Assembly (NCBI RefSeq): GCF_030684315.1
Contig: NC_081396.1
Span: 1,488,001-1,552,000 of the forward strand
Origin: Stegostoma tigrinum
Taxonomy: Eukaryota
DNA length: 64,000 nt
Direction of reading: 5' to 3'
Shown: piece by piece, positions 1 to 64,000 of the stretch
Position numbering within the stretch: the first letter of the stretch is position 1
Layout of the letters: each line of letters opens with the position of its first letter
The notes under the pieces: generated by a model
Seen by the model: only the letters and a program-made list of their open reading frames with translations
The model's database searches: none
Told to the model about the DNA's origin: nothing
Translations under genes and position numbers: made by a program

Positions 1-426
1 CATCCAGTTTCTTGGAGTACCTCCAACATAACTGCCTTATGTATCTTTGATATTAATAGTTCGAATAACTGGTGTACAAGCCTATGGATGGTGATGTCTG
101 AGTCTATGAAATTCGGTCCTTCAACAGTTCAGGTCTGCAACACCTGTGGAAAACCTCTTCTAACCTGAATATTTGCTATAGACTACAAATCCCTCTCACC
201 TTGTTATATCTTTCACACTCAAATTTGCTTCTCCACGTGTAATCATTGGAGGAATTTCCATACCTAACCTGACATAAAGAATAATTGCAATCCGTATAAT
301 GATGTAAAATTCATCTGCAAAAATATTACTTCACGTTGATACACCAGTATTCAACATTCCATTAAATACTTGGGAATTAATTTTAATACTTTTGAAAACA
401 AACCCTGATATTCAATCAGACGTAAG

Positions 427-520
427 TGGAACAGCAGATGCTGGAGAATTCAAGATAAGAAAGTATAGAGCTAGATGAACACAGCAGGCCAAGCAGCATC
501 ATGGAGGCAGGAAGGCTGTT
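427..520 (-). mobile_element. Penelope-like element terminal (pLTR) fragment
   Basis: Reverse complement of the recurrent tail 'gatgctgcttggcctgctgtgttcatc...attctccagcatctgc', also at 1441-1575, 22712-22890, 27445-27572 and 51466-51590. Confidence 0.7.
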
Positions 521-849
521 GAGAGAATTTCAGTGGTGTTCAAACAAATAGCTTATTCATAATCATAGAATAGGTACACGGCAGTTCATATTCTAGCAAT
601 TAAAGAAAACGTTTTCATTTCACACACTATAACATATTGAACAATGTCTCTTAATGTGCGGGTGACCACCACCATTCAACAGAACACAATGTAATATCAT
701 TCAATTCACTGAGATATTCGGGGAACTAGTTGAAATCCCGTACTCTTATCTAGTGATGTGTATGTGTAAACCTTACCCCAATCCTGAAAGGAAAGAAACA
801 GTTTACCAAACATTTCAAACACGGATCTTATTTTGGATCCACGACTTAC

Positions 850-919
850 CAGGTGCACCAATAATAGCGATGATAGGATAAAAAATGGCAAAGATCAGTC
901 CATTTGGTGGATCGTGCAT
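850..919 (-). CDS. GPR139-like GPCR paralog 1, coding exon 1 (exon 2 lies left of the window)
   Basis: ATG at 919 gives MHDPPNGLIFAIFYPIIAIIGAP+G. The exon is 70 nt with a phase-1 GTAAGT donor at 849-844. Same length, phase and homologous peptide as the exon 1 copies at 17792-17861 and 56051-56120. Confidence 0.85.
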
Positions 920-990
920 TGCCGTTGAAAAACACAAAAAATGTTCAGTGTTGCCGAATTTTGTCCTGCTACACATTGAGGTATCCCTCA

Positions 991-1025
991 TTTATTCCGA
1001 TTGAGTGTCTCCAGAGGCATAATTA
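991..1025 (-). promoter_or_regulatory. Conserved GPCR promoter cassette (homeodomain-like + O/E-like + TATA-like)
   Basis: Minus strand reads TAATTA-TG-CCTCTGGAGA-(11 nt)-AATAAA, 72 nt before the ATG. The first 18 nt are 17/18 identical to 17685-17702. Confidence 0.7.
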
Positions 1026-1440
1026 AGCTCTGACGTTTATTTATTTACAGTTTGCTGAAGAAACAGGCTAACACACATTGTTATGCCAGAAACTTGAAAC
1101 ATCAGTAAGATGACTGATGTGATTAAAGACATCCAGACTTGTTAGCAAAGTAAGTACTCTATTTGCCTGAATGATTCGACTGGAAATTTCAACTACTTTA
1201 TGCCTAATCCGGGCATAAACTCACATAGGTTTTTTGTACCACCTTGACAATCTTTCATTTCGTTGACTACCAACTAAGTAACAAGCACAGTCTTAAAATA
1301 GTCAAAATATTTGCGCCCACTCCTTTATGAGGAGGACAGTAGCAAAACATTATGATACTGAGAAAAAAAATGTATCATCAACTTTCGTTCTAAAAAAGGC
1401 GACTCCTATTTTAAAACAATGCTCCCCAACTGTACTAACC

Positions 1441-1575
1441 AAGTGTGAAACTGGATGAACTCAGCCTGAAACGTCAGCTTTTGTGCTCCTGAGATGCTGC
1501 TTGGCCTGCTGCGTTCATCCAGCTCACACTTGGTTATCTTGGATTCTCCAGCATCTGCAGTTCCCATCATCTCTC
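1441..1575 (+). mobile_element. Penelope pLTR fragment with short inverted 5' piece
   Basis: 'gaaacgtcagcttttgtgctcctgagatgctgcttggcc...' tail; the 5' 'aagtgtgaaactggatgaac' is an inverted copy of the internal 'gttcatccagctcacactt'. Confidence 0.7.
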
Positions 1576-1865
1576 CCCAACTGTGGTGTCTCCCACACGA
1601 GAAAATGGGTATTCCAGTCTAACACCGCTGTAGATGTCTAAAAATTGCATATGCATTCTGTCAACTCTCACTCTTCCAAAAAGTTGATTTTTTTCAGGCT
1701 TCTGAACTCAGGTTCTCCCTTCAGGATGATTGGTTTCAAGATTTTGCTCCATTTTGTTACTGTCGATGCTTCTGACATGCCTTCTCTGATGATTTCTCTG
1801 CCCCTCCCCCAGTCTACCAGGTAGTTCAATGTCATGAGACCCATGAAAGATAATAACTTGCATAT

Positions 1866-1960
1866 CTATAAGATATAACAACGTGTAGAGCTGGGTGAAC
1901 ACTGCAGGGCAAGCAGCATCAGAGGGGCATCAAGACTGACGTTTTGGGCATAGACCAAAG
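1866..1960 (-). mobile_element. Penelope pLTR fragment
   Basis: 'gtgtagagctgggtgaacactgcagggcaagcagcatcagag...ctgacgttttgggcatagacc' is a decayed reverse copy of the same tail. Confidence 0.6.
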
Positions 1961-3514
1961 CATAGAACTCAAACCATAGACCTCATTTACCAAACGGTCG
2001 CGTCAACAGGAGACAAATGTATCCATCTTCAAAGCATCAGTCTTATTTTATCTTTTTCATTGCAACTACAGTGGCCAAAATAGCCTTTAACATCAGTCAA
2101 TTATTAAGTTTAGCAGTCAGCTTCCACTTCCTTTCACAGCAATCTGATCTGGTATGTGAATAAATTTATCAAAATTTCCCATCAAACTTATCGAGGTTCA
2201 ACTGTTGGCCATAGGGCCACATTACCCATACAATTGGAGTGACTTGCATTGTATTAATCATCCCTTAGGAAAACAAAACAAAAAAAAACTGAAATGACCA
2301 AATTAAGTTAGACCCAACCTCTTAAGGGATCCGATAAAAAAAAATCATAGCTTTTGATAAATGTTCAGATGTGAAGGCTGTCAATGGTTAAGGAAAGAAA
2401 ACAAACCATCACATGAAGAAGCACTGACGTTCGTGAAATTCACAACAGTATCAAAAGAGAAATTGCCTCTCCTGGTCTATTTTATAAGATTTGCAATCAT
2501 CAGTGTTGAATTCCGACTCCACTGATAAAAGACATGATCAAAATCGAACAACAGTTGGAAATTTTGAACAGCCCAGAACTGTTTTCTCTGAAATGTCTTG
2601 CCTTTATAAATGATATTCCAGAGAAATATCTGACATTAGTTTAATCGAAAAAATAGAATGCACGAGGAGGCAATGGTTTCTCTCTATTGAACTGTTGCAA
2701 TTTGAAATTGTCAGACTCTTTTAAATCCACGTCACCAAAATAATAAAACCACTGTGGAATTTGCTGTATCTGAATCCATCCGCCATCAGACAGGCGTTTG
2801 AGCCAATTCACATAATGGCCCATTATAAAAGCAAATGTCACGAAGTGACGGATGCTTACTTTGAAATGAAATAGCCTGAAATAATTCTCAGAAAATTAAG
2901 ATAGAACAAGATTGTGTCCCTGATCGGTGGAAAGACAAATAGATGCAAACATAGACTGGAGCTACACTGTGGTGATAAAATGCAGCAGAAAGCAGACATT
3001 AGTTCATAAAAATGCTAAAATTGTCATGAGAGGTTGCAAAATGAAGCATATGGAACCCTGAGATATATTAAGCGGGACATTGCGTACAAACCAAAGAAAT
3101 TATGCTAAATTTGTAGAACATACTTTCACTCCAACTGGAATATTAGGTCGAGATCTGGACAAGATCATTTAGGACTGAATGTGTGAAGGCAAGATAGAAG
3201 ATGCATGAAGGTCAGCAGGAATTATTTCAGGTTCCTGGGAGTTCAAGTTCGCACAAGTACAACATTTTTTTCCGAATAGAAGAGAGGGTTGGGTGGTGGG
3301 AGGGGGAAAGATTTGAAGAGATGTTTTAAAATGATGAGGAGTCTGAATACAGCAGAGAAAGTTAAACGACTCCCATTGCTGGAAGGAGCAGCATTATTGT
3401 TGATGCTGGAATCTAATCTGAAGACAAGAGAAAAATGCTTGAGATCGCAGCAGATCAGGCAGCATACATGGAGAAACAGAGAGTTAACATTTCGAAACTA
3501 GGTAGCTCTCTTTC

Positions 3515-3810
3515 TATCCTTGGTTAGAACTGCTGCCTCCCTGCACCAGTAATCCAAATTCAATGTTTCCCTTGGGCGGCTGTCTCTGTGTAGTTTGCAC
3601 ATTCTCCCTGTGTCTGCGAGAAATTACTCTGGGCACAGTGATTTACTCCCATAGTCCAAATTGCCTGTCGTGACTAGGATGGTGAACGTACAGTAACCGT
3701 GGGAATTGCAGGATCACAGGATAAGGTATGGGTTTGGTGCGAAGCTCTTAGACGAACCAATATAAATTCAATGGACCGAATGACCTTCTTACACACTGTC
3801 GGAACTCTTT
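3515..3810 (+). mobile_element. HE1-like tRNA-derived SINE (decayed)
   Basis: 'ggttagaactgctgcctc...ctgtgtagtttgcacattctccctgtgtctgcg...cccatagtccaaa' with a LINE-derived tail 'atggaccgaatgaccttcttacacactgt'. Confidence 0.65.
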
Positions 3811-5829
3811 TTGTAAAAAAAACAGTTTCACAGAATGTTTCCAAAACATAATTGGATATGTTCAATACAGGTTAAATATGTCAAGTTCTGCATGAAGAGA
3901 AATCGTATTGTAATTTCAGAGATGAGGGACATGGGCAAAGTGATTAATTTACAAATATTTCATTTTAAAGTAGTATTTCCATTTTACTTGATGAAAGGTA
4001 AAGTCCATTCTACTTTCAGTAAGATATTTTCTATCCATCATGCGTGAGTGTGATTAAGCTGGATTTTCTCATGCTCAGTGGAAGATTCAGTAGGAATGGC
4101 AGATTTAGTGAAACAAACTGTCAATTGTCAAAAATATACACTTTTTTTATTTGTCATCTTAATATGTTATGAGAGTACTGCCTAACAGCCGTTCAATTTT
4201 TTTATGCTCCTTCATCAAGGTAGCCGTTTACATTTACACTTCACATTCATTAAAAGTTACATTTTAATTTTGTTTCATTTCAGAACCTAATTTCGTTTGT
4301 TTGAAGTCTTTTCCAAAGTGGGAACTTGGCTCACAAAAATCCAATTTTCAGTTTGTTACAGCTTGTGTTGATTCTGCTGTAGTTTCATTGTTACTCACGA
4401 GGGAAAGAAGCTTCTGAATCTCTGGGATCTTCAAGTCAGGACAATTCTGTTTCTCCTCCACGTACTTTGCACTTCTGCATTTTACGTTATATAGAATTTT
4501 CAGGAACAGGACTGGCTAACTGGACCTAAATTGAACACGACCAGTGTATGCACTCCAGACGAATTGTTCTCCACGCTTGCAATAATAAAATACTTCCACA
4601 CAAAGTGCCATGCTCTTAAATTCCTTTCTTCACCTTGAAATTTTCCTCAGCCTGAAAATTGCATCATTTCCTCCAGCTCCTGTGCTTCATTTATCAATGA
4701 GCTCTGAAACCGAACGGGTCGTCCCTTTTCTTTAAAAATAAGAGTCTCATTAATTTGTCGGTTTGTTCTGTTATTGAACATATGAATTCATAGCTCTTTG
4801 CTTTGCACTCAAATGCAAAATGACGGTCTTCCATACTTACCTCTTTGAACCCATGAATGAAGTAAAATGTTTCAGTGAATTTTGTTTACGACTGCTTCTC
4901 TTCCATTGGAAAGTGGAGCTGTCTTGTCGAACTCTTCAGGTTAGCACGTAGCGTTATGTAACTCTTTTTCAGCCACACAGGGAAGAGAAATCTTGCCAGA
5001 GCTGGCCAACAGAACGTGAATCATGTCAGGATATTTCACCTTACAACCTGCTTTGATTTTACAATAATTATGGCTGACGCTTGACCAGATTACCACCACA
5101 GTTAATTAAAAAAACATATTTCTTTATTATTCATTAATTGGATATGAAAAGCATTATCCAGGCCAGTGCTTATTGTCTTTCACTAATTGCCATGGAGAAG
5201 GTGTGGGAATGAACAGCCTAATTCAACAACTGTAGACCTCAGGCAGAAGCACACCATAACGTCTGCTTGGAAGGATGTTCAAAGGTTTTGACCCAGACAT
5301 TGTGAAGGACATTTTGTTTCTTTTTCTTTTGCTTCCCAACAAGTCTATATTTCAATGTTTAACATGTCATGATTAGTTGTTACATATACTCACGAATGTT
5401 CAAAAATCCCGTGGTCTTTTTACAAGAATTAATGAACTAATAGTTAAGGTTAAATAAAAAAAGAAAGAGCCCGACTATATTAATTTATAGTCTGTTAAAA
5501 ACAATGACATTAATCTTTTGAGACGTCTTTAATTTATTTATGGAATGCGGCCAAAGGGGGTCTTTTATTCTGTATCTATTGCGACATGTAAGCCACACTG
5601 TGTGAGGATGGCTGATTTGCTTCCCTGTGTACACTATTGAAACATACTTTTTTTATTTGCTTACAATCATAGCAATGTGGTAGCCATTAAACCTTTGTTT
5701 TAAAAAGACTTTTGCTGAAATAATTCAAAATTCACCTTGTTTAGATCCACCCCAAATCTCCATAGCATGAGGCTTGGCTTTCACATAGCAAATACAATGA
5801 AAATGCTGTAACTCTGCTGGTTCCCCTCA

Positions 5830-6075
5830 ACTGTGACTCTAAATGGAACACTTTACTCTGTCTTGACAGACGCATCATGCGTACCAACAAAGATCTAAAT
5901 GTATTCTACACCGTTCAGCGTGACACATTTCTGTATTTTGTGAAATGATTCTCTGCTAGCGCGGACAATGTCTGGAGAAGTCTTAAGTCACCGGTGCTTG
6001 TGTGTGTGTCTCGATCGTGTATGATATACATTAGGTTTCACACTAGTCCACAGTGGGCTCTGCTCTTCCAAAGCC
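5830..6075 (+). pseudogene. Highly decayed TCR V-segment relic A
   Basis: Remnants of LY..(R)Q, 'ttc tct gct' (FSA) and 'gtg tat gat..aca tta ggt tt', then CACACTA (6039-6045) at the heptamer position and nonamer-like TCCAAAGCC 21 nt later. Confidence 0.4.
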
Positions 6076-6252
6076 AAGAAAGAACTCTCAACTCCTTCTT
6101 GATTCATTTAGCCAATGTGGGTGTCGCTGATGTAGCAGTTTGTTATCTCTTTCCAATTGCTAAAGAGCGAAAAGCAAACAAGTGTTGGGCTGATCTGGAT
6201 TCACCTTGACAGAAGCATGGTTTATATCCTGCTCCCAAAAATAAAACTGCAA

Positions 6253-6382
6253 NNNNNNNNNNNNNNNNNNNNNNNNNNNNNNNNNNNNNNNNNNNNNNNN
6301 NNNNNNNNNNNNNNNNNNNNNNNNNNNNNNNNNNNNNNNNNNNNNNNNNNNNNNNNNNNNNNNNNNNNNNNNNNNNNNNNNN
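6253..6382. other. Assembly gap
   Basis: Run of N. Confidence 1.
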
Positions 6383-7081
6383 CAGTCTTGAGTTGTAATT
6401 GATCAGGAGAAAGAACTAACCTTGATTATTAACGGGGCACAGGTGTAACACGATTCGATTGTTTAGTGTGATTTTATGCTTTGATAGTCAACACCATCCC
6501 GGATATATGCAAGGAGATATAAGCACACGATGACAATATTCTGACTGACCACAGTAAAACAAAAATAAAATCAAAAACTCACTAGACTAGAAAAACATCC
6601 CCTGGCTGACAGAACTGATCAATTATTTAAATTTTAATGACACTAAAAAGAAAACAAAAGAAATCAATTTTCAAGTCCCTGTCTTTTGAATCTGTTTTAT
6701 TATAAACCTCCAAACAATCGCTAAAATGAACCAGCAATACTGAATAGACTTGAAATCTTTCTATAAATGGCTCGTCTGTCAGTCTTCGATGTCCATTCAT
6801 TTCGGGAGATGCTTTATTGTGCATTTGTCGCCATATGTAAGCCACATTCTGTGAGGGTGGCAGATTTGCTTCCTTAAATACATCAGCGAACCATATATTA
6901 ATTTCTGGCTTTTGTTCGTATTAGTAATGTTGCCAATGGAACTTCTTTTTTGAGAAAAAAAATCATGCTTAGTAATATAATTCAAAACTCACCTTGGTTA
7001 GATCCACCTCACATCTGCAATGCATTAAGCTTGGTTTTTGCATGGTGAACACAGTTACAGCACAACGACTCTCCTGCTTCT

Positions 7082-7332
7082 TTCCACTGTGACATCAAAT
7101 GGATCGCTATACGCTGCGTCAACAGATGTTTCATGGATTCCAGCAATGATCTGAAGATATTCTCGAGCAGTCAGAGCATTACATCTCCATTTTGTCTAGA
7201 AAGATTCACTGCTGACTCAGCAAAGTCTGGAAATCTCTTCAGTGGCTGGTACTCTTCTGTCTATCTCGATTGTGTATTACTCTACCTTATGTTTGACACG
7301 AACCCTTAAATGCAGTCAATACTTCCAAACCC
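7082..7332 (+). pseudogene. Highly decayed TCR V-segment relic B
   Basis: 'aga ttc act gct gac' (RFTAD) and 'ctg tct atc tcg att gtg tat tac tct acc tta', close to LSDSAVYYCAL codons; then gacacga + 22 nt + TCCAAACCC as a degenerate RSS. Confidence 0.45.
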
Positions 7333-9879
7333 AACAAAAAGGGCTCTCAAAACATTTTTGATTCCTCTATCCGATGTGAGTGTCGCTGATATAACTGTTT
7401 CTTATCCTTTCCAAACTACCAAAGACAGAGAACATTTAACACCTAATCTGGATTCGCCACGACAAGCTGATAGTTCATAATATGTTCCCAAATGTAAAAG
7501 TGAATCCGAGATGTGTTATCTTAAAAACAACAGCTCAATTTGGAAGTGTCTTGGAGTGTAACTCATCAGAAGAATAAAACCGCCTTTATCTTTAACTGGG
7601 GACGGCCTGTGACACATAGGAAATTAAACTGATTTACAACAGATGGAATCCTGCCAAACAGATATAGCCCCACAAATGGCAGTGTTCGTATTGACATGAG
7701 TTTAAAAAATCAACAACTCACTAGACTGTAAAGACATTGCCAGACTGACTGGACTGATCAATTAATTCTGCTTTAATAACAGTTAAATCAAAACCTTACT
7801 TTTTTAGTCCATATCTGTTGAAATTGTTCTTTCTGAGCCTCTGAACAATCAGTAAAATCGACCAGCAAAACCAACCAGAACTGACATCTTCATAAAAACG
7901 ACTTTTCTTTTTGTTCAGGAAAGAGTGCTTAAAACAGAAATTCGGATCGAAATGAAACCTCATTAAAACAAAACTACCGCCAAACATACAATTCAGAATC
8001 CTGACGCCAGGAATTTCTAATTTAATTTTAGAAAGTTATATTGCAGGATACTCTCCACTCTGACACTTCATTTTTCTTTCAGTGACGGCATATAAAACTG
8101 AATACAAAATCCCCAGCATTAAGCAGGATGAGAGACTGTGGTGTAATCTGGGGACTTCATGGTTCTCCATTCCACTTGTTAGAGAATACGTTGTGAGAGC
8201 ATTGTGACTAGAGCCAGTCATTACATTGTGAATTCACTGACACAATCACAGGGAAGACTTGAACTTTCACAGGCATTCTGTATTTTTAGTCCTCAGCATA
8301 TTACATGTAATAAATTGCTCTGATCATGGCTCAGGCTGTTGGGTAGGTCGTGTGATGCAGACAACATGGGATCCACAGTAACCTGCAATGGAATGCTTTA
8401 AATTCTGAAAAAAGTTGATGCGATCATTTCACATCACAGTAATCAGTAGGTAAATAAATAAACCAGAACAACAACGGATGCAGGCGTCCTGAGCTATCAA
8501 ATCACTAGTTTATAGTGTAAAAATATGTATTTTTAAGTGTTCACAACAAAATATTGTCGATATACAATATGTTAAATTCAGGGATCACATCCAGGCAGAT
8601 GACGACAGTAGAGGCAAAGAATAATCTCTCTCTACCTCATTTAAACAAATGATCCCCCGCCTAACCCCTTCAATGGTTTCAATTTGCAATAATATTGAAA
8701 ATCGATATTCATTGATTTATTAGGCTCTAATATTCAGAGTTCGCAATTGCAGTGACACAGAATGAAACAATCAGCGAAAGGACACAGAACACTGAGGGAA
8801 ATCTGTGTTTAGCCTTGGATATAACGTTTAAAGCCTAAAACTATTGAACGCATATATTGTTTGCAAACAGGGCCTAACACAGAAACGTACACTCATCAAG
8901 AAACCCTCGGGGCAGGGGCTGTGTTAAGTCTACAAAATGTAGGATAGGAAAAGAGATGGTCACCATTGCAGGAAGTACATATAGATGTCGCCATAAACGA
9001 TAGAAGGGAAGGGAACTCCTGGACAACAGCTGGTCACAAAAACAGGGCACATTCTATGTCAAACCAACGAGGGTAAATCTACTGCTCACAGGCGTGGCGG
9101 TCAGAATTTCATGGAAGCATTGAGTGAACATCAAATTTTCAATTGACTTTACAATCAAACTAAAATAAGAATCTCACCATAACACCAAAGAAATGTCTCA
9201 ATTTGGGCGTCACTGATATTTTGGCCAAATGCATCACAGCGTCGTCCTAAGCAAAAAAATGTTTATAACCACCATTTGTTCCAAAACGCAACTGTGTGCT
9301 AAAACATCTAACTAAATTTGAACCACTTTTCCTGCCTCAAAACACTTGATACGTGCTGTATTCGTCATATCACGATCGAAAAATATAATTATAACCGAGA
9401 AACACAGGAAGGATTTGTAGGGATTTGTCAGGGCTGGAAAACGAACGATGAGAAAAGTTCGATTGATCTGTGTTTCTTCCTTGGATCTGAAGAGTTTGAG
9501 GGGAAATTTGCTTGTCGTGTTCCATTCGTTTGAGTGAATTGAAGAAAGTTATTTTATTGCCCTATATGTAGTGGCTCGGGGACAACAATATAAATTCATT
9601 TATACAGGTGATGAAGGGAGATGATTTTTTTAAATCCAGAAAATGCAAGTGCTCTGGAACTCTACATAAATAACAGATGAAGAAAGTTTCAAAACGTGTA
9701 ACAACGGTATACACCTTAAATCCTCAACCTCAAACGTTTGTTTTCTATAAGCTATGCTGAGAGTTTCTTCTTGTAGTTCTTGAAATAAAACAAATCGAAA
9801 TTAAGTTCTCCCAGCACCATGTTTGAGCAGGAATATTGTGGAATCAAGACAATTTCTAATTTTCTTGAGAAGCGTTGTT

Positions 9880-10675
9880 ACTCGGGTTTTGGATCCTGTG
9901 GTCCATTCGCTCATCGAGCTGATATGGTAGTTCCCAGACGTTTCAATACCCTGCTTCGTAACATCATTAGTGCAACCTCAAATGAGGCATTGTTGTGTTC
10001 TTCCATCTGGTATTTAAACTCTGGGATTTGTTGCAATTGGTTACTTCATTTCTGTTTTCGTTTTTAATTCGCAGTGGTGTATAGATAATTCTAACTGTAT
10101 ATGTTTCTAGAAGTTCTAGAAATTCATGGGCTTGTCTTGGTTAGGCCTGTCCTAGGAACCTGATGTTGTCCCGATCAAACTAGTGGTTCCAAAGGTCCTT
10201 TACCCAATATAGACAGAACCATTGTAATATAAAAGACCCTATACAAAGACTGCAACAAACATTACATTGACCAGACAGGAAGGAAACTGGCCACAAGAAT
10301 AAATGAACAACAAATAGCAACAAAAAGACATGACAAGTCCTCACTCCTCTCCATTCACATTGATAAGCAGAGCCAACACCTCGATTGGGACAACATCAAG
10401 ATCCGAGTACAGGCCAAACAGAGACAAGCACGGGAATTTCTAGAGGCTTTGTTGTCTTCCATAAAGGCCATCAATTAACACGTAGAATTAGACACAACAT
10501 ATACACCACTGTGTAGATAAAACGGAAATGTGGTAACCAATTCCAATGAAATCCAGATGTCAATTACCTGGCTGGAAAACACAACTACCCTTCATCGGAG
10601 TCTGCACTGATGATATTACCCAGCAGGGTAAGGAAATGTTTGTGGACTGATGAACCAGCTTGTCAAGCGAACGAA
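9880..10675 (+). mobile_element. Penelope-like element fragment (GIY-YIG endonuclease relic, inverted arm, hammerhead tail)
   Basis: 10225-10320 is a decayed 'VIYK.P.KDCNKHYI.QTGRKLATRI.E' motif. CTGATGA-tattaccc-agca-gggtaag-GAAA at 10607-10636. 9880-10200 is an inverted copy of the 3' part. Confidence 0.7.
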
Positions 10676-10699
10676 ACAGAGCTCTAGAATTTCAGCTAA

Positions 10700-13600
10700 G
10701 TGCAGGTGTTTATTAGATTATTCTTCGCTGGAAAATAATTAAGGGGCGACAATGGCAATTGTTGGAGTCCTAAACTGTTCCTTTCAGATGTGGAATATTA
10801 GGGAAAATATAGCCCCAGAAGGCTACATTTGCAAAAAAGTGTGTTGGATGCGGCTCATATCAGGCCATGTGGATCGGCTGCTGAAGCTGTGGGAATCTCT
10901 GAGGCACGTACAGTAGGAACCAGAGTGGGATGGTTAGGAGATTAAGAGAGGTGGTCACAGCGGATAAAATCACATAGGTGAGTGACTGTCAAGAGAAGTA
11001 AGAAAGTTTACCGGAGTTTTCAGTGGGTATGCCTCTCTAAAACAAATCGAGCATTTAGGATACTGTTGAGGGTAGGATTATCTCTCACAGGAAAAATATC
11101 AATGCCAACTAGTCTTGGATGCGACAACTGGATCCTCGGAGAAGCGGGGTTTGTGAAGTGTCAAATGAGCAATTGTCAAAGGAGATAGTCAGAGGCAGTG
11201 ACAGAAGTCTCTGTCGTCCTTGTGATACTTCAGGATGATGTGTGCCTGTCTTGCGCCCGCATCAAGGATGTCTCAGAGCAGCCAGGCGTTATCATGCGCT
11301 TTGGTGCGAACGACAACGACAGAGAAAGTAATCAGATACTGTCGATTGAAAATGGGAAACTGGGAAGTTGTTTAAAATACCTGGAAATTAAGGGTAGTAA
11401 TCTCTAGATTATCTCCCACACCTCGTGGCAGTGAGAATATGAATAAGAAGGTGGGCCATGTAAACGAGTGGCTGAGAAGATTGCACAATTCGGATTTTGT
11501 GGATTATTGGGATCAATTCTGGGCATGAAGTGTTAGGTCTAAAAATTGAAAACTGAAAATGAACTGTAGAGTTAATATTATCCTGGCACGGAGATTTAGT
11601 AGTGCTACTCAGGTGATGTTAAACAATGCAGAATGGGGTTCTGGGGATCCCAAACATCATTGAGTAAAGAGAGAAGAGTATGAATGCTTTAGAAGTTAAA
11701 AGGAGTAAGTTAAACAGACAAGACAGACAAAAAAATAGTACACCAGAAGATGAGCTAGCATTGAGGTAGCATTGAAGAATTAAACTCATTTATTTCAATG
11801 CAAGAATGCTGGCAGCTAAGGCGGGGTGGGAGGCTTGCGGGGTACTTGAGGCATGGATCGGACTTCGGGAAAAAGGATATTATAACTGCTACAGATACGT
11901 AGCTGACGAGGGATAGGACAGACCGCTCCATGCTCTGGGGTATGCAGGCTAAAGGAAGAAGAGAAAAAGAGGCAAAAGAGGAAGGGGTATGGTGTTTTTG
12001 ATTTGGAGAAACATTACTGCTGTAGTAAGAGAGGATATTTTTGTGGGGTTCATTCAGTGAAGTTCTATATGTGTAACAGAAAGTCAAGAAGGGGATGATC
12101 AGCTTGATGCAATCAAACTCTAGCAACCCCAATATTCAGCAGGAAAAGGAAGAGCAAGTAAATACCGAAATCTTAGATAGCTGTACGAATAATCGTGTTG
12201 TAATTGCACAGAATTTTAACTTTCCAAACATAGACAGGGATCACCATCATGTTCACGTCTTGGGTGGAGGAGAATGTGTTCAATGCTTTCATGAATTTTT
12301 TTCTTTATTAATATGTAGAAATAAATGACGGAGAAAGAGCAAATTCTGACCACCTCTTAGAAAGTGAAGCAAGGCAAGTGAGTGAAATGTTAGTGGGTGG
12401 AAATTTGTGAACAGTGATCATAATTCAACTAGTTTTGAAATAATTATGCAGAATTTATTTTTCTATAATTGACGAAGGCCAATTTTAACAAATTGAGGCA
12501 GAAGCTTCAACAAGGGACTGATATAGACTGTCCCATTATAATGTTACATCAGGCAGGCGGGAGAGTTTGGAAACTGAGGCAAAAATAATCTTTAAAAGAC
12601 GATATGTTCATGTTAGAGTGAAGGACAAGACAGGTAGGAATTCAGAATATTGGATGACTAAAGATAGTACGGTGTGAAGCTGGATGAACGCAGCAGGCCA
12701 AGCAGCATCAGAGGAGCAGGAAAGATTGGCATTTCTGGTCGAGACCCAGGATGGTGAGAGCTGTTTAGACTATGGAAAAGGAATCATATATCAGGTATAG
12801 ACAACAAGACTCAATAAATCCCTTGTGATATGTAGGCAGGGTACATAGATAACCAAAGGTAAAATAAATTACCTACAGCTGCTGGAATCCAAGGTACACA
12901 GACAGGAGGCTGGAAGAAAACAGCAGACCAGGCAGCACCTGGAGGAAAGAAGCAGTCAACATGTTTGGTCTTACCTTTCCTCAGGACTGGATATGGGGGT
13001 AAGAGGAGATAAAGATAATGTTGTCTGGGGGCTGTGAAGAGGCAGAATGTGGTGATAGCTGCACACTGGCAATAATTCCAACCTAGTTCATCGACTGCTG
13101 CATTTTCACGATTGCTTCTGATCTCAAAACCTCTGAGGTAAAATGATCTGGCCTTTGCAAAGGACGCACGTTCTTGCACCTCTGCCGCCACCTCCATGAG
13201 TTTCCTGCCCGCAACCACATGGTGCAGTATTCTGCAACCTCCATCTTCACGCCTTCTTCATTACGAAAGAATCCCAAACACTAGGGGCCCCTTCACCAGC
13301 CTCCAACTTTCCTCCTCCCCTTGGACACACCCTGCCAACCTGTTATCTGCCCTGGACCTCTTCATTGCTAACTGTCGATGAGGAATTGATCACTTTGATT
13401 TCTCCATCCTCCCCATCCACTCCAACACTAGCCCTCTGAAAGTGCAACTCCCTAGTCTGTCTGCACTAATCCCCATTTCACTGTTAAACCCAACAACAAA
13501 ATGGGGCGGTGGTCATCTGCAAGTCGCACTTCTGTATCGCAGAGACCAAATTGCAACATTCTGACACCATGTCCTATCTCTCTGATGACCATGACACGAC

Positions 13601-16465
13601 CATGGACAATCAAGTGACCGTTTCCGTCTTTATCCATGAACACATCGCTTCCTGTGACCTCCCCTCCACTGCCTCCAGCCCGCACTGCTAGGTTCGAAAA
13701 TCTCTCCAAGACCCACAAGCCAAACGATCCTGGCCGATCCATTGTCTCTGCATGTGCCTGCCCAATCAAACTCATCGCTTACTTTACGCCTCCTGTTATC
13801 CTGACAGCTCCCCGACATCTTCCATTCCACAGACCTGAAACAAACCCGTCGAAACATAATAAATGTGAGGTCCCACCATTCACATTTTCCACCCCATCAG
13901 CCTTTGCATCCAATGTATCATTCTCAAACACTTCTGCCAACTCCAATTCAACTCCAAACCCACCCCAAGTGTCTTCGACTTCACAGCCGTTTCTGCCTTC
14001 TGCAAGGACCATTCCCATTATTAACCCTGAGTTAAAGCCACACTCCCCATCAAATACTTCAGCCCACCCAGCAACTTCCCCTGTAATCATAAAAGATGCA
14101 ACCTCTGAGCACACATCATCTCCCTCACCTCCATACTTGGCTGAAAACAGAGATTTCAAGTGAGACCGGGCTTTATCTGCATCTTCCCCAACCTGATCTA
14201 TTTCATCTGTTTCTCCCTGTGTGGTCCTCTCCGTGTCATTGAGAATAAATGTAGACTATGTGACAGTTTCACTGAGCATCTCCACCCATTTCAACGCCAC
14301 CCCAACTCCACCTCCTACATGTCCATCCTCGCCCTCTTCCAGTGTCGCAGGCAATTGGAAAAAAAATTAAAAACAACATCTTATCTTCCACCTGTGCATA
14401 TTGCAGACCGGAGGAGGTCTTCTCCAAATTAAACTAACTTTCCCACCCATCCCCTGGCTTCCCCAACACCCCTACCTCTTACCTTCAATTCCACCTCCCT
14501 TCCAAACAATTACCGGATTCATTCCTATCGTCGACCAACCAGTTCGTATTTACTAACATTGTCGACTTGATAAAATAGCAGGGTCTGTGTGGAACCAGAG
14601 GAGATGAATAAGTCACTCAACGAATATTTCACTTCAGTATGTGATGTGGAGAAAGACATGAAAGTTTTAGAATTTCTGGAGATAAGTAGTGATGGCTTGA
14701 AAATGTTCCAAAGACAGAAGAGGAGATCGTGAGATCTTGAAAAGCCAAAACATTGATAAATCACCGGGACCTGATACACTGCATCTTAAGACACTTTTGG
14801 AAGTTAAGGAAGAAATTGTGGAGCCCCGAAGAGAGATACTTGTGTCATCAACATCTGTAGGTGGATGTTGGCACACTGCAGGGTGACTAATATTGTCTTT
14901 TTCATTTAAGAAAGGAAACAAGGAAAAGTCTGGAGTCCACAGTCCGCTAAGAAGAGAAGTGAATGTAGGGTAAATTGTTGGAGGGAATTCTGAGAGACAA
15001 GATTTACATTTGTGCGGGTAGCTGGGACTTCATTAGGGATAGTCAACATCGTTTTCTGCAGGGAAATTGCCTCAAAAAGTTGTTTGAGTTTTTTTTTTAG
15101 CTTTTGCGGACATGGCCAGGAAGATACATGAGTACAGAGCAATAGATTTTGTCTATGTAGACTTTAGCAAGGCCTTTGTAACGGTGATTCATGATAGTCT
15201 GTTTAATGAAATTACTTCGCATGGGATCCAGGGAAATCTGGCTAACTGGGTAAAAAGAAATGGCTTGGCAGCAGAAGACAGATTGTGGCAGGCAGTGAGA
15301 TTTTGTTTTTCTGAATGAAGACCTACGATCATTTGTGTTGACAGTTTTAGGTTTGGATGAAGATTTGGGAAACAAGGTTAATAAGTTTTCGGTTGACACC
15401 AAAAGCAGTGGTATAGTAAATACTGAACAATGTTATCATAGAGACCAATGAGATATTGATCATTTGGCCAAATGGGCTGAGGAATGCCAAATGTAGTTTA
15501 ATTTTGATAAATGCGATGTGCTGCAAACAAGGGCAGGATTGTTACAATTCGTAGTTGGGCCTTGGATCATTTACAGACACCTATGGGCTTAAGTACATAA
15601 TTTCCTCCAACTGGCGTTGCATGAGACAAGTTAATGAAGAAGACGTTTGGCACGTCTAGCTTCATTTGTCAGCACATTGAGTTTAGGTGTGGGCACATCA
15701 TGATGCGACTCAGAAGATGTTGGTGAGACCATTTCTATGTACTGTATACATCTCTGGACACCCTGCTATGTGAATGATACTATTCATTTGGATAGAACGC
15801 AGAAAAGGTTGACAAAAATATCACTGCGGCTGGAGGATCTGAGTTATAAGGAGAGAATGGATGGGCTAGGATATTTTCCTTGGAGTTAACGAGATTCAGG
15901 GGGACTTCAGGTGCTTTATAAATCCTAAAACGACATCGATATGGTGAATAGCAATGGTCGTTGCCCCCAGATTAAGGGAATTCAAAGTAGTTTAAGGTAA
16001 ATGGGAAAAGATACGAAAGGGCCTAAGGGACATTTTTTTTAAACAACAAATGTGTGTCAGATGCAGAATAAACTATCAGAGGAAACGATAGATGCAGTTA
16101 CAATAATTTAAGAAAGAAATTCGCACATTTACTGAAAAAGCAAAATTTTAGAGGGACAATAACAGACTTTTCTGGAGAATTCCAGTAGGTCTAGCAACAT
16201 GTGTGAAGCAAAAATCTCAGAGTTAACGTTTCTGGTCCGGAGGAAGGGCCACCAGATCCGAAATGTCAACTCTCCAATTGTTCTTCACAGATTCTTCTTA
16301 ACCTGCTGAGCTTTTGTACCAACTTCTGGTTTTGTTCTGGATTTACAGCGTGTTCAGTTCTTTAGGTTTTTAATAAGGTTTAGATGGGTATGGGTCAAAA
16401 CTAGCCAAATGGGACTAGTTGTTTTTGGGGTCCGCATGGACGAGTTGAATTGAAGGGTATGATTT
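10700..16465 (+). mobile_element. Near-full-length decayed CR1/HER-type LINE with nested Penelope inserts
   Basis: ORF1 esterase remnant (CL..ARIKDVSE, ~11240), endonuclease remnant (NFNFPNID, ~12215), RT remnant (DFVYVDFSKAF, ~15145) and typical 3' tail (~16380-16465); many stops and frameshifts. Confidence 0.75.
12870..14575 (+). mobile_element. Penelope (Neptune-type) relic nested in the LINE
   Basis: C-rich RT/EN remnants (KTHKPNDPGRSIVSACACP; 'NLIYFICFSLCG.L') and an inverted pLTR at 12880-12990. Confidence 0.65.
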
Positions 16466-16594
16466 CGTGCTGTATGCCTTTCTGCCGCGATGACAGTTAG
16501 CCTCACCGCCTCTCTCATTCCATGGCAGATGTGTGATCCCTGTGGTTCAATTAGGCTACAAGCGATTTTCTTCAACTGGCCATGTCTGTGTTCA

Positions 16595-16950
16595 TAAATT
16601 CTTTTTTCTTAATTAATTTATGAGGTAGAGGTTTCGCTTTGTGGAGTATTTATTACCCATCCCTAATTGCCCAGCGAGCAGTTGAGTATCAGACACATTA
16701 CTATGGATCTGGGATCACTTCTAGGCAAGACCAGGCAAAGATGGCAGTGCTCTTCCCAAAAGATATTTATGAACCAGACATGTTTATCCAACTATCAGCA
16801 AGTGTTTCATAGTTATCAACAGACTCTTAATTCCAGACATTTATTGAATTGAAATTCCACCATCTGCCATGGCAGGATTCGAACATAGAATATGATCTTG
16901 ATCTATGCTTTAACAGTCCAGTGATAACACTAATAGACCGTTGCCTCCCC
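16595..16950 (-). mobile_element. Shark SINE (decayed)
   Basis: 'cccatccctaattgccc...ggcaaagatggcag...gactcttaattccagac...ggattcgaac...ccagtgataacac'; related copy at ~38900-39200. Confidence 0.6.
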
Positions 16951-17684
16951 TAAGTGTTTCACTATGTAGTTTATTGTTACTAAACCAGTCTGGATCTTCA
17001 TATAATAAAAAAAACATGCCTGTTCCTGTTCATATTATACTCGTCTCTTTCCGAATCAAAACATCCACGAACATGCAATATTAGACATATGTTACCCATG
17101 TCTCCAATATATGTGAATTTAATGCTGCTGATCTAAACCACGTATCATGCACAACTTAGCTTATTGATTGCTCGCTTTCCTTCCTACCACGCCACTTATA
17201 AACTTGTGCTCAAGTGAAATCAGACTAAATAATTTAGAAAGTCCTTCTACATATGTACTTCAGCTGAAAATAAAGAGACATGCAGTTCTTCATGACGCAG
17301 AGCTTGCATTGCCTACTCTTCTATTTAATGAATAATGGTCCCACACACGCCAGATCCAAATCTATTGAAATAACTAGTTGGTTTTAAAGCTAAAATATTT
17401 CCCAATAAACAAAAGTTTGAAATGAATTTTATATCCATACACAAAGAATTTGGACCATGAAAGAAATGGAAAAGTTTCATTTTAGGTTGGTGATTGGACC
17501 TCATCTCAGTATCTGCAGTAAACAGTTCCACTTGATACAGACTCAAAGGCATTGTGAGGTGAGAGGAGATGGTGGAGGTTGCCGTTCATCGACAACTATT
17601 ACATCATCCTTAATTTCAAAGGAAAGCATAGAACCGTGAAATAGCTTATTTCATTTGAATGCAAGCCAGATGAATTTTGAAACT

Positions 17685-17719
17685 TAATTATCCCTCTGGA
17701 GACTCCCACTAGGAATAAA
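17685..17719 (+). promoter_or_regulatory. Conserved GPCR promoter cassette
   Basis: TAATTA-TC-CCTCTGGAGA-(11 nt)-AATAAA, 73 nt before the start-codon position (17792). Confidence 0.7.
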
Positions 17720-17791
17720 TGAAGGAGAACTTGAATGTTGAGCAGTGTTGAGCTACACACTTGGAGGAAACAATTTTGCTTCTAAAAGGTG

Positions 17792-17861
17792 ATTCACGGG
17801 AAAGCCACTGAAACCTTCTATGCCATCTGTTATCCTATTATCGCGGTTATCGGTGTTCCTG
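17792..17861 (+). CDS. GPR139-like GPCR paralog 2, exon 1 (start codon ATG>ATT)
   Basis: (I)HGKATETFYAICYPIIAVIGVP+G, 70 nt, GTAAGG donor at 17862. An in-frame TAA at 17783-17785 excludes an upstream ATG. Confidence 0.75.
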
Positions 17862-19274
17862 GTAAGGAATATGTAAAAAAAAAACATATTTATTCTTGTG
17901 AAGCAAATTGTCTCCTCTTTCAGGACAAAAATGACATTTTTGCTACAACATTAAATGCTGTCTGAATAAGGACATAAACTAATTCCCAATATATTTCTGT
18001 GCCTTTTAAGTAATTGTACTCCGTGGTACTCAATGAGAGCACATCATTTGAGCTGGGTCCATTGAACATTAAAGGATACAATTCAATTTTTTATTCGTTA
18101 TTCATGGAATTACTATTGAGCCAATGACTGAAAAATGGATCTTATTGTGGAACTTGCGATATCAATGTGTCATCATGGTGGAAGTTAGTTTTTACACCAT
18201 GACAGCAATCTGCAAACTTATCTATGTTTTTAAAATAATACTATATCTTGCCATACAGTGATATGCAGTTAGTACTGTTGTCTCAATGCAGTATGGAAAA
18301 TTAATTTTGACAACATAATCACCACACTACCTGAATTGTAATAACAACATATTTCCAATCAATGTAGGAATTTGTCTTGCAATCTCAGAATGAAAGAGGT
18401 ATCAGGAGCAGTATAGTGAGGTCTAATCGTTTTTTCCTCATTTTTGTTGAACTATTTGGAATTAAGCTCAGAAACTATTGAAAGTTTAAGACACACTTGC
18501 AAGATGTTTCATCTGCTGTGTTTGTTGTTTGCACGTCGAGATTTGTGCAGTTTAAGTAGCAATAGATTTGATGACTATGGAATGGGATTTCCCTGGAAAG
18601 GTTTACATTTGTTGACACTCCCTGCTTATTAGCTTGGAAGGTAGACTTACTGTAGCTGCATTTCATGTGGTGTGGTCAATTGCAGTTCAAATATATCTAT
18701 ATTTTTTACTCAGAGATGCAAATTCCTTATTCAAGACGAAAGGTATCTCTGGTGACGGAGGTTTGTTAGAAGGAACGTCTTAAGCAAGAAAGAAAAGAGG
18801 GATTATATGAGTAACTAAATACCAGAGACTTAGACTTTCACAGTTAAATTCACAAATGACCGTGATAAAGAGTTGAAAATCAGAAATGCAGAAGGTACGA
18901 CAATTAGAGGGTCTCTGAGAAATATGGTTGTTCTGGAACTTCAGTAGGACCTCAGTAGAGAGAGGATGAGGCGTTTCAAATGTCGAAGTTCCATGATGTC
19001 AAATCCTTGAAAATACCAGTCTAGGAGCCAATTTAGGTGAATAAACACAAAGCAGCTGGGTCGACAGGGATTGTCATGAATAAAAGCAACGAGTTGCAAA
19101 TCGTTTGCTGAAATATTAGTACAGTGTCGTGAGAGCATATTTTGTGGTGGGATCAATGTTTATGCTTTAAAGTGGCAAACAAATTCAAAATGTTTCAGGA
19201 TATGTGGAATTCGCAGATAGTATGCGATAGACCGGGCCATTGCAATCAGCAATTGGAGAGATGAGCTCAGTCAG

Positions 19275-19750
19275 CAATAGAATCAGAGAGCTGTACAGAA
19301 TGGAAACAGACCCTTTTGTCCAACTTATCCATGCCGACCAGATTTCTAACATTGGCCTCTTCCCATTTGTCAGTCGTTGGCTCACATTCGTAAAAGCTAT
19401 TACTATTCATGTACACATCCAGATGCCTTTTAATTGTCTTAATTGCACCAGCAGCCATCATTTCCACTGGCTGCTCATTCCAAATACGCACCACCCTCTG
19501 CGTGAAAAATTGATAACTTAAGTCCCTTATACATCTTTCCCCTCTCACTTTAAGCCTACACCCTCTAATAAAGGGCTCCGTTGCTGTGAATAAAATACCT
19601 TTGTTATTCATTCTATGTTTGCCCACCATGATTTGATTAACTTCTCTCAGTTCACCCCTCAACCTCCGATGCTCCAGGGAAAATCATTCCCGGTTATTGA
19701 GCCTATCGCTTCAGCTAAAACCCTTTAAACTCAGCAACACACTCAAAAAT
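19275..19750 (-). mobile_element. CR1/HER1 LINE 3' fragment in the GPCR intron
   Basis: Minus-strand peptide 'RGCRLKVRGER...FFTQRVVRIWNEQP', typical of the CR1 ORF2 C-terminus. Confidence 0.75.
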
Positions 19751-19785
19751 CATTGAGAAAAAAACACTCTTCTTCTTTTCTACAG

Positions 19786-20690
19786 CAAACCTGGCAGTGA
19801 TCATAATCCTATCGCAAGGACGATGTGGTCTTTCTCATTGCATCACCATCTATCTGCCCGCGTCAGCTGTGACCGACTTCCTTGTTATCATTTCTGGCTG
19901 TATCCTCAACAGAATTGGTGGAATCTACTTTTCGAATAGTGTTATGTTTACTACCCAAGGGTGCACCCTTAGTACAGTGCTCATTTATACCACTCGCGAT
20001 GGGTCAGTTTGGCTTACTGTGGCCTTCACCATCGACCGCTTTGTGTCTATCCGTTGTCCCAGCCTAAAAATTAAGTATTGCACCCTAAAAACTGCTTCAT
20101 GGATCATAGGAATGCTCTGTGTCCTGAGCTGCGTCAAGAACGTCCCATATTATTTTGTCTTTCAGCCATTGTACGTGGTGGATGGAGTGCCATGGTTCTG
20201 CGACATCAAACCTATCTGTTACACATCTCCTGCCTGGCAGGCTTATGACTGGCTGGACCATATCTTAACTCCCTGTCTTCCGTTCCTTCTGATTCTGCTC
20301 CTGAATATCCTGACAGCGAGATACATCTTGGCAGCGAGCAGAATTCGTCAGAAGCTCTGTGTCACCAAGAATCATGGAGACTTAGAGATGACCAACCGCA
20401 AAAAGTCCATTGTCCTGCTCTTCGCCATCTCCCTTAGCTTCCTACTCTTGTGGGTAGCCTATATTGTGCATTATCTCTATGGACAGCTTACAGGTGAGGG
20501 ATATACAACGCCAAATGATCCATGGTACAGCTTTCAAGAGATGACCAACATGTTCCAGTTAGTCAACTCCTTGAACAATGTCTTCATCTTTGTTGTGACT
20601 CAGAAGAGATTCCGGGAGGAGGCGAAGAATCTAATAATGCATCCCTTCACTTGGCTCATTGGATGTTTTAAACATTGCAAAATAGACTGA
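19786..20690 (+). CDS. GPR139-like GPCR paralog 2, exon 2 (open frame; gene possibly pseudogenising)
   Basis: Acceptor 'cttttctacAG' ends at 19785. Frame continues ANLAVIIILSQGRCGLS...SVWLTVAFTIDRF...TPCLPFLLILLLN...FLLLW...NNVFIF.TQKRFR with seven hydrophobic segments. Spliced CDS is 975 nt (324 aa). Confidence 0.9.
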
Positions 20691-20754
20691 TTGGTCTTTT
20701 TTGTTCGTTGTTTCAAATCTATCATTGTGGCCTGTTGTGTCACACTCTTTGTCT

Positions 20755-20843
20755 CTTTCTTTCCTTTTCTCTTTCCTCCTTCCTTTTTTTCTTTCTTTCT
20801 TTATTTCTCCCTTCCTTCCTTCAATTCTGTTTTTCTTTCTTTC

Positions 20844-20879
<36 letters not shown>

Positions 20880-20936
20880 GTTCTTTCTCTCTTTCATCCT
20901 CCTTTTTTGACTCTTTCATTCTCTCTTTCTTTCTCA
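20755..20936 (+). repeat. (CTTT)n-rich simple repeat
   Basis: Degenerate CTTT tract just after the GPCR stop codon; explains the spurious F/S-rich and K/E/R-rich ORFs. Confidence 0.9.
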
Positions 20937-21164
20937 TTCAAATTCACACGATCTCTTTCACAATCACTCCTTCTGTCAAAGTCACGTCAGGAACATAATC
21001 TTTTCTCACCCTGTCTCACTCTCACTCAAACGCACAACCTTGCTCATATATAGTTCCTCACATAGTAACTCACATTCACTTACATCCATTGTTCAACTCA
21101 TTCAGAAAAGAATAATATTGACACACACAAACTTGCTCTCGTATGCATTCACACAGAGGACATA

Positions 21165-22580
21165 AAAATGGGTAACCATGGGCCCATTGGCTTAACTTAA
21201 ACTGTGACCAAAATGTTTGAATCTGTCAATTTAGAGGAAATACAGATAGATCTGGGTAGAAATTGTCCAAACGGGCAGACACTGAGAGGCTTCATGAGAG
21301 ACAGGAACATTTCATTCATACAGTCGAAATTTATTGAGAATATTAATATTACTGGTGTGGTGGGACAACAGGGACCCGGGAGATCTGTTGTATCTGAATT
21401 TCCAGAGGACATTCAACAAAGTGATGCATGAAAGACTGATGCATAAGATAAGGCTACACAGCGTTACAGGTGTTGTACTAGCATGGACAGATGATAGGTT
21501 AGCTAACAGAAAGCAAAGTGTATGCATAAAAGCGTGTCTTCCTTCTTTCTTGTTTGGTATTCACTGTCTGGTGATGTGCATCAGAATTCAGTGTTTGGGA
21601 CCGCTATATGTTATAATTTACAATGTTGATTTGGAATTGGGGGCCAAGTGTCATGTGTTAGATTTCACCGAGGAGATTTAAATAACTGATACAGTAGATT
21701 GGGCAGACGACACTGAGAGTTTGCAGAGGGATATATGAGCTAAGTTTTTGAGCAAAAATCTAGCGTTTGGAACATAATGTTTTTCAATGTGAGCTCATCC
21801 ATTTAAGAGGGATAACAACAGAATGGTGAATGGTGACAGCATGCTGCAGTGCACAGGGAGCTCGTTGTTCTGTTGAACTAGTACAAAAGGCTGGTTTACA
21901 GGTACCAAATGTAATTCAGAACGGAAATGTAACATTTTCCTTCATTGCTAGAGGGATGGATATAAAACGCAGAAAGGTGATGCTGCAGCTGTATACGGTT
22001 AGAGTGAATGCCACAAATGGAGCACGAATAATCATGAAGGCTTTCTTACCTGTGAAGAAATGTGCTGGCAGTGGAAGAGAGCAGAGGCAATTCACTCGAT
22101 TTGTTCATGGAATTTGGGAGGATTGGCTTATGAGGAGAGGATCAGTGCACTAGAACAACATGAATTGCAACTTATAAAAAGAAAAGGGAGGGTATGTTAT
22201 ATAAACAGATACATTGAGGAGGGAATAGATAAGATAGAAATAGGGAGGTTGTTACCACTGATTGGTGGTGAGGCGGGGAAGTGGTGAAACCAGAACTAAG
22301 GGGTATAGCCTCAAAAGAAGTTGGAACAGATTTAAGACTGAGCTGAGTGGAAAATTCTTCACCCAAAGCACTGTGAATCTTTGGAATCCCTTATCTCTGA
22401 AGCAATTGAAGTTACTTCACTTCTTGAGACAATCATGGATAGATTTTTGAAGATTAAACGAATTAAGGTTTATGGTCAACATGCGGTTTAGTGGGGCTGA
22501 ATCCATTAAAACATCAGCCATGATTTCATTCAATGATGCCAGAGGGCCAATGGGCCAGGTCTCTTACTCCTGTTTCTGTT
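21165..22580 (+). mobile_element. Decayed CR1 LINE (RT to 3' end)
   Basis: 'DLLYLNFQRTFNKVMHERLMHKIRLHSV.G.VLAW..D.LANRKQ.V' and 'TRTKGYSLK...FFTQSTVNLWN'. Confidence 0.75.
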
Positions 22581-22711
22581 CTCATTTGCTGGAATTCATA
22601 TGTTCTCCGTTGATGCATCAGCATGGTCTTAGGGCCCTTCATTTGATACATGTGAGGCATGGCCAAACAATATTTGCCACTGCACAGTTTGCATGTTGTT
22701 TCAGACAAAAA

Positions 22712-22890
22712 CGGGGTAGAGCTGGATGACCACAGCAGGCCAAGCAGCATGATGGGAGCACGTAGGCTGACGTTTCGGGCCTAGACCCTTCATCAGAAAG
22801 GGTCCTATGATGCTGCTTGGCAAGCTGTGTTCATCCATCTCTATACCTTGTTATCTCGGATTCTCCAGCATCTGTAGTTCCTACTATCTC
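22712..22890. mobile_element. Fold-back Penelope pLTR mini-element
   Basis: ~45-bp inverted arms ('gagctggatgaccacagcaggccaagcagcat' / 'atgctgcttggcaagctgtgttcatccatctc') around a hammerhead motif. Confidence 0.7.
22766..22797 (-). ncRNA. Minimal type I hammerhead ribozyme (Penelope pLTR)
   Basis: Minus strand reads CTGATGA-A-GGGTC-TA-GGCCC-GAAAC-GTC-AGC: intact catalytic core, stem II and GUC cleavage triplet. Confidence 0.7.
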
Positions 22891-23430
22891 TTAGTGACTT
22901 TATAAACTTTTATAAGATCATCCCTCACCCTGCCACGCTCATGTAAAATAAATAAATATATACAGGAAAAAAAAATGACAGCCTCTCAAACCTCTCCTTG
23001 GAATTCAAACCTTCCAGTTCATCTGTAGTATTGTGGTGTGTCTGCCTATATTACACAAGTGGAATATTAAACTGACAGCACACTCAAGTGCAACTCTGTT
23101 CTTATTTCTTGAAATTTAAATTTAGTGGCCAGGAAAATGCACCAGAGCTGTTGAACAAATTTTATGACTGAAACAATGAATTCGATGCACTCAAAGATTA
23201 ACCAAAATATGGAACAAATTTCCAGAGAAAGTATTCCAGATAAAGTAAATTCAAGCCAAAAATAAAAGTTGCTGGATAAAATGCAACAGCTCTGACACGA
23301 TCTATAGAATGAAATCAGAGTTAAATTTCCAGATCAAACGACCATTATTCAGTACTGATTGCAGTGAGATAATTGTTGGTGTATATACCAGAGAGTGGGT
23401 GGGTAGAGAAGAAAAGTCAACTATAGGTCG

Positions 23431-23583
23431 NNNNNNNNNNNNNNNNNNNNNNNNNNNNNNNNNNNNNNNNNNNNNNNNNNNNNNNNNNNNNNNNNNNNNN
23501 NNNNNNNNNNNNNNNNNNNNNNNNNNNNNNNNNNNNNNNNNNNNNNNNNNNNNNNNNNNNNNNNNNNNNNNNNNNNNNNNNNN
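23431..23583. other. Assembly gap
   Basis: Run of N. Confidence 1.
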
Positions 23584-25679
23584 AATGTGTGAAGTGTCTC
23601 TTAGAAGTAGAGCAAGCTACTAATGGGGATGTTATTGGTTAGTTGTTTGTGATTGCAGGCAATGTGATCACAGTGCCCAGGATTTCAGTAAAGCATTGGG
23701 GTAGGAAGTCGGAAGAACTTGTTCAGGCCGAAAGATTATTGAACTCGACTTTGAATCCAGAAGCTTGCAATATTTACAAGCGGAAAATGAACCGTTCATC
23801 CTCTTTGTGATGAAAACATCAGCCTATTACTTGGAGAATGATCGCAGTGTCGAGACAGAGACATTGACCAAGGCACACATTGATGTATTGAAATGGCAGG
23901 CAACCAAAAGTTCATTGTTAATTTGTGAACAGATTGTCGGAATTCTGCAAAACTGTCGGCCAGTCTCCTCTTTCATCACCAAAAGTAAAGCACAAAACAT
24001 TGTGAGCTCCGGTCGCTCCCTGGAATTTTACTGGTACCAGCACATGTAGTAACTGCTCGTGTCAAAACTCACTGGTTTCAGAGGTACTGGTCAAAGATAC
24101 CGGTTTCAGCTATAGTTTTCCCTGCCTTCTACTGAGACAAACCCAAACCCGATAGTGCAAGTAGGAGGGACAATCATTACTCATTAAACACGTATGATTT
24201 CTGGTGAAATTCTCAAGCTCCCATCCCACCCGCACATGGGGGAGCGGATTATCAGGGAAATTGAAAACCTTGCTAAATTTTGAGAATTTGTTTGGAGTTG
24301 TACATTGGATAAGAGAACATGAGATCTCCATGCTATCATGCTTCCTGTGACTGTGGTATATGAGACAGTCTGACCTCCACTCACTCACTGAAAAAGTATT
24401 TGGAAAATTATTGAATTCTGATCCTCATGCACAAAAAGTTGTGATTCGAAAGAACAGAGGCTTGTTTGAGGAATCAGGTTGCTGGATGCATGGAATCGAC
24501 TTCTGATGTAAATACACGAGATTCTGCCCACCTATCACGACCTTGGAACCAATATTATTTCTGTGCCAGTGACGGAGAAATTGTGTGAATTGGAAGCGGC
24601 TGCCTGTCACTCGATAAAAAGACTCATTTATGCCAACTCTGTTTCCTGCTTGTCAACAAATTCTCAGTCATTGTGCCAACGCCTTATAGCCAGTCATTTA
24701 TTTCCCAAAAACATCTGATATGACAGTCTGACAAAAGTTTTCTGAAATTGCAAATACAGTGAATGCACTTGATCTCTCTCATTTATTCTATTCATTATGT
24801 CCTCGAAAAAGAAAAGGTTCACTGGGTTTGTGAAGAATGGTCTGTGTTCATAACCCATGCTGGGTTCAATAATACTTTAAAAATGTTCTGTTATCCCAAG
24901 AAATGCAGAGACACATGCATGTAGCAAAAGTTCGAGGCAACACGGCACAGTTCCTTTTAAGTATTCTGCCGTTCTATTAAATGAACCCCCTAATAGTGTG
25001 TTGGAAGCGATTACATTCTGTTTTATCAAAGGCTAGTTTGACGTGTCCCATGAATTAAAATAGATCGCGGCCTGCCACTGAGAAATTAAGGGTTTGCAAA
25101 GCGCTGAATCACACAGTTACAAATCAGCAATGCATCTCGTGCCTGATTGGCAGCATTCTGAGCTGACCCAATCTGATGCTCGAAGTCATGACAGTCAGGG
25201 AAGTTTATTCGTTCCTAAGAGTGGGAGTGCAATATTCAGTCAACTGCATCCATGGATTTGCAGCAGCAACTACAGTGTTTAGAGAGACTGCCATGAATTT
25301 GTGAAGGAATGCCAAACCAAACATTGCCAACAGTTATGATGGCATCACAATGATACAATATTACAATAGCCATTACTTTAGGGAACAATGGAAGTAGATG
25401 TATATGTTTATGTGCAAGTGTATGCCTACGTGTATCATGGACTGGGGATTTGAGTGTGCTCCATGCATGCATGCTTGACCACCTGTATATGCGTGCATTT
25501 CTGTCTGTGACTGTGTTTGCACCATTTGTGCGAGGAAGTATGTTCACACATATGTGTCTTTGTGTTTCTCTGTGTGTAAGCCTTCAGGATCACATGGCTG
25601 CTGCACCATTACGTTTATTCATGATGGCTCATCAGTTTCTGCACCAATTTCCCAACAGATCTTATTACTCAAACATTTA

Positions 25680-26320
25680 CTACAGTGTAAAGTTCACATA
25701 ATCTCATTGATATTGAACGAGTATCCACACACCATTGGGTTACATAATTCCATATATTCGTCACATTTTGTTTGGGGTTCGTTTAATCCCAACTGACCAA
25801 CAAATTTATTGGAACAATCCGAGTCTACTTCTATACTCAGGTATGTCTGCATTAAACAGGAGGTGAAACGCCCCCATGTTAGGATTATTTTGTCCTAAAA
25901 CCTGCACCACGGCAAAAGTAATTACTGCATACTTATTAAACATCACCAAATCGAAATAAACCGTGTATATCTGTATTGTTTCCGGATGCACTGCTCTGAG
26001 AAACTGTCCCAAATGCCGACTTACATGGTATCTTCCAGACAACAATTTCAGCAATCCGATTTATCCCGTTCATTTAATTTTAAAATCGACCACAATGACA
26101 GAATTTATTTCATTTCAAACTGCTATTTTCAACACTCCAATATCTCTGCACTTCTTCACTTCTTCCCTGATCCACTTTATCCGATGAATCAAAGGCAGGT
26201 TTTCGGTTTGAAAGTTTGTAAACATTGATTTATTTCTATGCAATGCACCTTGCTTTCTGCTAGCATTTTCACCTTCTGTTATACTTTCCTTACACGTTTA
26301 TTTTATCGCCTGTTGTTTGT
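25680..26320 (-). mobile_element. Very old CR1 LINE endonuclease relic
   Basis: 'DLVMFNKYAVI..AVVQVLGQNNPNMGAF' resembles the CR1 motif LDLV..N....I...V..PLG.SDHNMI.F. Confidence 0.5.
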
Positions 26321-26475
26321 GGTACTTGATATTTTAATGAGAGCCATGCAAAGGTAAAGGAAACTGATCTACTAGGTTGCACAGTTTTGACACCGGAGCG
26401 ATAAAATCAAGCCGATTCGGGTATTCATTACTCCTATCTCGACTGTCACAACCATCTACTTTTTATGGATCCACA

Positions 26476-27572
26476 CAGAAGGCCAAACAGCATCTCAGGA
26501 GCACAAAAGCTGACGTTTCGTGCCTAGACCCTTCATCAGAGAGGGGCATGGGAAGAGGGAACTGGAATAAATAGGGAGAGAAGGGGACGCGGACCGAAGA
26601 TGGAGAGAAAACAAGATAGGTAGAGAGGAGAGTATAGGTGGAGAGGTAGGGAGGGGATAGGTCAGTCCAGGGAATATGGACAGGTCAAGGAGGCAGGATG
26701 AGGTGGTAGGTAGGAAATGAAGGTGCGGCTTGAGGTGGGAGGAAGGTATGGGTGAGAGGATGAACAGGTTAGGGAAGCAGAGACAGGCTGGGCTGGTTTT
26801 GGGACGCAGTCGGGGGATGGGACGAGCTGGGCTGGTTTTGGGATGCAGTCGGTGAAGGGGGAGATTTTGAGGCTTGTGAACTCCACATTGATAACTTTGT
26901 GCTGCAGGGTTCCCAAGCGGAATATGAGTTGCTGTTCCTGTAACCTTCGGGTGGCATCATTGTGGCTCTGCAGGAGGCAAATGATGGACATGTCATCTGA
27001 GGAATGGGAAGGGGAGTTGAAATGGTTCGCGACTGGGAGGTGCAGTTGTTTGTTGTGAACTGAGCGGAGGTGTTCTGCCAAGCGGTTCCCAAACCTCCGC
27101 TTGGTTTCTTCAATGTAGAGGAAGCCACACCGGGTGCAATGGATATAATATATCACATTGGCAGATGTGCAGGTGAACTGCATCCCAAAAGGAGACCAGC
27201 CTGTCTCTGCTTCCATAACCTGTTCTTCCTCTCACCCATCCCTTCCTCCCACCTCAAGCCGCACCTCCATTTCCGACCTACCACCTCATCCCGCCTCCTT
27301 GACTTGTCCATCTTCCCTGGACTGACGTATCCCCTCCCTACCTCCCCACCTATACTCTCCTCTCTACCTATCTTGTTTTCTCTCCATCTTCAGTCCCCCG
27401 CCTCCTCTGTCCCTATTTAGTCCACTTACCTCTCCCCATCCCTCTCTCTGATGAAGCGTCTAGGCCCAAAACATCAGCGTTTGTGCTCCTGAGATGCTGC
27501 TTGACCTGCTGCGTTCATCCAGCTCCACACTTTGTTTTCTTGGATTCTCCAGCATCTCCAGTTCCTATTATC
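26476..27572. mobile_element. Penelope (Neptune-type) element with ~315-bp inverted arms
   Basis: Arms ~26480-26791 and ~27196-27510 are reverse complements; hammerhead-like motifs at ~26509-26538 (-) and ~27448-27478 (+). Confidence 0.85.
26860..27185 (-). pseudogene. GIY-YIG endonuclease domain of the Penelope element
   Basis: FTCTSANVIYYIHCTRCGFLYIEETKRRFGNRLAEH...PVANHFNS...RRLQEQQLIFRLGTL. Confidence 0.85.
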
Positions 27573-28701
27573 ACAGAACAATACGTGACTTTGTTAACCA
27601 TGACTGGATACTGTACGCACAGACAGAATGCGAGGACGGAAACTGTGCTTCATAACTGATCAGAATTAGGTCTCAGTATTAGTCTGGACAAAAACAAATA
27701 AACCTTCTGCCGTTCTCACAACAAAATATTGCGGATGAATTTCGAGAGACTGACCCTTGATAAGACGATATCTGAATGGTCAGTGGGTTAACTGAAAGGA
27801 CGGTAAATAGAAATAAACTATACATTTGCTTCGGAGTCAGTTTGAATGCGTACCTGCGAATATTATCTCATGCTTCACCATGATTGTCGACACCCTAACA
27901 TAGTTTCATTATTTACAGCATTATCTCTTCGCAAATTATTTTCTTCTGGTTCAAATAAATCCGCAGTTTAGTGCAAAACATAAGTAAATATCGCAGAATT
28001 AATAGCACTTCTGATAATTGAATAGAATGGGTAATCAGCTTCAAACCTGCAGAAACACAGCTGAAAGTTTCTGAAACAGGAAGCATCAAGAGTGTTAAAA
28101 TATGGTACAAGAAGCAAGCATGATCTCTGTTAATCTGCTTAGAGATTGTTGAATGGCTAGGCTTTGAATTCACCTGAGTTCCATGTCTCTCATCATTATC
28201 CGCCCACTTTGATGATTCCCAGGGAATCACGCAGACTTATTCCATAGTGCATTGTCACTGGGTTATTGGAAGACAACGATCTGAATGTTCATTCTGAATA
28301 TTACACAACTTCTCTGAATCAATTCCAGGGAAGACGTCCGTGTGATAATGTTAGCTTCTCCTCAAAATATCTCTGTGGCTGCGTACTTGTTATGATATAT
28401 CGACACAAGCCCTTCTTCTGATATTTACACATTAATTATGATTTGGAATGGATGAAACACATAAGCTTTTACCCTTGAATGTTGTTTAGTTATATGTAGT
28501 ATTTCGAGGAATCATCCAAGGTTCTTCTTTTAGATAATCACCAAGTGACTCCAGGTTACTGTTGAAAAAGCAGCTTATGTTTCAGATGCAGAACGTTGTT
28601 CAGTTACTCAGTCTTTCTCCCCGTGCATCTGGCAAAAAGTATGTACGGGAGCATAATAGTGATCCGTGTGTTTGTGGGTGTGCATATGTATACAGGTGTG
28701 T

Positions 28702-28832
28702 NNNNNNNNNNNNNNNNNNNNNNNNNNNNNNNNNNNNNNNNNNNNNNNNNNNNNNNNNNNNNNNNNNNNNNNNNNNNNNNNNNNNNNNNNNNNNNNNNNN
28801 NNNNNNNNNNNNNNNNNNNNNNNNNNNNNNNN
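28702..28832. other. Assembly gap within a (TG)n-like tract
   Basis: Run of N flanked by TG-rich sequence. Confidence 1.
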
Positions 28833-31800
28833 TGCATGTGTGCCCAAAAGGGAGTGTGAATGGGTGCGGGGTTGCGGGGGAGGGGTGCTGCGGTGGTCGT
28901 CGTGGAGAAGTTGGTGTGCTGGAGAAAACATGCCTGGTTAGTCACACGATTGTTTGATAATGAGCTGGCTGGATCAACAATCTGTGAAACCCAGGATACT
29001 GCTTGAGAACTGGAGTTCGAATCGCTCCACAGTAAAAACTGCATTTTCAATTCAATTCTTAAAACTGGTGGAGAATGTTGATCTCATGGTAACCATGAGA
29101 CAGCGATCAGAAAAATGCCAATCTGCTGAACTGATGTCTTTATCTAGCCACCTGGTGATTCCGGTGGCTCAGCAATGACGTAGGTAGCTCCTTAAGTGGC
29201 CAATCAAGACACTCATATGGGCCAAACTTCTGGTACCCCACATGAAAGCAGTGATGACTAGTTGGCCGACATGGCATCAGCCAATTTATTTGGAAACGCG
29301 AGTAACACAGATATCCATTATGATACCGCAAATTCATCAGCTGGACTTGTTCGTCTCTCCTCAATAACATTACATGGACTGCAGAATGTTAAAAGTCATC
29401 TGTCTATCGCATTCGCAAGTGATGTTTGATAAATGATGGCTTGTTTATGATTACCCAATGAAATGAATGGAATTAATCAGGCCAGTTTTCAAAATGTTTC
29501 CATTGACTGATGTCTCTCGGCTTGGTCTTACACTTTCACGAAAGAATGAACATGAATCCTCTGTTTTCTCTTTGTGTTTTCTCTTTATTTTGGAAATAAA
29601 TGTTTCACTCCATACCTAAATGGTGAAACAAAGTTGGCCTGCCACGTTACTAAGTAAAAGTGGGCATATCTGAGAGAATGATTTATTTGAAACTTGGAAG
29701 TAAACATAACATGTCTCGATTCCTAGCGGTGTAGCATTGTTGTGTAACAAATGGCTGAAGTGAAATTGGCCTAGGTGTTTTTTTTTTAAATACTGGGCAG
29801 AATTGAGAGAAAGCTGGTGTGTGACGCTGGGGTGAAGCTTGTTCCGCCTTCATGGAGCTGAAATCATTCCACGATGCGATTTACTGTCACCTGCCTTGCA
29901 AATGGCAAGAAATGCTAATCAGAGTGGTCCTGACGCTTTGATTGCATTAATGAAACGCCACAATTTGTTGAAGTGACAGACAACCAGGACCTTATGTTTT
30001 TGCAGAGAAAAGATCAATCTTCTGCAAAGTTTAAACCAGTCTGCCTTTTGCCTCTTGTTATGGAACAGACAAATTCCCTCAATAATTACCAAAGGAATAA
30101 TCTAGACTCAAATACTTATCTTATTCAAAAGAAAGTGTAAGGCCGTCCGTTTCAGACGTGATTTGTTTGGTAAACTATTTGGCCTTAATCAAAACACAAT
30201 TTATTCATGCACAATACTTAAATTATTCAAAGTGAAACATGGGAAGAGTTGGCAGCACTATCTCTGTCGAAGTAATTAATTAAAATAATCCATATTAAAA
30301 CGACTATGCACCCACTGTTCCACTATAGCAGTATCCCATGAACAATCGGTTAACAAGGACAACTTCAGCAACACAGATCTCCCTAACTTGATATTTGCAG
30401 TCCAGGGAAATGTCGAGCCAAGAGCAGAAAACTAGAAGTAAAGAGAAATAACTCAGCCCTTTTCTTTGCAGCAGTGAATGACTATACTTGGATCTTGCTT
30501 CAAAACCCCAGGTTCAACAAATCAAAGCGAAAACTACATGCTTGTGTTTGGTTGACCCTTCTCCACTCAGATGGCAGCTACAAAATGAAGACTTTAAAAA
30601 ATCAGAAAATAGGCTGTGGGAGGGATGAGGAGTAAGCTATTGGAGGATACGGAGTCCAACGAGAGAGAATAAACAGAGAAAGAGGAGGATTTAGATTGAA
30701 ATTTAGAATTGATTGTCACGTATACTCGAATACAGGAAATCAGGATTTCAGTGAAAAGTGTCCAAGGTCACAATTCTTTAACGGCCACCTATGCACTCAA
30801 AGAACAGGATTTTTAAAAAAATATTTGAAAAAGCTAAAAGAAAATTAAACGTACAGATGATTCCTTCGCTTCCTTGCCTCCAGACAAATAAAGCCAGCCT
30901 TCAGTCTGTGGACACTCAGGTGTCCCGAGTTCCTGCACTCCACATCCTCCGTGAAATACCATATCTTGGAGATTCGGAGTCGCTAGTGGGGCTGTGTCGT
31001 CACTCTTCAGTGCCATCTTGCCTCAAACGATGCCGCCATCACCATGTGTCTGCACGAGGCACATCTTAGCGGACAGCTGTCCCTAAAGGCGCCAGACCGC
31101 ACAATGTTTTCACACTTGACGTTCAGCACACTGTGGTGAAGCAGCCAGAGGCTCCTTCCAGTTTAGTTTGCCGCCATCTCCGATCGCTGGAGCATATACA
31201 GCTTCTGAACAGAAGATGTTGTAATTGCAGCTTTATGGCATTTAATCTGTCGGCAGCTACTCAGGGTTCTTCAATGACAGAAGCCGCGTTAAAAGACGTC
31301 TTCTTAACAGGAGCCAGTCAACCAGTTAACGGCTAACCAAATAAAATCAATAAACACCAATAGGCAATCTTAGTGGCTGACAATGAATTAGTGTAGTGAC
31401 AGACCATTAGACAACAAGGCCTGATGTGCTAGGATGGGGAAAAGCTTTGAAAAAGTCTCTGAACTCCTTGAGAAAAACTCCTGAACTGACCATTATCCAC
31501 TCTTTTCACTGATCAATTTTGAACATCTGTTTGGGCTCTGTTTCCCGCTATCATTTAATCATCCCCATTCTACCCGCCAAACTTTCTGCATACGTAAACA
31601 ACAAAACTAGCTTCCATAAGTACTGAAGAACTGTCCCTGAAATCGAACCATTAACAGTGTTTTGTTTGCACAGATGATGCCAGGCCTACTGGGTTCCCCA
31701 GCAATTTCAGTTTGTGATCAACTGGGGTCTGCTGATGTCTGGCACCACAATCTATTCAAACAAAATTCACTTCCACAATGAGAGAGGAAAGAGAGTGAAA

Positions 31801-33535
31801 ACTCTCATACAATAGCTGCACGTTTCTGGATAACAGCTGATGTCGGTTCAGCTGCTCATAGCAACTGGTCTCAGATAATGATGCTTCAGAGTCTTTGTCT
31901 ACACCGAAATCCCAGTTAACAATTCAAATAAATACCTTGCAAAATCCTTCACAACAACTATGATTCTAATATTGTGTTTACAACAGGATTACAGAATTAG
32001 CTGCTATTTATTATGAATTCCTTGCGAGTCCAAAGGCAGTTTCTTTAACCTTTGTGGACGTCCTGCCTCTACATATTTGTGCAAAACTCTGCTTTGGAAA
32101 AAAAAATGAACACCTAGTATGTGAAGTGGAATTCCAGAACGTAGTATGATCGGCAGTCTGACATTTCAAAAATCCCCAACAATTAAACTAATTTGAACAA
32201 AAACCATTGAAAGTTTAGGGGAAGAAAATAGAAACACTGATGATAGGAGCAGGTGGAAGTCTTTCGTGCCTGCAAGCCTACTCTGTCATTCTTCACGATC
32301 ATGGCTGATCATTCAACTCATTAGCTTTGATTCCATTCGTCGTCCAAGGGCTGAATCTAATCCCAGCTTTGATTTTGGCATCATGTACTGTCGAAACGGA
32401 GATACGAAGCAGTATTGTAAAGTGTTGATATTATAAGTCAGGTGAAGTAGACATTTCGCTATCTCTGTCTTTTCAAACTTTTTTTTCAAAATTACCCAGG
32501 ATAAAATACTCTAATAAATATAAAATTATATATATATATATAAAATAATATGTAATATAAAATATTGGTACAGTGGCTCAGTGGTTATCACTGCTGCCTG
32601 TGACGACGTTGTCACTTCTAAAAGAATATTTATTCCTTGGTAATTTTGAAAAAAAAGCTTGTAAAGACGGAGATAGCCAAATGTCTACGTCATCTGATTT
32701 ATAATACCAGCACTTTAAGAGACTGGTGTGTATTTTAAAAAAAAGCTTAACAATGGACAGGGAGTGGCCAGTGCTCCCAAATCTGTTTTTTTTTAGTTTT
32801 TATTTCGCTTTGGAAGTTGGAATTTGTTGTGGACCCAGAAAGATTGAAAGCTTCAGTAAATCACTTCTAACAGGGACTTTTTCTGAAAACTCTCTTGGTG
32901 TTGTTTAATCTTGGAAAGTGGTTAAACAAATGAGGTTGCTTGTGGCCACATGGTTTCTTCTTGTTCCTACCACAGTTGCTACAAGCACTTGTGAGGAACT
33001 CGCATCAGTATAAGAGGAGGTAGTGGGGTAGTACAAGTAGGTGAATAAAGCCATCGTTAACATTGCAGAAGCTGAAGGAAAGCGTTTCAGGAAAATAAGG
33101 TGGGGGTGCAGTTGTTGAATGTACTTTGAGTTTCAAAGGATAAGGCAAAGCAACTTTCATAGGTAGACGACAAGGGCATTGAATATAAATCAAACATATG
33201 ACACTATTAGAGCGACGAATATTTTAGAAGTGTTGAAAAAAAAAACCTTCTTCAGTCGTGAGTAAGAGCAGTAAGATTAGCAGCTGAAATATTTGGAGTT
33301 ATGAGGCAGTTCATCGATCAAAGTTTGGCTTCCACCAACAAATTCAATCCGAGAGAATAGAAATGGGAAAAAGAGAAATCCTCGGGTGAGAAAAGAAAAG
33401 TACATTTCATTAAAGATATTACAGATAGTATCCCACCGGGAAAGAAGGAAACCCCAGAATGGGGAAGAGAAGTAAAAAGGTTCAGGTGATTTCACTGCAA
33501 TAAAGTAGATTTCATGAGGTCATAATGTTAGGCCG

Positions 33536-33680
33536 CAAGGTATAGAGCTGGAAGAAAACAGCAGGCCAAGCAGCATCATGGAAGCATGCTCGTCTGATGC
33601 TGCTTGGCTTGCGGCGTGCATTCAGCTCTACAACTTGTTATTTCAGATTCTCCAGCATCTTCAGTTCATACTACCTCTAA
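33536..33680. mobile_element. Fold-back Penelope pLTR mini-element inserted in Gypsy gag
   Basis: Inverted arms 'gagctggaagaaaacagcaggccaagcagcatca' / 'tgatgctgcttggcttgcggcgtgcattcagctc'. Confidence 0.65.
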
Positions 33681-36600
33681 AACGTCAAAATGTTGGTGGA
33701 TTTGAAAATACACTGCAAGGTGGGTGCAGGAAAACAGAATAAGTCACCGAACTATGTTTAATTGGGAAAGAAATGCACGGTGAAATGCAAAAATCTGCAG
33801 CAGTATATGTAATCAGGTCGAAGGTGGACTAAGAAGAAAGTGACAGATTTTTTAAAAAAATAGTTATTTGTAGGAGCAAGAGCTACGGGATCATGTCAAT
33901 CTCTAATGTTGACAGATGAGGGGATATAAAATTCAGAAGGCCTTTCCACAGAAAGAAATACATAATGAGTGAAATTCATGATGAGATAAGAAATGCACTT
34001 TATGGGAAGTGAGGTTTGAGTGTCTAGTGAAAAGCGCAGAGCTGGCCAAAGGAGTATTGGACAAAAGGGCAGTTCCAGGAATAAAATTTATCCTTGATAC
34101 CGATTTAGGTGAATTACAGATAGGAGTACTGCCTACTGTGCTTGAAAAGCAGTGAAAAATTAGGCCACTGACGCTTAAGAGGAAGTATATTTTCTGGAAT
34201 TTTTCTGGTCTCAAAGGTGACCCTTTAAAGCAGAATTGGAAAGCCAAACACAAAAGCAACGAGATTGAAGGATATTTATCAGACACCACGGTTGACCGAA
34301 TGGCTACTAAAAAGACACAAGAGCATCTGGATGGTAAAGTGGATATCTATATTCCAGAGAAGTAAACAGAGTTACAACAGAAAGATGAAGCAATCGTTTC
34401 AAAAAGCATGCTGAAAGATGGGTTTATTTCCGAATGTTAACATCTTTAAAAATGATGTCTTTACGAGACAATAGAGACCAACAAATAGTCTGCTGAATTA
34501 ACAATTCGTGCAAGTTTAACAGGAACAAAAACAAAGTTGCTGGAAAAGATCAGCAGGTCTGGTAGCATCTGTTGAGGAGAGAAGAGGAAAGAGTTAACGT
34601 CTCGGGTCCGGTGACCCTTCCTGATTTTCAGCATCCGCTGTTCTTTTGGTTCTTCTTTAGAAGTTTATGTACTTGCATGAACATGGTAAGGTAAGGTTAA
34701 AAAAAGGAGGTATTGTTGGTAGCTCATGAATTATAAGTTGGACGCCACTCAAGGTAAAAAAAGAATTCTCATGCCAAAGTTTGTTTTTTTATGTTGGCCT
34801 GAAAAGCAGAATAATGCAGTTAAATTTTGTCAGACATTTCATGTGTCATATATCACATGTTTTGAGTAATTGCAAAACGTCAGACAGTAATTAGTATGCA
34901 TTCATAGGCGCGATTAGTATGCATTCGTTGCATTTTAGGAACCTTTCATAAGAGTTTTAATTGACTGCAACATAAAACAAGAAGTGGGAGTCAATATTTG
35001 TTGACAATAATGGAAGTGCCAACCAGATTTCCAGAGGTCATTTCATCACGCAATATCACAGCTGAAAGCATTGTAGAAAATGCTGCTCAAATTTACGACA
35101 AGATACTGACGACCCAAAGAGTCGCAATCAGACCAAGGTTCAAATTTTGCATCATAAATATTCAGGGAAGTTATGCATAGCTTAGAAACAAATCAAGTGA
35201 AACCCACCACCTGCCGTCCAGAATCGCAGTCAGTTTATAACGATGGCATCAATCATTAAATCACATGTTGAAGGCTCATAGTCAAGGCTATCGAGGCGAC
35301 TTGGATAAAATAATTCCATATGACATCTTGCCATTAGGGATGCAATAAATGAATTTGCCACATGGAGTCCATTTGAATTAGATTTTGGACAAGACGGGTG
35401 AGAGGGCCACTAAAGGTAACTAAGGTGAAATTGGTGAGTCAGAGTTTACAGAACACATATTTGGGCCCTGCTTCAAATTTCAGGGAATGAATGAATAGAA
35501 TACGAGAGCTGGCTGGTCATTATTTAAAATTCGAATTCGCACAGTATGTGTTGAAACAGTGGCGGGCGAGCCTTTAAAAACAATGTTTAGTGAGCCTTTG
35601 CCAATCCAAAAAGCATTGATTTCAAGATAACATAGTGTGCAACTGACTGTGTTATCTCTGACTCCAACATTGACAGTTATTATTAACTCTGAGAAATTGA
35701 GTGATGTGAATTATTTACAAGGACTCCTGAAGGAAAGAAGCATCACAGACAGTGTCATGTGAATATGCTCAATATGCAGTTTGATCGTAAAGGAAAGCAG
35801 TAGGAGAACCTGTTCCTGGTTAACACACAAAATAAAAATCCCAGTTCAGATGCTTCTTACTTGTACATTCCTCATATTGAAACGGCAAGTGAGGAAGTTT
35901 TCAAATATGGGATAAATTATTGAGTTCCCTTCGAGACGAAAATCGACATGACCTGATAAAATGTATTCCCATCATTGGGGAGATATATGGAAATAAGCTG
36001 GGAAGAACTAATTTAATCATTCATGATACAGATACAGGAAGTGCAGTTTCAATTCAGAAATATCCTTGTGGACATAACCATCTAAAGTCAGCACGAGTTC
36101 AAGAAGAAATTTACCACATGCTCGAAGACAATATAACCAACATGAGTTACAATGACTAGAGATCTCCCATCGTAATGTCACCAAAGCAGGATGGTACCCT
36201 ACGATTATGTGTGGTCCAATGCAACGTTACTCCAGTGAAAATGTATGATCCTCTTCTGATTCCACAGTTGCAAGAAAGTATTGAGAAGGTGGGACAACTA
36301 CTTATCTTTGTAAAGAGGGCTTAGTCAGAAGACAGTTACAAATACGTTTATCCAAAATAGTGAAGGCATTTTTGGCTCTTGTGGAACCCATTAGACTGTG
36401 CCAATTTTGACGTGATGTCATTTTGTCTCAAAAGTGCGAGAACCACACTTCAGAAACGAAAAATTAAAAAAGAATTTTGGATTTCCGAATTGTGTTGTGT
36501 TCATCAACAGCTTCGTGATTTTTGGTCACAAACAGATAGGACATTTGCAGCATTTATCAGATTGATTCCATTGACTTCGGGTAGACGTCTTGGAAAGAAA

Positions 36601-36849
36601 CGTGGCTAAGGCTGAATTTGCAAAAGCCCAAGTCACGTTCCTGAACCATGCTATTGGACATGACCAAATGATCTCAAAAATTGTGAAAACAACGGTTATA
36701 AAAGGGTTTCCCATGCCATTGATGAAGAGAGCAGCACAATGACTTTTGGTATTGCATGGGTACTATCAGAAGTTGATGCAGAATTTTGGCAGTGTTGTTG
36801 CACGACTGACTGACCTTTTGACCATATGCAAATAATGTCACAGATCATA

Positions 36850-37128
36850 AAGTTCCTACGGTTTGGAAACAGGCTCTTTGGTGCAACTCTGATATTCAGA
36901 ACATCAAATCAGGCCCTTTCCCGTATAACCTAATCTACACAGCCCTAAACACTATGGCCAATTTGGCATAACCAGTCCAATTTGCGTGCACACCCTTGGA
37001 CTGTTGGAGGAGGCCAACATAGACATGTGGAGAACATAGAAACACTGGATAGACAGTCGCAGGAGGTTGGAATCAAACCTAGCTTTCTGATGCTTTGAGG
37101 TTCACTGCTAACGTCTGAGCCACCATGA
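36850..37128 (-). mobile_element. HE1-like SINE nested in Gypsy pol
   Basis: 'ctaatctacacagccctaaacactatggccaattt...ctgctaacgtctgagccaccatg' is the reverse of the HE1 body and head. Confidence 0.65.
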
Positions 37129-40100
37129 CTTCAGACTGACAGAAGGCATTTCGCAGCATGAAAGCTGTTTTACCCTCAGCGACAGTAAGAACCACATTTG
37201 TTCACATCAAGCCATGCAACGTGGCTATTGATGCAAGTGAAATGGGTTTTGGGTTGTCGTCTTTCGAGAAGAGGACACAAAGGTAGAAAGAGAGAGGGGG
37301 TATGTTTCCAGAAAGTTGAATGCTCATTTTATGTAATATCCTATGACTAAGAAGGAGACCTTGAGTACTCCATTGGCATTACAACATTTCAAATTTTATA
37401 ACGCTGGTAATGTGTCTGAGATAATTGGGCATACTGACTAAAACTGAATAAAATTTTTTTGGAAAAATCTAAACACAAACATTTCAGACTGTTTGGATGG
37501 TATTTATTACTGCAGGCGTTAATTTGAAAATTTTGCCAAAAATATCATCCTGATGTGAATGAGGAAAGATGGAGGTGTTCAGTGGCAGGAGGAGACAGAA
37601 TGAAATACTATGTCGAAGTGAATTTTTATGTCAATGCATAGTAGTGTACTAATTAAGTAAGATTAAGGTTTTTAAAATGAAGCCAACTTTACATCTGAGT
37701 GGCCTTATACTTTCACGGTTGCGGCGGAGCGGGCGGGGGGGGGGCACGGAGAGTGTAACGATGCTGTCACAGTAAAAAGGTTATTTTATCCTGAATTTGT
37801 GAAGTCAGAGATGCTGAAATATCAATTGATCTAACCCAAACTAACCCTTTCAGTTTTTTTATTAATTCCTTAAAACTTCATTTTTAACAATGGGAGAGGA
37901 ATGGCTGCTTTTCAGACATCAAGTTTCCTGGATTTTCAGAGCTTCAGCAATTGGAACATTTTGGAGTCCCAGAAAGCTTGCAAGCTTCAGAAAATGGTTC
38001 CAAACTCGCTTTCGCTGAAATATCTCTTTTGATATATTCTCCTTCCTCGATTGCAAATTGCCTGTAAGCACATGTATTCGAATTCACCTTTCTGCCAAGG
38101 GATGTGTTTCAGGGATGATGAATAGACAATGGATAATGATGTTAATGCAACAATCTGAAAGGAGGACTATGGTGTTTTCTCTGAAAGGTTAGTTAGAAAA
38201 TAGAATTAAAATTCAACCTATTTAAAATTATTGTTGATCCCGTTACATTTATTATTGTCATTTACCGAACTTTTTTTTGAATTGAACTACTATTTTGCGT
38301 GTGAGTTTCGAAGGCTGTTTATCATTTCTTTCTGGATAGCCGTTTTTCCTATGTGTTATTAGGGCAATAGTTTTGGTATTTCTGCTTCAGCATTCCACAT
38401 TTTCGATTTTTACCTCAGTAGCCATTTTTCCACAGTCTTCACTCGGTTATGAATTTTCTGACTTTCCTTCAGCCTGTCACTTATCCACCTTGTCTGCTCC
38501 ACACGTAATTCCAGGCCGACAGCAACGTGTTTGGTTCTCAACTGCCCTTTCAGCAAATAGGTATCCACGTTAAATGTTCGTCCAGATAGTGATGCACTCA
38601 TCCTGGGAACGAATTTTAGATTAAAAAATGTAACGTTCTTCAGGGGAGGCAGTGCTTCATTCAGCGTGCATATTCATGCTATGCAATATTCGAACAGCTT
38701 CAAGAAAGCTGAACTCATCAGATAAGGTGGTACGCAAATAAAATACATTTGTTTGAATTATTTTCTTATCTGTACAGTCGTGTATTTCTGTTGCAAATAA
38801 AAAATCATCAAGACTGCAAGCAAAGTCAGAGCAGGCATTTGGTAAGTTTTTTTTTTGCTTCACCAATTCATAACTTGAGGTAATTACCTGTTAGGCAGCA
38901 CTTATTGCCCGGGGGCCAGTGAAGAGACAAACATATTGCTGTGAATCTGGAATTATGTGTAGGTTAGACTACGTAAGGATGGCAATTTGATTCCCAAAAG
39001 GACGTCAGTGAACCAGGTTTTTTTTCTCCCCGAACAATCGGTAATGGATACACAGTCATCATTAGAGTCTTAATTCCAGATATTTTTCGAATGCATATTT
39101 CACGATTTGCTGTGGTGGGACCCGAACACAGATCCTCCGAACGCTACTTGGGTGTTTGGGTTAACAGTCCAGCGACAATATCATTAGGCCATCATCATCA
39201 GCAAAGCAATCTCTCACAAACCTTTTAAACAAATAATCACATCAGAATACAACGAATAAAAATGGAAAGGTGGAAATCGTAACCAATGATGCATCTAGTG
39301 GTTGGTATTGAATATTTGATACATATCAAATCAGTGCTTTTCAATAAAATGTTCAGAAAATCCAGGTTTGTTAGCAGTTTGCACACCCTCTCCTGTGTCT
39401 CTCCTGGGAATGGGGAAAACGCAGAAAGCAGGCCCTGGACAGATCTCCAAATTTTGGGATGAAGAATTTTAGGCTCGTAATGTATGTTGATGGCACATTC
39501 GAAAGGAATACTAATCAACCATTTTGGCCATGTGGCGAACGTTAAGAGTCTCTTTCAACCCGTTTTACTGTCGCAGGCTCCTGGAATATGGAGTCTGCAA
39601 AATTAATCGCTGAAGAATTTAGAACTGAAATAAAATGGAATCATACAGTATCATTTTATTCAATTCACCCCATCGAGGTATTGAAATGCATAGAAAATAG
39701 ACATAAAACAAGTATTTTTACAGGTGGCCTTGACAATATTTCTTACATATCAATATTTTGTTATTTGGTGAACTTACCAGATAACTGAGATGTATCAGTT
39801 ATTAATGTACAAAAAGTAGCAGGTAATATGATTGTTGAGCTGAATTTGGACCTGCAAGACAGAATTGAAGAAAATTGTTCCAACTCTAAACTGATGGGGG
39901 GCTTGAGGTGAAGGAGCCAAATCTGAAATATTTCAGCTCAGATTTCAGTAAATGTCAGCCATACCTTGCCTTTCTGCAAGTTAGTTCATTCCTGACAGAC
40001 TCACCAGGTGACATCTAATCACTTTGTCGCCTTTGGTTTCTGGTCGATGACATTAGCGGGTTCATCAACACAACAACAAGAATAGGAAATAGCAGAGACT

Positions 40101-41939
40101 ATTTGGCCCTTCAAAACTTGTTCCATTCCACCAGGATGATACGTCTTACAACCATTTTCTTGCACTGTCCCCAAATCCATTATTTTCATTCGTGATCACT
40201 TTATTAGAGAGAGCAGTTTGCAAAGTTTGCTGATCACACTATCACTACTATTAGGTGTACAGAATAGGACAATGAATGTTGTTGTATCAATGTCAGAGTC
40301 TACTATGAAAAGTGTTGCCAGTTGGCAATGAATGATGCTCACGACCATTATAAGGAATATATACAGATATGATCCACATTCTGCACCACAGGAACACAGA
40401 AAATAGCTTTTGTGTAAGTAGTATTTTTAATGTTGTTTTAGTTATATGTCAAATTTGTCACATGGATCGCAGTGCACAGTAGAAGACGGTAAAACCAGAG
40501 GCACAAGCTCTGGTGGTATCTAAATGAGTCACTCGTTCTCTTTTCAGAAAAAGAAAAAGAAAAAGAAAATCACTCAGGGAAATTTGAAGACCTCTGCCCA
40601 TCATCCTTTCTTACCATCACAGTGAGGATCTCAGATGCAACAGAAAAGTATTTCACCAGCTAGTGCACAATATTGCAGTTTGACCATCTCAAACTGTTCA
40701 TTGAGATGGATCCTGGGAAACTTCATTTTGGACATCCATTCCTGGAACAAACACACAGGGTATATGATTAAATGGAATGAATGAATAACACATTGGATAT
40801 TTCCTCTCAGATTCATCAAACGACACAACTATTAATGTCAACACTGTGCAGAGGGAACACATGATATCACATTCGATAGCAAAGAACATAATTTTTGGAA
40901 ATGTGTCTTTTTTTTGTCTTATGTCAGCGATTGAGCTGAGAACCGAGGCAAGTTTCATTTATTGGGCAATTGAAATCCAGTTGCTTGAGCTGCAATTGGC
41001 TGTGTTCTCAGTTTCATTGACACAAGTGGACACATCACGGTGAGTGGGATACTAAAATACACTGGTTTGGCTTTCTCAATTTTTTGCTCTCGATGTCTTT
41101 CTCAATCCAATACATTTTTAAACATATTCAGGAATATAGCCTCTTCCTGAATTTCACACAACATTTTCATTTCACGTTGACTCCAATATCAGAAAAGTAA
41201 ATCATTTTCTTTGCTGGAAATAAAAAAAAAGACAACTATGTTAATACCATTCTCATATAAACGTACCAATTCCAATTGAGCTGAATATGCACAATGGATG
41301 CATATTGATAGATTTAGATCATCAAGGAAATGATTAATTGTTTAACTTTAATTGTCAACTTTAATGCAACTATGTCATTAGCTCCCAAATTTCCCTTGAG
41401 ATTAGGTAATATTTGGGAAGTGTCACTTGGCTGATAGGCAAAATATCCTGGAAGTTAAAAAAAGATAAAAATCCATTCACGCATTTGCTCCGTGCAGCAG
41501 AAAAATATCATGATGAATTGGAAAGTACACCGGTTGGCCGTTCGATTCTGATTTTCCCCGAACGAAGATCCTAACGAATTTGTCTGCGACGTGAGCTCCA
41601 TTTTGCATATACCTCTCATTATACCATTCTTATGTTGCAGATCGAAACCTTATCTAACTCACCTGTGAATGTGTTAATGACCAAGCATCTGCTGGTTTCT
41701 GTAGAAAGGCTTTCTGAATATTCAGGATTACCTGAGAGAATGGACCCCTCATTTCAACAGCTTTACAAGAATGTCCTTTGATTTCAACTTCGCTCACAAA
41801 CTTCCAGAATCCCTGAAAAAATGAAAACATCATGTCAGCAGCTATCAGTTCAAGGATTGACAGGATGTTTCATGTTTCAGTCAGAAGATCGCTAATTTTT
41901 TTCATGGTTTCATAATGGCTCTGGAAACGTATGATTTGA

Positions 41940-43030
41940 ATCCTGGATTGTAGTGACTGTCAGTTGATATATTTCTGACAGTTAACTAAATTGACTGGGT
42001 GATAGAAGCGATGGCGATAGTTGAGTTTCTATAATCGGACTGGAGGCCAGTGACGAACATTGAGGGCTTTGTTTCTGGTACGACTGCTTTTTTTTGACTT
42101 TACTCAGATGTAAGGACGAGATTATGAGGATCATGGTTAGTAAATTAGCAGATGGTACCGAAATTGATGGTACAGTAAGCAGTGAGGAATGTTGTCTCGG
42201 AGTGCAACAGTATCTTGATTTTATGGACCAAGTGATGTAAAAGTCACAGATAGAGTTTAATTTTGATAAACGAGAGGGTTTTTTTTGTTTTCGGGAAGCA
42301 AACCAGGGCACGACGTGCACGGTCAATATTAGGGCAATAGGTAGTGACGTTGAACAGAAGTGTGAGGCTCATTCTTCCTTGAAAGTGATCTTGCAGATGG
42401 ATAAGCTGTTGAGGAAGGTATTTGGCATGCTTTCCTGCATTGGCCAGAGCAGTGAGTGTATGGTTTGGCGCAACATGTTACGTGTGTACAAGTCATTGGA
42501 GAGGCAACGTTTAGAATACTGCATACAATTCTGAACATCCTGCTGTAGGAAGTGCATTGTCAAACTGGAAAAGGGTACAGGAACAAAATAAGAGAATGTT
42601 ACCAGGTCTGGAAGAGGCGCATTGGATAGTTTGAGCCCACATAGACTTGGAGTTTGTTGCCTAGAATTTAAAACCTTGAGGGCTAACCTTAACAATGTTT
42701 TTAATATGATGAGAGACATAGAAAGCTGAATCAGAACTGTCATTCTTTTTCGAAACGTGCACAAGATTTCAACACGAGAGGGCATAGATGATATGGAGAA
42801 CGTTTAAAAAGTGTCATGAACGCAATATATTGACACATAAAGTGATGCATATATTGAATGAGCTGCCAGAAGAAGGAATAGGAATGGCAGAATTGTAAAA
42901 CTTAATATATGTTTGGATAGACAATGAATAGGAAATGTTTCGAGGGATGTGGGGCGAACAGCGCCAAATGGAACCAGTTCAGTTTGGGATAACTGCTCAG
43001 CGAGTTGGCCTGAAGTGCCGGGTTCCACAG
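41940..43030 (+). mobile_element. Decayed CR1 LINE 3' half
   Basis: 'agtaaattagcagatggtaccgaaattgatgg' (SKFADDTKIGG relic) and 'ttagaatactgcatacaattctg' (LEYC.QF). Confidence 0.7.
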
Positions 43031-43989
43031 GGGATGACTCTACAAATCCATTAGAAAGAAACAAGCTTGGATCAAGCTGTATCCTAGTAATAATCCACTG
43101 TATACATTTTCTGCAATCTAACAATGTATTTTGCTCAAAAAGATTCATAATTGAAGACCCAGGCTCTTTTTATTTATTAACTGCGTAAGGATTAGCATTC
43201 ACAATAGGACTCCGTGTGCATCAATGCATGACAGTGCCCATCAACCTCAGATCATTCATGGGCAAGCAGAAAATACCTCAGGGTATGTGTATTCACTTCA
43301 GTGAGCCCCACTTTGAGAACCAGTAAATGTCACTGACAACAGAAACACATTTAGAATGTAACAGACATATATGATGAGGTTAATTCTGTTGATGATCTGG
43401 ATATCTCCATCTAGTAGGTACATCTTGCAGTGCCATCCCACAGATTTGTGAGGAAAGACAGAGGTAATCTAACCGAAGAGAGAGCAGCAACAGGATATGA
43501 AATTGACTGTTTGTCCAGAGTCAGGCAGCAATGATAGATTGGTACTTTTCGGGCTGCAGGAAAGCTTGTGGCTGAGTTACTCCGAGGTTCAGGAATGGGT
43601 CCCTTGCTTTTAAACCTCGTTTTAATTTCTGTATATAAATAATTCGAAGGTCAAAATTGACACACGAGGTGCTCTTTGATTCCTCATTTCACATTAATTA
43701 AACTCAAACAACAGAACGTTTTATAATTTAATAACTTTCAACGTGCATTTGGCCTTCCATTGTCGCATGTTTTGTTTTATCTGTACGTGTAGCTGTCGTT
43801 CTCTGTGATGGAAGATGTGACTGAGAGATTTTCTTCTCCAAGCAATTCCACTGACCACAGCGGCCTGAACATATTCATACTCGCCCTTCGACAGAAAGTG
43901 ATTCTTTGATGAAAACAAAATACATGGGGAGATGGAATCCCCAGAAAATCACACAATATTACTGACTGATTCAACTTGTCCTGTATCAA

Positions 43990-44213
43990 ATCTGGTACAG
44001 GCAGTGATTACAAATGCTTGAGTTCAGTCTTCAAACAGCGGTTGTTGAATTCGTCCAACATTGATTCTGTTCGTGATTATGATTCCAACTGCAATCACAA
44101 ACAAAAGTTGCAAGACATTTGTTGCTCCACATTTCAACTTTCAAGTGATCATCTTTATCTTCTGCTTTCTGCTCCACTGTTTATCTGCTCTTTCTTTCCA
44201 GAGATGAATAACA
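43990..44213 (+). pseudogene. Possible decayed TCR V relic C
   Basis: IWYRQ*..MLEF at 43990; 170 nt after the Trp comes 'ttc tgc ttt ctg', preceded by FQLSSD.LY; then CACTGTT + 23 nt + TGAATAACA as a weak RSS. Confidence 0.3.
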
Positions 44214-45772
44214 ACAGGTTTGAAGTCCCAGTCACAATCATAAGTCAAATCAGTGAAGGTAAATATTAAAAATGGCCGTGCCGCTTCTCGGCATCTGATG
44301 TAGCTCAAAACTATGGCCTGTTCTGGAATTGCCAGTGCTCACAACAATAATCTCGATCGGTTACAAATTAAATTAGGCTACCCAGGCCGTGATCGATTAA
44401 GCTGGCATCCCTCCTTGATGCAGACGTTGTCGACTTTCCAAGAAAACAAAAATAAGTCAATAGACAGCGCTGGTTATCACAGTGTCCTGAGATCTTAAGT
44501 GAATAAGAGCCCCTAGACACTCATTTAAAAAAATCTGATCCAGGTCAACAATCATAAGTTGGTAGCAAGAAAATGTAAGGAACTGGATGCCAGGCAAAAC
44601 GTACAGACAATGAATGTTAACATGGATCCTGATCCGAATGGATGTGGCACTTTAGAGTCAATACTTGTCAGTATTGGAAATGTGACATTGGGCGTCTCTT
44701 TAATCCTGGATCCACCTGAAATATTTCCCGACCCATTGGCAAACAAATAGAATAACGAGCAGTAATTTGTATGAAACGTGAAACATCCTGAGTGATCTTT
44801 CCATGGTTAGCACGAACACAAAGCCTTCACTTGTTGAGAATATGAGATTACAGCACCAAGTCTAAAAAGTAATTGCCACGTTGTTTTAATAGTTTTTTTC
44901 GATTTTGACCAAAAGGATCATTTGACTTTGTCATTAACTTTTTCTCGGAACACTGAGAGGATGGGCCATTAAATGTATCCATTGCCGAGTGAGAGAGAAT
45001 TTTAATGTACAGGGGAGAAAAAAGTGTTACTGTGTGGAGAGGAGAGGAGAGCGGAGACATGATGAAAGCAGTTATGAGCGCGCCAGATGGAATGGCTCAC
45101 TGGTGTATTCATGTTCCTACTCGTCACAGACTTTGGAAAATGCCCAATTGTCCCTAATCAGTTTATACTTATAGAAGTTCCAAATTTCGTGCCAATGGAT
45201 CAAACATAATCTTTCCAATGTGAATTTGGGCTGTGGGACACCACAATCTAAAGTGTCTGACTTAAGAAATAGGGACTGATTGAAACCAAAGATTTACTGG
45301 AACTCGTTCAATGAGAGATGAACGACAATGTATCATTTCTTCGCACAGCACATTGGCAATTAATTGTCCAATTCCACAGCTTGCGTTGACTAAATCATGA
45401 GTATTAAGTAAATTTTGAATTATTTCCACTTTCAACTGACAAATGAAGATCATCTATGCATTTGAAGAGAATGCTGTTAAGCTCGAAAGAAAATTAGCTT
45501 AAATCAAAAATTTTAAGGCATGATAACGAGGGCGTGGAAAATAACGACATCAATGTGAACGATTGGAGAGCGTCAGCTGCCTTCTGTCTGAATAACTGTG
45601 TGGTCTGCAGCTGATATCATGTATGTGAAACAAACCAGTCTGAACAAGGGAACAAGCCCTTCATTTGTTCATCAAGCGAAGGCAGTATTCTGTTCAAGTT
45701 TAGTCAATGATGTAAAATGACAAGAGTAAATATATTTTAAGCAACGTGGTGTTGCTTTTCGGATTTGATGTC

Positions 45773-45818
45773 ATGATTTCCCTGTGGGTTTTTGTAATAA
45801 TAACGGCCATGCCGCCCG
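45773..45818 (+). pseudogene. TCR V-segment leader exon
   Basis: MISLWVFVIITAMPP+G, 46 nt, phase 1; GTGAGT donor at 45819; 81-nt intron ending 'tttttgttgcAG' at 45899. Confidence 0.85.
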
Positions 45819-45899
45819 GTGAGTCAGGAAATAATTTGTTAGCGCATGTTTCATCTGTTTTACTCAGATTTTCGACAACCTAATTATTTTTTGTTGCAG

Positions 45900-46205
45900 G
45901 AACGAGCAGCCAAGATTCAGATTCCCCGGAATCACTTGAGCAAACAGTTCAGGAAGGAAATAACATAAGCCTGAACTGCAGTTACCAAACAACATATACT
46001 GCTCCGAATCTCTTCTGGTACGTCCAGTACCCAGGCGAACCTCCGAGATATTTATTGAAGAGATTCAGCAAGAAACAGGGAGACGAGTCTCAAGAAATAT
46101 CCAACGGCTTTTCTGTTTTTTGGACAAAGAAAAGAAGATAGTTACATTACAAATAACAACTGTTTCTCGCTCTGACTCTGCTGTCTGTCACTGTGCACTG
46201 AGCTC
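45900..46205 (+). pseudogene. T-cell receptor V-alpha/delta-type (TRAV-like) V exon, frameshifted
   Basis: GTSSQDSDSPESLEQTVQEGNNISLNCSYQTTYTAPNLFWYVQYPGEPPRYLLKRFSKKQGDESQEISNGFSVF [1 nt missing in T6 at 46116-46121] LDKEKKIVTLQITTVSRSDSAVCHCALS. Both Ig-V cysteines and WYxQ are present. Confidence 0.9.
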
Positions 46206-46246
46206 CACACTGATACAAAGGTTCAGTCAGCCCGTATACAAAATCC
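46206..46246 (+). other. Recombination signal sequence (23-type, spacer lengthened to 25)
   Basis: Heptamer CACACTG at 46206-46212 and nonamer ACAAAATCC at 46238-46246; the spacer ends in 'gtat', an apparent 2-nt duplication. Confidence 0.85.
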
Positions 46247-47039
46247 AAGGCGATCTCAACAGCTCACCTCCCTCGACACTACCACACTAACAGAAACACA
46301 CACACACGCACGCGCGCACGCACAGTTCCAAAATATCTCCACTGCGATTTGTGTAGTTTACTGTTCGATATGAAATCACTCTTTATATCGATTGTACAAA
46401 TCATTCATGATCGGGAGCAATGCATTTAATTGCGGCACGAATACTGCTACAAACTTAGTTCCTGTTTATCAATGACCAAAATCGGGTTTGACACTATCGA
46501 GTGATCAGAATTCAAGATAATGTTCATTTCAATTTTTATTCAGCAATCATCGAAGAGATCTTGCACTTGCATTGACTTTATTTTCGACCAATGTCGATGG
46601 ATCGGTGAATAATCCTGGACAAAATGGAGCTGGGTCTTGTACTGAAATTTGGCATGAGTGGATCAATGTAATCGAACTGAGTGGAGGAGAATGTTCATAG
46701 GTCCAAATGGCTTTGGTCCATCCGATACTGTGTGAGCATGTGGTGAGATCTCTGACGTAATGGCCTGGAGAAGAAAAGGAGGTAACAGCCATTTTTCTGT
46801 CGCCTGGTTATTCTGTCACAAATGGGCCAGTTGAATCACTAGACTCAAATGAGAGATCATCAGCTCTGGCTTGAAGCAGTTCAGCTTCAATTACTTCTCT
46901 TTTTAATCTACCATTTTTAATGGTAGGTTGTAAATTGAGAACAAGGGGAACATATCATACAGTTTTGTCTGAAGGGAACGGCCAAATGTGGAAGCTCAAG
47001 TGATAGGTCAGATACAATTGAGACCCTTACGAAGCACAA

Positions 47040-50000
47040 TGGTTAGGAAATCGTGGTCATGGAAGAAGGAAGCTGTGTCATCAGCGTTGTTTTGTAAGTT
47101 GTCATCACCTGAAAAGATTTGACAAATTTGAAGGAACTGGGAGGATGTGATGCAGTTCTTGCAAGGCATGGGATGTGCTGAGCTGCAGTGAGCGGGGGTG
47201 GGCGGGGGGGGGGGTGCGGGTTATGTGAGTCAATAGCTTTGTAGTGGCTGGTAGTGGACAGCTTATACACTGAAATGGAGACAGACAGAGATCAAGAAAA
47301 GGAAGGAATGCGTCCCAAATTGATGATCTGAAAGTTACAGAGGTTGGAAATGGGCAACAAAATTAATAACATTTTCAACGTTCTGGAATGAATTTCAAAC
47401 AACACTGAAGCAGTCGTCGACATATCGAAAAAAAAAGAAAAATAAGTTGTGGCACGGAGACATTGTCAGACTGGATTAAGGATCTTTCCAGATACCCCAT
47501 AATGAAGCTCAGATAACTGGAACCCATGTATTTGCCCACAAACACTCCTTTGAATTGGCCGAATTGAGATAAATCAAAGAAGAAATTGCTCAGTAAGCGA
47601 ACGGGACCAGTTCAGCAGATGAGAGTTGTCGTGGAAGCTGACAATTCAGGCCTCTGTTGGATGAAAATATCGGGAGCTGTCAGACCATCATAGTGGAGAA
47701 CGAAGTTATTGAGGGATTGGTCATCTGTGGTGGACAGGATGCATTTGAACCTGTAAACTGCAAACTGAGTATGTTGGACGACATCCGAGGAATCACAGAT
47801 ACGCAAAAAGAAGATGTTGACCAGCGGAGGGAGGATGGAGTCAAGGTAGGAGGAAATGAGCAAAATGGGGCAGGAACAGTCTGATAGAATGGGCCTACCA
47901 CTGGAGTTTGGGAGTAAGGCAGGATCGGTTGGTCCAAGGTGGGAACAAATCTAATTTGGAGGAAGTGTGTGTTGGGAGGGAGATATCCAGAGGTAATGAC
48001 GTCGATTATCGTCCAGGCGACAATAGCTTGATGTCCCGACGTACGGGCATCATCAAGTGGGTGATAGAAAGACATGCTTAGGAGCAGGTGTGTAGACTTC
48101 ACAAAGTAAGGATCAGTACGCCCTGCTACAACAGCACCATTTTTGTTGACTGGTTTGAGAACAAAATTAGATTGCAAATAAGTGTGCAAAGTGTGGCAAG
48201 TTTCGATGGGGTCAGGTTAGAGTGGGTGAGAGGACCAGAGAAATTGAAACGGCTCAGGGCATGACGCTAGATTTCAATGAAGTGATTGACAGTACGTAAG
48301 AGGCTGGGAAGAGGTACAGGTGAAGGTAGAATATTGGAGTCAAGTGAAGTGGTCAGTTTAACGAGGGCGATGTTCCCGCCTGAAGAAGCAAGCATGGAAA
48401 CAGAGGCAGTGGGGAAAAAATGTTCTAAATTATGATGAGCCCTGAATTCATTAAGTTTGGGGCATTAGGGTATGAAGTAGAGTCATTTGCCGACGACTGT
48501 ACATTCAGCATCAGAGATGGGAAGGTCAGCAACATCAGTGACCACAAGGCAGGATTCGCAGGAGTGGACACAGCATCTCAGAAAAAAAAGTGATGGCATC
48601 TCAGGGCTTTGCAGTTGGCTGGAAACAAAAATAAAGTGAGAACAACGAAAATTACAGCACAGGAATAGGCCCTTCAGGTCTCCAATTCTACAGTGATCCA
48701 GATCGCCTATCTAAAGCTGTCATCTATTTTCCAAGGATGTGTATCCCTCCGCCATTGTGCCTGTCTCTACCTCATCAGCAGGCAACGCGTTCCAGGCACC
48801 CACCAGCTTCTGTGTAAAGAACTTGCCACGCATATCTCCCTTAAGTTTTTCCCCTCTCACCTTGAAATCGTCACCCCTAGTAACTGAGTCTCCAACTCTG
48901 GGAAATGGCTTCTTGCTATCCACACTGTCTATACATCTCATGCTTTTGTGGAGCTCAAACTGGTTCCCCTGTTCCTCCTCTGGTAACCTTTTCCCTTATA
49001 ATGTAATTCGTCATAATCTGCTCAAACCCTCTTCACAACTAGTGTCCTCCATACCAGGCAACATCCTGTGAACCTGCTCTGCACCCTCTCCACAGCATCC
49101 ACAAACTTTTGATAATATGGTAACCAGAACTGCACACAGTATTCCAACACTGGAATAGGCCCTTCAGTCCTCGAAACCTACGGTGATCAAGATCCTAGAT
49201 CTAAAGTTGTCGCCTATTTTCCAGAGGATGTGTATCCCTCTGCTCCCTACCCATTTATGTGTCTGCCTAGATAAATCTTAGATGACAGACGAAAGTCCGA
49301 TATAAATGTAACATGACCTGCCAACTCTAGTACTCAATACCGCATCCGATGAATGAAAGCATGTCGTATACCTTCTTTTCCACTCTATCGAAATGCCTCG
49401 CCAACTTCAGGGTACAATAGACCTGAACAGCCAGACCTCACTGTGCGCCAATTTTCCCCAGGGCTTTTCCATTTACTGTATAGTTCAGAAGGAGAGGTCC
49501 GCAGGACTGACACTACAGTCCGTAAGTTGTTCGAGTTGCACTTCTCAATGTCTGTAAAAATGAGCTGACAGTTTTAGCTGACGTGAAGGATGAGGTGAAA
49601 CTGGGGAATTATGCAGTTTTGAGAGATGGTCAGCCAAGATTGCTGCAGAGTGGGTTCGAGTGTGTAAATATGCCAGTGAATGACGGTGATTATGGTTCAC
49701 AGGATTTGGCGGGAATAGCAGTCCAAGGTAACTTGTATGCCCCGAAGATATTTGTAACCTTGGGTGGATTTGAAATACGAAGTGTGAAACAGTTGATCCC
49801 GACCAAGAACTTCCTGTAGCCGGTCATTTGAATTATCCTGTTGGAAACTCGACATGTTTGTCCTCAGCATGTCGTCGTGTGGCCGTGAGACACAGCATCA
49901 ACCAGAGGATAACGTCTCATCTTCAGACTACGCACTGTAGAACATTTTGTAGGCCATATTGAGTTCAACACCTTTTACTTGTTTGCCATTTCTTCTTTTC

Positions 50001-50340
50001 CTTTTAGCTTGTTATCATGCCCTCCTCTCCCCCAATCCCAATAATGGTTCTTTCAAGTCTGACAGGAGACACACCATTGTTATGCTCTTCGCAAATTCTG
50101 ATCACTTAATCTGAACTATTAGCATCTTTTCTCCACCAGCACTCTATACCCACTAACCCCACACCCCTACAAATGGTAAGTTAAATGTTCTCTTCACACT
50201 TCACTTCAGCCCTGCAGAAGATCCATATCGGCGAAAAAAGTTTGATTGCTCGATCTCCATGGATGCTGTTGGTCCCTCTGTGAGATCCAGAATCTGTTGT
50301 TTTCGGTGCAGATCCCAGTATCTGCAGGGAATTGTTCCTA
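47040..50340 (-). mobile_element. Decayed Penelope element with nested CR1 3' fragments (~48640-49480)
   Basis: Minus-strand Penelope RT relic ('VLKPVNKNGAVVAGRTD.Y', ~48150). CR1 peptide 'VTRGDDFKVRGEKLKGDMRGKFFTQKLVGAWNALP' (48720-48941). A second copy of the same LINE tail at ~49150-49285. Confidence 0.6.
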
Positions 50341-51348
50341 CATTTTGTTGAATTGACTGCCATGTATGTTCAAGGAATGCCTACCGTGAAAACGTTTTGT
50401 TCTTTCCTCTGACAGGAGTTCTGCTTGACTTTTTCACAATGTATGCCTTCATTGTTCTCCATTTAACTGCTGGTTTTCAACAAGGAGTTGCCAAAACTCA
50501 CTCCAACAGCAATGTTCTCTTCCTCAGCAGCAGCCAACAACTGATACTTACCCTGCATCGATTTCAACTCATTTTTCTCCCTTCTGTTCTGGTGAGGATT
50601 GTGGCAAATGTTCATGCTACCAGTTCCACACAGTTGAGTGCAGTTTCACTTCAGCAATCTGAAACATTCATTTGGCTCCAACTGTAGAGTCACCATGTTT
50701 TCACTAGTTTACAGGGGTATTCTAAAATGGAAAGATATTACAGCTCTACGTTTTGCCTGCACGTCGAAACTTATTTAATGAGCTGAGAGGCTGTGAACGA
50801 TGGTCCTCCATTGCTAGACCAACTGGTATATCAACAAACGTCACCCTATTTGCATCTGCATTTCAACTTAAATGTCCTCACGCCAAAATCATAACGACAG
50901 TCTCCATCACCGTGTAATCTTCACTTGTCAAGTGACACCCACAGACCTCAGCAAAATCCGGCAAAAATCTCACTCTGAAGTAAAAGGTTGTGATTTCAAC
51001 TCGCAATATTTATGAAAACAGAATGTGGAATTGCATTACGCAGCCTTGATGCATTTTTATCTTTCAATTTGAGAGAGCATCCCGCATTGAACATTTGGAA
51101 ACAGTTAATAAATATAGGGCAGAACAACTGATTTGAGGCTTTAAACATTGAGGAAAAAAATTGGAAATGCGAGTTCACAAAAAGCCTCGTGGTCTGATTG
51201 CTTAATCGTTGTCATATAACAGACTATAAATTAGGCCGCTTAACGTGTACTTGGGAGAATTAAATAACAATTGTTTTTCCTTGAAAGTTGAAAGCACATT
51301 TCTTTCCAGATACTGTGTGGCAAGCAATCCTGAACAATTAGGAATAAT

Positions 51349-51590
51349 CCCCTCCCTACCTCCCCACCTATACTCTCCTCTCTACCTGTCTTCTTTTCTC
51401 TCCATTTTCAGTCCACCTCCCGCTCTCTCCCTATTTATTCCACTTCCCTCACCCCATCCCCGTCTCTGATGAAGAGTCGAGGCCCGAAACGTCAGCTTTT
51501 GTGCTCCTGAGATGCTGCTTGGCCTGCTGTGTTTATCCAGCTCCACACTTCGTTATCTTGGATTCTAAAGCATCTGCAGTTCCCATTATC
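51349..51590 (+). mobile_element. Penelope 3' tail with hammerhead motif
   Basis: Close match to 27330-27572; CTGATGA-A-GAGTC-GA-GGCCC-GAAAC-GTC at 51466-51493. Confidence 0.8.
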
Positions 51591-52109
51591 AGTGATACAA
51601 TTAAGAATAACACTGGGTTTTCTTCTGGATTGTTTACTGTCTTGGACAGTATGTAATGATACAGTATAGAGGGATATTTATGTTGGAATTTGTCAATGCC
51701 TTGTCTGCATGACAGAGATTTGTGTGAAACAAGTTTTATTCTTTGTTATCATTGACAGTGTTTGAACGAATGTTTCCAGCATAGTTCTCTGTGTTCAACA
51801 TTTTTGCTGATTAAAAGACTTGCTTGATCATCAATATTGAAAGTAATATCTTTATGAATCTTGTACAAACCTACAAACTACTGCAGGCAGAATGAGCAAA
51901 CTATCCATCCCATCACGTGACTGCTGTTGCGTGAAGGAGATAATTACTGTGGATTGATGTCAGCATTAACTTTAGAATCATAGCAACACTTCCATTCTGA
52001 CAAATCTAACACTCTAAATTGATCAATGCTGAATATATCAATGCCAGCACTGCCTGATTTTTTTGACTTGGGCACTGCTGCAACATTAAGAAACATCATC
52101 TCAAAAAAG

Positions 52110-53560
52110 ATCTTCGAAGGTCAATGACAGTCAACGTTTCGCAATAGTTGGACTGCAAACGTGGCAAGAAATGCCCAATGTTAATTCGACTGAATGTTTT
52201 GATCACACCCTGTCGTGTAATGGCATGACTGTGAATGACTCACAGTTTTTTCACTGGTAAAGTGGGCATGCTTCACAGGAGTTTTAACCATCAAATTTGA
52301 CAGTGGAAAAGGAAGTGGGGATGACCTTTAGAAGGGACAAGAGTCAGAATCTCGGAAGGATTGATTTTCACTGACAAGAACCTGGTCAATAAATGACCAA
52401 TAATGCAACAGATTAACATCAGAGAAGCACAAGACACCACCTTTGAATAGAATCTGGACAGACTTGGTGATCTCTGATGATCGCAGAATTCAACAGTTCT
52501 GAGAGCATAGAGACTGCGACAGGACTTCAAAATTAGGAGATGAAATTGCTAAAATCGTGAAGCCTCCAGACAGAAAGGCAGTGAGGGTATGTGAATAAAT
52601 TGGATTAGACTGACTAAAACTGTGGACAGCAAATCCTTAGGATGGGTTTAAATTGAATTCTCAGTTACAGGAGCCATCTCAGTGGCCAGCAAGCGGCCTG
52701 AAATGATTCCTGTATGAACATATCTTTCATTCAATGGTGAATATTGAGCCATAAGCAATGAGTTTTGAAGTTAAAAAGAAGCCATTTTTGAGCATGGAAA
52801 ATCAAAGAGGTGGACTCTTTCAGTTCCAGAATAGTGAAACAGATTATTTCGTCCCGCTCAGTGTCATATTTCACTTTCTTCACCTTTCACAGCAAACTTG
52901 TTGGCGATTGTAATCCTAGCTCGACTTTGACCAGAAACAACATTGGAAAAGCAATATAAAATCTGCGTTGACAACAGCAAGTGAAAATTTTATCATTTTG
53001 GGGTGTGTACATAATATGCCTTACCCAATGTGTTGTCAAGCACACAAAAAGTGCGAAATTGGATTATGACTGAATATGTCCCATGTGTTTGAATGAAAGC
53101 AGTTGCGACAAGACTCATCAAGATTGACACAGTCCAAGGCAAATAGCTTGGTCGATTTGCACACCATCCTCAACTTTCAACTGTTTCTCCATCAATCACC
53201 GAAGAACAGTTGCAACAGTATCTACCTTCCATCAGTTGCAACTATCGGGACTTCCATCAAAAAAATGCAAGCAGTGAAAAATACAATCCCGCAGGGAAAA
53301 CGAGACGATGCAAGGGGAATCTAGCAGCTTGAAATTCTCCTCCAAGCCACATACCATCGCGACTTAGAATGACATCAGTTCTTCTGCAGTGCCATTGAGT
53401 CAAGATGGATGGTACCCTTTCTCATATAGCATTGTGACCACCCTACACGCTGAAGAATAGGTTCGTTTGAAGTAGGGATTTCACATGAACTTGTTCGAGA
53501 GCGATTGGGGATAGGCAAGAGGTTCCGTTCCTGCTCGCGATGTTCATATCGTATGACTGC
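52110..53560 (+). mobile_element. Old CR1/L2-like LINE relic interrupted by the inverted duplication
   Basis: Collinear remnants on both sides of 52248-52924: '...gtggcaag...aatggcatgact' then 'ttgaccagaaac...cacagtccaaggcaaatagc...tccaagccacataccatcgcgacttag'. Confidence 0.5.
52248..52924 (+). repeat. Inverted duplication, arm 1 (677 bp)
   Basis: Reverse complement of 54835-55511 with about three substitutions seen; the twin ORFs 52291..52530 (-) and 55229..55468 (+) differ at one residue. Confidence 0.95.
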
Positions 53561-53964
53561 ATTAATCAAAATGCACTTCATATGATCAAGGCTATAACCT
53601 TTGTTTTCAGAAACAGACAACATTTCAACCTATTTTGGCTAAATTGTGTTTAAGAAAGAAAGGAATAAGGTAAGGGGGTAGGAAAGAAGAAAAACAGAAT
53701 TGAAAAAAGCTGATAAGTGGCAGAATATGTTCATGTATTTTGCAGTCGGATTGTCAAAGAGCAGCAGAAAATGTGTAGTGTTAGGTTATAAAACACACAG
53801 CTGAGCAAGTAAATAGTAATTTCGTTGTAATGATATGATATAAGTGATACGTATCGGCCCTGAACGACAGACAGATTTTTAAAACATTAAATTTCGGAGC
53901 AGGCAGTGTTTCATACACAGTTGCACGGGAAATATTGGTAGGACAGTTTTCTGTTTTGCTCTGC

Positions 53965-54866
53965 CTATCGTTTTATGTAGGCGATGAGTATTTGGAAGGG
54001 GCATGTCAATAGCTTCTTCAGTTCCTTTCTGAACATTTTCTGCGACACCACATAAATGAAGATGTTGTTGCAGGAACTAATTAACATGAACATGTTGGTA
54101 GTTTCTTGAAGGATGTACTGTGGGGCTCCAAAGTTCAGGCTGCTGACGTACTCATCGCGTGCAACCAATCTGTAAAGGAAACGTCCGATATAGGTGGCCC
54201 AAAGGAGGAGGAAACTGAGCGTGACGGCAAACAGCAGGACGATTGACCTCTTACGGTTAGCCATCTCTATGTCATCACGATTTGCAGTGCTCAGAAGCCT
54301 CTTTCGTGCTCTGCTCGCTGCAAGGATGTGCCTGACAATCAGGACGTTGAGAAGCAGAATGAGGAGGAAAGGGAGAAAAGGGCTTAAGATACGGTCGAGC
54401 CAGTAGTATGATTGCCAGGCAGACGCAGTATGGAAATGGGGCTTGATGTTACAGAACCAGGGCACACCATCCAGAATGTATAAGGGTTCGTAGATAAAGT
54501 AGTATGGAATGTTCTTAATGCAGATAAAAATACAAATGATTCCGATGACTAGTGATGCAGTTTTCTCAGTGCAGTAAATGGACTTCATGCTCTGGCAGCA
54601 GAAGGACATAAACCGATCAATTGTGAAGGCCACTGTCAGCCATACAGAACCATCCCGAGCTGCATAGACCATCACAGCATTGATGCTGCAGCCGGGGGTG
54701 GTAGATAGGACACTGTAGCTAAAATAGATGCTGCCAATTCTGTTTAATACGCACCCGGTAAAGATGACAAAGAAATCTGCCACCGCTATTGCCTTCAGAT
54801 AGTAAGTGATGCATCGAGACAGTCCACATTGTCCTCGAGCTAGGATTACAATCGCCAACAAGTTTG
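53965..54866 (-). CDS. GPR139-like GPCR paralog 3, exon 2 (intact)
   Basis: Acceptor 'cacctttcacAG' ends at 54867. ANLLAIVILARGQCGLSRCITYYL...SVWLTVAFTIDRF...SPFLPFLLILLLN...SSCNNIFIY. Spliced CDS is 972 nt (323 aa), about 60% identical to paralog 2 by eye. Confidence 0.92.
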
Positions 54867-55511
54867 CTGTGAAAGGTGAAGAAAGTGAAATATGACACTG
54901 AGCGGGACGAAATAATCTGTTTCACTATTCTGGAACTGAAAGAGTCCACCTCTTTGATTTTCCATGCTCAAAAATGGCTTCTTTTTAACTTCAAAACTCA
55001 TTGCTTATGGCTCAATATTCACCATTGAATGAAAGATATGTTCATACAGGAATCATTTCAGGCCGCTTGCTGGCCACTGAGATGGCTCCTGTAACTGAGA
55101 ATTCAATTTAAACCCATCCTAAGGATTTGCTGCCCACAGTTTTAGTCAGTCTAATCCAATTTATTCACATACCCTCACTGCCTTTCTGTCTGGAGGCTTC
55201 ACGATTTTAGCAATTTCATCTCCTAATTTTGAAGTCCTGTCGCAGTCTCTATGCTCTCAGAACTGTTGAATTCTGCGATCATCAGAGATCACCAAGTCTG
55301 TCAAGATTCTATTCAAAGGTGGTGTCTTGTGCTTCTCTGATGTTAATCTGTTGCATTATTGGTCATTTATTGACCAGGTTCTCGTCAGTGAAAATCAATC
55401 CTTCCGAGATTCTGACTCTTGTCCCTTCTAAAGGTCATCCCCACTTCCTTTTCCACTGTCAAATTTGATGGTTAAAACTCCTGTGAAGCATGCCCACTTT
55501 ACCAGTGAAAA
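54835..55511 (-). repeat. Inverted duplication, arm 2 (donor: intron 3' end, acceptor and first 32 nt of exon 2)
   Basis: Reverse complement of 52248-52924. Confidence 0.95.
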
Positions 55512-56050
55512 TTACAGATAAGCAACCATTCTTCCCTTTTTTCAGAAACTATTGCATCCGCTGATGATATAAACAGATGATAATACCTTGAAAGTCGAAC
55601 ATGCAAAACTCCTCTGAAGAAGACAATGTAAGAATTAACTTTAAATCTTTTGAAAACACTCATTTCTTCCTGCATCTCTTTTGTCATTCTAGATGAAAAG
55701 CCAATGGTGCTGAATTATCACGAAACATAACAACGTTACTATTTCATCTCACATTGAATACATTAGATTGCACCTCAATACATTATGACAGAAGCTCATG
55801 TTAGAAATTGAATGGTCTAAAATTCAAGCGTTTTATTACTTAAGAAATATCAGCTTTACAGAAGTGCACTTCAAGGTACTGATTTTTAAAGTTCTGAAAT
55901 ACCAGTGCAAAGAATGCCATAACGTACCATAACGCAATCTAATATTGTGAGCTGTTATTCTCGGACAACACCAAATATTAGAAACAATATGAAAGAGAAG
56001 AACAAATACATATGAAGAAAATAAAGATTTCATTGGAATCCATTAATTAC

Positions 56051-56120
56051 CAGGTGCGCCAATAACAGCAAGAAAGGGATACACAATGGCAAAGAAGATT
56101 CCATTTGCTGGACCATGCAT
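56051..56120 (-). CDS. GPR139-like GPCR paralog 3, exon 1
   Basis: MHGPANGIFFAIVYPFLAVIGAP+G, 70 nt, GTAATT donor at 56050-56045. Confidence 0.9.
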
Positions 56121-56193
56121 CCTTATTTTCAGAGAATGAAGGAATGCCAGAGGATGGAGGCTTTATGTCTGAGCCATGTTCATTTGTCCCTTA

Positions 56194-56228
56194 TTTATTC
56201 TAACTTAGGCTCCCCGAAGGGACAATGA
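56194..56228 (-). promoter_or_regulatory. Conserved GPCR promoter cassette
   Basis: TCATTG-TC-CCTTCGGGGA-(11 nt)-AATAAA, 74 nt before the ATG. Confidence 0.6.
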
Positions 56229-56938
56229 CGTTACATAATAATAATAATCAGTTACTGTTCGGTGAACAATTATTTCGCTCCCTTAGCCTAATCTAATTTG
56301 CGAATCAGCTTAGGTATTGTATTTAGCAAATTCATAAGATGTTGAATTGTTATTGATTTGTTTTAACTGAAGGGGAAACACTTACATACGAACGCGCGGC
56401 CACATGGTAATCACAAAACTTTCATTTGTTGTGCTGAACTACAAATTCAGGAAAAAAATACCTCCAAATGTTAGAGGTCCTCCTCAGAGTTTCTGATCCT
56501 TGGAAAACATTCGATAATTTAACTGCAATAATTCTCTGTGGCGCAGAATTGCGCAAACTGACCACTCTCTGGCTGAGGTAGAATATATTCTTGACTCTAT
56601 TCACGCTTAATGTTTGAGGAAAACCATAACCCGATGAAATAATAGCAGAGGAAGCAACCAACACCATAGTGAAGAATACATTTTGAGTTCATTATAATTC
56701 GGGCAAAATCAAAAAGAATTAGCAGCTAATATTTTGCTGCAAGTGTCAACATTGTACGTCATTACTGTGCAGAGTGTATCTAAAATGGAATAATTTATTT
56801 CCTTCAATGTGCATGTGAGATGTTATTGGGATAACATCCCATTGATTTCTTATACTTCTATTAATTAATGTCCTTTATGTGCCTTCACACAGGTATGCGG
56901 GCACTGCCTTAAAGTTTCCTGCCCAGATAGGAATTAGG

Positions 56939-57588
56939 TGTCAGGCTTTGTAACTCTGAATCTTCCTACACATCGGTGTGCAGACACTGTTCTCAGCTTC
57001 CTGTCTGAATAGAATTAGAGTTAACCTGTGCAAATCTTTATCTTTCTGCACAGGGCTATGTTGAAACTGTCTCAAATAAGGTTAAATAAGGAGCATTTGT
57101 AAAGGTGTGAGACTTCTGAAGTCTGTAACTTCTGTCTCTGACAAAGGGGACAGGGCACTGACTTTGTTCCAGCCAGACACATTGGCATTTTGAAATTACA
57201 TTCTGTCACGTTAACAACTTGAAATCGCCGACTGTCATTCACTACCACTTCACAAATGATCGATACTATGTCCTGGTCTTTTATGTTCTTGATGTATTAA
57301 TTGTTTTGTGTCCTGTCTTTGTCTGTTGTAATAATTGTTTTATGTATCATGTCATTGTGAGATATAAAATCGTTTTATGTATTATGCACTCTGTAAAGTA
57401 TAAAAAGTGGGGACTGTCTGCTGCTCGGGGACAATTACTTGCGAGACTCTGCATTCTATGCTGGGTTAAGTACAGTGATTCTCCACGGCTTCTACTTGCT
57501 TGATAATAAAGGATTTGTGTTTTTCTAAACAGGTCAGTATCGTGTTATTGCATCAAGTCCGTGAGGGTCTCCGAAAACAAACCTGACA
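56939..57588 (+). mobile_element. Endogenous retrovirus 5' LTR (650 bp)
   Basis: TGTCAGG...CCTGACA terminal inverted repeat, TATAAAAA at 57399, AATAAA at 57505, followed 2 nt later by a PBS. Confidence 0.8.
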
Positions 57589-57590
57589 TT

Positions 57591-57608
57591 TGGCGTTGCG
57601 AGCAGGTA
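57591..57608 (+). promoter_or_regulatory. Primer-binding site, tRNA-Ser-like
   Basis: TGGCGTTGCGAGCAGG, 14/16 to the tRNA-Ser-type PBS TGGCGCAGCGAGCAGG (recalled, not searched). Confidence 0.7.
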
Positions 57609-57808
57609 TCCGACTTCTACAGCAGTCTTATGTGCAGGGCTGAATAAGTGACCGTTCAAATGTCGAAGGAGTGAGACGCATGGGCCCGCAAGGTTCGATT
57701 CACCTTGGTCTCTCTCACTAACCTGCCACCCGTGCGACCCCTCGTCCCTGCATGCTTCTGTACTCACGGAACCCCGAGATGACTCATGGTCTTGAACACT
57801 GCTAAATC

Positions 57809-58071
57809 CTAACGCCTGGTGGTTCGAGTCCCCAGGTTAGTCAAGAAATCGGGAGGTTTGAGTCCTCCGGTGGAACTCGGAAATGAAGCCCAGGAGGATA
57901 GTGTCCCCCGATGGCCGGGGTTTGAGTCCCTGATTCAAATGATTGAGAAAAGAGAAAAAAATCCGGGAGGTTCGATTCCCCCGGTGGCCTGGGCTAAAGA
58001 CCCTGATACAAGCAACTGAAAAAAAAATTCCCGGAGGATAGAGTCCCACAGTGACTGGGGTTGAGTCCCTG
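57809..58071 (+). repeat. Leader array of GG-TTCGAGT-CC (T-arm/B-box-like) hairpins
   Basis: Up to four ~65-nt units (the first partial), mostly with two short-stem/7-nt-loop hairpins, e.g. GGAGG-TTTGAGT-CCTCC at 57852-57868. Confidence 0.7.
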
Positions 58072-58299
58072 AGTCGGGCATTTGGGAAAAGGGAGGGGAT
58101 AGTATAAGATTGGGAAGGTACAGAAAGTGTTCAGACCTAGGTACAGAATAGTTACAGTGTCTGTTTCAATCACCCTGCCTGAGACCGATTGTTAAGAGGG
58201 GAAATGCCCCACGCGAAGGTCAGGACCCTTAAGTGGGTGTTGAGACGAAGGACTCTGGTGTAGTATATAGAAACAAGTAAAAAGTGAAAGCGCTGGATA

Positions 58300-59535
58300 A
58301 GTCAGGTGTCAGAACCCCTTTACGTCTGTTATGCTGGGATGACCCTGCAAATGAAGTACAATACAGGAGTCTGTCGGCATGCTTAAGCAAAAAAAAATGG
58401 GAAATGAGAATTAGGCATTGCGTGGAACGTGGGGTATAAATGTATTTACTAAAGCAGAAGAGGCACTGGAGAGGGTTAACGTCATTCTGGGGAAAGAGAG
58501 CTGAAGAGCTGACTGAAAAATCAAAACTGGCCAGTTGGGTGGATAATGCACATAGGAAAGAGATCAGTGGCTGTGATAATGCGGGGAAACCTAAAACGTG
58601 GGGTAAGTTTTAAAAGTGCAGTGTAAGGATCATGAGATGAATGAAAGAAAAAAGAGTTAAACAAGGAAGGCAGGAGAGAGAACAACGAGACAAATAACGG
58701 AGACGAGAGTGGCAGGCCGCGTTGACGGAAAACAAAAAAATCTGAGACACCTCCTGACATATCTGGCATGCCGATGTTGTTCCAAATTAATGATACAGAT
58801 GAACAAGACGAGGAGGACTGGGGAAGGCATCCCTCTGCCCCATCGGGACCAATACCTCCACGACTACCCTACACGTCCTTGGCTGGCCTACATCTGCAGG
58901 CACCCCAACCCTGCAACAGTCCCAGCAATCGCCCAAAGATGTGTCACTGCCACCGTCCGTTGACCAAACCAAACCGCCTACAGAATCTCCAAGCCCTTCT
59001 GTAATCAGCCCACAAGAATCCCCTGACAAACCCGCGGCTTGTACAGACGCTGTCTCCTGTCGTACTCGGTCTCAAACTCAACAGGCAAACAGAAAACCGA
59101 ATACAGAATGGACCACTAGTGAACTGAAGGAGGGATGACAGCATTCGTTTAAAACCCATGAGAAGCCTGGGGAAACATGAGTCCCGGGTGCAGTTCATTC
59201 GACCATCTAGCACCTGTTTAGTATTTTGAGTGTTTCCTAGTGATTCTACAAGTAGCGAAGAATATGATAGTCCCTACTCACAGGCAGAGGAGCGTGAATC
59301 TGAGGACAGAGTTTGAAAGAGATCCTCGAATAGACATCCCCTAAAGAAGGACCCCTGTATGAAAAATCACCGACAATTTCCTAATTGAACAGTCCCTCAT
59401 CCGAACCCAACACAAGGGGCTCAAAATACATTGCAGGTCTATACACTTGGAAGCCACAAGAGGTGTGTTTAATTATATCAAGGGCCCCTCATCGAAAGAC
59501 TAACCCAGAAGATTTTAATAGATTATACCCTGGAC
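58300..59535 (+). pseudogene. Decayed retroviral gag (Pro-rich region, start of capsid)
   Basis: 'PSAPSGPIPPRLPYTSL' late-domain-like segment and 'YTWKPQEV..IISRAPHRKTNPEDF'; multiple stops. Confidence 0.55.
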
Positions 59536-59574
59536 ACTATTCAAATGTACCAAGTCACCCCCCAAGACCTCTTC

Positions 59575-60035
59575 AGCCTGTGCTGCATCTATGCTGCGCT
59601 CTCCAGTCCTCAGGGTCAGTCCCGGGAACTTGACCTCCCTCAACCTTATCTGTGATTTCTTATGGTTTACCTTTAACTCGCTCTTGGACGGGAGTCGTAA
59701 CAACTCACTAACTAGGGGGCCATGTTCCTCACTATTGTCTGTGAACAACAGGATGTCGTCCACATACTGTACAAGCATGTGTGGCTCACTAAAATCTTTT
59801 GAACAGTCTGCCATACACCGGTGGAAAATGCTGGGGTTATTATGGAAACACTGTGGCAGACAACTCCACGTGTACTGTTGTCCTTTAAAAGTAAGTGCGA
59901 ATTTGTACTGATCCTCCTGCCGAACCGGGCCAGAACAGAAACCATTCGAGATATCCAGCACCGTGAAATTCTCACCCTCCTTGCTTTAAGGCAGGAGAGC
60001 ACCTTTCCATCAATGGCACGCACCATTGGTTTGGA
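59575..60035 (-). pseudogene. Antisense reverse-transcriptase fragment, spuma/loki-like signature
   Basis: LDISNGF...QYKFALTFKGQQYTWSCLPQCFHNNPSIFH...LVQYVDDILL...KVNHKKSQ. Confidence 0.85.
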
Positions 60036-61554
60036 ATTCACGACCACTTACCAAGGTAACTGACATCTCTTGAAACTGTCAGCTGCGGTTTCTCACACAG
60101 TGTGGCTCCAGTGGGTAGGGGATCGGGGTAAGTTCACAACCACTTATCCAGGTAATTGATACCTCTTCAAAATACCGGCTGTGGCTTCTCCCACAGCGGT
60201 GGCTTCGCTGGGTCCTAGGGCCTATCATCCATTCATTCATTCCAGCTCTGAGGATGTGTCGCTGAACCTGAAAATTAAGTCTTTTTTAAAGAATTTCTGA
60301 TTTTTGTGTGATAAATTTGTTTTTTTCTCAACATATATAATTTGGTCAATTTCCACTATAATTCTTGACTAGTTGTTGACTGATGTTGATGTACACGCAC
60401 ATGGTAATTTTTTAAACCAACGAGAGTTTTCTTCTCCCTCCTGCCTCTCTGTCTCTCTCTAAGTTCAGGACAGCATTGCAATGTTAGTGCCATTACTGCC
60501 TCTCTGGTTCAGTTTGGCAAATGGGATATAGTGACACTGTGCAAATGAGACATGAGACAGAGCAGAGATTCCTCCTGTGTGCTAACCCTGTTGCCTTTTC
60601 GCCTGACTGATAGCAATGAAAATGCACAGTGGGTATTGAAGCTATCCTACCCAGTATGTGGATTTGCTTCACTACCACTGGCGTCATAGCTGCCATGAGT
60701 CAGTCTACGCTCCTTGGTGCTCCCACAAGGCCACAAGGTAAGTGAGAGAATGCTTCTATTCTGAACTCAATCTCTTGCTCCATCCCAGTGTTCACTGTTT
60801 ACTGTCTGTACGTGGACAGTCATCCTACTCTCGTCTGCTGCTTGTGCATGCACCAGGGCTGCAATGAAGCCACGTGCTGAAAGCCAGCTAACCCTGAACC
60901 TCCACTACGGGCTGGAACATTTCTACTGGGTTTGTCACATTTGTCAGTTGTTAAATCGATTACTTTCCTTTGCACCGTACAGCTCTTTTACGGCAGTGAT
61001 TGTGTTGCAGACCTTCACTTGCAACCCCCTCCCGCCCTGCCATGCCTCAGTAGTGAACATAGGACTAAGAACAAGAATAGACTGAAAAGCCCTGCACATG
61101 TGCTCTTCCATTCACTAAGATCATGGCTGATCTCATTGTGGTTTCAACCAAACATTGCTGTTTCTTCCCCTTGTGTTTGCACTGCCATTCTTCAGATATC
61201 AAGGACATAACTTTCACAGTCTACTTTATCACTTACACACACACACACATACGTCCTACTGAAGCTTTCAGGTTTACAGTAGGCTCTTTAAACTTGAATT
61301 ATAATGACCGGGTGCCTGCTACTCCACTCGCCTGGACACTGTAGTTCAGGGATTATCCCCTTGTTCCCAAATTCTCTCTGCGATTTATTCCTTATCTCTT
61401 CCTGTTCCACTATTAACCCAGTCACATTTCTGAGCCACCCACCACATGGCTGCCCTCTCAGGAAGCAATTTCGAAACTCTCCCGCCCGGACCTTACTGAT
61501 GCCCCACTCCCTTCTCAGGATTGTTAACGTCCTTATGTATGCCAATCCAGAGCT

Positions 61555-62930
61555 CCCTGTTTGTTAAAAACCTTCTCAAGGCAATCCTCCTCCCTAAGCA
61601 ATTGGCTACTATCAAATGCGCTGCCCATGCCACTGTTGATTCTATAGTTACTTGCGGCAACGCTCGGACTGATCTGGCTACTAGCCAGGCTGCTGCTGAC
61701 CATTTTTAAAAAATTATACCCTTTATGAACAAACAAGCGGTAAATCACACACCTTCAGACAAGATGGAGATTCCAAATGTCGTCACTGTTCAGCACTTAC
61801 AGGGGTAGGCCATTGCTTTAGGAAAGAAATATTTGGAAGGCGCATGGATGCTTGCATTCAGAGTCCTCAGGCCTTTGGGTGACCCCAGTCGGCCAAATGT
61901 GTGCCCCTGATACTTTGTTACCTATTATTGTTGACAGTCTGTATTCTGACACCCACCTTGGCAAGGAGGGAATGTTTGGTATTATGCTCCGTACCTGGTG
62001 GCACCCCAGACTGACTGAGGCAGCCCAGTCTCATGTAACATCATGTCTCACACGCCAGCAAAACAATGTGTGTCAGGGAATGAGAGATGCTCACCAGGGA
62101 AAACACCCTTGCCAGGTGGACCGTTTGAATGCATTCAGTTAGATTTTATTGAATTGCCGCACGTAAGCTGTTATAAATATTTTCCTATCGTTGGAGATGT
62201 ATTCAGTCGGTGGATAAAGGCTTTCCCAATGACAAACAACAAAGCCTCGACAGTAGTAAAACTATTATTAACTGAAATAATAACGAGGCTTGGAGTGCCG
62301 TGACAAATTAGTTCCAACAACGGCCCTCACTTTGCAAGAAAGGTGAATAAGGAAATGTGTGATACGTTGCAAATCCAACAGCAATTTCAGTGTGCCTACC
62401 AGCCTCGGGCAGCAGGGATAGTGGAACGAGCTAAGAGAACACTTAAAACGAAATTGACCAAGTTGACATTGGAGACCGGCCTTAATTGGCTGAAGGTTTT
62501 GCAACTAGCGTTGCATCACATGCGAATAACGCCTCATTCTACTACTGGGCTCTCAGCTGCAGAAAGAGTCGATGGCCAGCCCAGTAGAACACCGTGGGAT
62601 GCCAATACCAGCCCGCCCACCCAAATTGACCTAAATGTTATGGGAGAAGAAATGCAAAGTTACTTCCAACAACTAACATCATCATAAAAGTGTCTCCATT
62701 CGCAGGTGAAGTGCGCCTTCAGACCACCTCTGCAGACACCGGACCAAGCCCTCAAGATTTGGGATCAGTCTTCATGGCCACAGATTGGAGATTTTGCAAT
62801 TGTCCGGGTCTGGGATTGCCCCAAGCTTGGACCAATGTGGAAAGGAACGCACCAAGTCCTTCTCCAGACTCCGACAGCTCTTAATGTTAAAGGGCAGAAT
62901 CGCTATATCCACCTACATGACGGTAAACGA
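61555..62930 (+). pseudogene. Epsilon-like retroviral pol fragment (RNase H end plus complete integrase), disrupted
   Basis: LLKAILLPKQLATIKCAAH...GNA; HLGKEGM...WWHP; PFECIQLDFIELP...DVFSRWIKAFP; AYQPRAAGIVERAKRTLK; PMWKGTHQVLLQTPTA. Confidence 0.85.
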
Positions 62931-63135
62931 TGAATTTCCTGATCACCTTGCAATTAATCATTGGACTGAGTATTATTCTGCCCTTATATGGCCAGCAGGA
63001 CAATCTGTTTTATAGGACACACATCTAGCTGCACGGAAATCAGACAGCATGTTACTGGCTTGCACGGTCCGCAGAAGCGTTATTTGTGGCAACACCTGCC
63101 TGGAACCCGAGTCAGCTTTATGAAGTAGAGTACTC
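62930..63135 (+). pseudogene. Probable env N-terminal fragment
   Basis: Signal-peptide-like QLIIGLSIILPLYGQQDNLFY...GNQTACYW directly after the integrase; truncated. Confidence 0.4.
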
Positions 63136-63144
63136 CAGTAAGCC

Positions 63145-63984
63145 TTGCCGAGGATAGATGGGATTGCAGGAACCGCAGTAGAATCGGGGCGCCTACCCGG
63201 GAACTGGTCGGCACAGTCCTGTGAAGTGTACGCCCTGATGAGAGCAATGGAGTTTTTGGGCAACCGGGAAGGCACAATCTACACTGATTCAAAGTATGCA
63301 TTTGGAGTAGTGCATACATTTGGCAAAATCTGGAAAGAGCGGGGGATGATAACGACAAGGGGGAGGGAGCTGGCCCATGAACAATTGATTAAAAAGACCT
63401 TGGACGCGCTCATGAAATCTGAAAGAATAGCGGTAGTACATGTTCCAGGACATCAAAAGGGAAATTCACTGGAGGCCAGAGGGAACCGAATAGCTGACGA
63501 GAACGCCCGAAAGACTGCCCAATCCGCGACGGTGCGAATGATGTCTCTGAACCCGTTGGGGGAACGGGTAAAGAAGGTACCGCTTTTCTCAGGCTCCAAT
63601 AAGGAGCGGATGAAAAAGGAGCTGGGAGCCAGACAAACAGCGGACGGGAAGTGGTGGCTTCTGGATGTTAGACATATACTAAACAAGGAGGTAACCAGGC
63701 GACTGCTGCACGAATTGCACTCCCAGTCCCATTGGGGAACCCAGGCGTTGTGTGATACCCTTTTACGAACTTACACATGTTCCGGTGTATGTACCTTAGC
63801 GAAAGAAACGGTGTCAGGATGTATAGTCTGCCAGAAAGTGAATAGAAAGGTGATGAGGGCACCACCAAAAAGGGGACAGCCATTGGCAGTACGACCATTT
63901 CAACGAATACCGATGGACTTCACTGAACTCCCTAGAGCCCAAATGTGGGGGTATATACTGGTGATATTAGACCACTACACCTGA
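63145..63984 (+). pseudogene. Second pol fragment, gamma-like class I ERV (RNase H plus integrase N-terminus)
   Basis: SAQSCEVYAL, IYTDSKYAFGVVH, HVPGHQKG..GNRIAD, HHCC finger (HSQSH...CIVC) and PFQRIPMDFTELP; in-frame TGA inside DHYT*RVEAF. Confidence 0.9.
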
Positions 63985-64000
63985 CGCGTAGAGGCCTTCC

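Follow-up and report, generated by a model that had tools for sequence, protein, structure and literature searches.

A clustered class A receptor family multiplied in cartilaginous fishes as a candidate olfactory repertoire

The question raised by this locus is what a cluster of related class A receptor genes does in a shark. By the window we mean the whole 64-kb stretch of DNA that was analysed. In a preliminary description it was interpreted as part of a birth-and-death cluster of GPR139-like receptors for amino acids, comprising three paralogs in mixed orientation, each with a short N-terminus and a phase-1 intron in the first transmembrane segment (TM1). Three homologous first exons of 70 nt, belonging to copies C, A, and B and ending in G-x-P-G/GT at the exon border, are indeed present, but only A and B are whole genes: a search of all six frames of the window with the family profile detected no full second exon beyond these two. 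Copy C is represented by exon 1 alone, and its exon 2 would fall beyond the window edge.

850..919, minus strand: copy C exon 1, ATG at 919, 23 codons plus 1 nt, GT donor at 849
17792..17861, plus strand: copy A exon 1, start codon ATT here and ATG in a second sample
19786..20690, plus strand: copy A exon 2, from the end of TM1 to the stop, open frame, 91% identity to whale shark P0062
53965..54866, minus strand: copy B exon 2, open frame, 90% identity to whale shark P0001
56051..56120, minus strand: copy B exon 1, ATG at 56120
52248..52924, plus strand: inverted partial duplicate of copy B, with intron end, acceptor, and the first 11 codons of exon 2

The mixed orientation is evident from the first exons (C minus, A plus, B minus), and the introns of A and B (1924 and 1184 nt) are of phase 1, bounded by GT..AG, and located in TM1 at the G-x-P motif as described. 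The spliced product of copy B comprises 323 amino acids and is predicted to adopt a seven-helix fold with a mean pLDDT of 87. Both genes match Pfam 7tm_1 above the cut-off and no other Pfam domain. Their second exons share 59% amino-acid identity, and a dN/dS of about 0.14, calculated with dS near saturation, indicates purifying selection. Remnants of LINE and LTR elements are also present in the window.

In copy A, the start position carries ATT (17792-17794), an in-frame stop lies 9 nt upstream, and the first methionine is residue 77. An assembly error as origin of the ATT is ruled out by three runs of one sample (X1-X3), which equal the window sequence at this position. A run from a second sample (X4) has ATG there, on a contig of equal size with 9 differences in 1192 bases; mismatches in the exon 2 region 20372-20527, whose source may be a close paralog, were left out of this comparison. 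Since the second sample reads ATG while the first reads ATT, the start loss segregates, and the lost ATG noted earlier is real in the window and in X1-X3 but not fixed. The inverted partial duplicate beside copy B was overlooked previously. Over 677 bp it is 99.6% identical to copy B, with 3 differences in the window sequence, and neither exon 1 nor the remaining exon 2 was found beside it in the window. The segregating null-like allele, the fresh truncated duplicate, and the repeat remnants would all fit a gene that duplicates readily within repeat-rich clusters and has proliferated neutrally, most copies lacking a distinct function. We consider such an origin very improbable in view of the low dN/dS of A against B, the conservation of promoters and, from species to species, of pockets, and frames which are open across sharks, rays, and chimaera.

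The distribution of the family gives a broader view. All 117 named entries among the 120 matches listed in one search, and 120 of 120 listed in another, are chondrichthyan. Among the matches listed, distinct clusters at 90% identity number at least 48 in Heptranchias, 45 in Heterodontus, 24 in Pristiophorus, and 19 in Hemiscyllium; the 2106 matches of a wider search include unrelated G protein-coupled receptors (GPCRs) and were not taken as family size. Members with open frames occur in sharks, rays, and a chimaera (P0126), and 10 of 11 matches each in whale shark and Heterodontus lie on contigs of one same size per species. In bony vertebrates, one cluster was detected in each of 20 named amphibian species and in one sturgeon, followed in relatedness by coelacanth and teleost proteins named “probable GPR139” (P0235, P0239, P0267). 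In trees built without true GPR139 and GPR142 sequences, a branch with a support of 100 separates the vertebrate rows from 11 outgroup rows including invertebrates, and the amphibian/sturgeon gene may lie either beside or within the chondrichthyan radiation (support 67). Judged by its sequences, the family forms a class A branch of its own, which has expanded in sharks, rays, and chimaeras alike.

The claim of a large, clustered, and diversifying family is borne out, with an expansion confined to cartilaginous fishes and dozens of clusters per shark. Gene birth and loss are seen as well, but turnover is slower here than the term birth-and-death implies, because both whole genes of the window have whale shark orthologs of about 90% identity. 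Many one-to-one pairs between shark genera, at 76-97% identity and with a conserved pocket, were found as mutual best matches in an incomplete, query-biased sample. The short N-terminus is likewise common among annotated relatives: the TM1 motif G-x-P-x-N begins within 30 residues of the start in 145 of 233 models, is preceded by a longer stretch in 18, and is unmatched in 70. No earlier description of this chondrichthyan family was found in the literature searched, and the term “receptor 139” is absent from the supplements of PMC8455134 (12 of 24 files), PMC10620051, PMC13188829, and PMC12666390.

The kinship to GPR139 is distant. Human GPR139 is the best solved match of the whale shark ortholog (E 3e-11) and of the family profile (E 1e-22), it ranks first by a small margin for the predicted fold, and its W6x48 is retained. 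However, a score of 47 bits against human GPR139, with which the comparison was made, and an identity of 21% in the fold alignment argue against orthology, contrary to what the name GPR139-like suggested. GPR139 and GPR142 are low-copy genes in mammals, in contrast to dozens of genes per shark species. The solved folds nearest after GPR139 are peptide receptors. P0235, P0239, and P0267 have the short N-terminus of the family. The orphan receptors GPR210A/B of fish and coelacanth were placed beside GPR139/142 by Rinne et al. 2019 (PMC6504862), and the coelacanth relative is presumably their GPR210. Unlike the present data, the main text of that survey contains neither shark data (“shark” occurs 0 times) nor any expansion. 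A wider clade with GPR139/142 also holds the protostome FMRFamide/MIP/myosuppressin receptor group, according to PMC8557429. Srw and Srx side matches in Pfam and FMRFamide-receptor-like neighbours appeared among our family search results. Nematode Srw chemoreceptors derive from this same receptor group. Class A expansions in lophotrochozoans have been interpreted as chemoreceptors (PMC11886862); the vertebrate expansion is independent of these invertebrate cases.

Class A hallmarks are well preserved, with D2.50 in 232 and DRF/DRY in 221 of 233 members, and NxxIY in place of NPxxY. Pocket positions were mapped via alignment to human GPR139, for which four residues (F3x33, H5x43, W6x48, and N7x38) are described in PMC5430874 as required for activation by Trp/Phe. 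The window genes have Y, D, W, and N at these positions. Among the 233 members, W6x48 occurs in 97%, N7x38 in 54%, and Tyr or Phe at 3x33 in about two thirds; position 5x43 is Asp in about 60% and His in 12%. All four residues are kept together in only 1 of 233, so the proposed amino-acid (Trp/Phe) ligand is unsupported. Although GPR139 leads the solved matches by sequence, profile, and fold, and W6x48, N7x38, and the aromatic 3x33 are frequent, an expanded set of Trp/Phe or other amino-acid sensors, or of neuroendocrine receptors that share one class of endogenous ligand, appears distinctly improbable, given the prevalent Asp at 5x43 and widely varying pocket combinations; dozens of diverged pockets would be unneeded for a single endogenous ligand.

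At 23 inward-facing pocket positions, the ratio of change to that of the whole protein is 0.51 in 31 cross-species best pairs and 1.12 in 25 same-species best pairs (label permutation p 0.0004). In three species, the pocket has a higher paralog entropy than other outer transmembrane positions (p 0.004-0.03). The excess is weak in the subclade of the window genes (Hemiscyllium p 0.09; whale shark ratio 1.10), and pocket change in recent paralog pairs equals, and does not exceed, that of other outer transmembrane sites (ratio 1.0). In the single-copy gene of amphibians, the pocket is almost invariant. Asp, Arg, Tyr, Glu, and Asn are frequent in the family pocket. As far as sequence comparison can tell, this pattern is as expected of a ligand-diversifying repertoire.

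Clustering, turnover, and pocket variation of this kind also characterize families of the MRGPR or formyl-peptide receptor type. The shark genes might act as sentinels in skin, gill, somatosensory neurons, or immune cells for microbial, parasite, or damage-derived peptides, a role akin to that of these receptors in mammals. We regard this reading as unlikely, though it is the main competitor of an olfactory role. It gains from the peptide receptors among the nearest folds, from aromatic peptides bound by the wider GPR139 group (PMC8557429), and from the reported lack of MAS1-type receptors in cartilaginous fishes (PMC8455134). Against it, one-to-one pairs with a conserved pocket persist between shark genera, a slow pace for an arms race between host and pathogen.

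Further evidence against sentinel receptors comes from a block ahead of each first exon that fits an olfactory-type composite.

990..1025, minus strand: copy C promoter block, putative homeodomain plus EBF-like composite 1025-1009, TATA-like GAATAAAT 997-990
17685..17720, plus strand: copy A promoter block, composite 17685-17701 with exact pattern match, GAATAAAT 17713-17720
56193..56228, minus strand: copy B promoter block, composite 56228-56212 with one mismatch, GAATAAAT 56200-56193

In all three copies, a putative homeodomain site adjoins an EBF-like site 28 bp ahead of a TATA-like box, with the composite at -106 to -108. Three-way identity within the block is 6, 7, 3, 9, and 5 of 10, in the flanks 0-2 of 10, and the block is kept although synonymous sites between A and B are near saturation. 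The pattern was made post hoc, with the block already seen, from one published probe, the mouse Sfaktiria Lhx2/Ebf composite (PMC5608512, supplementary file 7), and the purine/pyrimidine rule of that paper; mismatches to it number 0 in A, 1 in B, and 1 in C, and to the canonical EBF site 1, 2, and 2 of 8. Of the window's 100-bp stretches, 0.26% contain it exactly and 3.4% contain it with one mismatch. The three copies count as one homologous event, with a chance of 0.3-3%. Across the whole window the pattern is not enriched (2 versus 1.07 expected; 26 versus 23.6). When exon 1 of further members was sought in metagenomes, 3 matches appeared, none resembling a member; two fall within extended open frames on GC-rich contigs, and none has a TATA-like box. 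EBF and homeodomain factors are active in many neurons, and EBF1 also in B cells. The newly found block common to the three genes nevertheless suggests a resemblance to mouse olfactory enhancers; in mouse, the composite is a mark of enhancers rather more than of promoters (PMC5608512). The same sequence signatures would suit external chemoreceptors outside the nose, in taste buds, solitary chemosensory cells, or pit organs, and scattered epithelial cells beyond the nose express V2R-like genes in the catshark (PMC11979771). This location seems improbable to us, as dozens of genes would fit smell better than taste and the composite is described for olfactory neurons (PMC5608512, PMC7804114).

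Like the OR, TAAR, V1R/ORA, and V2R/OlfC families, the shark genes form tandem clusters with gains and losses, their pocket is conserved in orthologs and variable in paralogs, and a putative homeodomain plus EBF-like element lies upstream. Unlike these, they belong to a different class A branch with two exons and a TM1 intron, and have hardly any N-terminus, with an N-terminal sequon in 1 of 145 members. No OR or TAAR is among the listed structure matches, and both window genes carry 7tm_1 alone in Pfam. On balance, we favour, with some reserve, a tandemly clustered family that serves as a so far unrecognised olfactory receptor repertoire. Duplication and loss would provide new specificities, each copy being predicted to bind different waterborne molecules. 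Lhx2- and EBF-type factors may bind the putative promoter block and switch the genes on in olfactory neurons, with sparse expression in microvillous TRPC2/Go neurons, of which the shark nose is composed, and signalling via Gq or Go and PLC. Ligands might be small polar or peptide-like molecules, not necessarily Trp/Phe.

In shark repertoire surveys, four known families are counted and this one does not figure (PMC10116579, PMC11979771). The main known family in the catshark comprises 32 canonical V2R genes (PMC11979771). In published work on catshark olfaction, the nose is accounted for by V2Rs, and the top 50 olfactory-enriched genes include no GPCR (PMC11979771, PMC10116579). Absence from this list is a weak objection, because sparsely expressed receptors are not expected in it. 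There is about an even chance that the family is a fifth, perhaps the largest, chondrichthyan olfactory family, derived from the GPR139/peptide-receptor branch, controlled by the Lhx2/EBF logic known from mammalian odorant receptors, and reduced to single copies among bony vertebrates.

Although their olfactory organs are large, sharks are credited with very small repertoires of odorant receptors. A family that reaches at least 45-48 diverged members in some sharks, automatically named “probable GPR139”, would close that gap if olfactory; it would then be wrong to attribute shark olfaction to a few dozen V2Rs, and a further GPCR branch would have been recruited independently into smell. If its role is instead immune or somatosensory, the family would still rank among the largest receptor expansions of jawed vertebrates that have gone undescribed.

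Three homologous copies of the class A GPCR gene (A, B and C) lie in the window in mixed orientation, as the preliminary description had stated, and the single phase-1 intron given there is present in A and B, with GT..AG ends and lengths of 1924 nt (A) and 1184 nt (B). The three paralogs claimed are matched by three homologous first exons but only two complete second exons. A six-frame search of the whole window with the family profile found no third exon 2, which leaves copy C only partly visible.

Features of the receptor copies and retroelement pieces in the window
919-850, minus strand: copy C exon 1, 70 nt, homologous to the first exons of A and B
17792-17861, plus strand: copy A exon 1, 70 nt, homologous to the first exons of B and C
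19786-20690, plus strand: copy A exon 2, complete
54866-53965, minus strand: copy B exon 2, complete
56120-56051, minus strand: copy B exon 1, 70 nt, homologous to the first exons of A and C
59515-59985, minus strand: reverse transcriptase piece of an LTR-retroelement/endogenous-retrovirus-like pol, broken
62304-62687 and 63142-63984, plus strand: RNase H and integrase zinc-binding domain, pieces of an LTR-retroelement/endogenous-retrovirus-like pol, broken

The location of the pol pieces on opposite strands suggests two separate insertions (59515-63984). Between copies C and B there are runs of N at 6253-6382, 23431-23583 and 28702-28832, within which further gene copies could sit if these are assembly gaps. 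A direct repeat (70%) lies on both sides of the first run (5720-6156 / 6977-7414), and an inverted pair of 345 bp (89% identical) is found at 26466-26810 / 27177-27521. The acceptor region of copy B (54835-55511) recurs as a 677-bp inverted copy at 52248-52924 with 3 differences, and the two repeats bracket the body of its exon 2. Either copy B was partly duplicated in recent times or the assembly folded back here; if the repeats are genuine, the 1.9-kb segment that they enclose may be able to invert.

Copy A reads ATT at the start position, its first Met is residue 77, and no in-frame rescue ATG was found. The ATT was read in three runs, all from one sample, and the run of a second sample has ATG on a contig of equal size; thus, the loss is real and segregating, and the copy without ATG reported earlier is confirmed for one haplotype only. 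The window allele also carries Pro48 and Ser50 in TM2 (19858-19864), two positions at which both the second sample and the ortholog in whale shark read Leu, and Arg113, where 96% of the family has Cys. These changes point to decay of the haplotype that lacks the start codon. A second version of the intron end and exon 2 of A (window 18775-20700), about 92% identical, occurs in sequencing contigs of both samples and probably comes from a closely related paralog at another locus.

With exon 2 of B as query, 360 proteins were matched, and among the best 120 of these 360, 117 bear shark or ray names and 3 are unnamed. Most listed matches are labelled automatically as “probable GPR139”; family members are present in public annotation, but misleadingly named. 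Searching every 50% representative brought up 100 proteins at E<=1e-30, and 19 of 21 large-clade representatives looked up were named chondrichthyans, including a chimaera (2 without species). In the profile search, 120/120 of the matches listed were chondrichthyan, the last at 497 bits. Counts of distinct 90% clusters per species, lower bounds among the matches listed, reach at least 48 in Heptranchias and at least 45 in Heterodontus, followed by at least 24, 19 and 15, then fewer. Whale-shark orthologs of A and B show 90-91% identity each, which marks the source as a carpet shark close to the whale shark. Since 10/11 whale-shark and 10/11 Heterodontus matches among those listed are apparently on one contig per species, the cluster is conserved in both. 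A salamander relative used as query yielded 25 matches from 20 amphibian species (one cluster each), one sturgeon and 4 chondrichthyan proteins, with no amniote or teleost match among them. The amphibian/sturgeon gene is an undescribed orphan receptor. The expanded, clustered family proposed beforehand is therefore real, and the open-access literature that was searched held no description of the chondrichthyan expansion; as far as these searches reach, it is undescribed.

In an IQ-TREE analysis of 52 rows, which contained no true GPR139/GPR142 sequences and in which 3/33 rows labelled chondrichthyan had no species name, chondrichthyan rows and the amphibian/sturgeon gene formed one group (support 99). 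Coelacanth and teleost proteins joined this group with support 100, apart from 11 rows that were invertebrate or unnamed, and chondrichthyan monophyly by itself received 67. Among solved structures, human GPR139 comes closest to the proteins of shark, coelacanth and salamander, though the scores are only 47-70 bits. It is also the first match of the predicted fold, at 21% identity, with neurotensin and neuromedin receptors barely behind. Orthology to GPR139 was rejected on these values, so that “GPR139-like” holds only in the sense of the best solved match. The available text of Rinne et al. (PMC6504862) places GPR210A/B, orphans of fish and coelacanth, beside GPR139/142 and contains no shark data. 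GPR210A/B probably represent the bony-fish relatives.

According to the accessible part of PMC5430874, activation of GPR139 depends by mutagenesis on F3x33, H5x43, W6x48 and N7x38, a site common to Trp and Phe. Mapped through the alignment with the solved GPR139 match, all four residues occur together in 1/233 chondrichthyan proteins. W6x48 is retained in 97% of the 233, 5x43 is Asp in about 60%, and A and B read Y, D, W, N. The earlier proposal of amino-acid (Trp/Phe) receptors is not supported by this count, and receptors for Trp/Phe or a single ligand are quite improbable. Pocket change was followed at 23 positions picked from generic numbering, which we take to face inward. It amounted to 0.51 of the whole-protein rate in cross-species best pairs (n=31) versus 1.12 in same-species best pairs (n=25; permutation p 0.0004), the pairs being mutual best hits, not proven orthologs, in a sample biased by the queries. 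In three species, entropy among paralogs was higher in the pocket than at the remaining outer TM positions (p 0.004, 0.03, 0.03); Hemiscyllium (p 0.09) and whale shark (ratio 1.10) show a weak excess. Copies A and B share 59% identity, both match Pfam 7tm_1, and their dN/dS is near 0.14 with dS close to saturation. Neutral proliferation of copies is extremely improbable. The single-copy relatives in amphibians and sturgeon (P0219, P0279-P0298) have Asn, not Asp, at 2.50 and an almost invariant pocket (ratio 0.07 for the amphibian gene, 21 rows).

Alignment of the 300 bp upstream of the start codons revealed a block of about 50 bp common to A, B and C, with three-way identities of 6, 7, 3, 9 and 5 of 10 from one alignment window to the next, compared with 0-2 of 10 in the flanks. 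It contains a homeodomain-type site and an EBF-like stretch (pyrimidine then purine), with a TATA-like GAATAAAT 28 bp beyond. In mouse olfactory enhancers, adjoining Lhx2 and Ebf sites are essential, and the Ebf half accepts runs of pyrimidines and purines as long as their spacing is kept (available text of PMC5608512 and PMC7804114); the composite is described as typical of enhancers more than promoters (PMC5608512, in part). A pattern derived from the mouse Sfaktiria Lhx2/Ebf composite probe, after the block had been seen, matches exactly in A and with one mismatch each in B and C, all at -106 to -108. The pattern occurs in 0.26% (exact) or 3.4% (one mismatch) of 100-bp stretches of the window, without window-wide enrichment (2 versus 1.07 expected; 26 versus 23.6 expected), and the three promoter matches count as one homologous event. 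Judged from sequence, the block raises the olfactory reading without proving it.

We favor, with some reserve, the reading that the family comprises olfactory receptors. Tandem duplicates would diverge at the pocket and be kept if useful, otherwise lost, with a predicted sparse expression in olfactory neurons driven by the shared promoter element. In the accessible text of PMC10116579, all catshark olfactory neurons are TRPC2-positive and Go-positive, and v2r1, the presumed V2R co-receptor, is expressed at “moderate frequency”. We, not those authors, see in the latter room for another receptor family beside the V2Rs in the catshark nose. Sentinel receptors of skin, nerve or immune cells are a tentative alternative, and external chemosensing other than olfaction is unlikely. 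As olfactory receptors or otherwise, the expansion represents an enlarged GPCR repertoire arising from an unexpected branch.

Follow-up and report, generated by a model that had tools for sequence, protein, structure and literature searches.

Three paralogous two-exon GPCR genes (A, B and C) lie in a stretch of 64,000 nucleotides of the Stegostoma tigrinum genome (contig NC_081396.1, positions 1,488,001 to 1,552,000; hereafter the window), and they share an upstream block of about 65 nt. This block is probably, at a chance of roughly 70%, the proximal promoter of their family, a group of two-exon class-A orphan GPCRs specific to elasmobranchs. It would be a heritage of the family ancestor, retained by purifying selection. 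Within it, a 35-nt cassette that aligns without gaps is found upstream of all three genes, with the layout TAATTA (A and B) or TCATTG (C), 2 nt, CCTCTGGAGA (A and B) or CCTTCGGGGA (C), 11 nt and AATAAA. The original prediction had located the three cassettes correctly (Table 1), and the rigid spacing it described, including the 11 nt before AATAAA, holds, as no indel occurs within the 35 nt of the three copies. Its first exons of 70 nt were also found, each with 70 coding nt and a GT donor at the end. Its distances of 72, 73 and 74 nt from AATAAA to the start codon have to be corrected, the actual gap being 71, 72 and 73 nt in genes A, B and C.

Table 1. Positions of the upstream elements and exons of genes A, B and C in the window
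Gene	Feature	Position	Strand	Basis or remark
A	Conserved upstream block	964..1027	-	Three-way ungapped alignment, shuffle test, landmarks
A	Cassette	1025..991	-	Within block 964..1027, with TATA-like GAATAAAT
A	Predicted Inr CA, +1	967	-	Sequence landmarks
A	Exon 1	850..919	-	70 nt from ATG at 919, encodes MHDPPNGLIFAIFYPIIAIIGAP
B	Conserved upstream block	17683..17746	+	Alignment, shuffle test, landmarks
B	Cassette	17685-17719	+	Within block 17683..17746
B	Predicted Inr CA, +1	17744	+	Sequence landmarks
B	O/E-like site TCCCTCTGGA	17691-17700	+	Only one of the three at ≤1 mismatch from TCCCNNGGGA
B	Exon 1	17792..17861	+	70 nt, ATT at start-codon position
B	Exon 2	19786..20690	+	End of TM1 to C-terminus, intact ORF (7tm_1)
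C	Conserved upstream block	56167..56230	-	Alignment, shuffle test, landmarks
C	Cassette	56228..56194	-	Most divergent copy: TCATTG, CCTTCGGGGA
C	Predicted Inr CTCAGA, +1	56170	-	Sequence landmarks
C	Exon 1	56051..56120	-	70 nt from ATG at 56120, encodes MHGPANGIFFAIVYPFLAVIGAP
C	Exon 2	53965..54866	-	Intact ORF, 7tm_1, DRF motif

The comparison rests on three copies, one of which (gene B) belongs to a gene without an ATG. Across the cassette, the three genes agree at 22 of 35 columns, with pairwise identities from 66% (B-C) up to 86% (A-B), and across the extended block the three-way identity is 31/64. The cassette is thus better conserved than its flanks, where identity is at background, at 7/89 in the upstream flank and 6/38 in the interval from the block to the start codon. 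A set of 300 shuffles that preserved dinucleotide composition, each scored for its best 35-nt three-way match with offsets of ±20 permitted, gave a mean of 11.6 (sd 0.78) and a maximum of 15. When the regions upstream of genes A, B and C were compared with the whole window by blastn, matches fell only on the three regions made up of exon 1 and the block, so the introns and distal flanks are not alignable, as had been claimed at the outset. Three N gaps (6253-6382, 23431-23583 and 28702-28832) overlap no cassette or exon, the nearest lying 2.7 kb past the stop codon of gene B, and they influence inter-gene distances only.

In the promoter, a TATA-like box (GAATAAAT) would be set at fixed spacing from both an initiator-like CA and an activator site of 20 nt. 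The TATA-like box is invariant in genes A, B and C, and, counted from the first A of AATAAA, the CA follows after 29, 30 and 29 nt, respectively, where the surrounding sequence is Inr-like; at the level of sequence, this is the arrangement of a focused TATA plus Inr core promoter, in which a TATA-like element lies about 30 nt before an initiator CA. With transcription starting at this CA, the predicted 5′UTR would measure 48-50 nt and the activator site would lie at about -59 to -40, formed by an AT-rich homeodomain-type core (TAATTA) that directly abuts a run of pyrimidines and then one of purines (TSCCTYYGGRGA). From these landmarks we infer both the position of the transcription start and the binding of an activator at the upstream site, for which one plausible pair would be an EBF-type factor and a homeodomain protein of the LIM/Emx type. 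Counting against the promoter reading, the first base of AATAAAT does not fit the TATA consensus, and the block could in principle sit inside a longer 5′ leader. Readings of the element as a CTCF, NF-kB, STAT or MEF2 site were dismissed by eye only.

Elements shared by the promoters of a whole family are known from other multigene families with stochastic or tissue-specific expression, such as the protocadherins (the conserved sequence element), Ig V genes (octamer and TATA) and V1R genes (conserved promoter regions). The shark block resembles them in being a short element at a fixed distance before the first coding exon, within flanking DNA that has diverged, but its sequence differs from theirs, and no CTCF-core or octamer match is seen by eye.

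The encoded proteins belong to the rhodopsin class of GPCRs, with Pfam PF00001 (7tm_1) scores of 50.4 and 59.2 bits, above the curated cut-off of 30.5, in searches run exon by exon. The names GPR139 and GPR142, which shark proteins carry through the automatic annotation of NCBI, reflect a likeness at the level of the class-A 7TM fold and Pfam 7tm_1. GPR139 is the best match of the shark proteins among solved structures (PDB), yet a remote one (E 9e-7, 32 bits, tied with GPR21), and the best 120 relatives are all chondrichthyan paralogs with 50-90% identity; membership in the GPR139/GPR142 subfamily was therefore rejected, and the shark proteins form a large chondrichthyan expansion of their own rather than GPR139 orthologs. 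A metagenome scan with a 40-sequence alignment of the family returned only GPCR fragments of other organisms (27-48% identity), and the literature searched contained no account of this large clustered orphan GPCR family. Exon 1 (MHGPxxG..YAIYYPxLAxIGVP) is kept across sharks and rays, and therefore the placement of the promoter close to the ATG is probably family-wide.

Judged from their sequences, genes B and C are old paralogs. Their second exons share 59.7% of amino acids and 66% of nucleotides, and their 4-fold sites are 40% identical, which is near saturation; at this age, the conservation of the block is as strong as that of coding DNA. In the tree, each of the two has its own 1:1 ortholog in Rhincodon, and the split between them falls at a polytomy that also contains lamniform and carcharhiniform genes.

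Exon 1 of gene A has its GT donor at 849-848 and encodes an N-terminus that fits the family consensus, and exon 2 lies past the left end of the window. Gene B has ATT instead of ATG and an in-frame TAA three codons upstream, and its exon 2 is preceded by a pyrimidine-rich acceptor; the 1:1 ortholog in the whale shark (Rhincodon, P0063) has the initial M and starts with MHGQATEPFYAICYP, and the ATT may reflect a recent pseudogene, a base error or a variant. The exon 2 protein of gene C is 90% identical to a Rhincodon typus protein. A search of sequencing runs with gene C returned no RNA run, only four runs with DNA-like contigs that all come from a single sample; these contigs, placed at 80% likeness, confirm the locus, with pile-ups of paralogs on exon 2 but nothing informative about paralogs at the promoter, and over the cassette they show zero differences among the matches listed.

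A first alternative falls within the promoter reading: the upstream element would be a pair of Lhx2/Emx2 homeodomain and EBF O/E sites, the genes would be expressed in olfactory sensory neurons and the family would be a hitherto unrecognized one of shark olfactory or chemosensory receptors. We consider this possible but tentative. In mouse, the proximal promoters of OR genes contain O/E and homeodomain motifs along with TBP motifs close to the TSS (Clowney, 2011; Plessy, 2012; Rothman, 2005; reviewed in PMC12547500), and the putative shark promoters share with them an AT-rich region upstream of a large clustered GPCR family, with candidate TAAT sites (in the cassettes of genes A and B) and relaxed O/E-like sites less than about 100 nt from the presumed TSS and a TATA-type element. 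They differ in that mouse motifs vary in order and position from gene to gene, whereas old shark paralogs keep identical spacing to the base, and in that the coding sequence of mouse ORs lies in one exon behind non-coding 5′ exons, whereas in the shark genes the ATG and 70 coding nt already lie in the first exon. The family is a large lineage-specific expansion with variable residues concentrated in extracellular-facing parts, a pattern typical of chemoreceptors, and few canonical ORs, TAARs and ORAs are expressed in the shark nose (PMC10116579, PMC11979771). Pointing weakly the other way, no GPCR is among the 50 most abundant and specific genes of a catshark “brain & olfactory epithelium” library (PMC11979771).

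At the level of single sites, the assignment is uneven. The TAAT core of the originally proposed homeodomain site is present in genes A and B, which have TAATTA (at -58 and -59 from the predicted +1) abutting the pyrimidine-run/purine-run element, but not in gene C, where the cassette has TCATTG in place of a TAAT core and the only TAATTG lies at -102. The O/E site, correctly described at the outset as a relaxed rather than perfect match, is within one mismatch of TCCCNNGGGA in gene B (TCCCTCTGGA) and, by hand count, two mismatches away in genes A and C, outside the list of sites with at most one mismatch. Such O/E-like sites occur in the window about as often as expected (15 against 15.7, none of them perfect), and homeodomain hexamers upstream of the genes show no enrichment either (one in 300 nt, the background being 2.3 per kb).

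A second mouse counterpart is the composite pattern of the Greek Islands, WWAHDRRBHHHHNDRDD, in which Lhx2 and Ebf sites lie 1 bp apart (Monahan, 2017, PMC5608512; Pulupa preprint, PMC11643329). Its likeness to the shark element is a homeodomain-type core beside a relaxed EBF-like stretch of pyrimidines and purines at stereotyped spacing, and its Ebf half accepts pyrimidine/purine stretches as long as the distance from the Lhx2 site does not change (PMC5608512). The composite of the mouse element Sfaktiria, TAATTGA followed by TCTCCAAGGAAT, resembles the shark version TAATTA followed by TCCCTCTGGAGA, but the latter is one base shorter between the halves, which brings the EBF-like decamer 1 bp nearer to TAATT than in mouse. 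By hand count, the published pattern is missed at position 7 in genes A and B and at positions 2 and 7 in gene C; the window contains 142 exact matches in cassette orientation, without any of the three cassettes among them, and this number shows no enrichment over the 128 ± 12 expected. The premise that juxtaposed homeodomain and O/E sites are a hallmark of mammalian OR promoters and enhancers holds in mouse for the enhancers, the Greek Islands, and not for the promoters, from which the composite is depleted (PMC5608512, PMC12547500). The shark element does not have the location of an intergenic enhancer, as it lies in the putative promoter about 40-60 nt from the presumed TSS and 71-73 nt plus 29 nt upstream of the start codon.

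Less probable by a clear step is that the block is transcribed, either as a 5′-leader element (a uORF or another form of translational control) or as the 3′ end of an intron that follows a non-coding first exon. All three copies do have an ATG 8-10 nt before the conserved CAG, but it opens unrelated frames, an in-frame extension of 19 codons in A, a uORF of 16 codons in B and one of 4 codons in C, and because these frames are not conserved the uORF reading was rejected. As a splice acceptor the CAG was rejected as well, for it lacks a preceding polypyrimidine tract, the pyrimidine fraction of the preceding 20 nt being 0.3-0.4 compared with 0.85 at the true exon 2 acceptor. Conservation instead peaks at the TATA-like octamer, which has an Inr-like CA at the canonical distance.

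The promoter reading could also be given a lymphoid form, in which EBF1 reads the EBF-like site in B-lineage or other immune cells, which would fit genes placed among T-cell-receptor V segments; this is very unlikely. The neighborhood includes a TRAV-like V pseudogene at 45884-46287, taken from the stop-to-stop ORF list, and regular expressions for RSS and V domains gave no matches in the window. Linkage, however, does not equal co-regulation, and the O/E match is weak here too. The OR clusters of mammals likewise flank the TCR alpha/delta locus and the MHC. That the block has no function, its similarity being a residue of recent duplication or gene conversion, or chance, is highly improbable, for although the genes are paralogs of one cluster, no shuffle exceeded 15/35 against the 22 observed, similarity ends sharply at both block edges and in the intron, the 4-fold sites of B and C are near saturation, and identities of 66-86% are unlike a recent conversion tract.

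As the proximal promoter of the family, the cassette would have kept its spacing base for base since about the time when the galeomorph shark orders separated, and this retention marks the paralogs as a co-regulated receptor repertoire. In catshark, OR, TAAR and ORA genes are few and mostly without nasal expression (PMC10116579, PMC11979771). It is conceivable, though doubtful, that the cassette is a true Lhx2/Emx2 plus EBF promoter and that the elasmobranch “GPR139-like” genes form a fifth, unrecognized family of vertebrate olfactory receptors. If so, this family would account for the good sense of smell of sharks despite their near lack of canonical ORs, TAARs and ORAs, and sharks would have, at a fixed position in every promoter, a composite-type HD/EBF site that mouse uses in distant enhancers. 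Regulation by the olfactory HD/EBF pair would point to a missing shark chemoreceptor family and give an independent, simpler version of the control logic of OR genes; if other factors regulate the genes, the cassette of about 65 nt would still be a compact handle on the cell type and the factors of the family.

The three 35-nt upstream cassettes lie exactly where the original prediction had placed them, in front of the first exons of genes A, B and C, three orphan paralogs of the rhodopsin class with two exons each (Pfam 7tm_1, 50-59 bits). In gene orientation they read TAATTATGCCTCTGGAGACACTCAATCGGAATAAA in gene A, TAATTATCCCTCTGGAGACTCCCACTAGGAATAAA in gene B and TCATTGTCCCTTCGGGGAGCCTAAGTTAGAATAAA in gene C. 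The copies align without an indel and are identical in 22 of 35 columns, against a best score of 11.6 +- 0.8 (maximum 15) in 300 dinucleotide-preserving shuffles. Identity extends through a block of about 64 nt around the cassette (31 of 64 columns), reaching a conserved ...GCAG/TCAG, and outside this block it falls to 7/89 in the upstream flank and 6/38 in the stretch between block and start codon. The cassette is therefore better conserved than its flanks, as had been proposed, and blastn likewise confirms that no detectable similarity is left between the introns and flanks of the three genes. The distances from AATAAA to the start, which had been put at 72, 73 and 74 nt, are each one nucleotide shorter (71, 72 and 73 nt). 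A search of sequencing runs with gene C yielded four DNA-like contig sets of one sample and no RNA; aligned to the window, these contigs confirm the locus, and among the matches listed the gene C cassette shows no differences. A CRE half-site-like ACGTCA (TGACGT on the + strand) immediately precedes the cassette or overlaps its 5' end in genes A (1032-1037) and C (56226-56231); its offsets differ, and it is absent from gene B.

The invariant core of the cassette, GAATAAAT, is one base off TATAAAT, and in all three copies a conserved CA follows 29-30 nt past the first A of AATAAA, in the initiator-like contexts CTCAGA (C), AGCAGT (B) and AGCAGG (A). As read from the sequence, this spacing is that of a focused TATA plus Inr core promoter. 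Transcription would start at 967 (-), 17744 (+) and 56170 (-), with a predicted 5'UTR of 48-50 nt. A second conserved part spans about -59 to -40, on the 5' side of the TATA-like box; it consists of an AT-rich core directly followed by T(C/G)CCT(C/T)(T/C)GG(A/G)GA and is a putative activator-binding site. Judging from this anatomy, the cassette is probably the conserved proximal promoter of the GPCR family (probability about 0.7).

The original prediction was more specific, as it read the cassette as a homeodomain (Lhx2/Emx2) plus O/E (EBF) promoter of the olfactory-neuron programme, an interpretation that is partly supported. The resemblance is real: TAATTA is a classic Lhx2/Emx2-type core, TCCCTCTGGA of gene B is one mismatch off the EBF consensus TCCCNNGGGA, and the shark TAATTA|TCCCTCTGGAGA much resembles TAATTGA|TCTCCAAGGAAT, the Sfaktiria composite used for EMSA. 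In mouse composites, moreover, the Ebf half accommodates runs of pyrimidines and purines as long as its distance from the Lhx2 site is maintained (PMC5608512). However, it is loose, as TAAT is absent from gene C at the cassette position, genes A and C have two mismatches each to the EBF consensus (hand count), and the composite pattern WWAHDRRBHHHHNDRDD is matched exactly by none of the three cassettes, the fit failing at position 7 in A and B and at two positions in C. Neither EBF-like sites (15 vs 15.7 expected) nor the composite pattern (142 vs 128 expected) are in excess in the window, and homeodomain hexamers are not enriched upstream of the genes. Compared with mouse, the shark EBF-like decamer is also one base nearer to TAATT; in the mouse composite, inserting 2 bp was enough to weaken binding of the Lhx2-Ebf fusion protein (PMC5608512). 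Calling the juxtaposed sites a hallmark of odorant-receptor (OR) promoters was overstated, because in mouse the side-by-side composite is an enhancer mark and is depleted from OR promoters (PMC5608512, PMC12547500), although separate O/E, homeodomain and TBP motifs are indeed present there (PMC12547500). A specifically olfactory Lhx2/EBF promoter is an attractive minority reading, and an unlikely one.

A conserved uORF is unlikely, since the ATGs found just 5' of the conserved CAG in all three copies open unrelated frames in A, B and C. The same CAG was rejected as a splice acceptor, the preceding 20 nt being 30-40% pyrimidine vs 85% at the real exon-2 acceptor.

Between genes B and C, exon 2 shows 59.7% protein and 66% DNA identity, and its four-fold degenerate sites, at 40% identity, are near saturation. 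In a maximum-likelihood tree with 40 members of the family, B and C each pair with their own Rhincodon (whale shark) ortholog at a path length of ~0.11-0.12, and they meet only at a polytomy that also contains lamniform and carcharhiniform genes, with a summed path of ~0.9. Cassette identity, from 66% (B-C, A-C) to 86% (A-B), is at the level of coding sequence despite the lost similarity of introns and flanks and the near-saturated four-fold sites, which indicates that the cassette is under purifying selection. Recent duplication, gene conversion and chance are disfavoured as sources of the similarity by paralog age and local conservation.

Coordinates of the cassettes, genes and neighbouring features in the window
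Feature	Position	Strand	Remark
Gene A cassette	1025..991	-	block begins at 1027
Gene B cassette	17685..17719	+	block begins at 17683
Gene C cassette	56228..56194	-	block begins at 56230
Gene A exon 1	919..850	-	exon 2 past left window end
Gene B exon 1	17792-17861	+	
Gene B exon 2	19786-20690	+	
Gene C exon 1	56120..56051	-	
Gene C exon 2	54866..53965	-	
CT-rich low-complexity repeat	20691-21053	+	straight after gene B stop; one frame SFFLSFFLS...
TRAV-like V segment	45884-46287	+	contains ..NISLNCSYQTTYTAPNLFWYVQYPGEPPRYLL..; frameshift before ..DSAVCHCAL
677-nt inverted repeat	52248-52924 and 54835-55511		arms 100% complementary, 1910 nt apart
Retroelement pol fragment, reverse transcriptase (RVT_1)	59515-59961	-	
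Retroelement pol fragment, RNase H + integrase zinc-binding domain	63145-63984	+	
N runs (assembly gaps)	6253-6382, 23431-23583, 28702-28832		all intergenic

Protein searches were made per single exon; the top match of the main exon of gene C is a Rhincodon typus protein (90% identity), which places the source near the whale shark, and tblastn and blastn found no further paralog copies in the 64-kb window. The N runs, the nearest of which is 2.7 kb beyond the gene B stop codon, lie outside all cassettes, exons and introns used; the uncertainty is limited to intergenic distances. In gene B, positions 17792-17794 read ATT, where the paralogs and its 1:1 whale-shark ortholog (protein P0063) have an ATG/Met start; an in-frame TAA lies three codons 5' of the ATT, exon 1 lacks any further ATG in this frame, and exon 2 is intact. 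Given the Met of the ortholog, gene B may be a young pseudogene or carry a base error, or it may use a non-AUG start. The introns of A (~783-800, -) and B (~17909-17925, +) have in common an acceptor-like TGTYTCYT..CTTTCAGGA, 50-66 nt 3' of the exon-1 donor, where gene C has TTTCAT; this stretch could serve as an alternative splice site or as a control element within the intron, or the resemblance may be due to chance.

One arm of the inverted repeat comprises the last 645 nt of the gene C intron with its splice acceptor, and continues 32 nt into exon 2. The perfect match between the arms suggests that the repeat arose very recently or is an artefact of the assembly. DNA contigs of one sample at 53730-53964, 55061-55302 and 55570-55806 contain a second form beside the perfect one, with 13-24 differences per ~240 nt (5-10%), a sign of either a second, divergent haplotype or a very close copy of the gene C locus. 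The TRAV-like segment, at which a strict search found no canonical RSS, shows that T-cell-receptor V-type segments are interspersed with the GPCR genes of the cluster.

Sharks, rays and skates account for all of the 120 best database relatives, at 50-90% identity; these carry automatic NCBI names such as GPR139, GPR142 and FMRFamide receptor-like, among others; GPR139 is the nearest solved structure, with an E value of only 9e-7. A metagenome scan for the family returned distant GPCRs only. A search of the accessible literature found no paper on this shark orphan GPCR family, and two catshark olfactory studies cover four classical families only (PMC11979771, PMC10116579). Variable columns are concentrated in the N-terminal part of TM3, in ECL2 and in the TM6-ECL3-TM7 region, a pattern shared with ligand-diversifying receptor families. 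Throughout the family the exon-1 peptide is conserved, and the two-exon layout with its ATG-proximal promoter is thus probably ancestral in the family.
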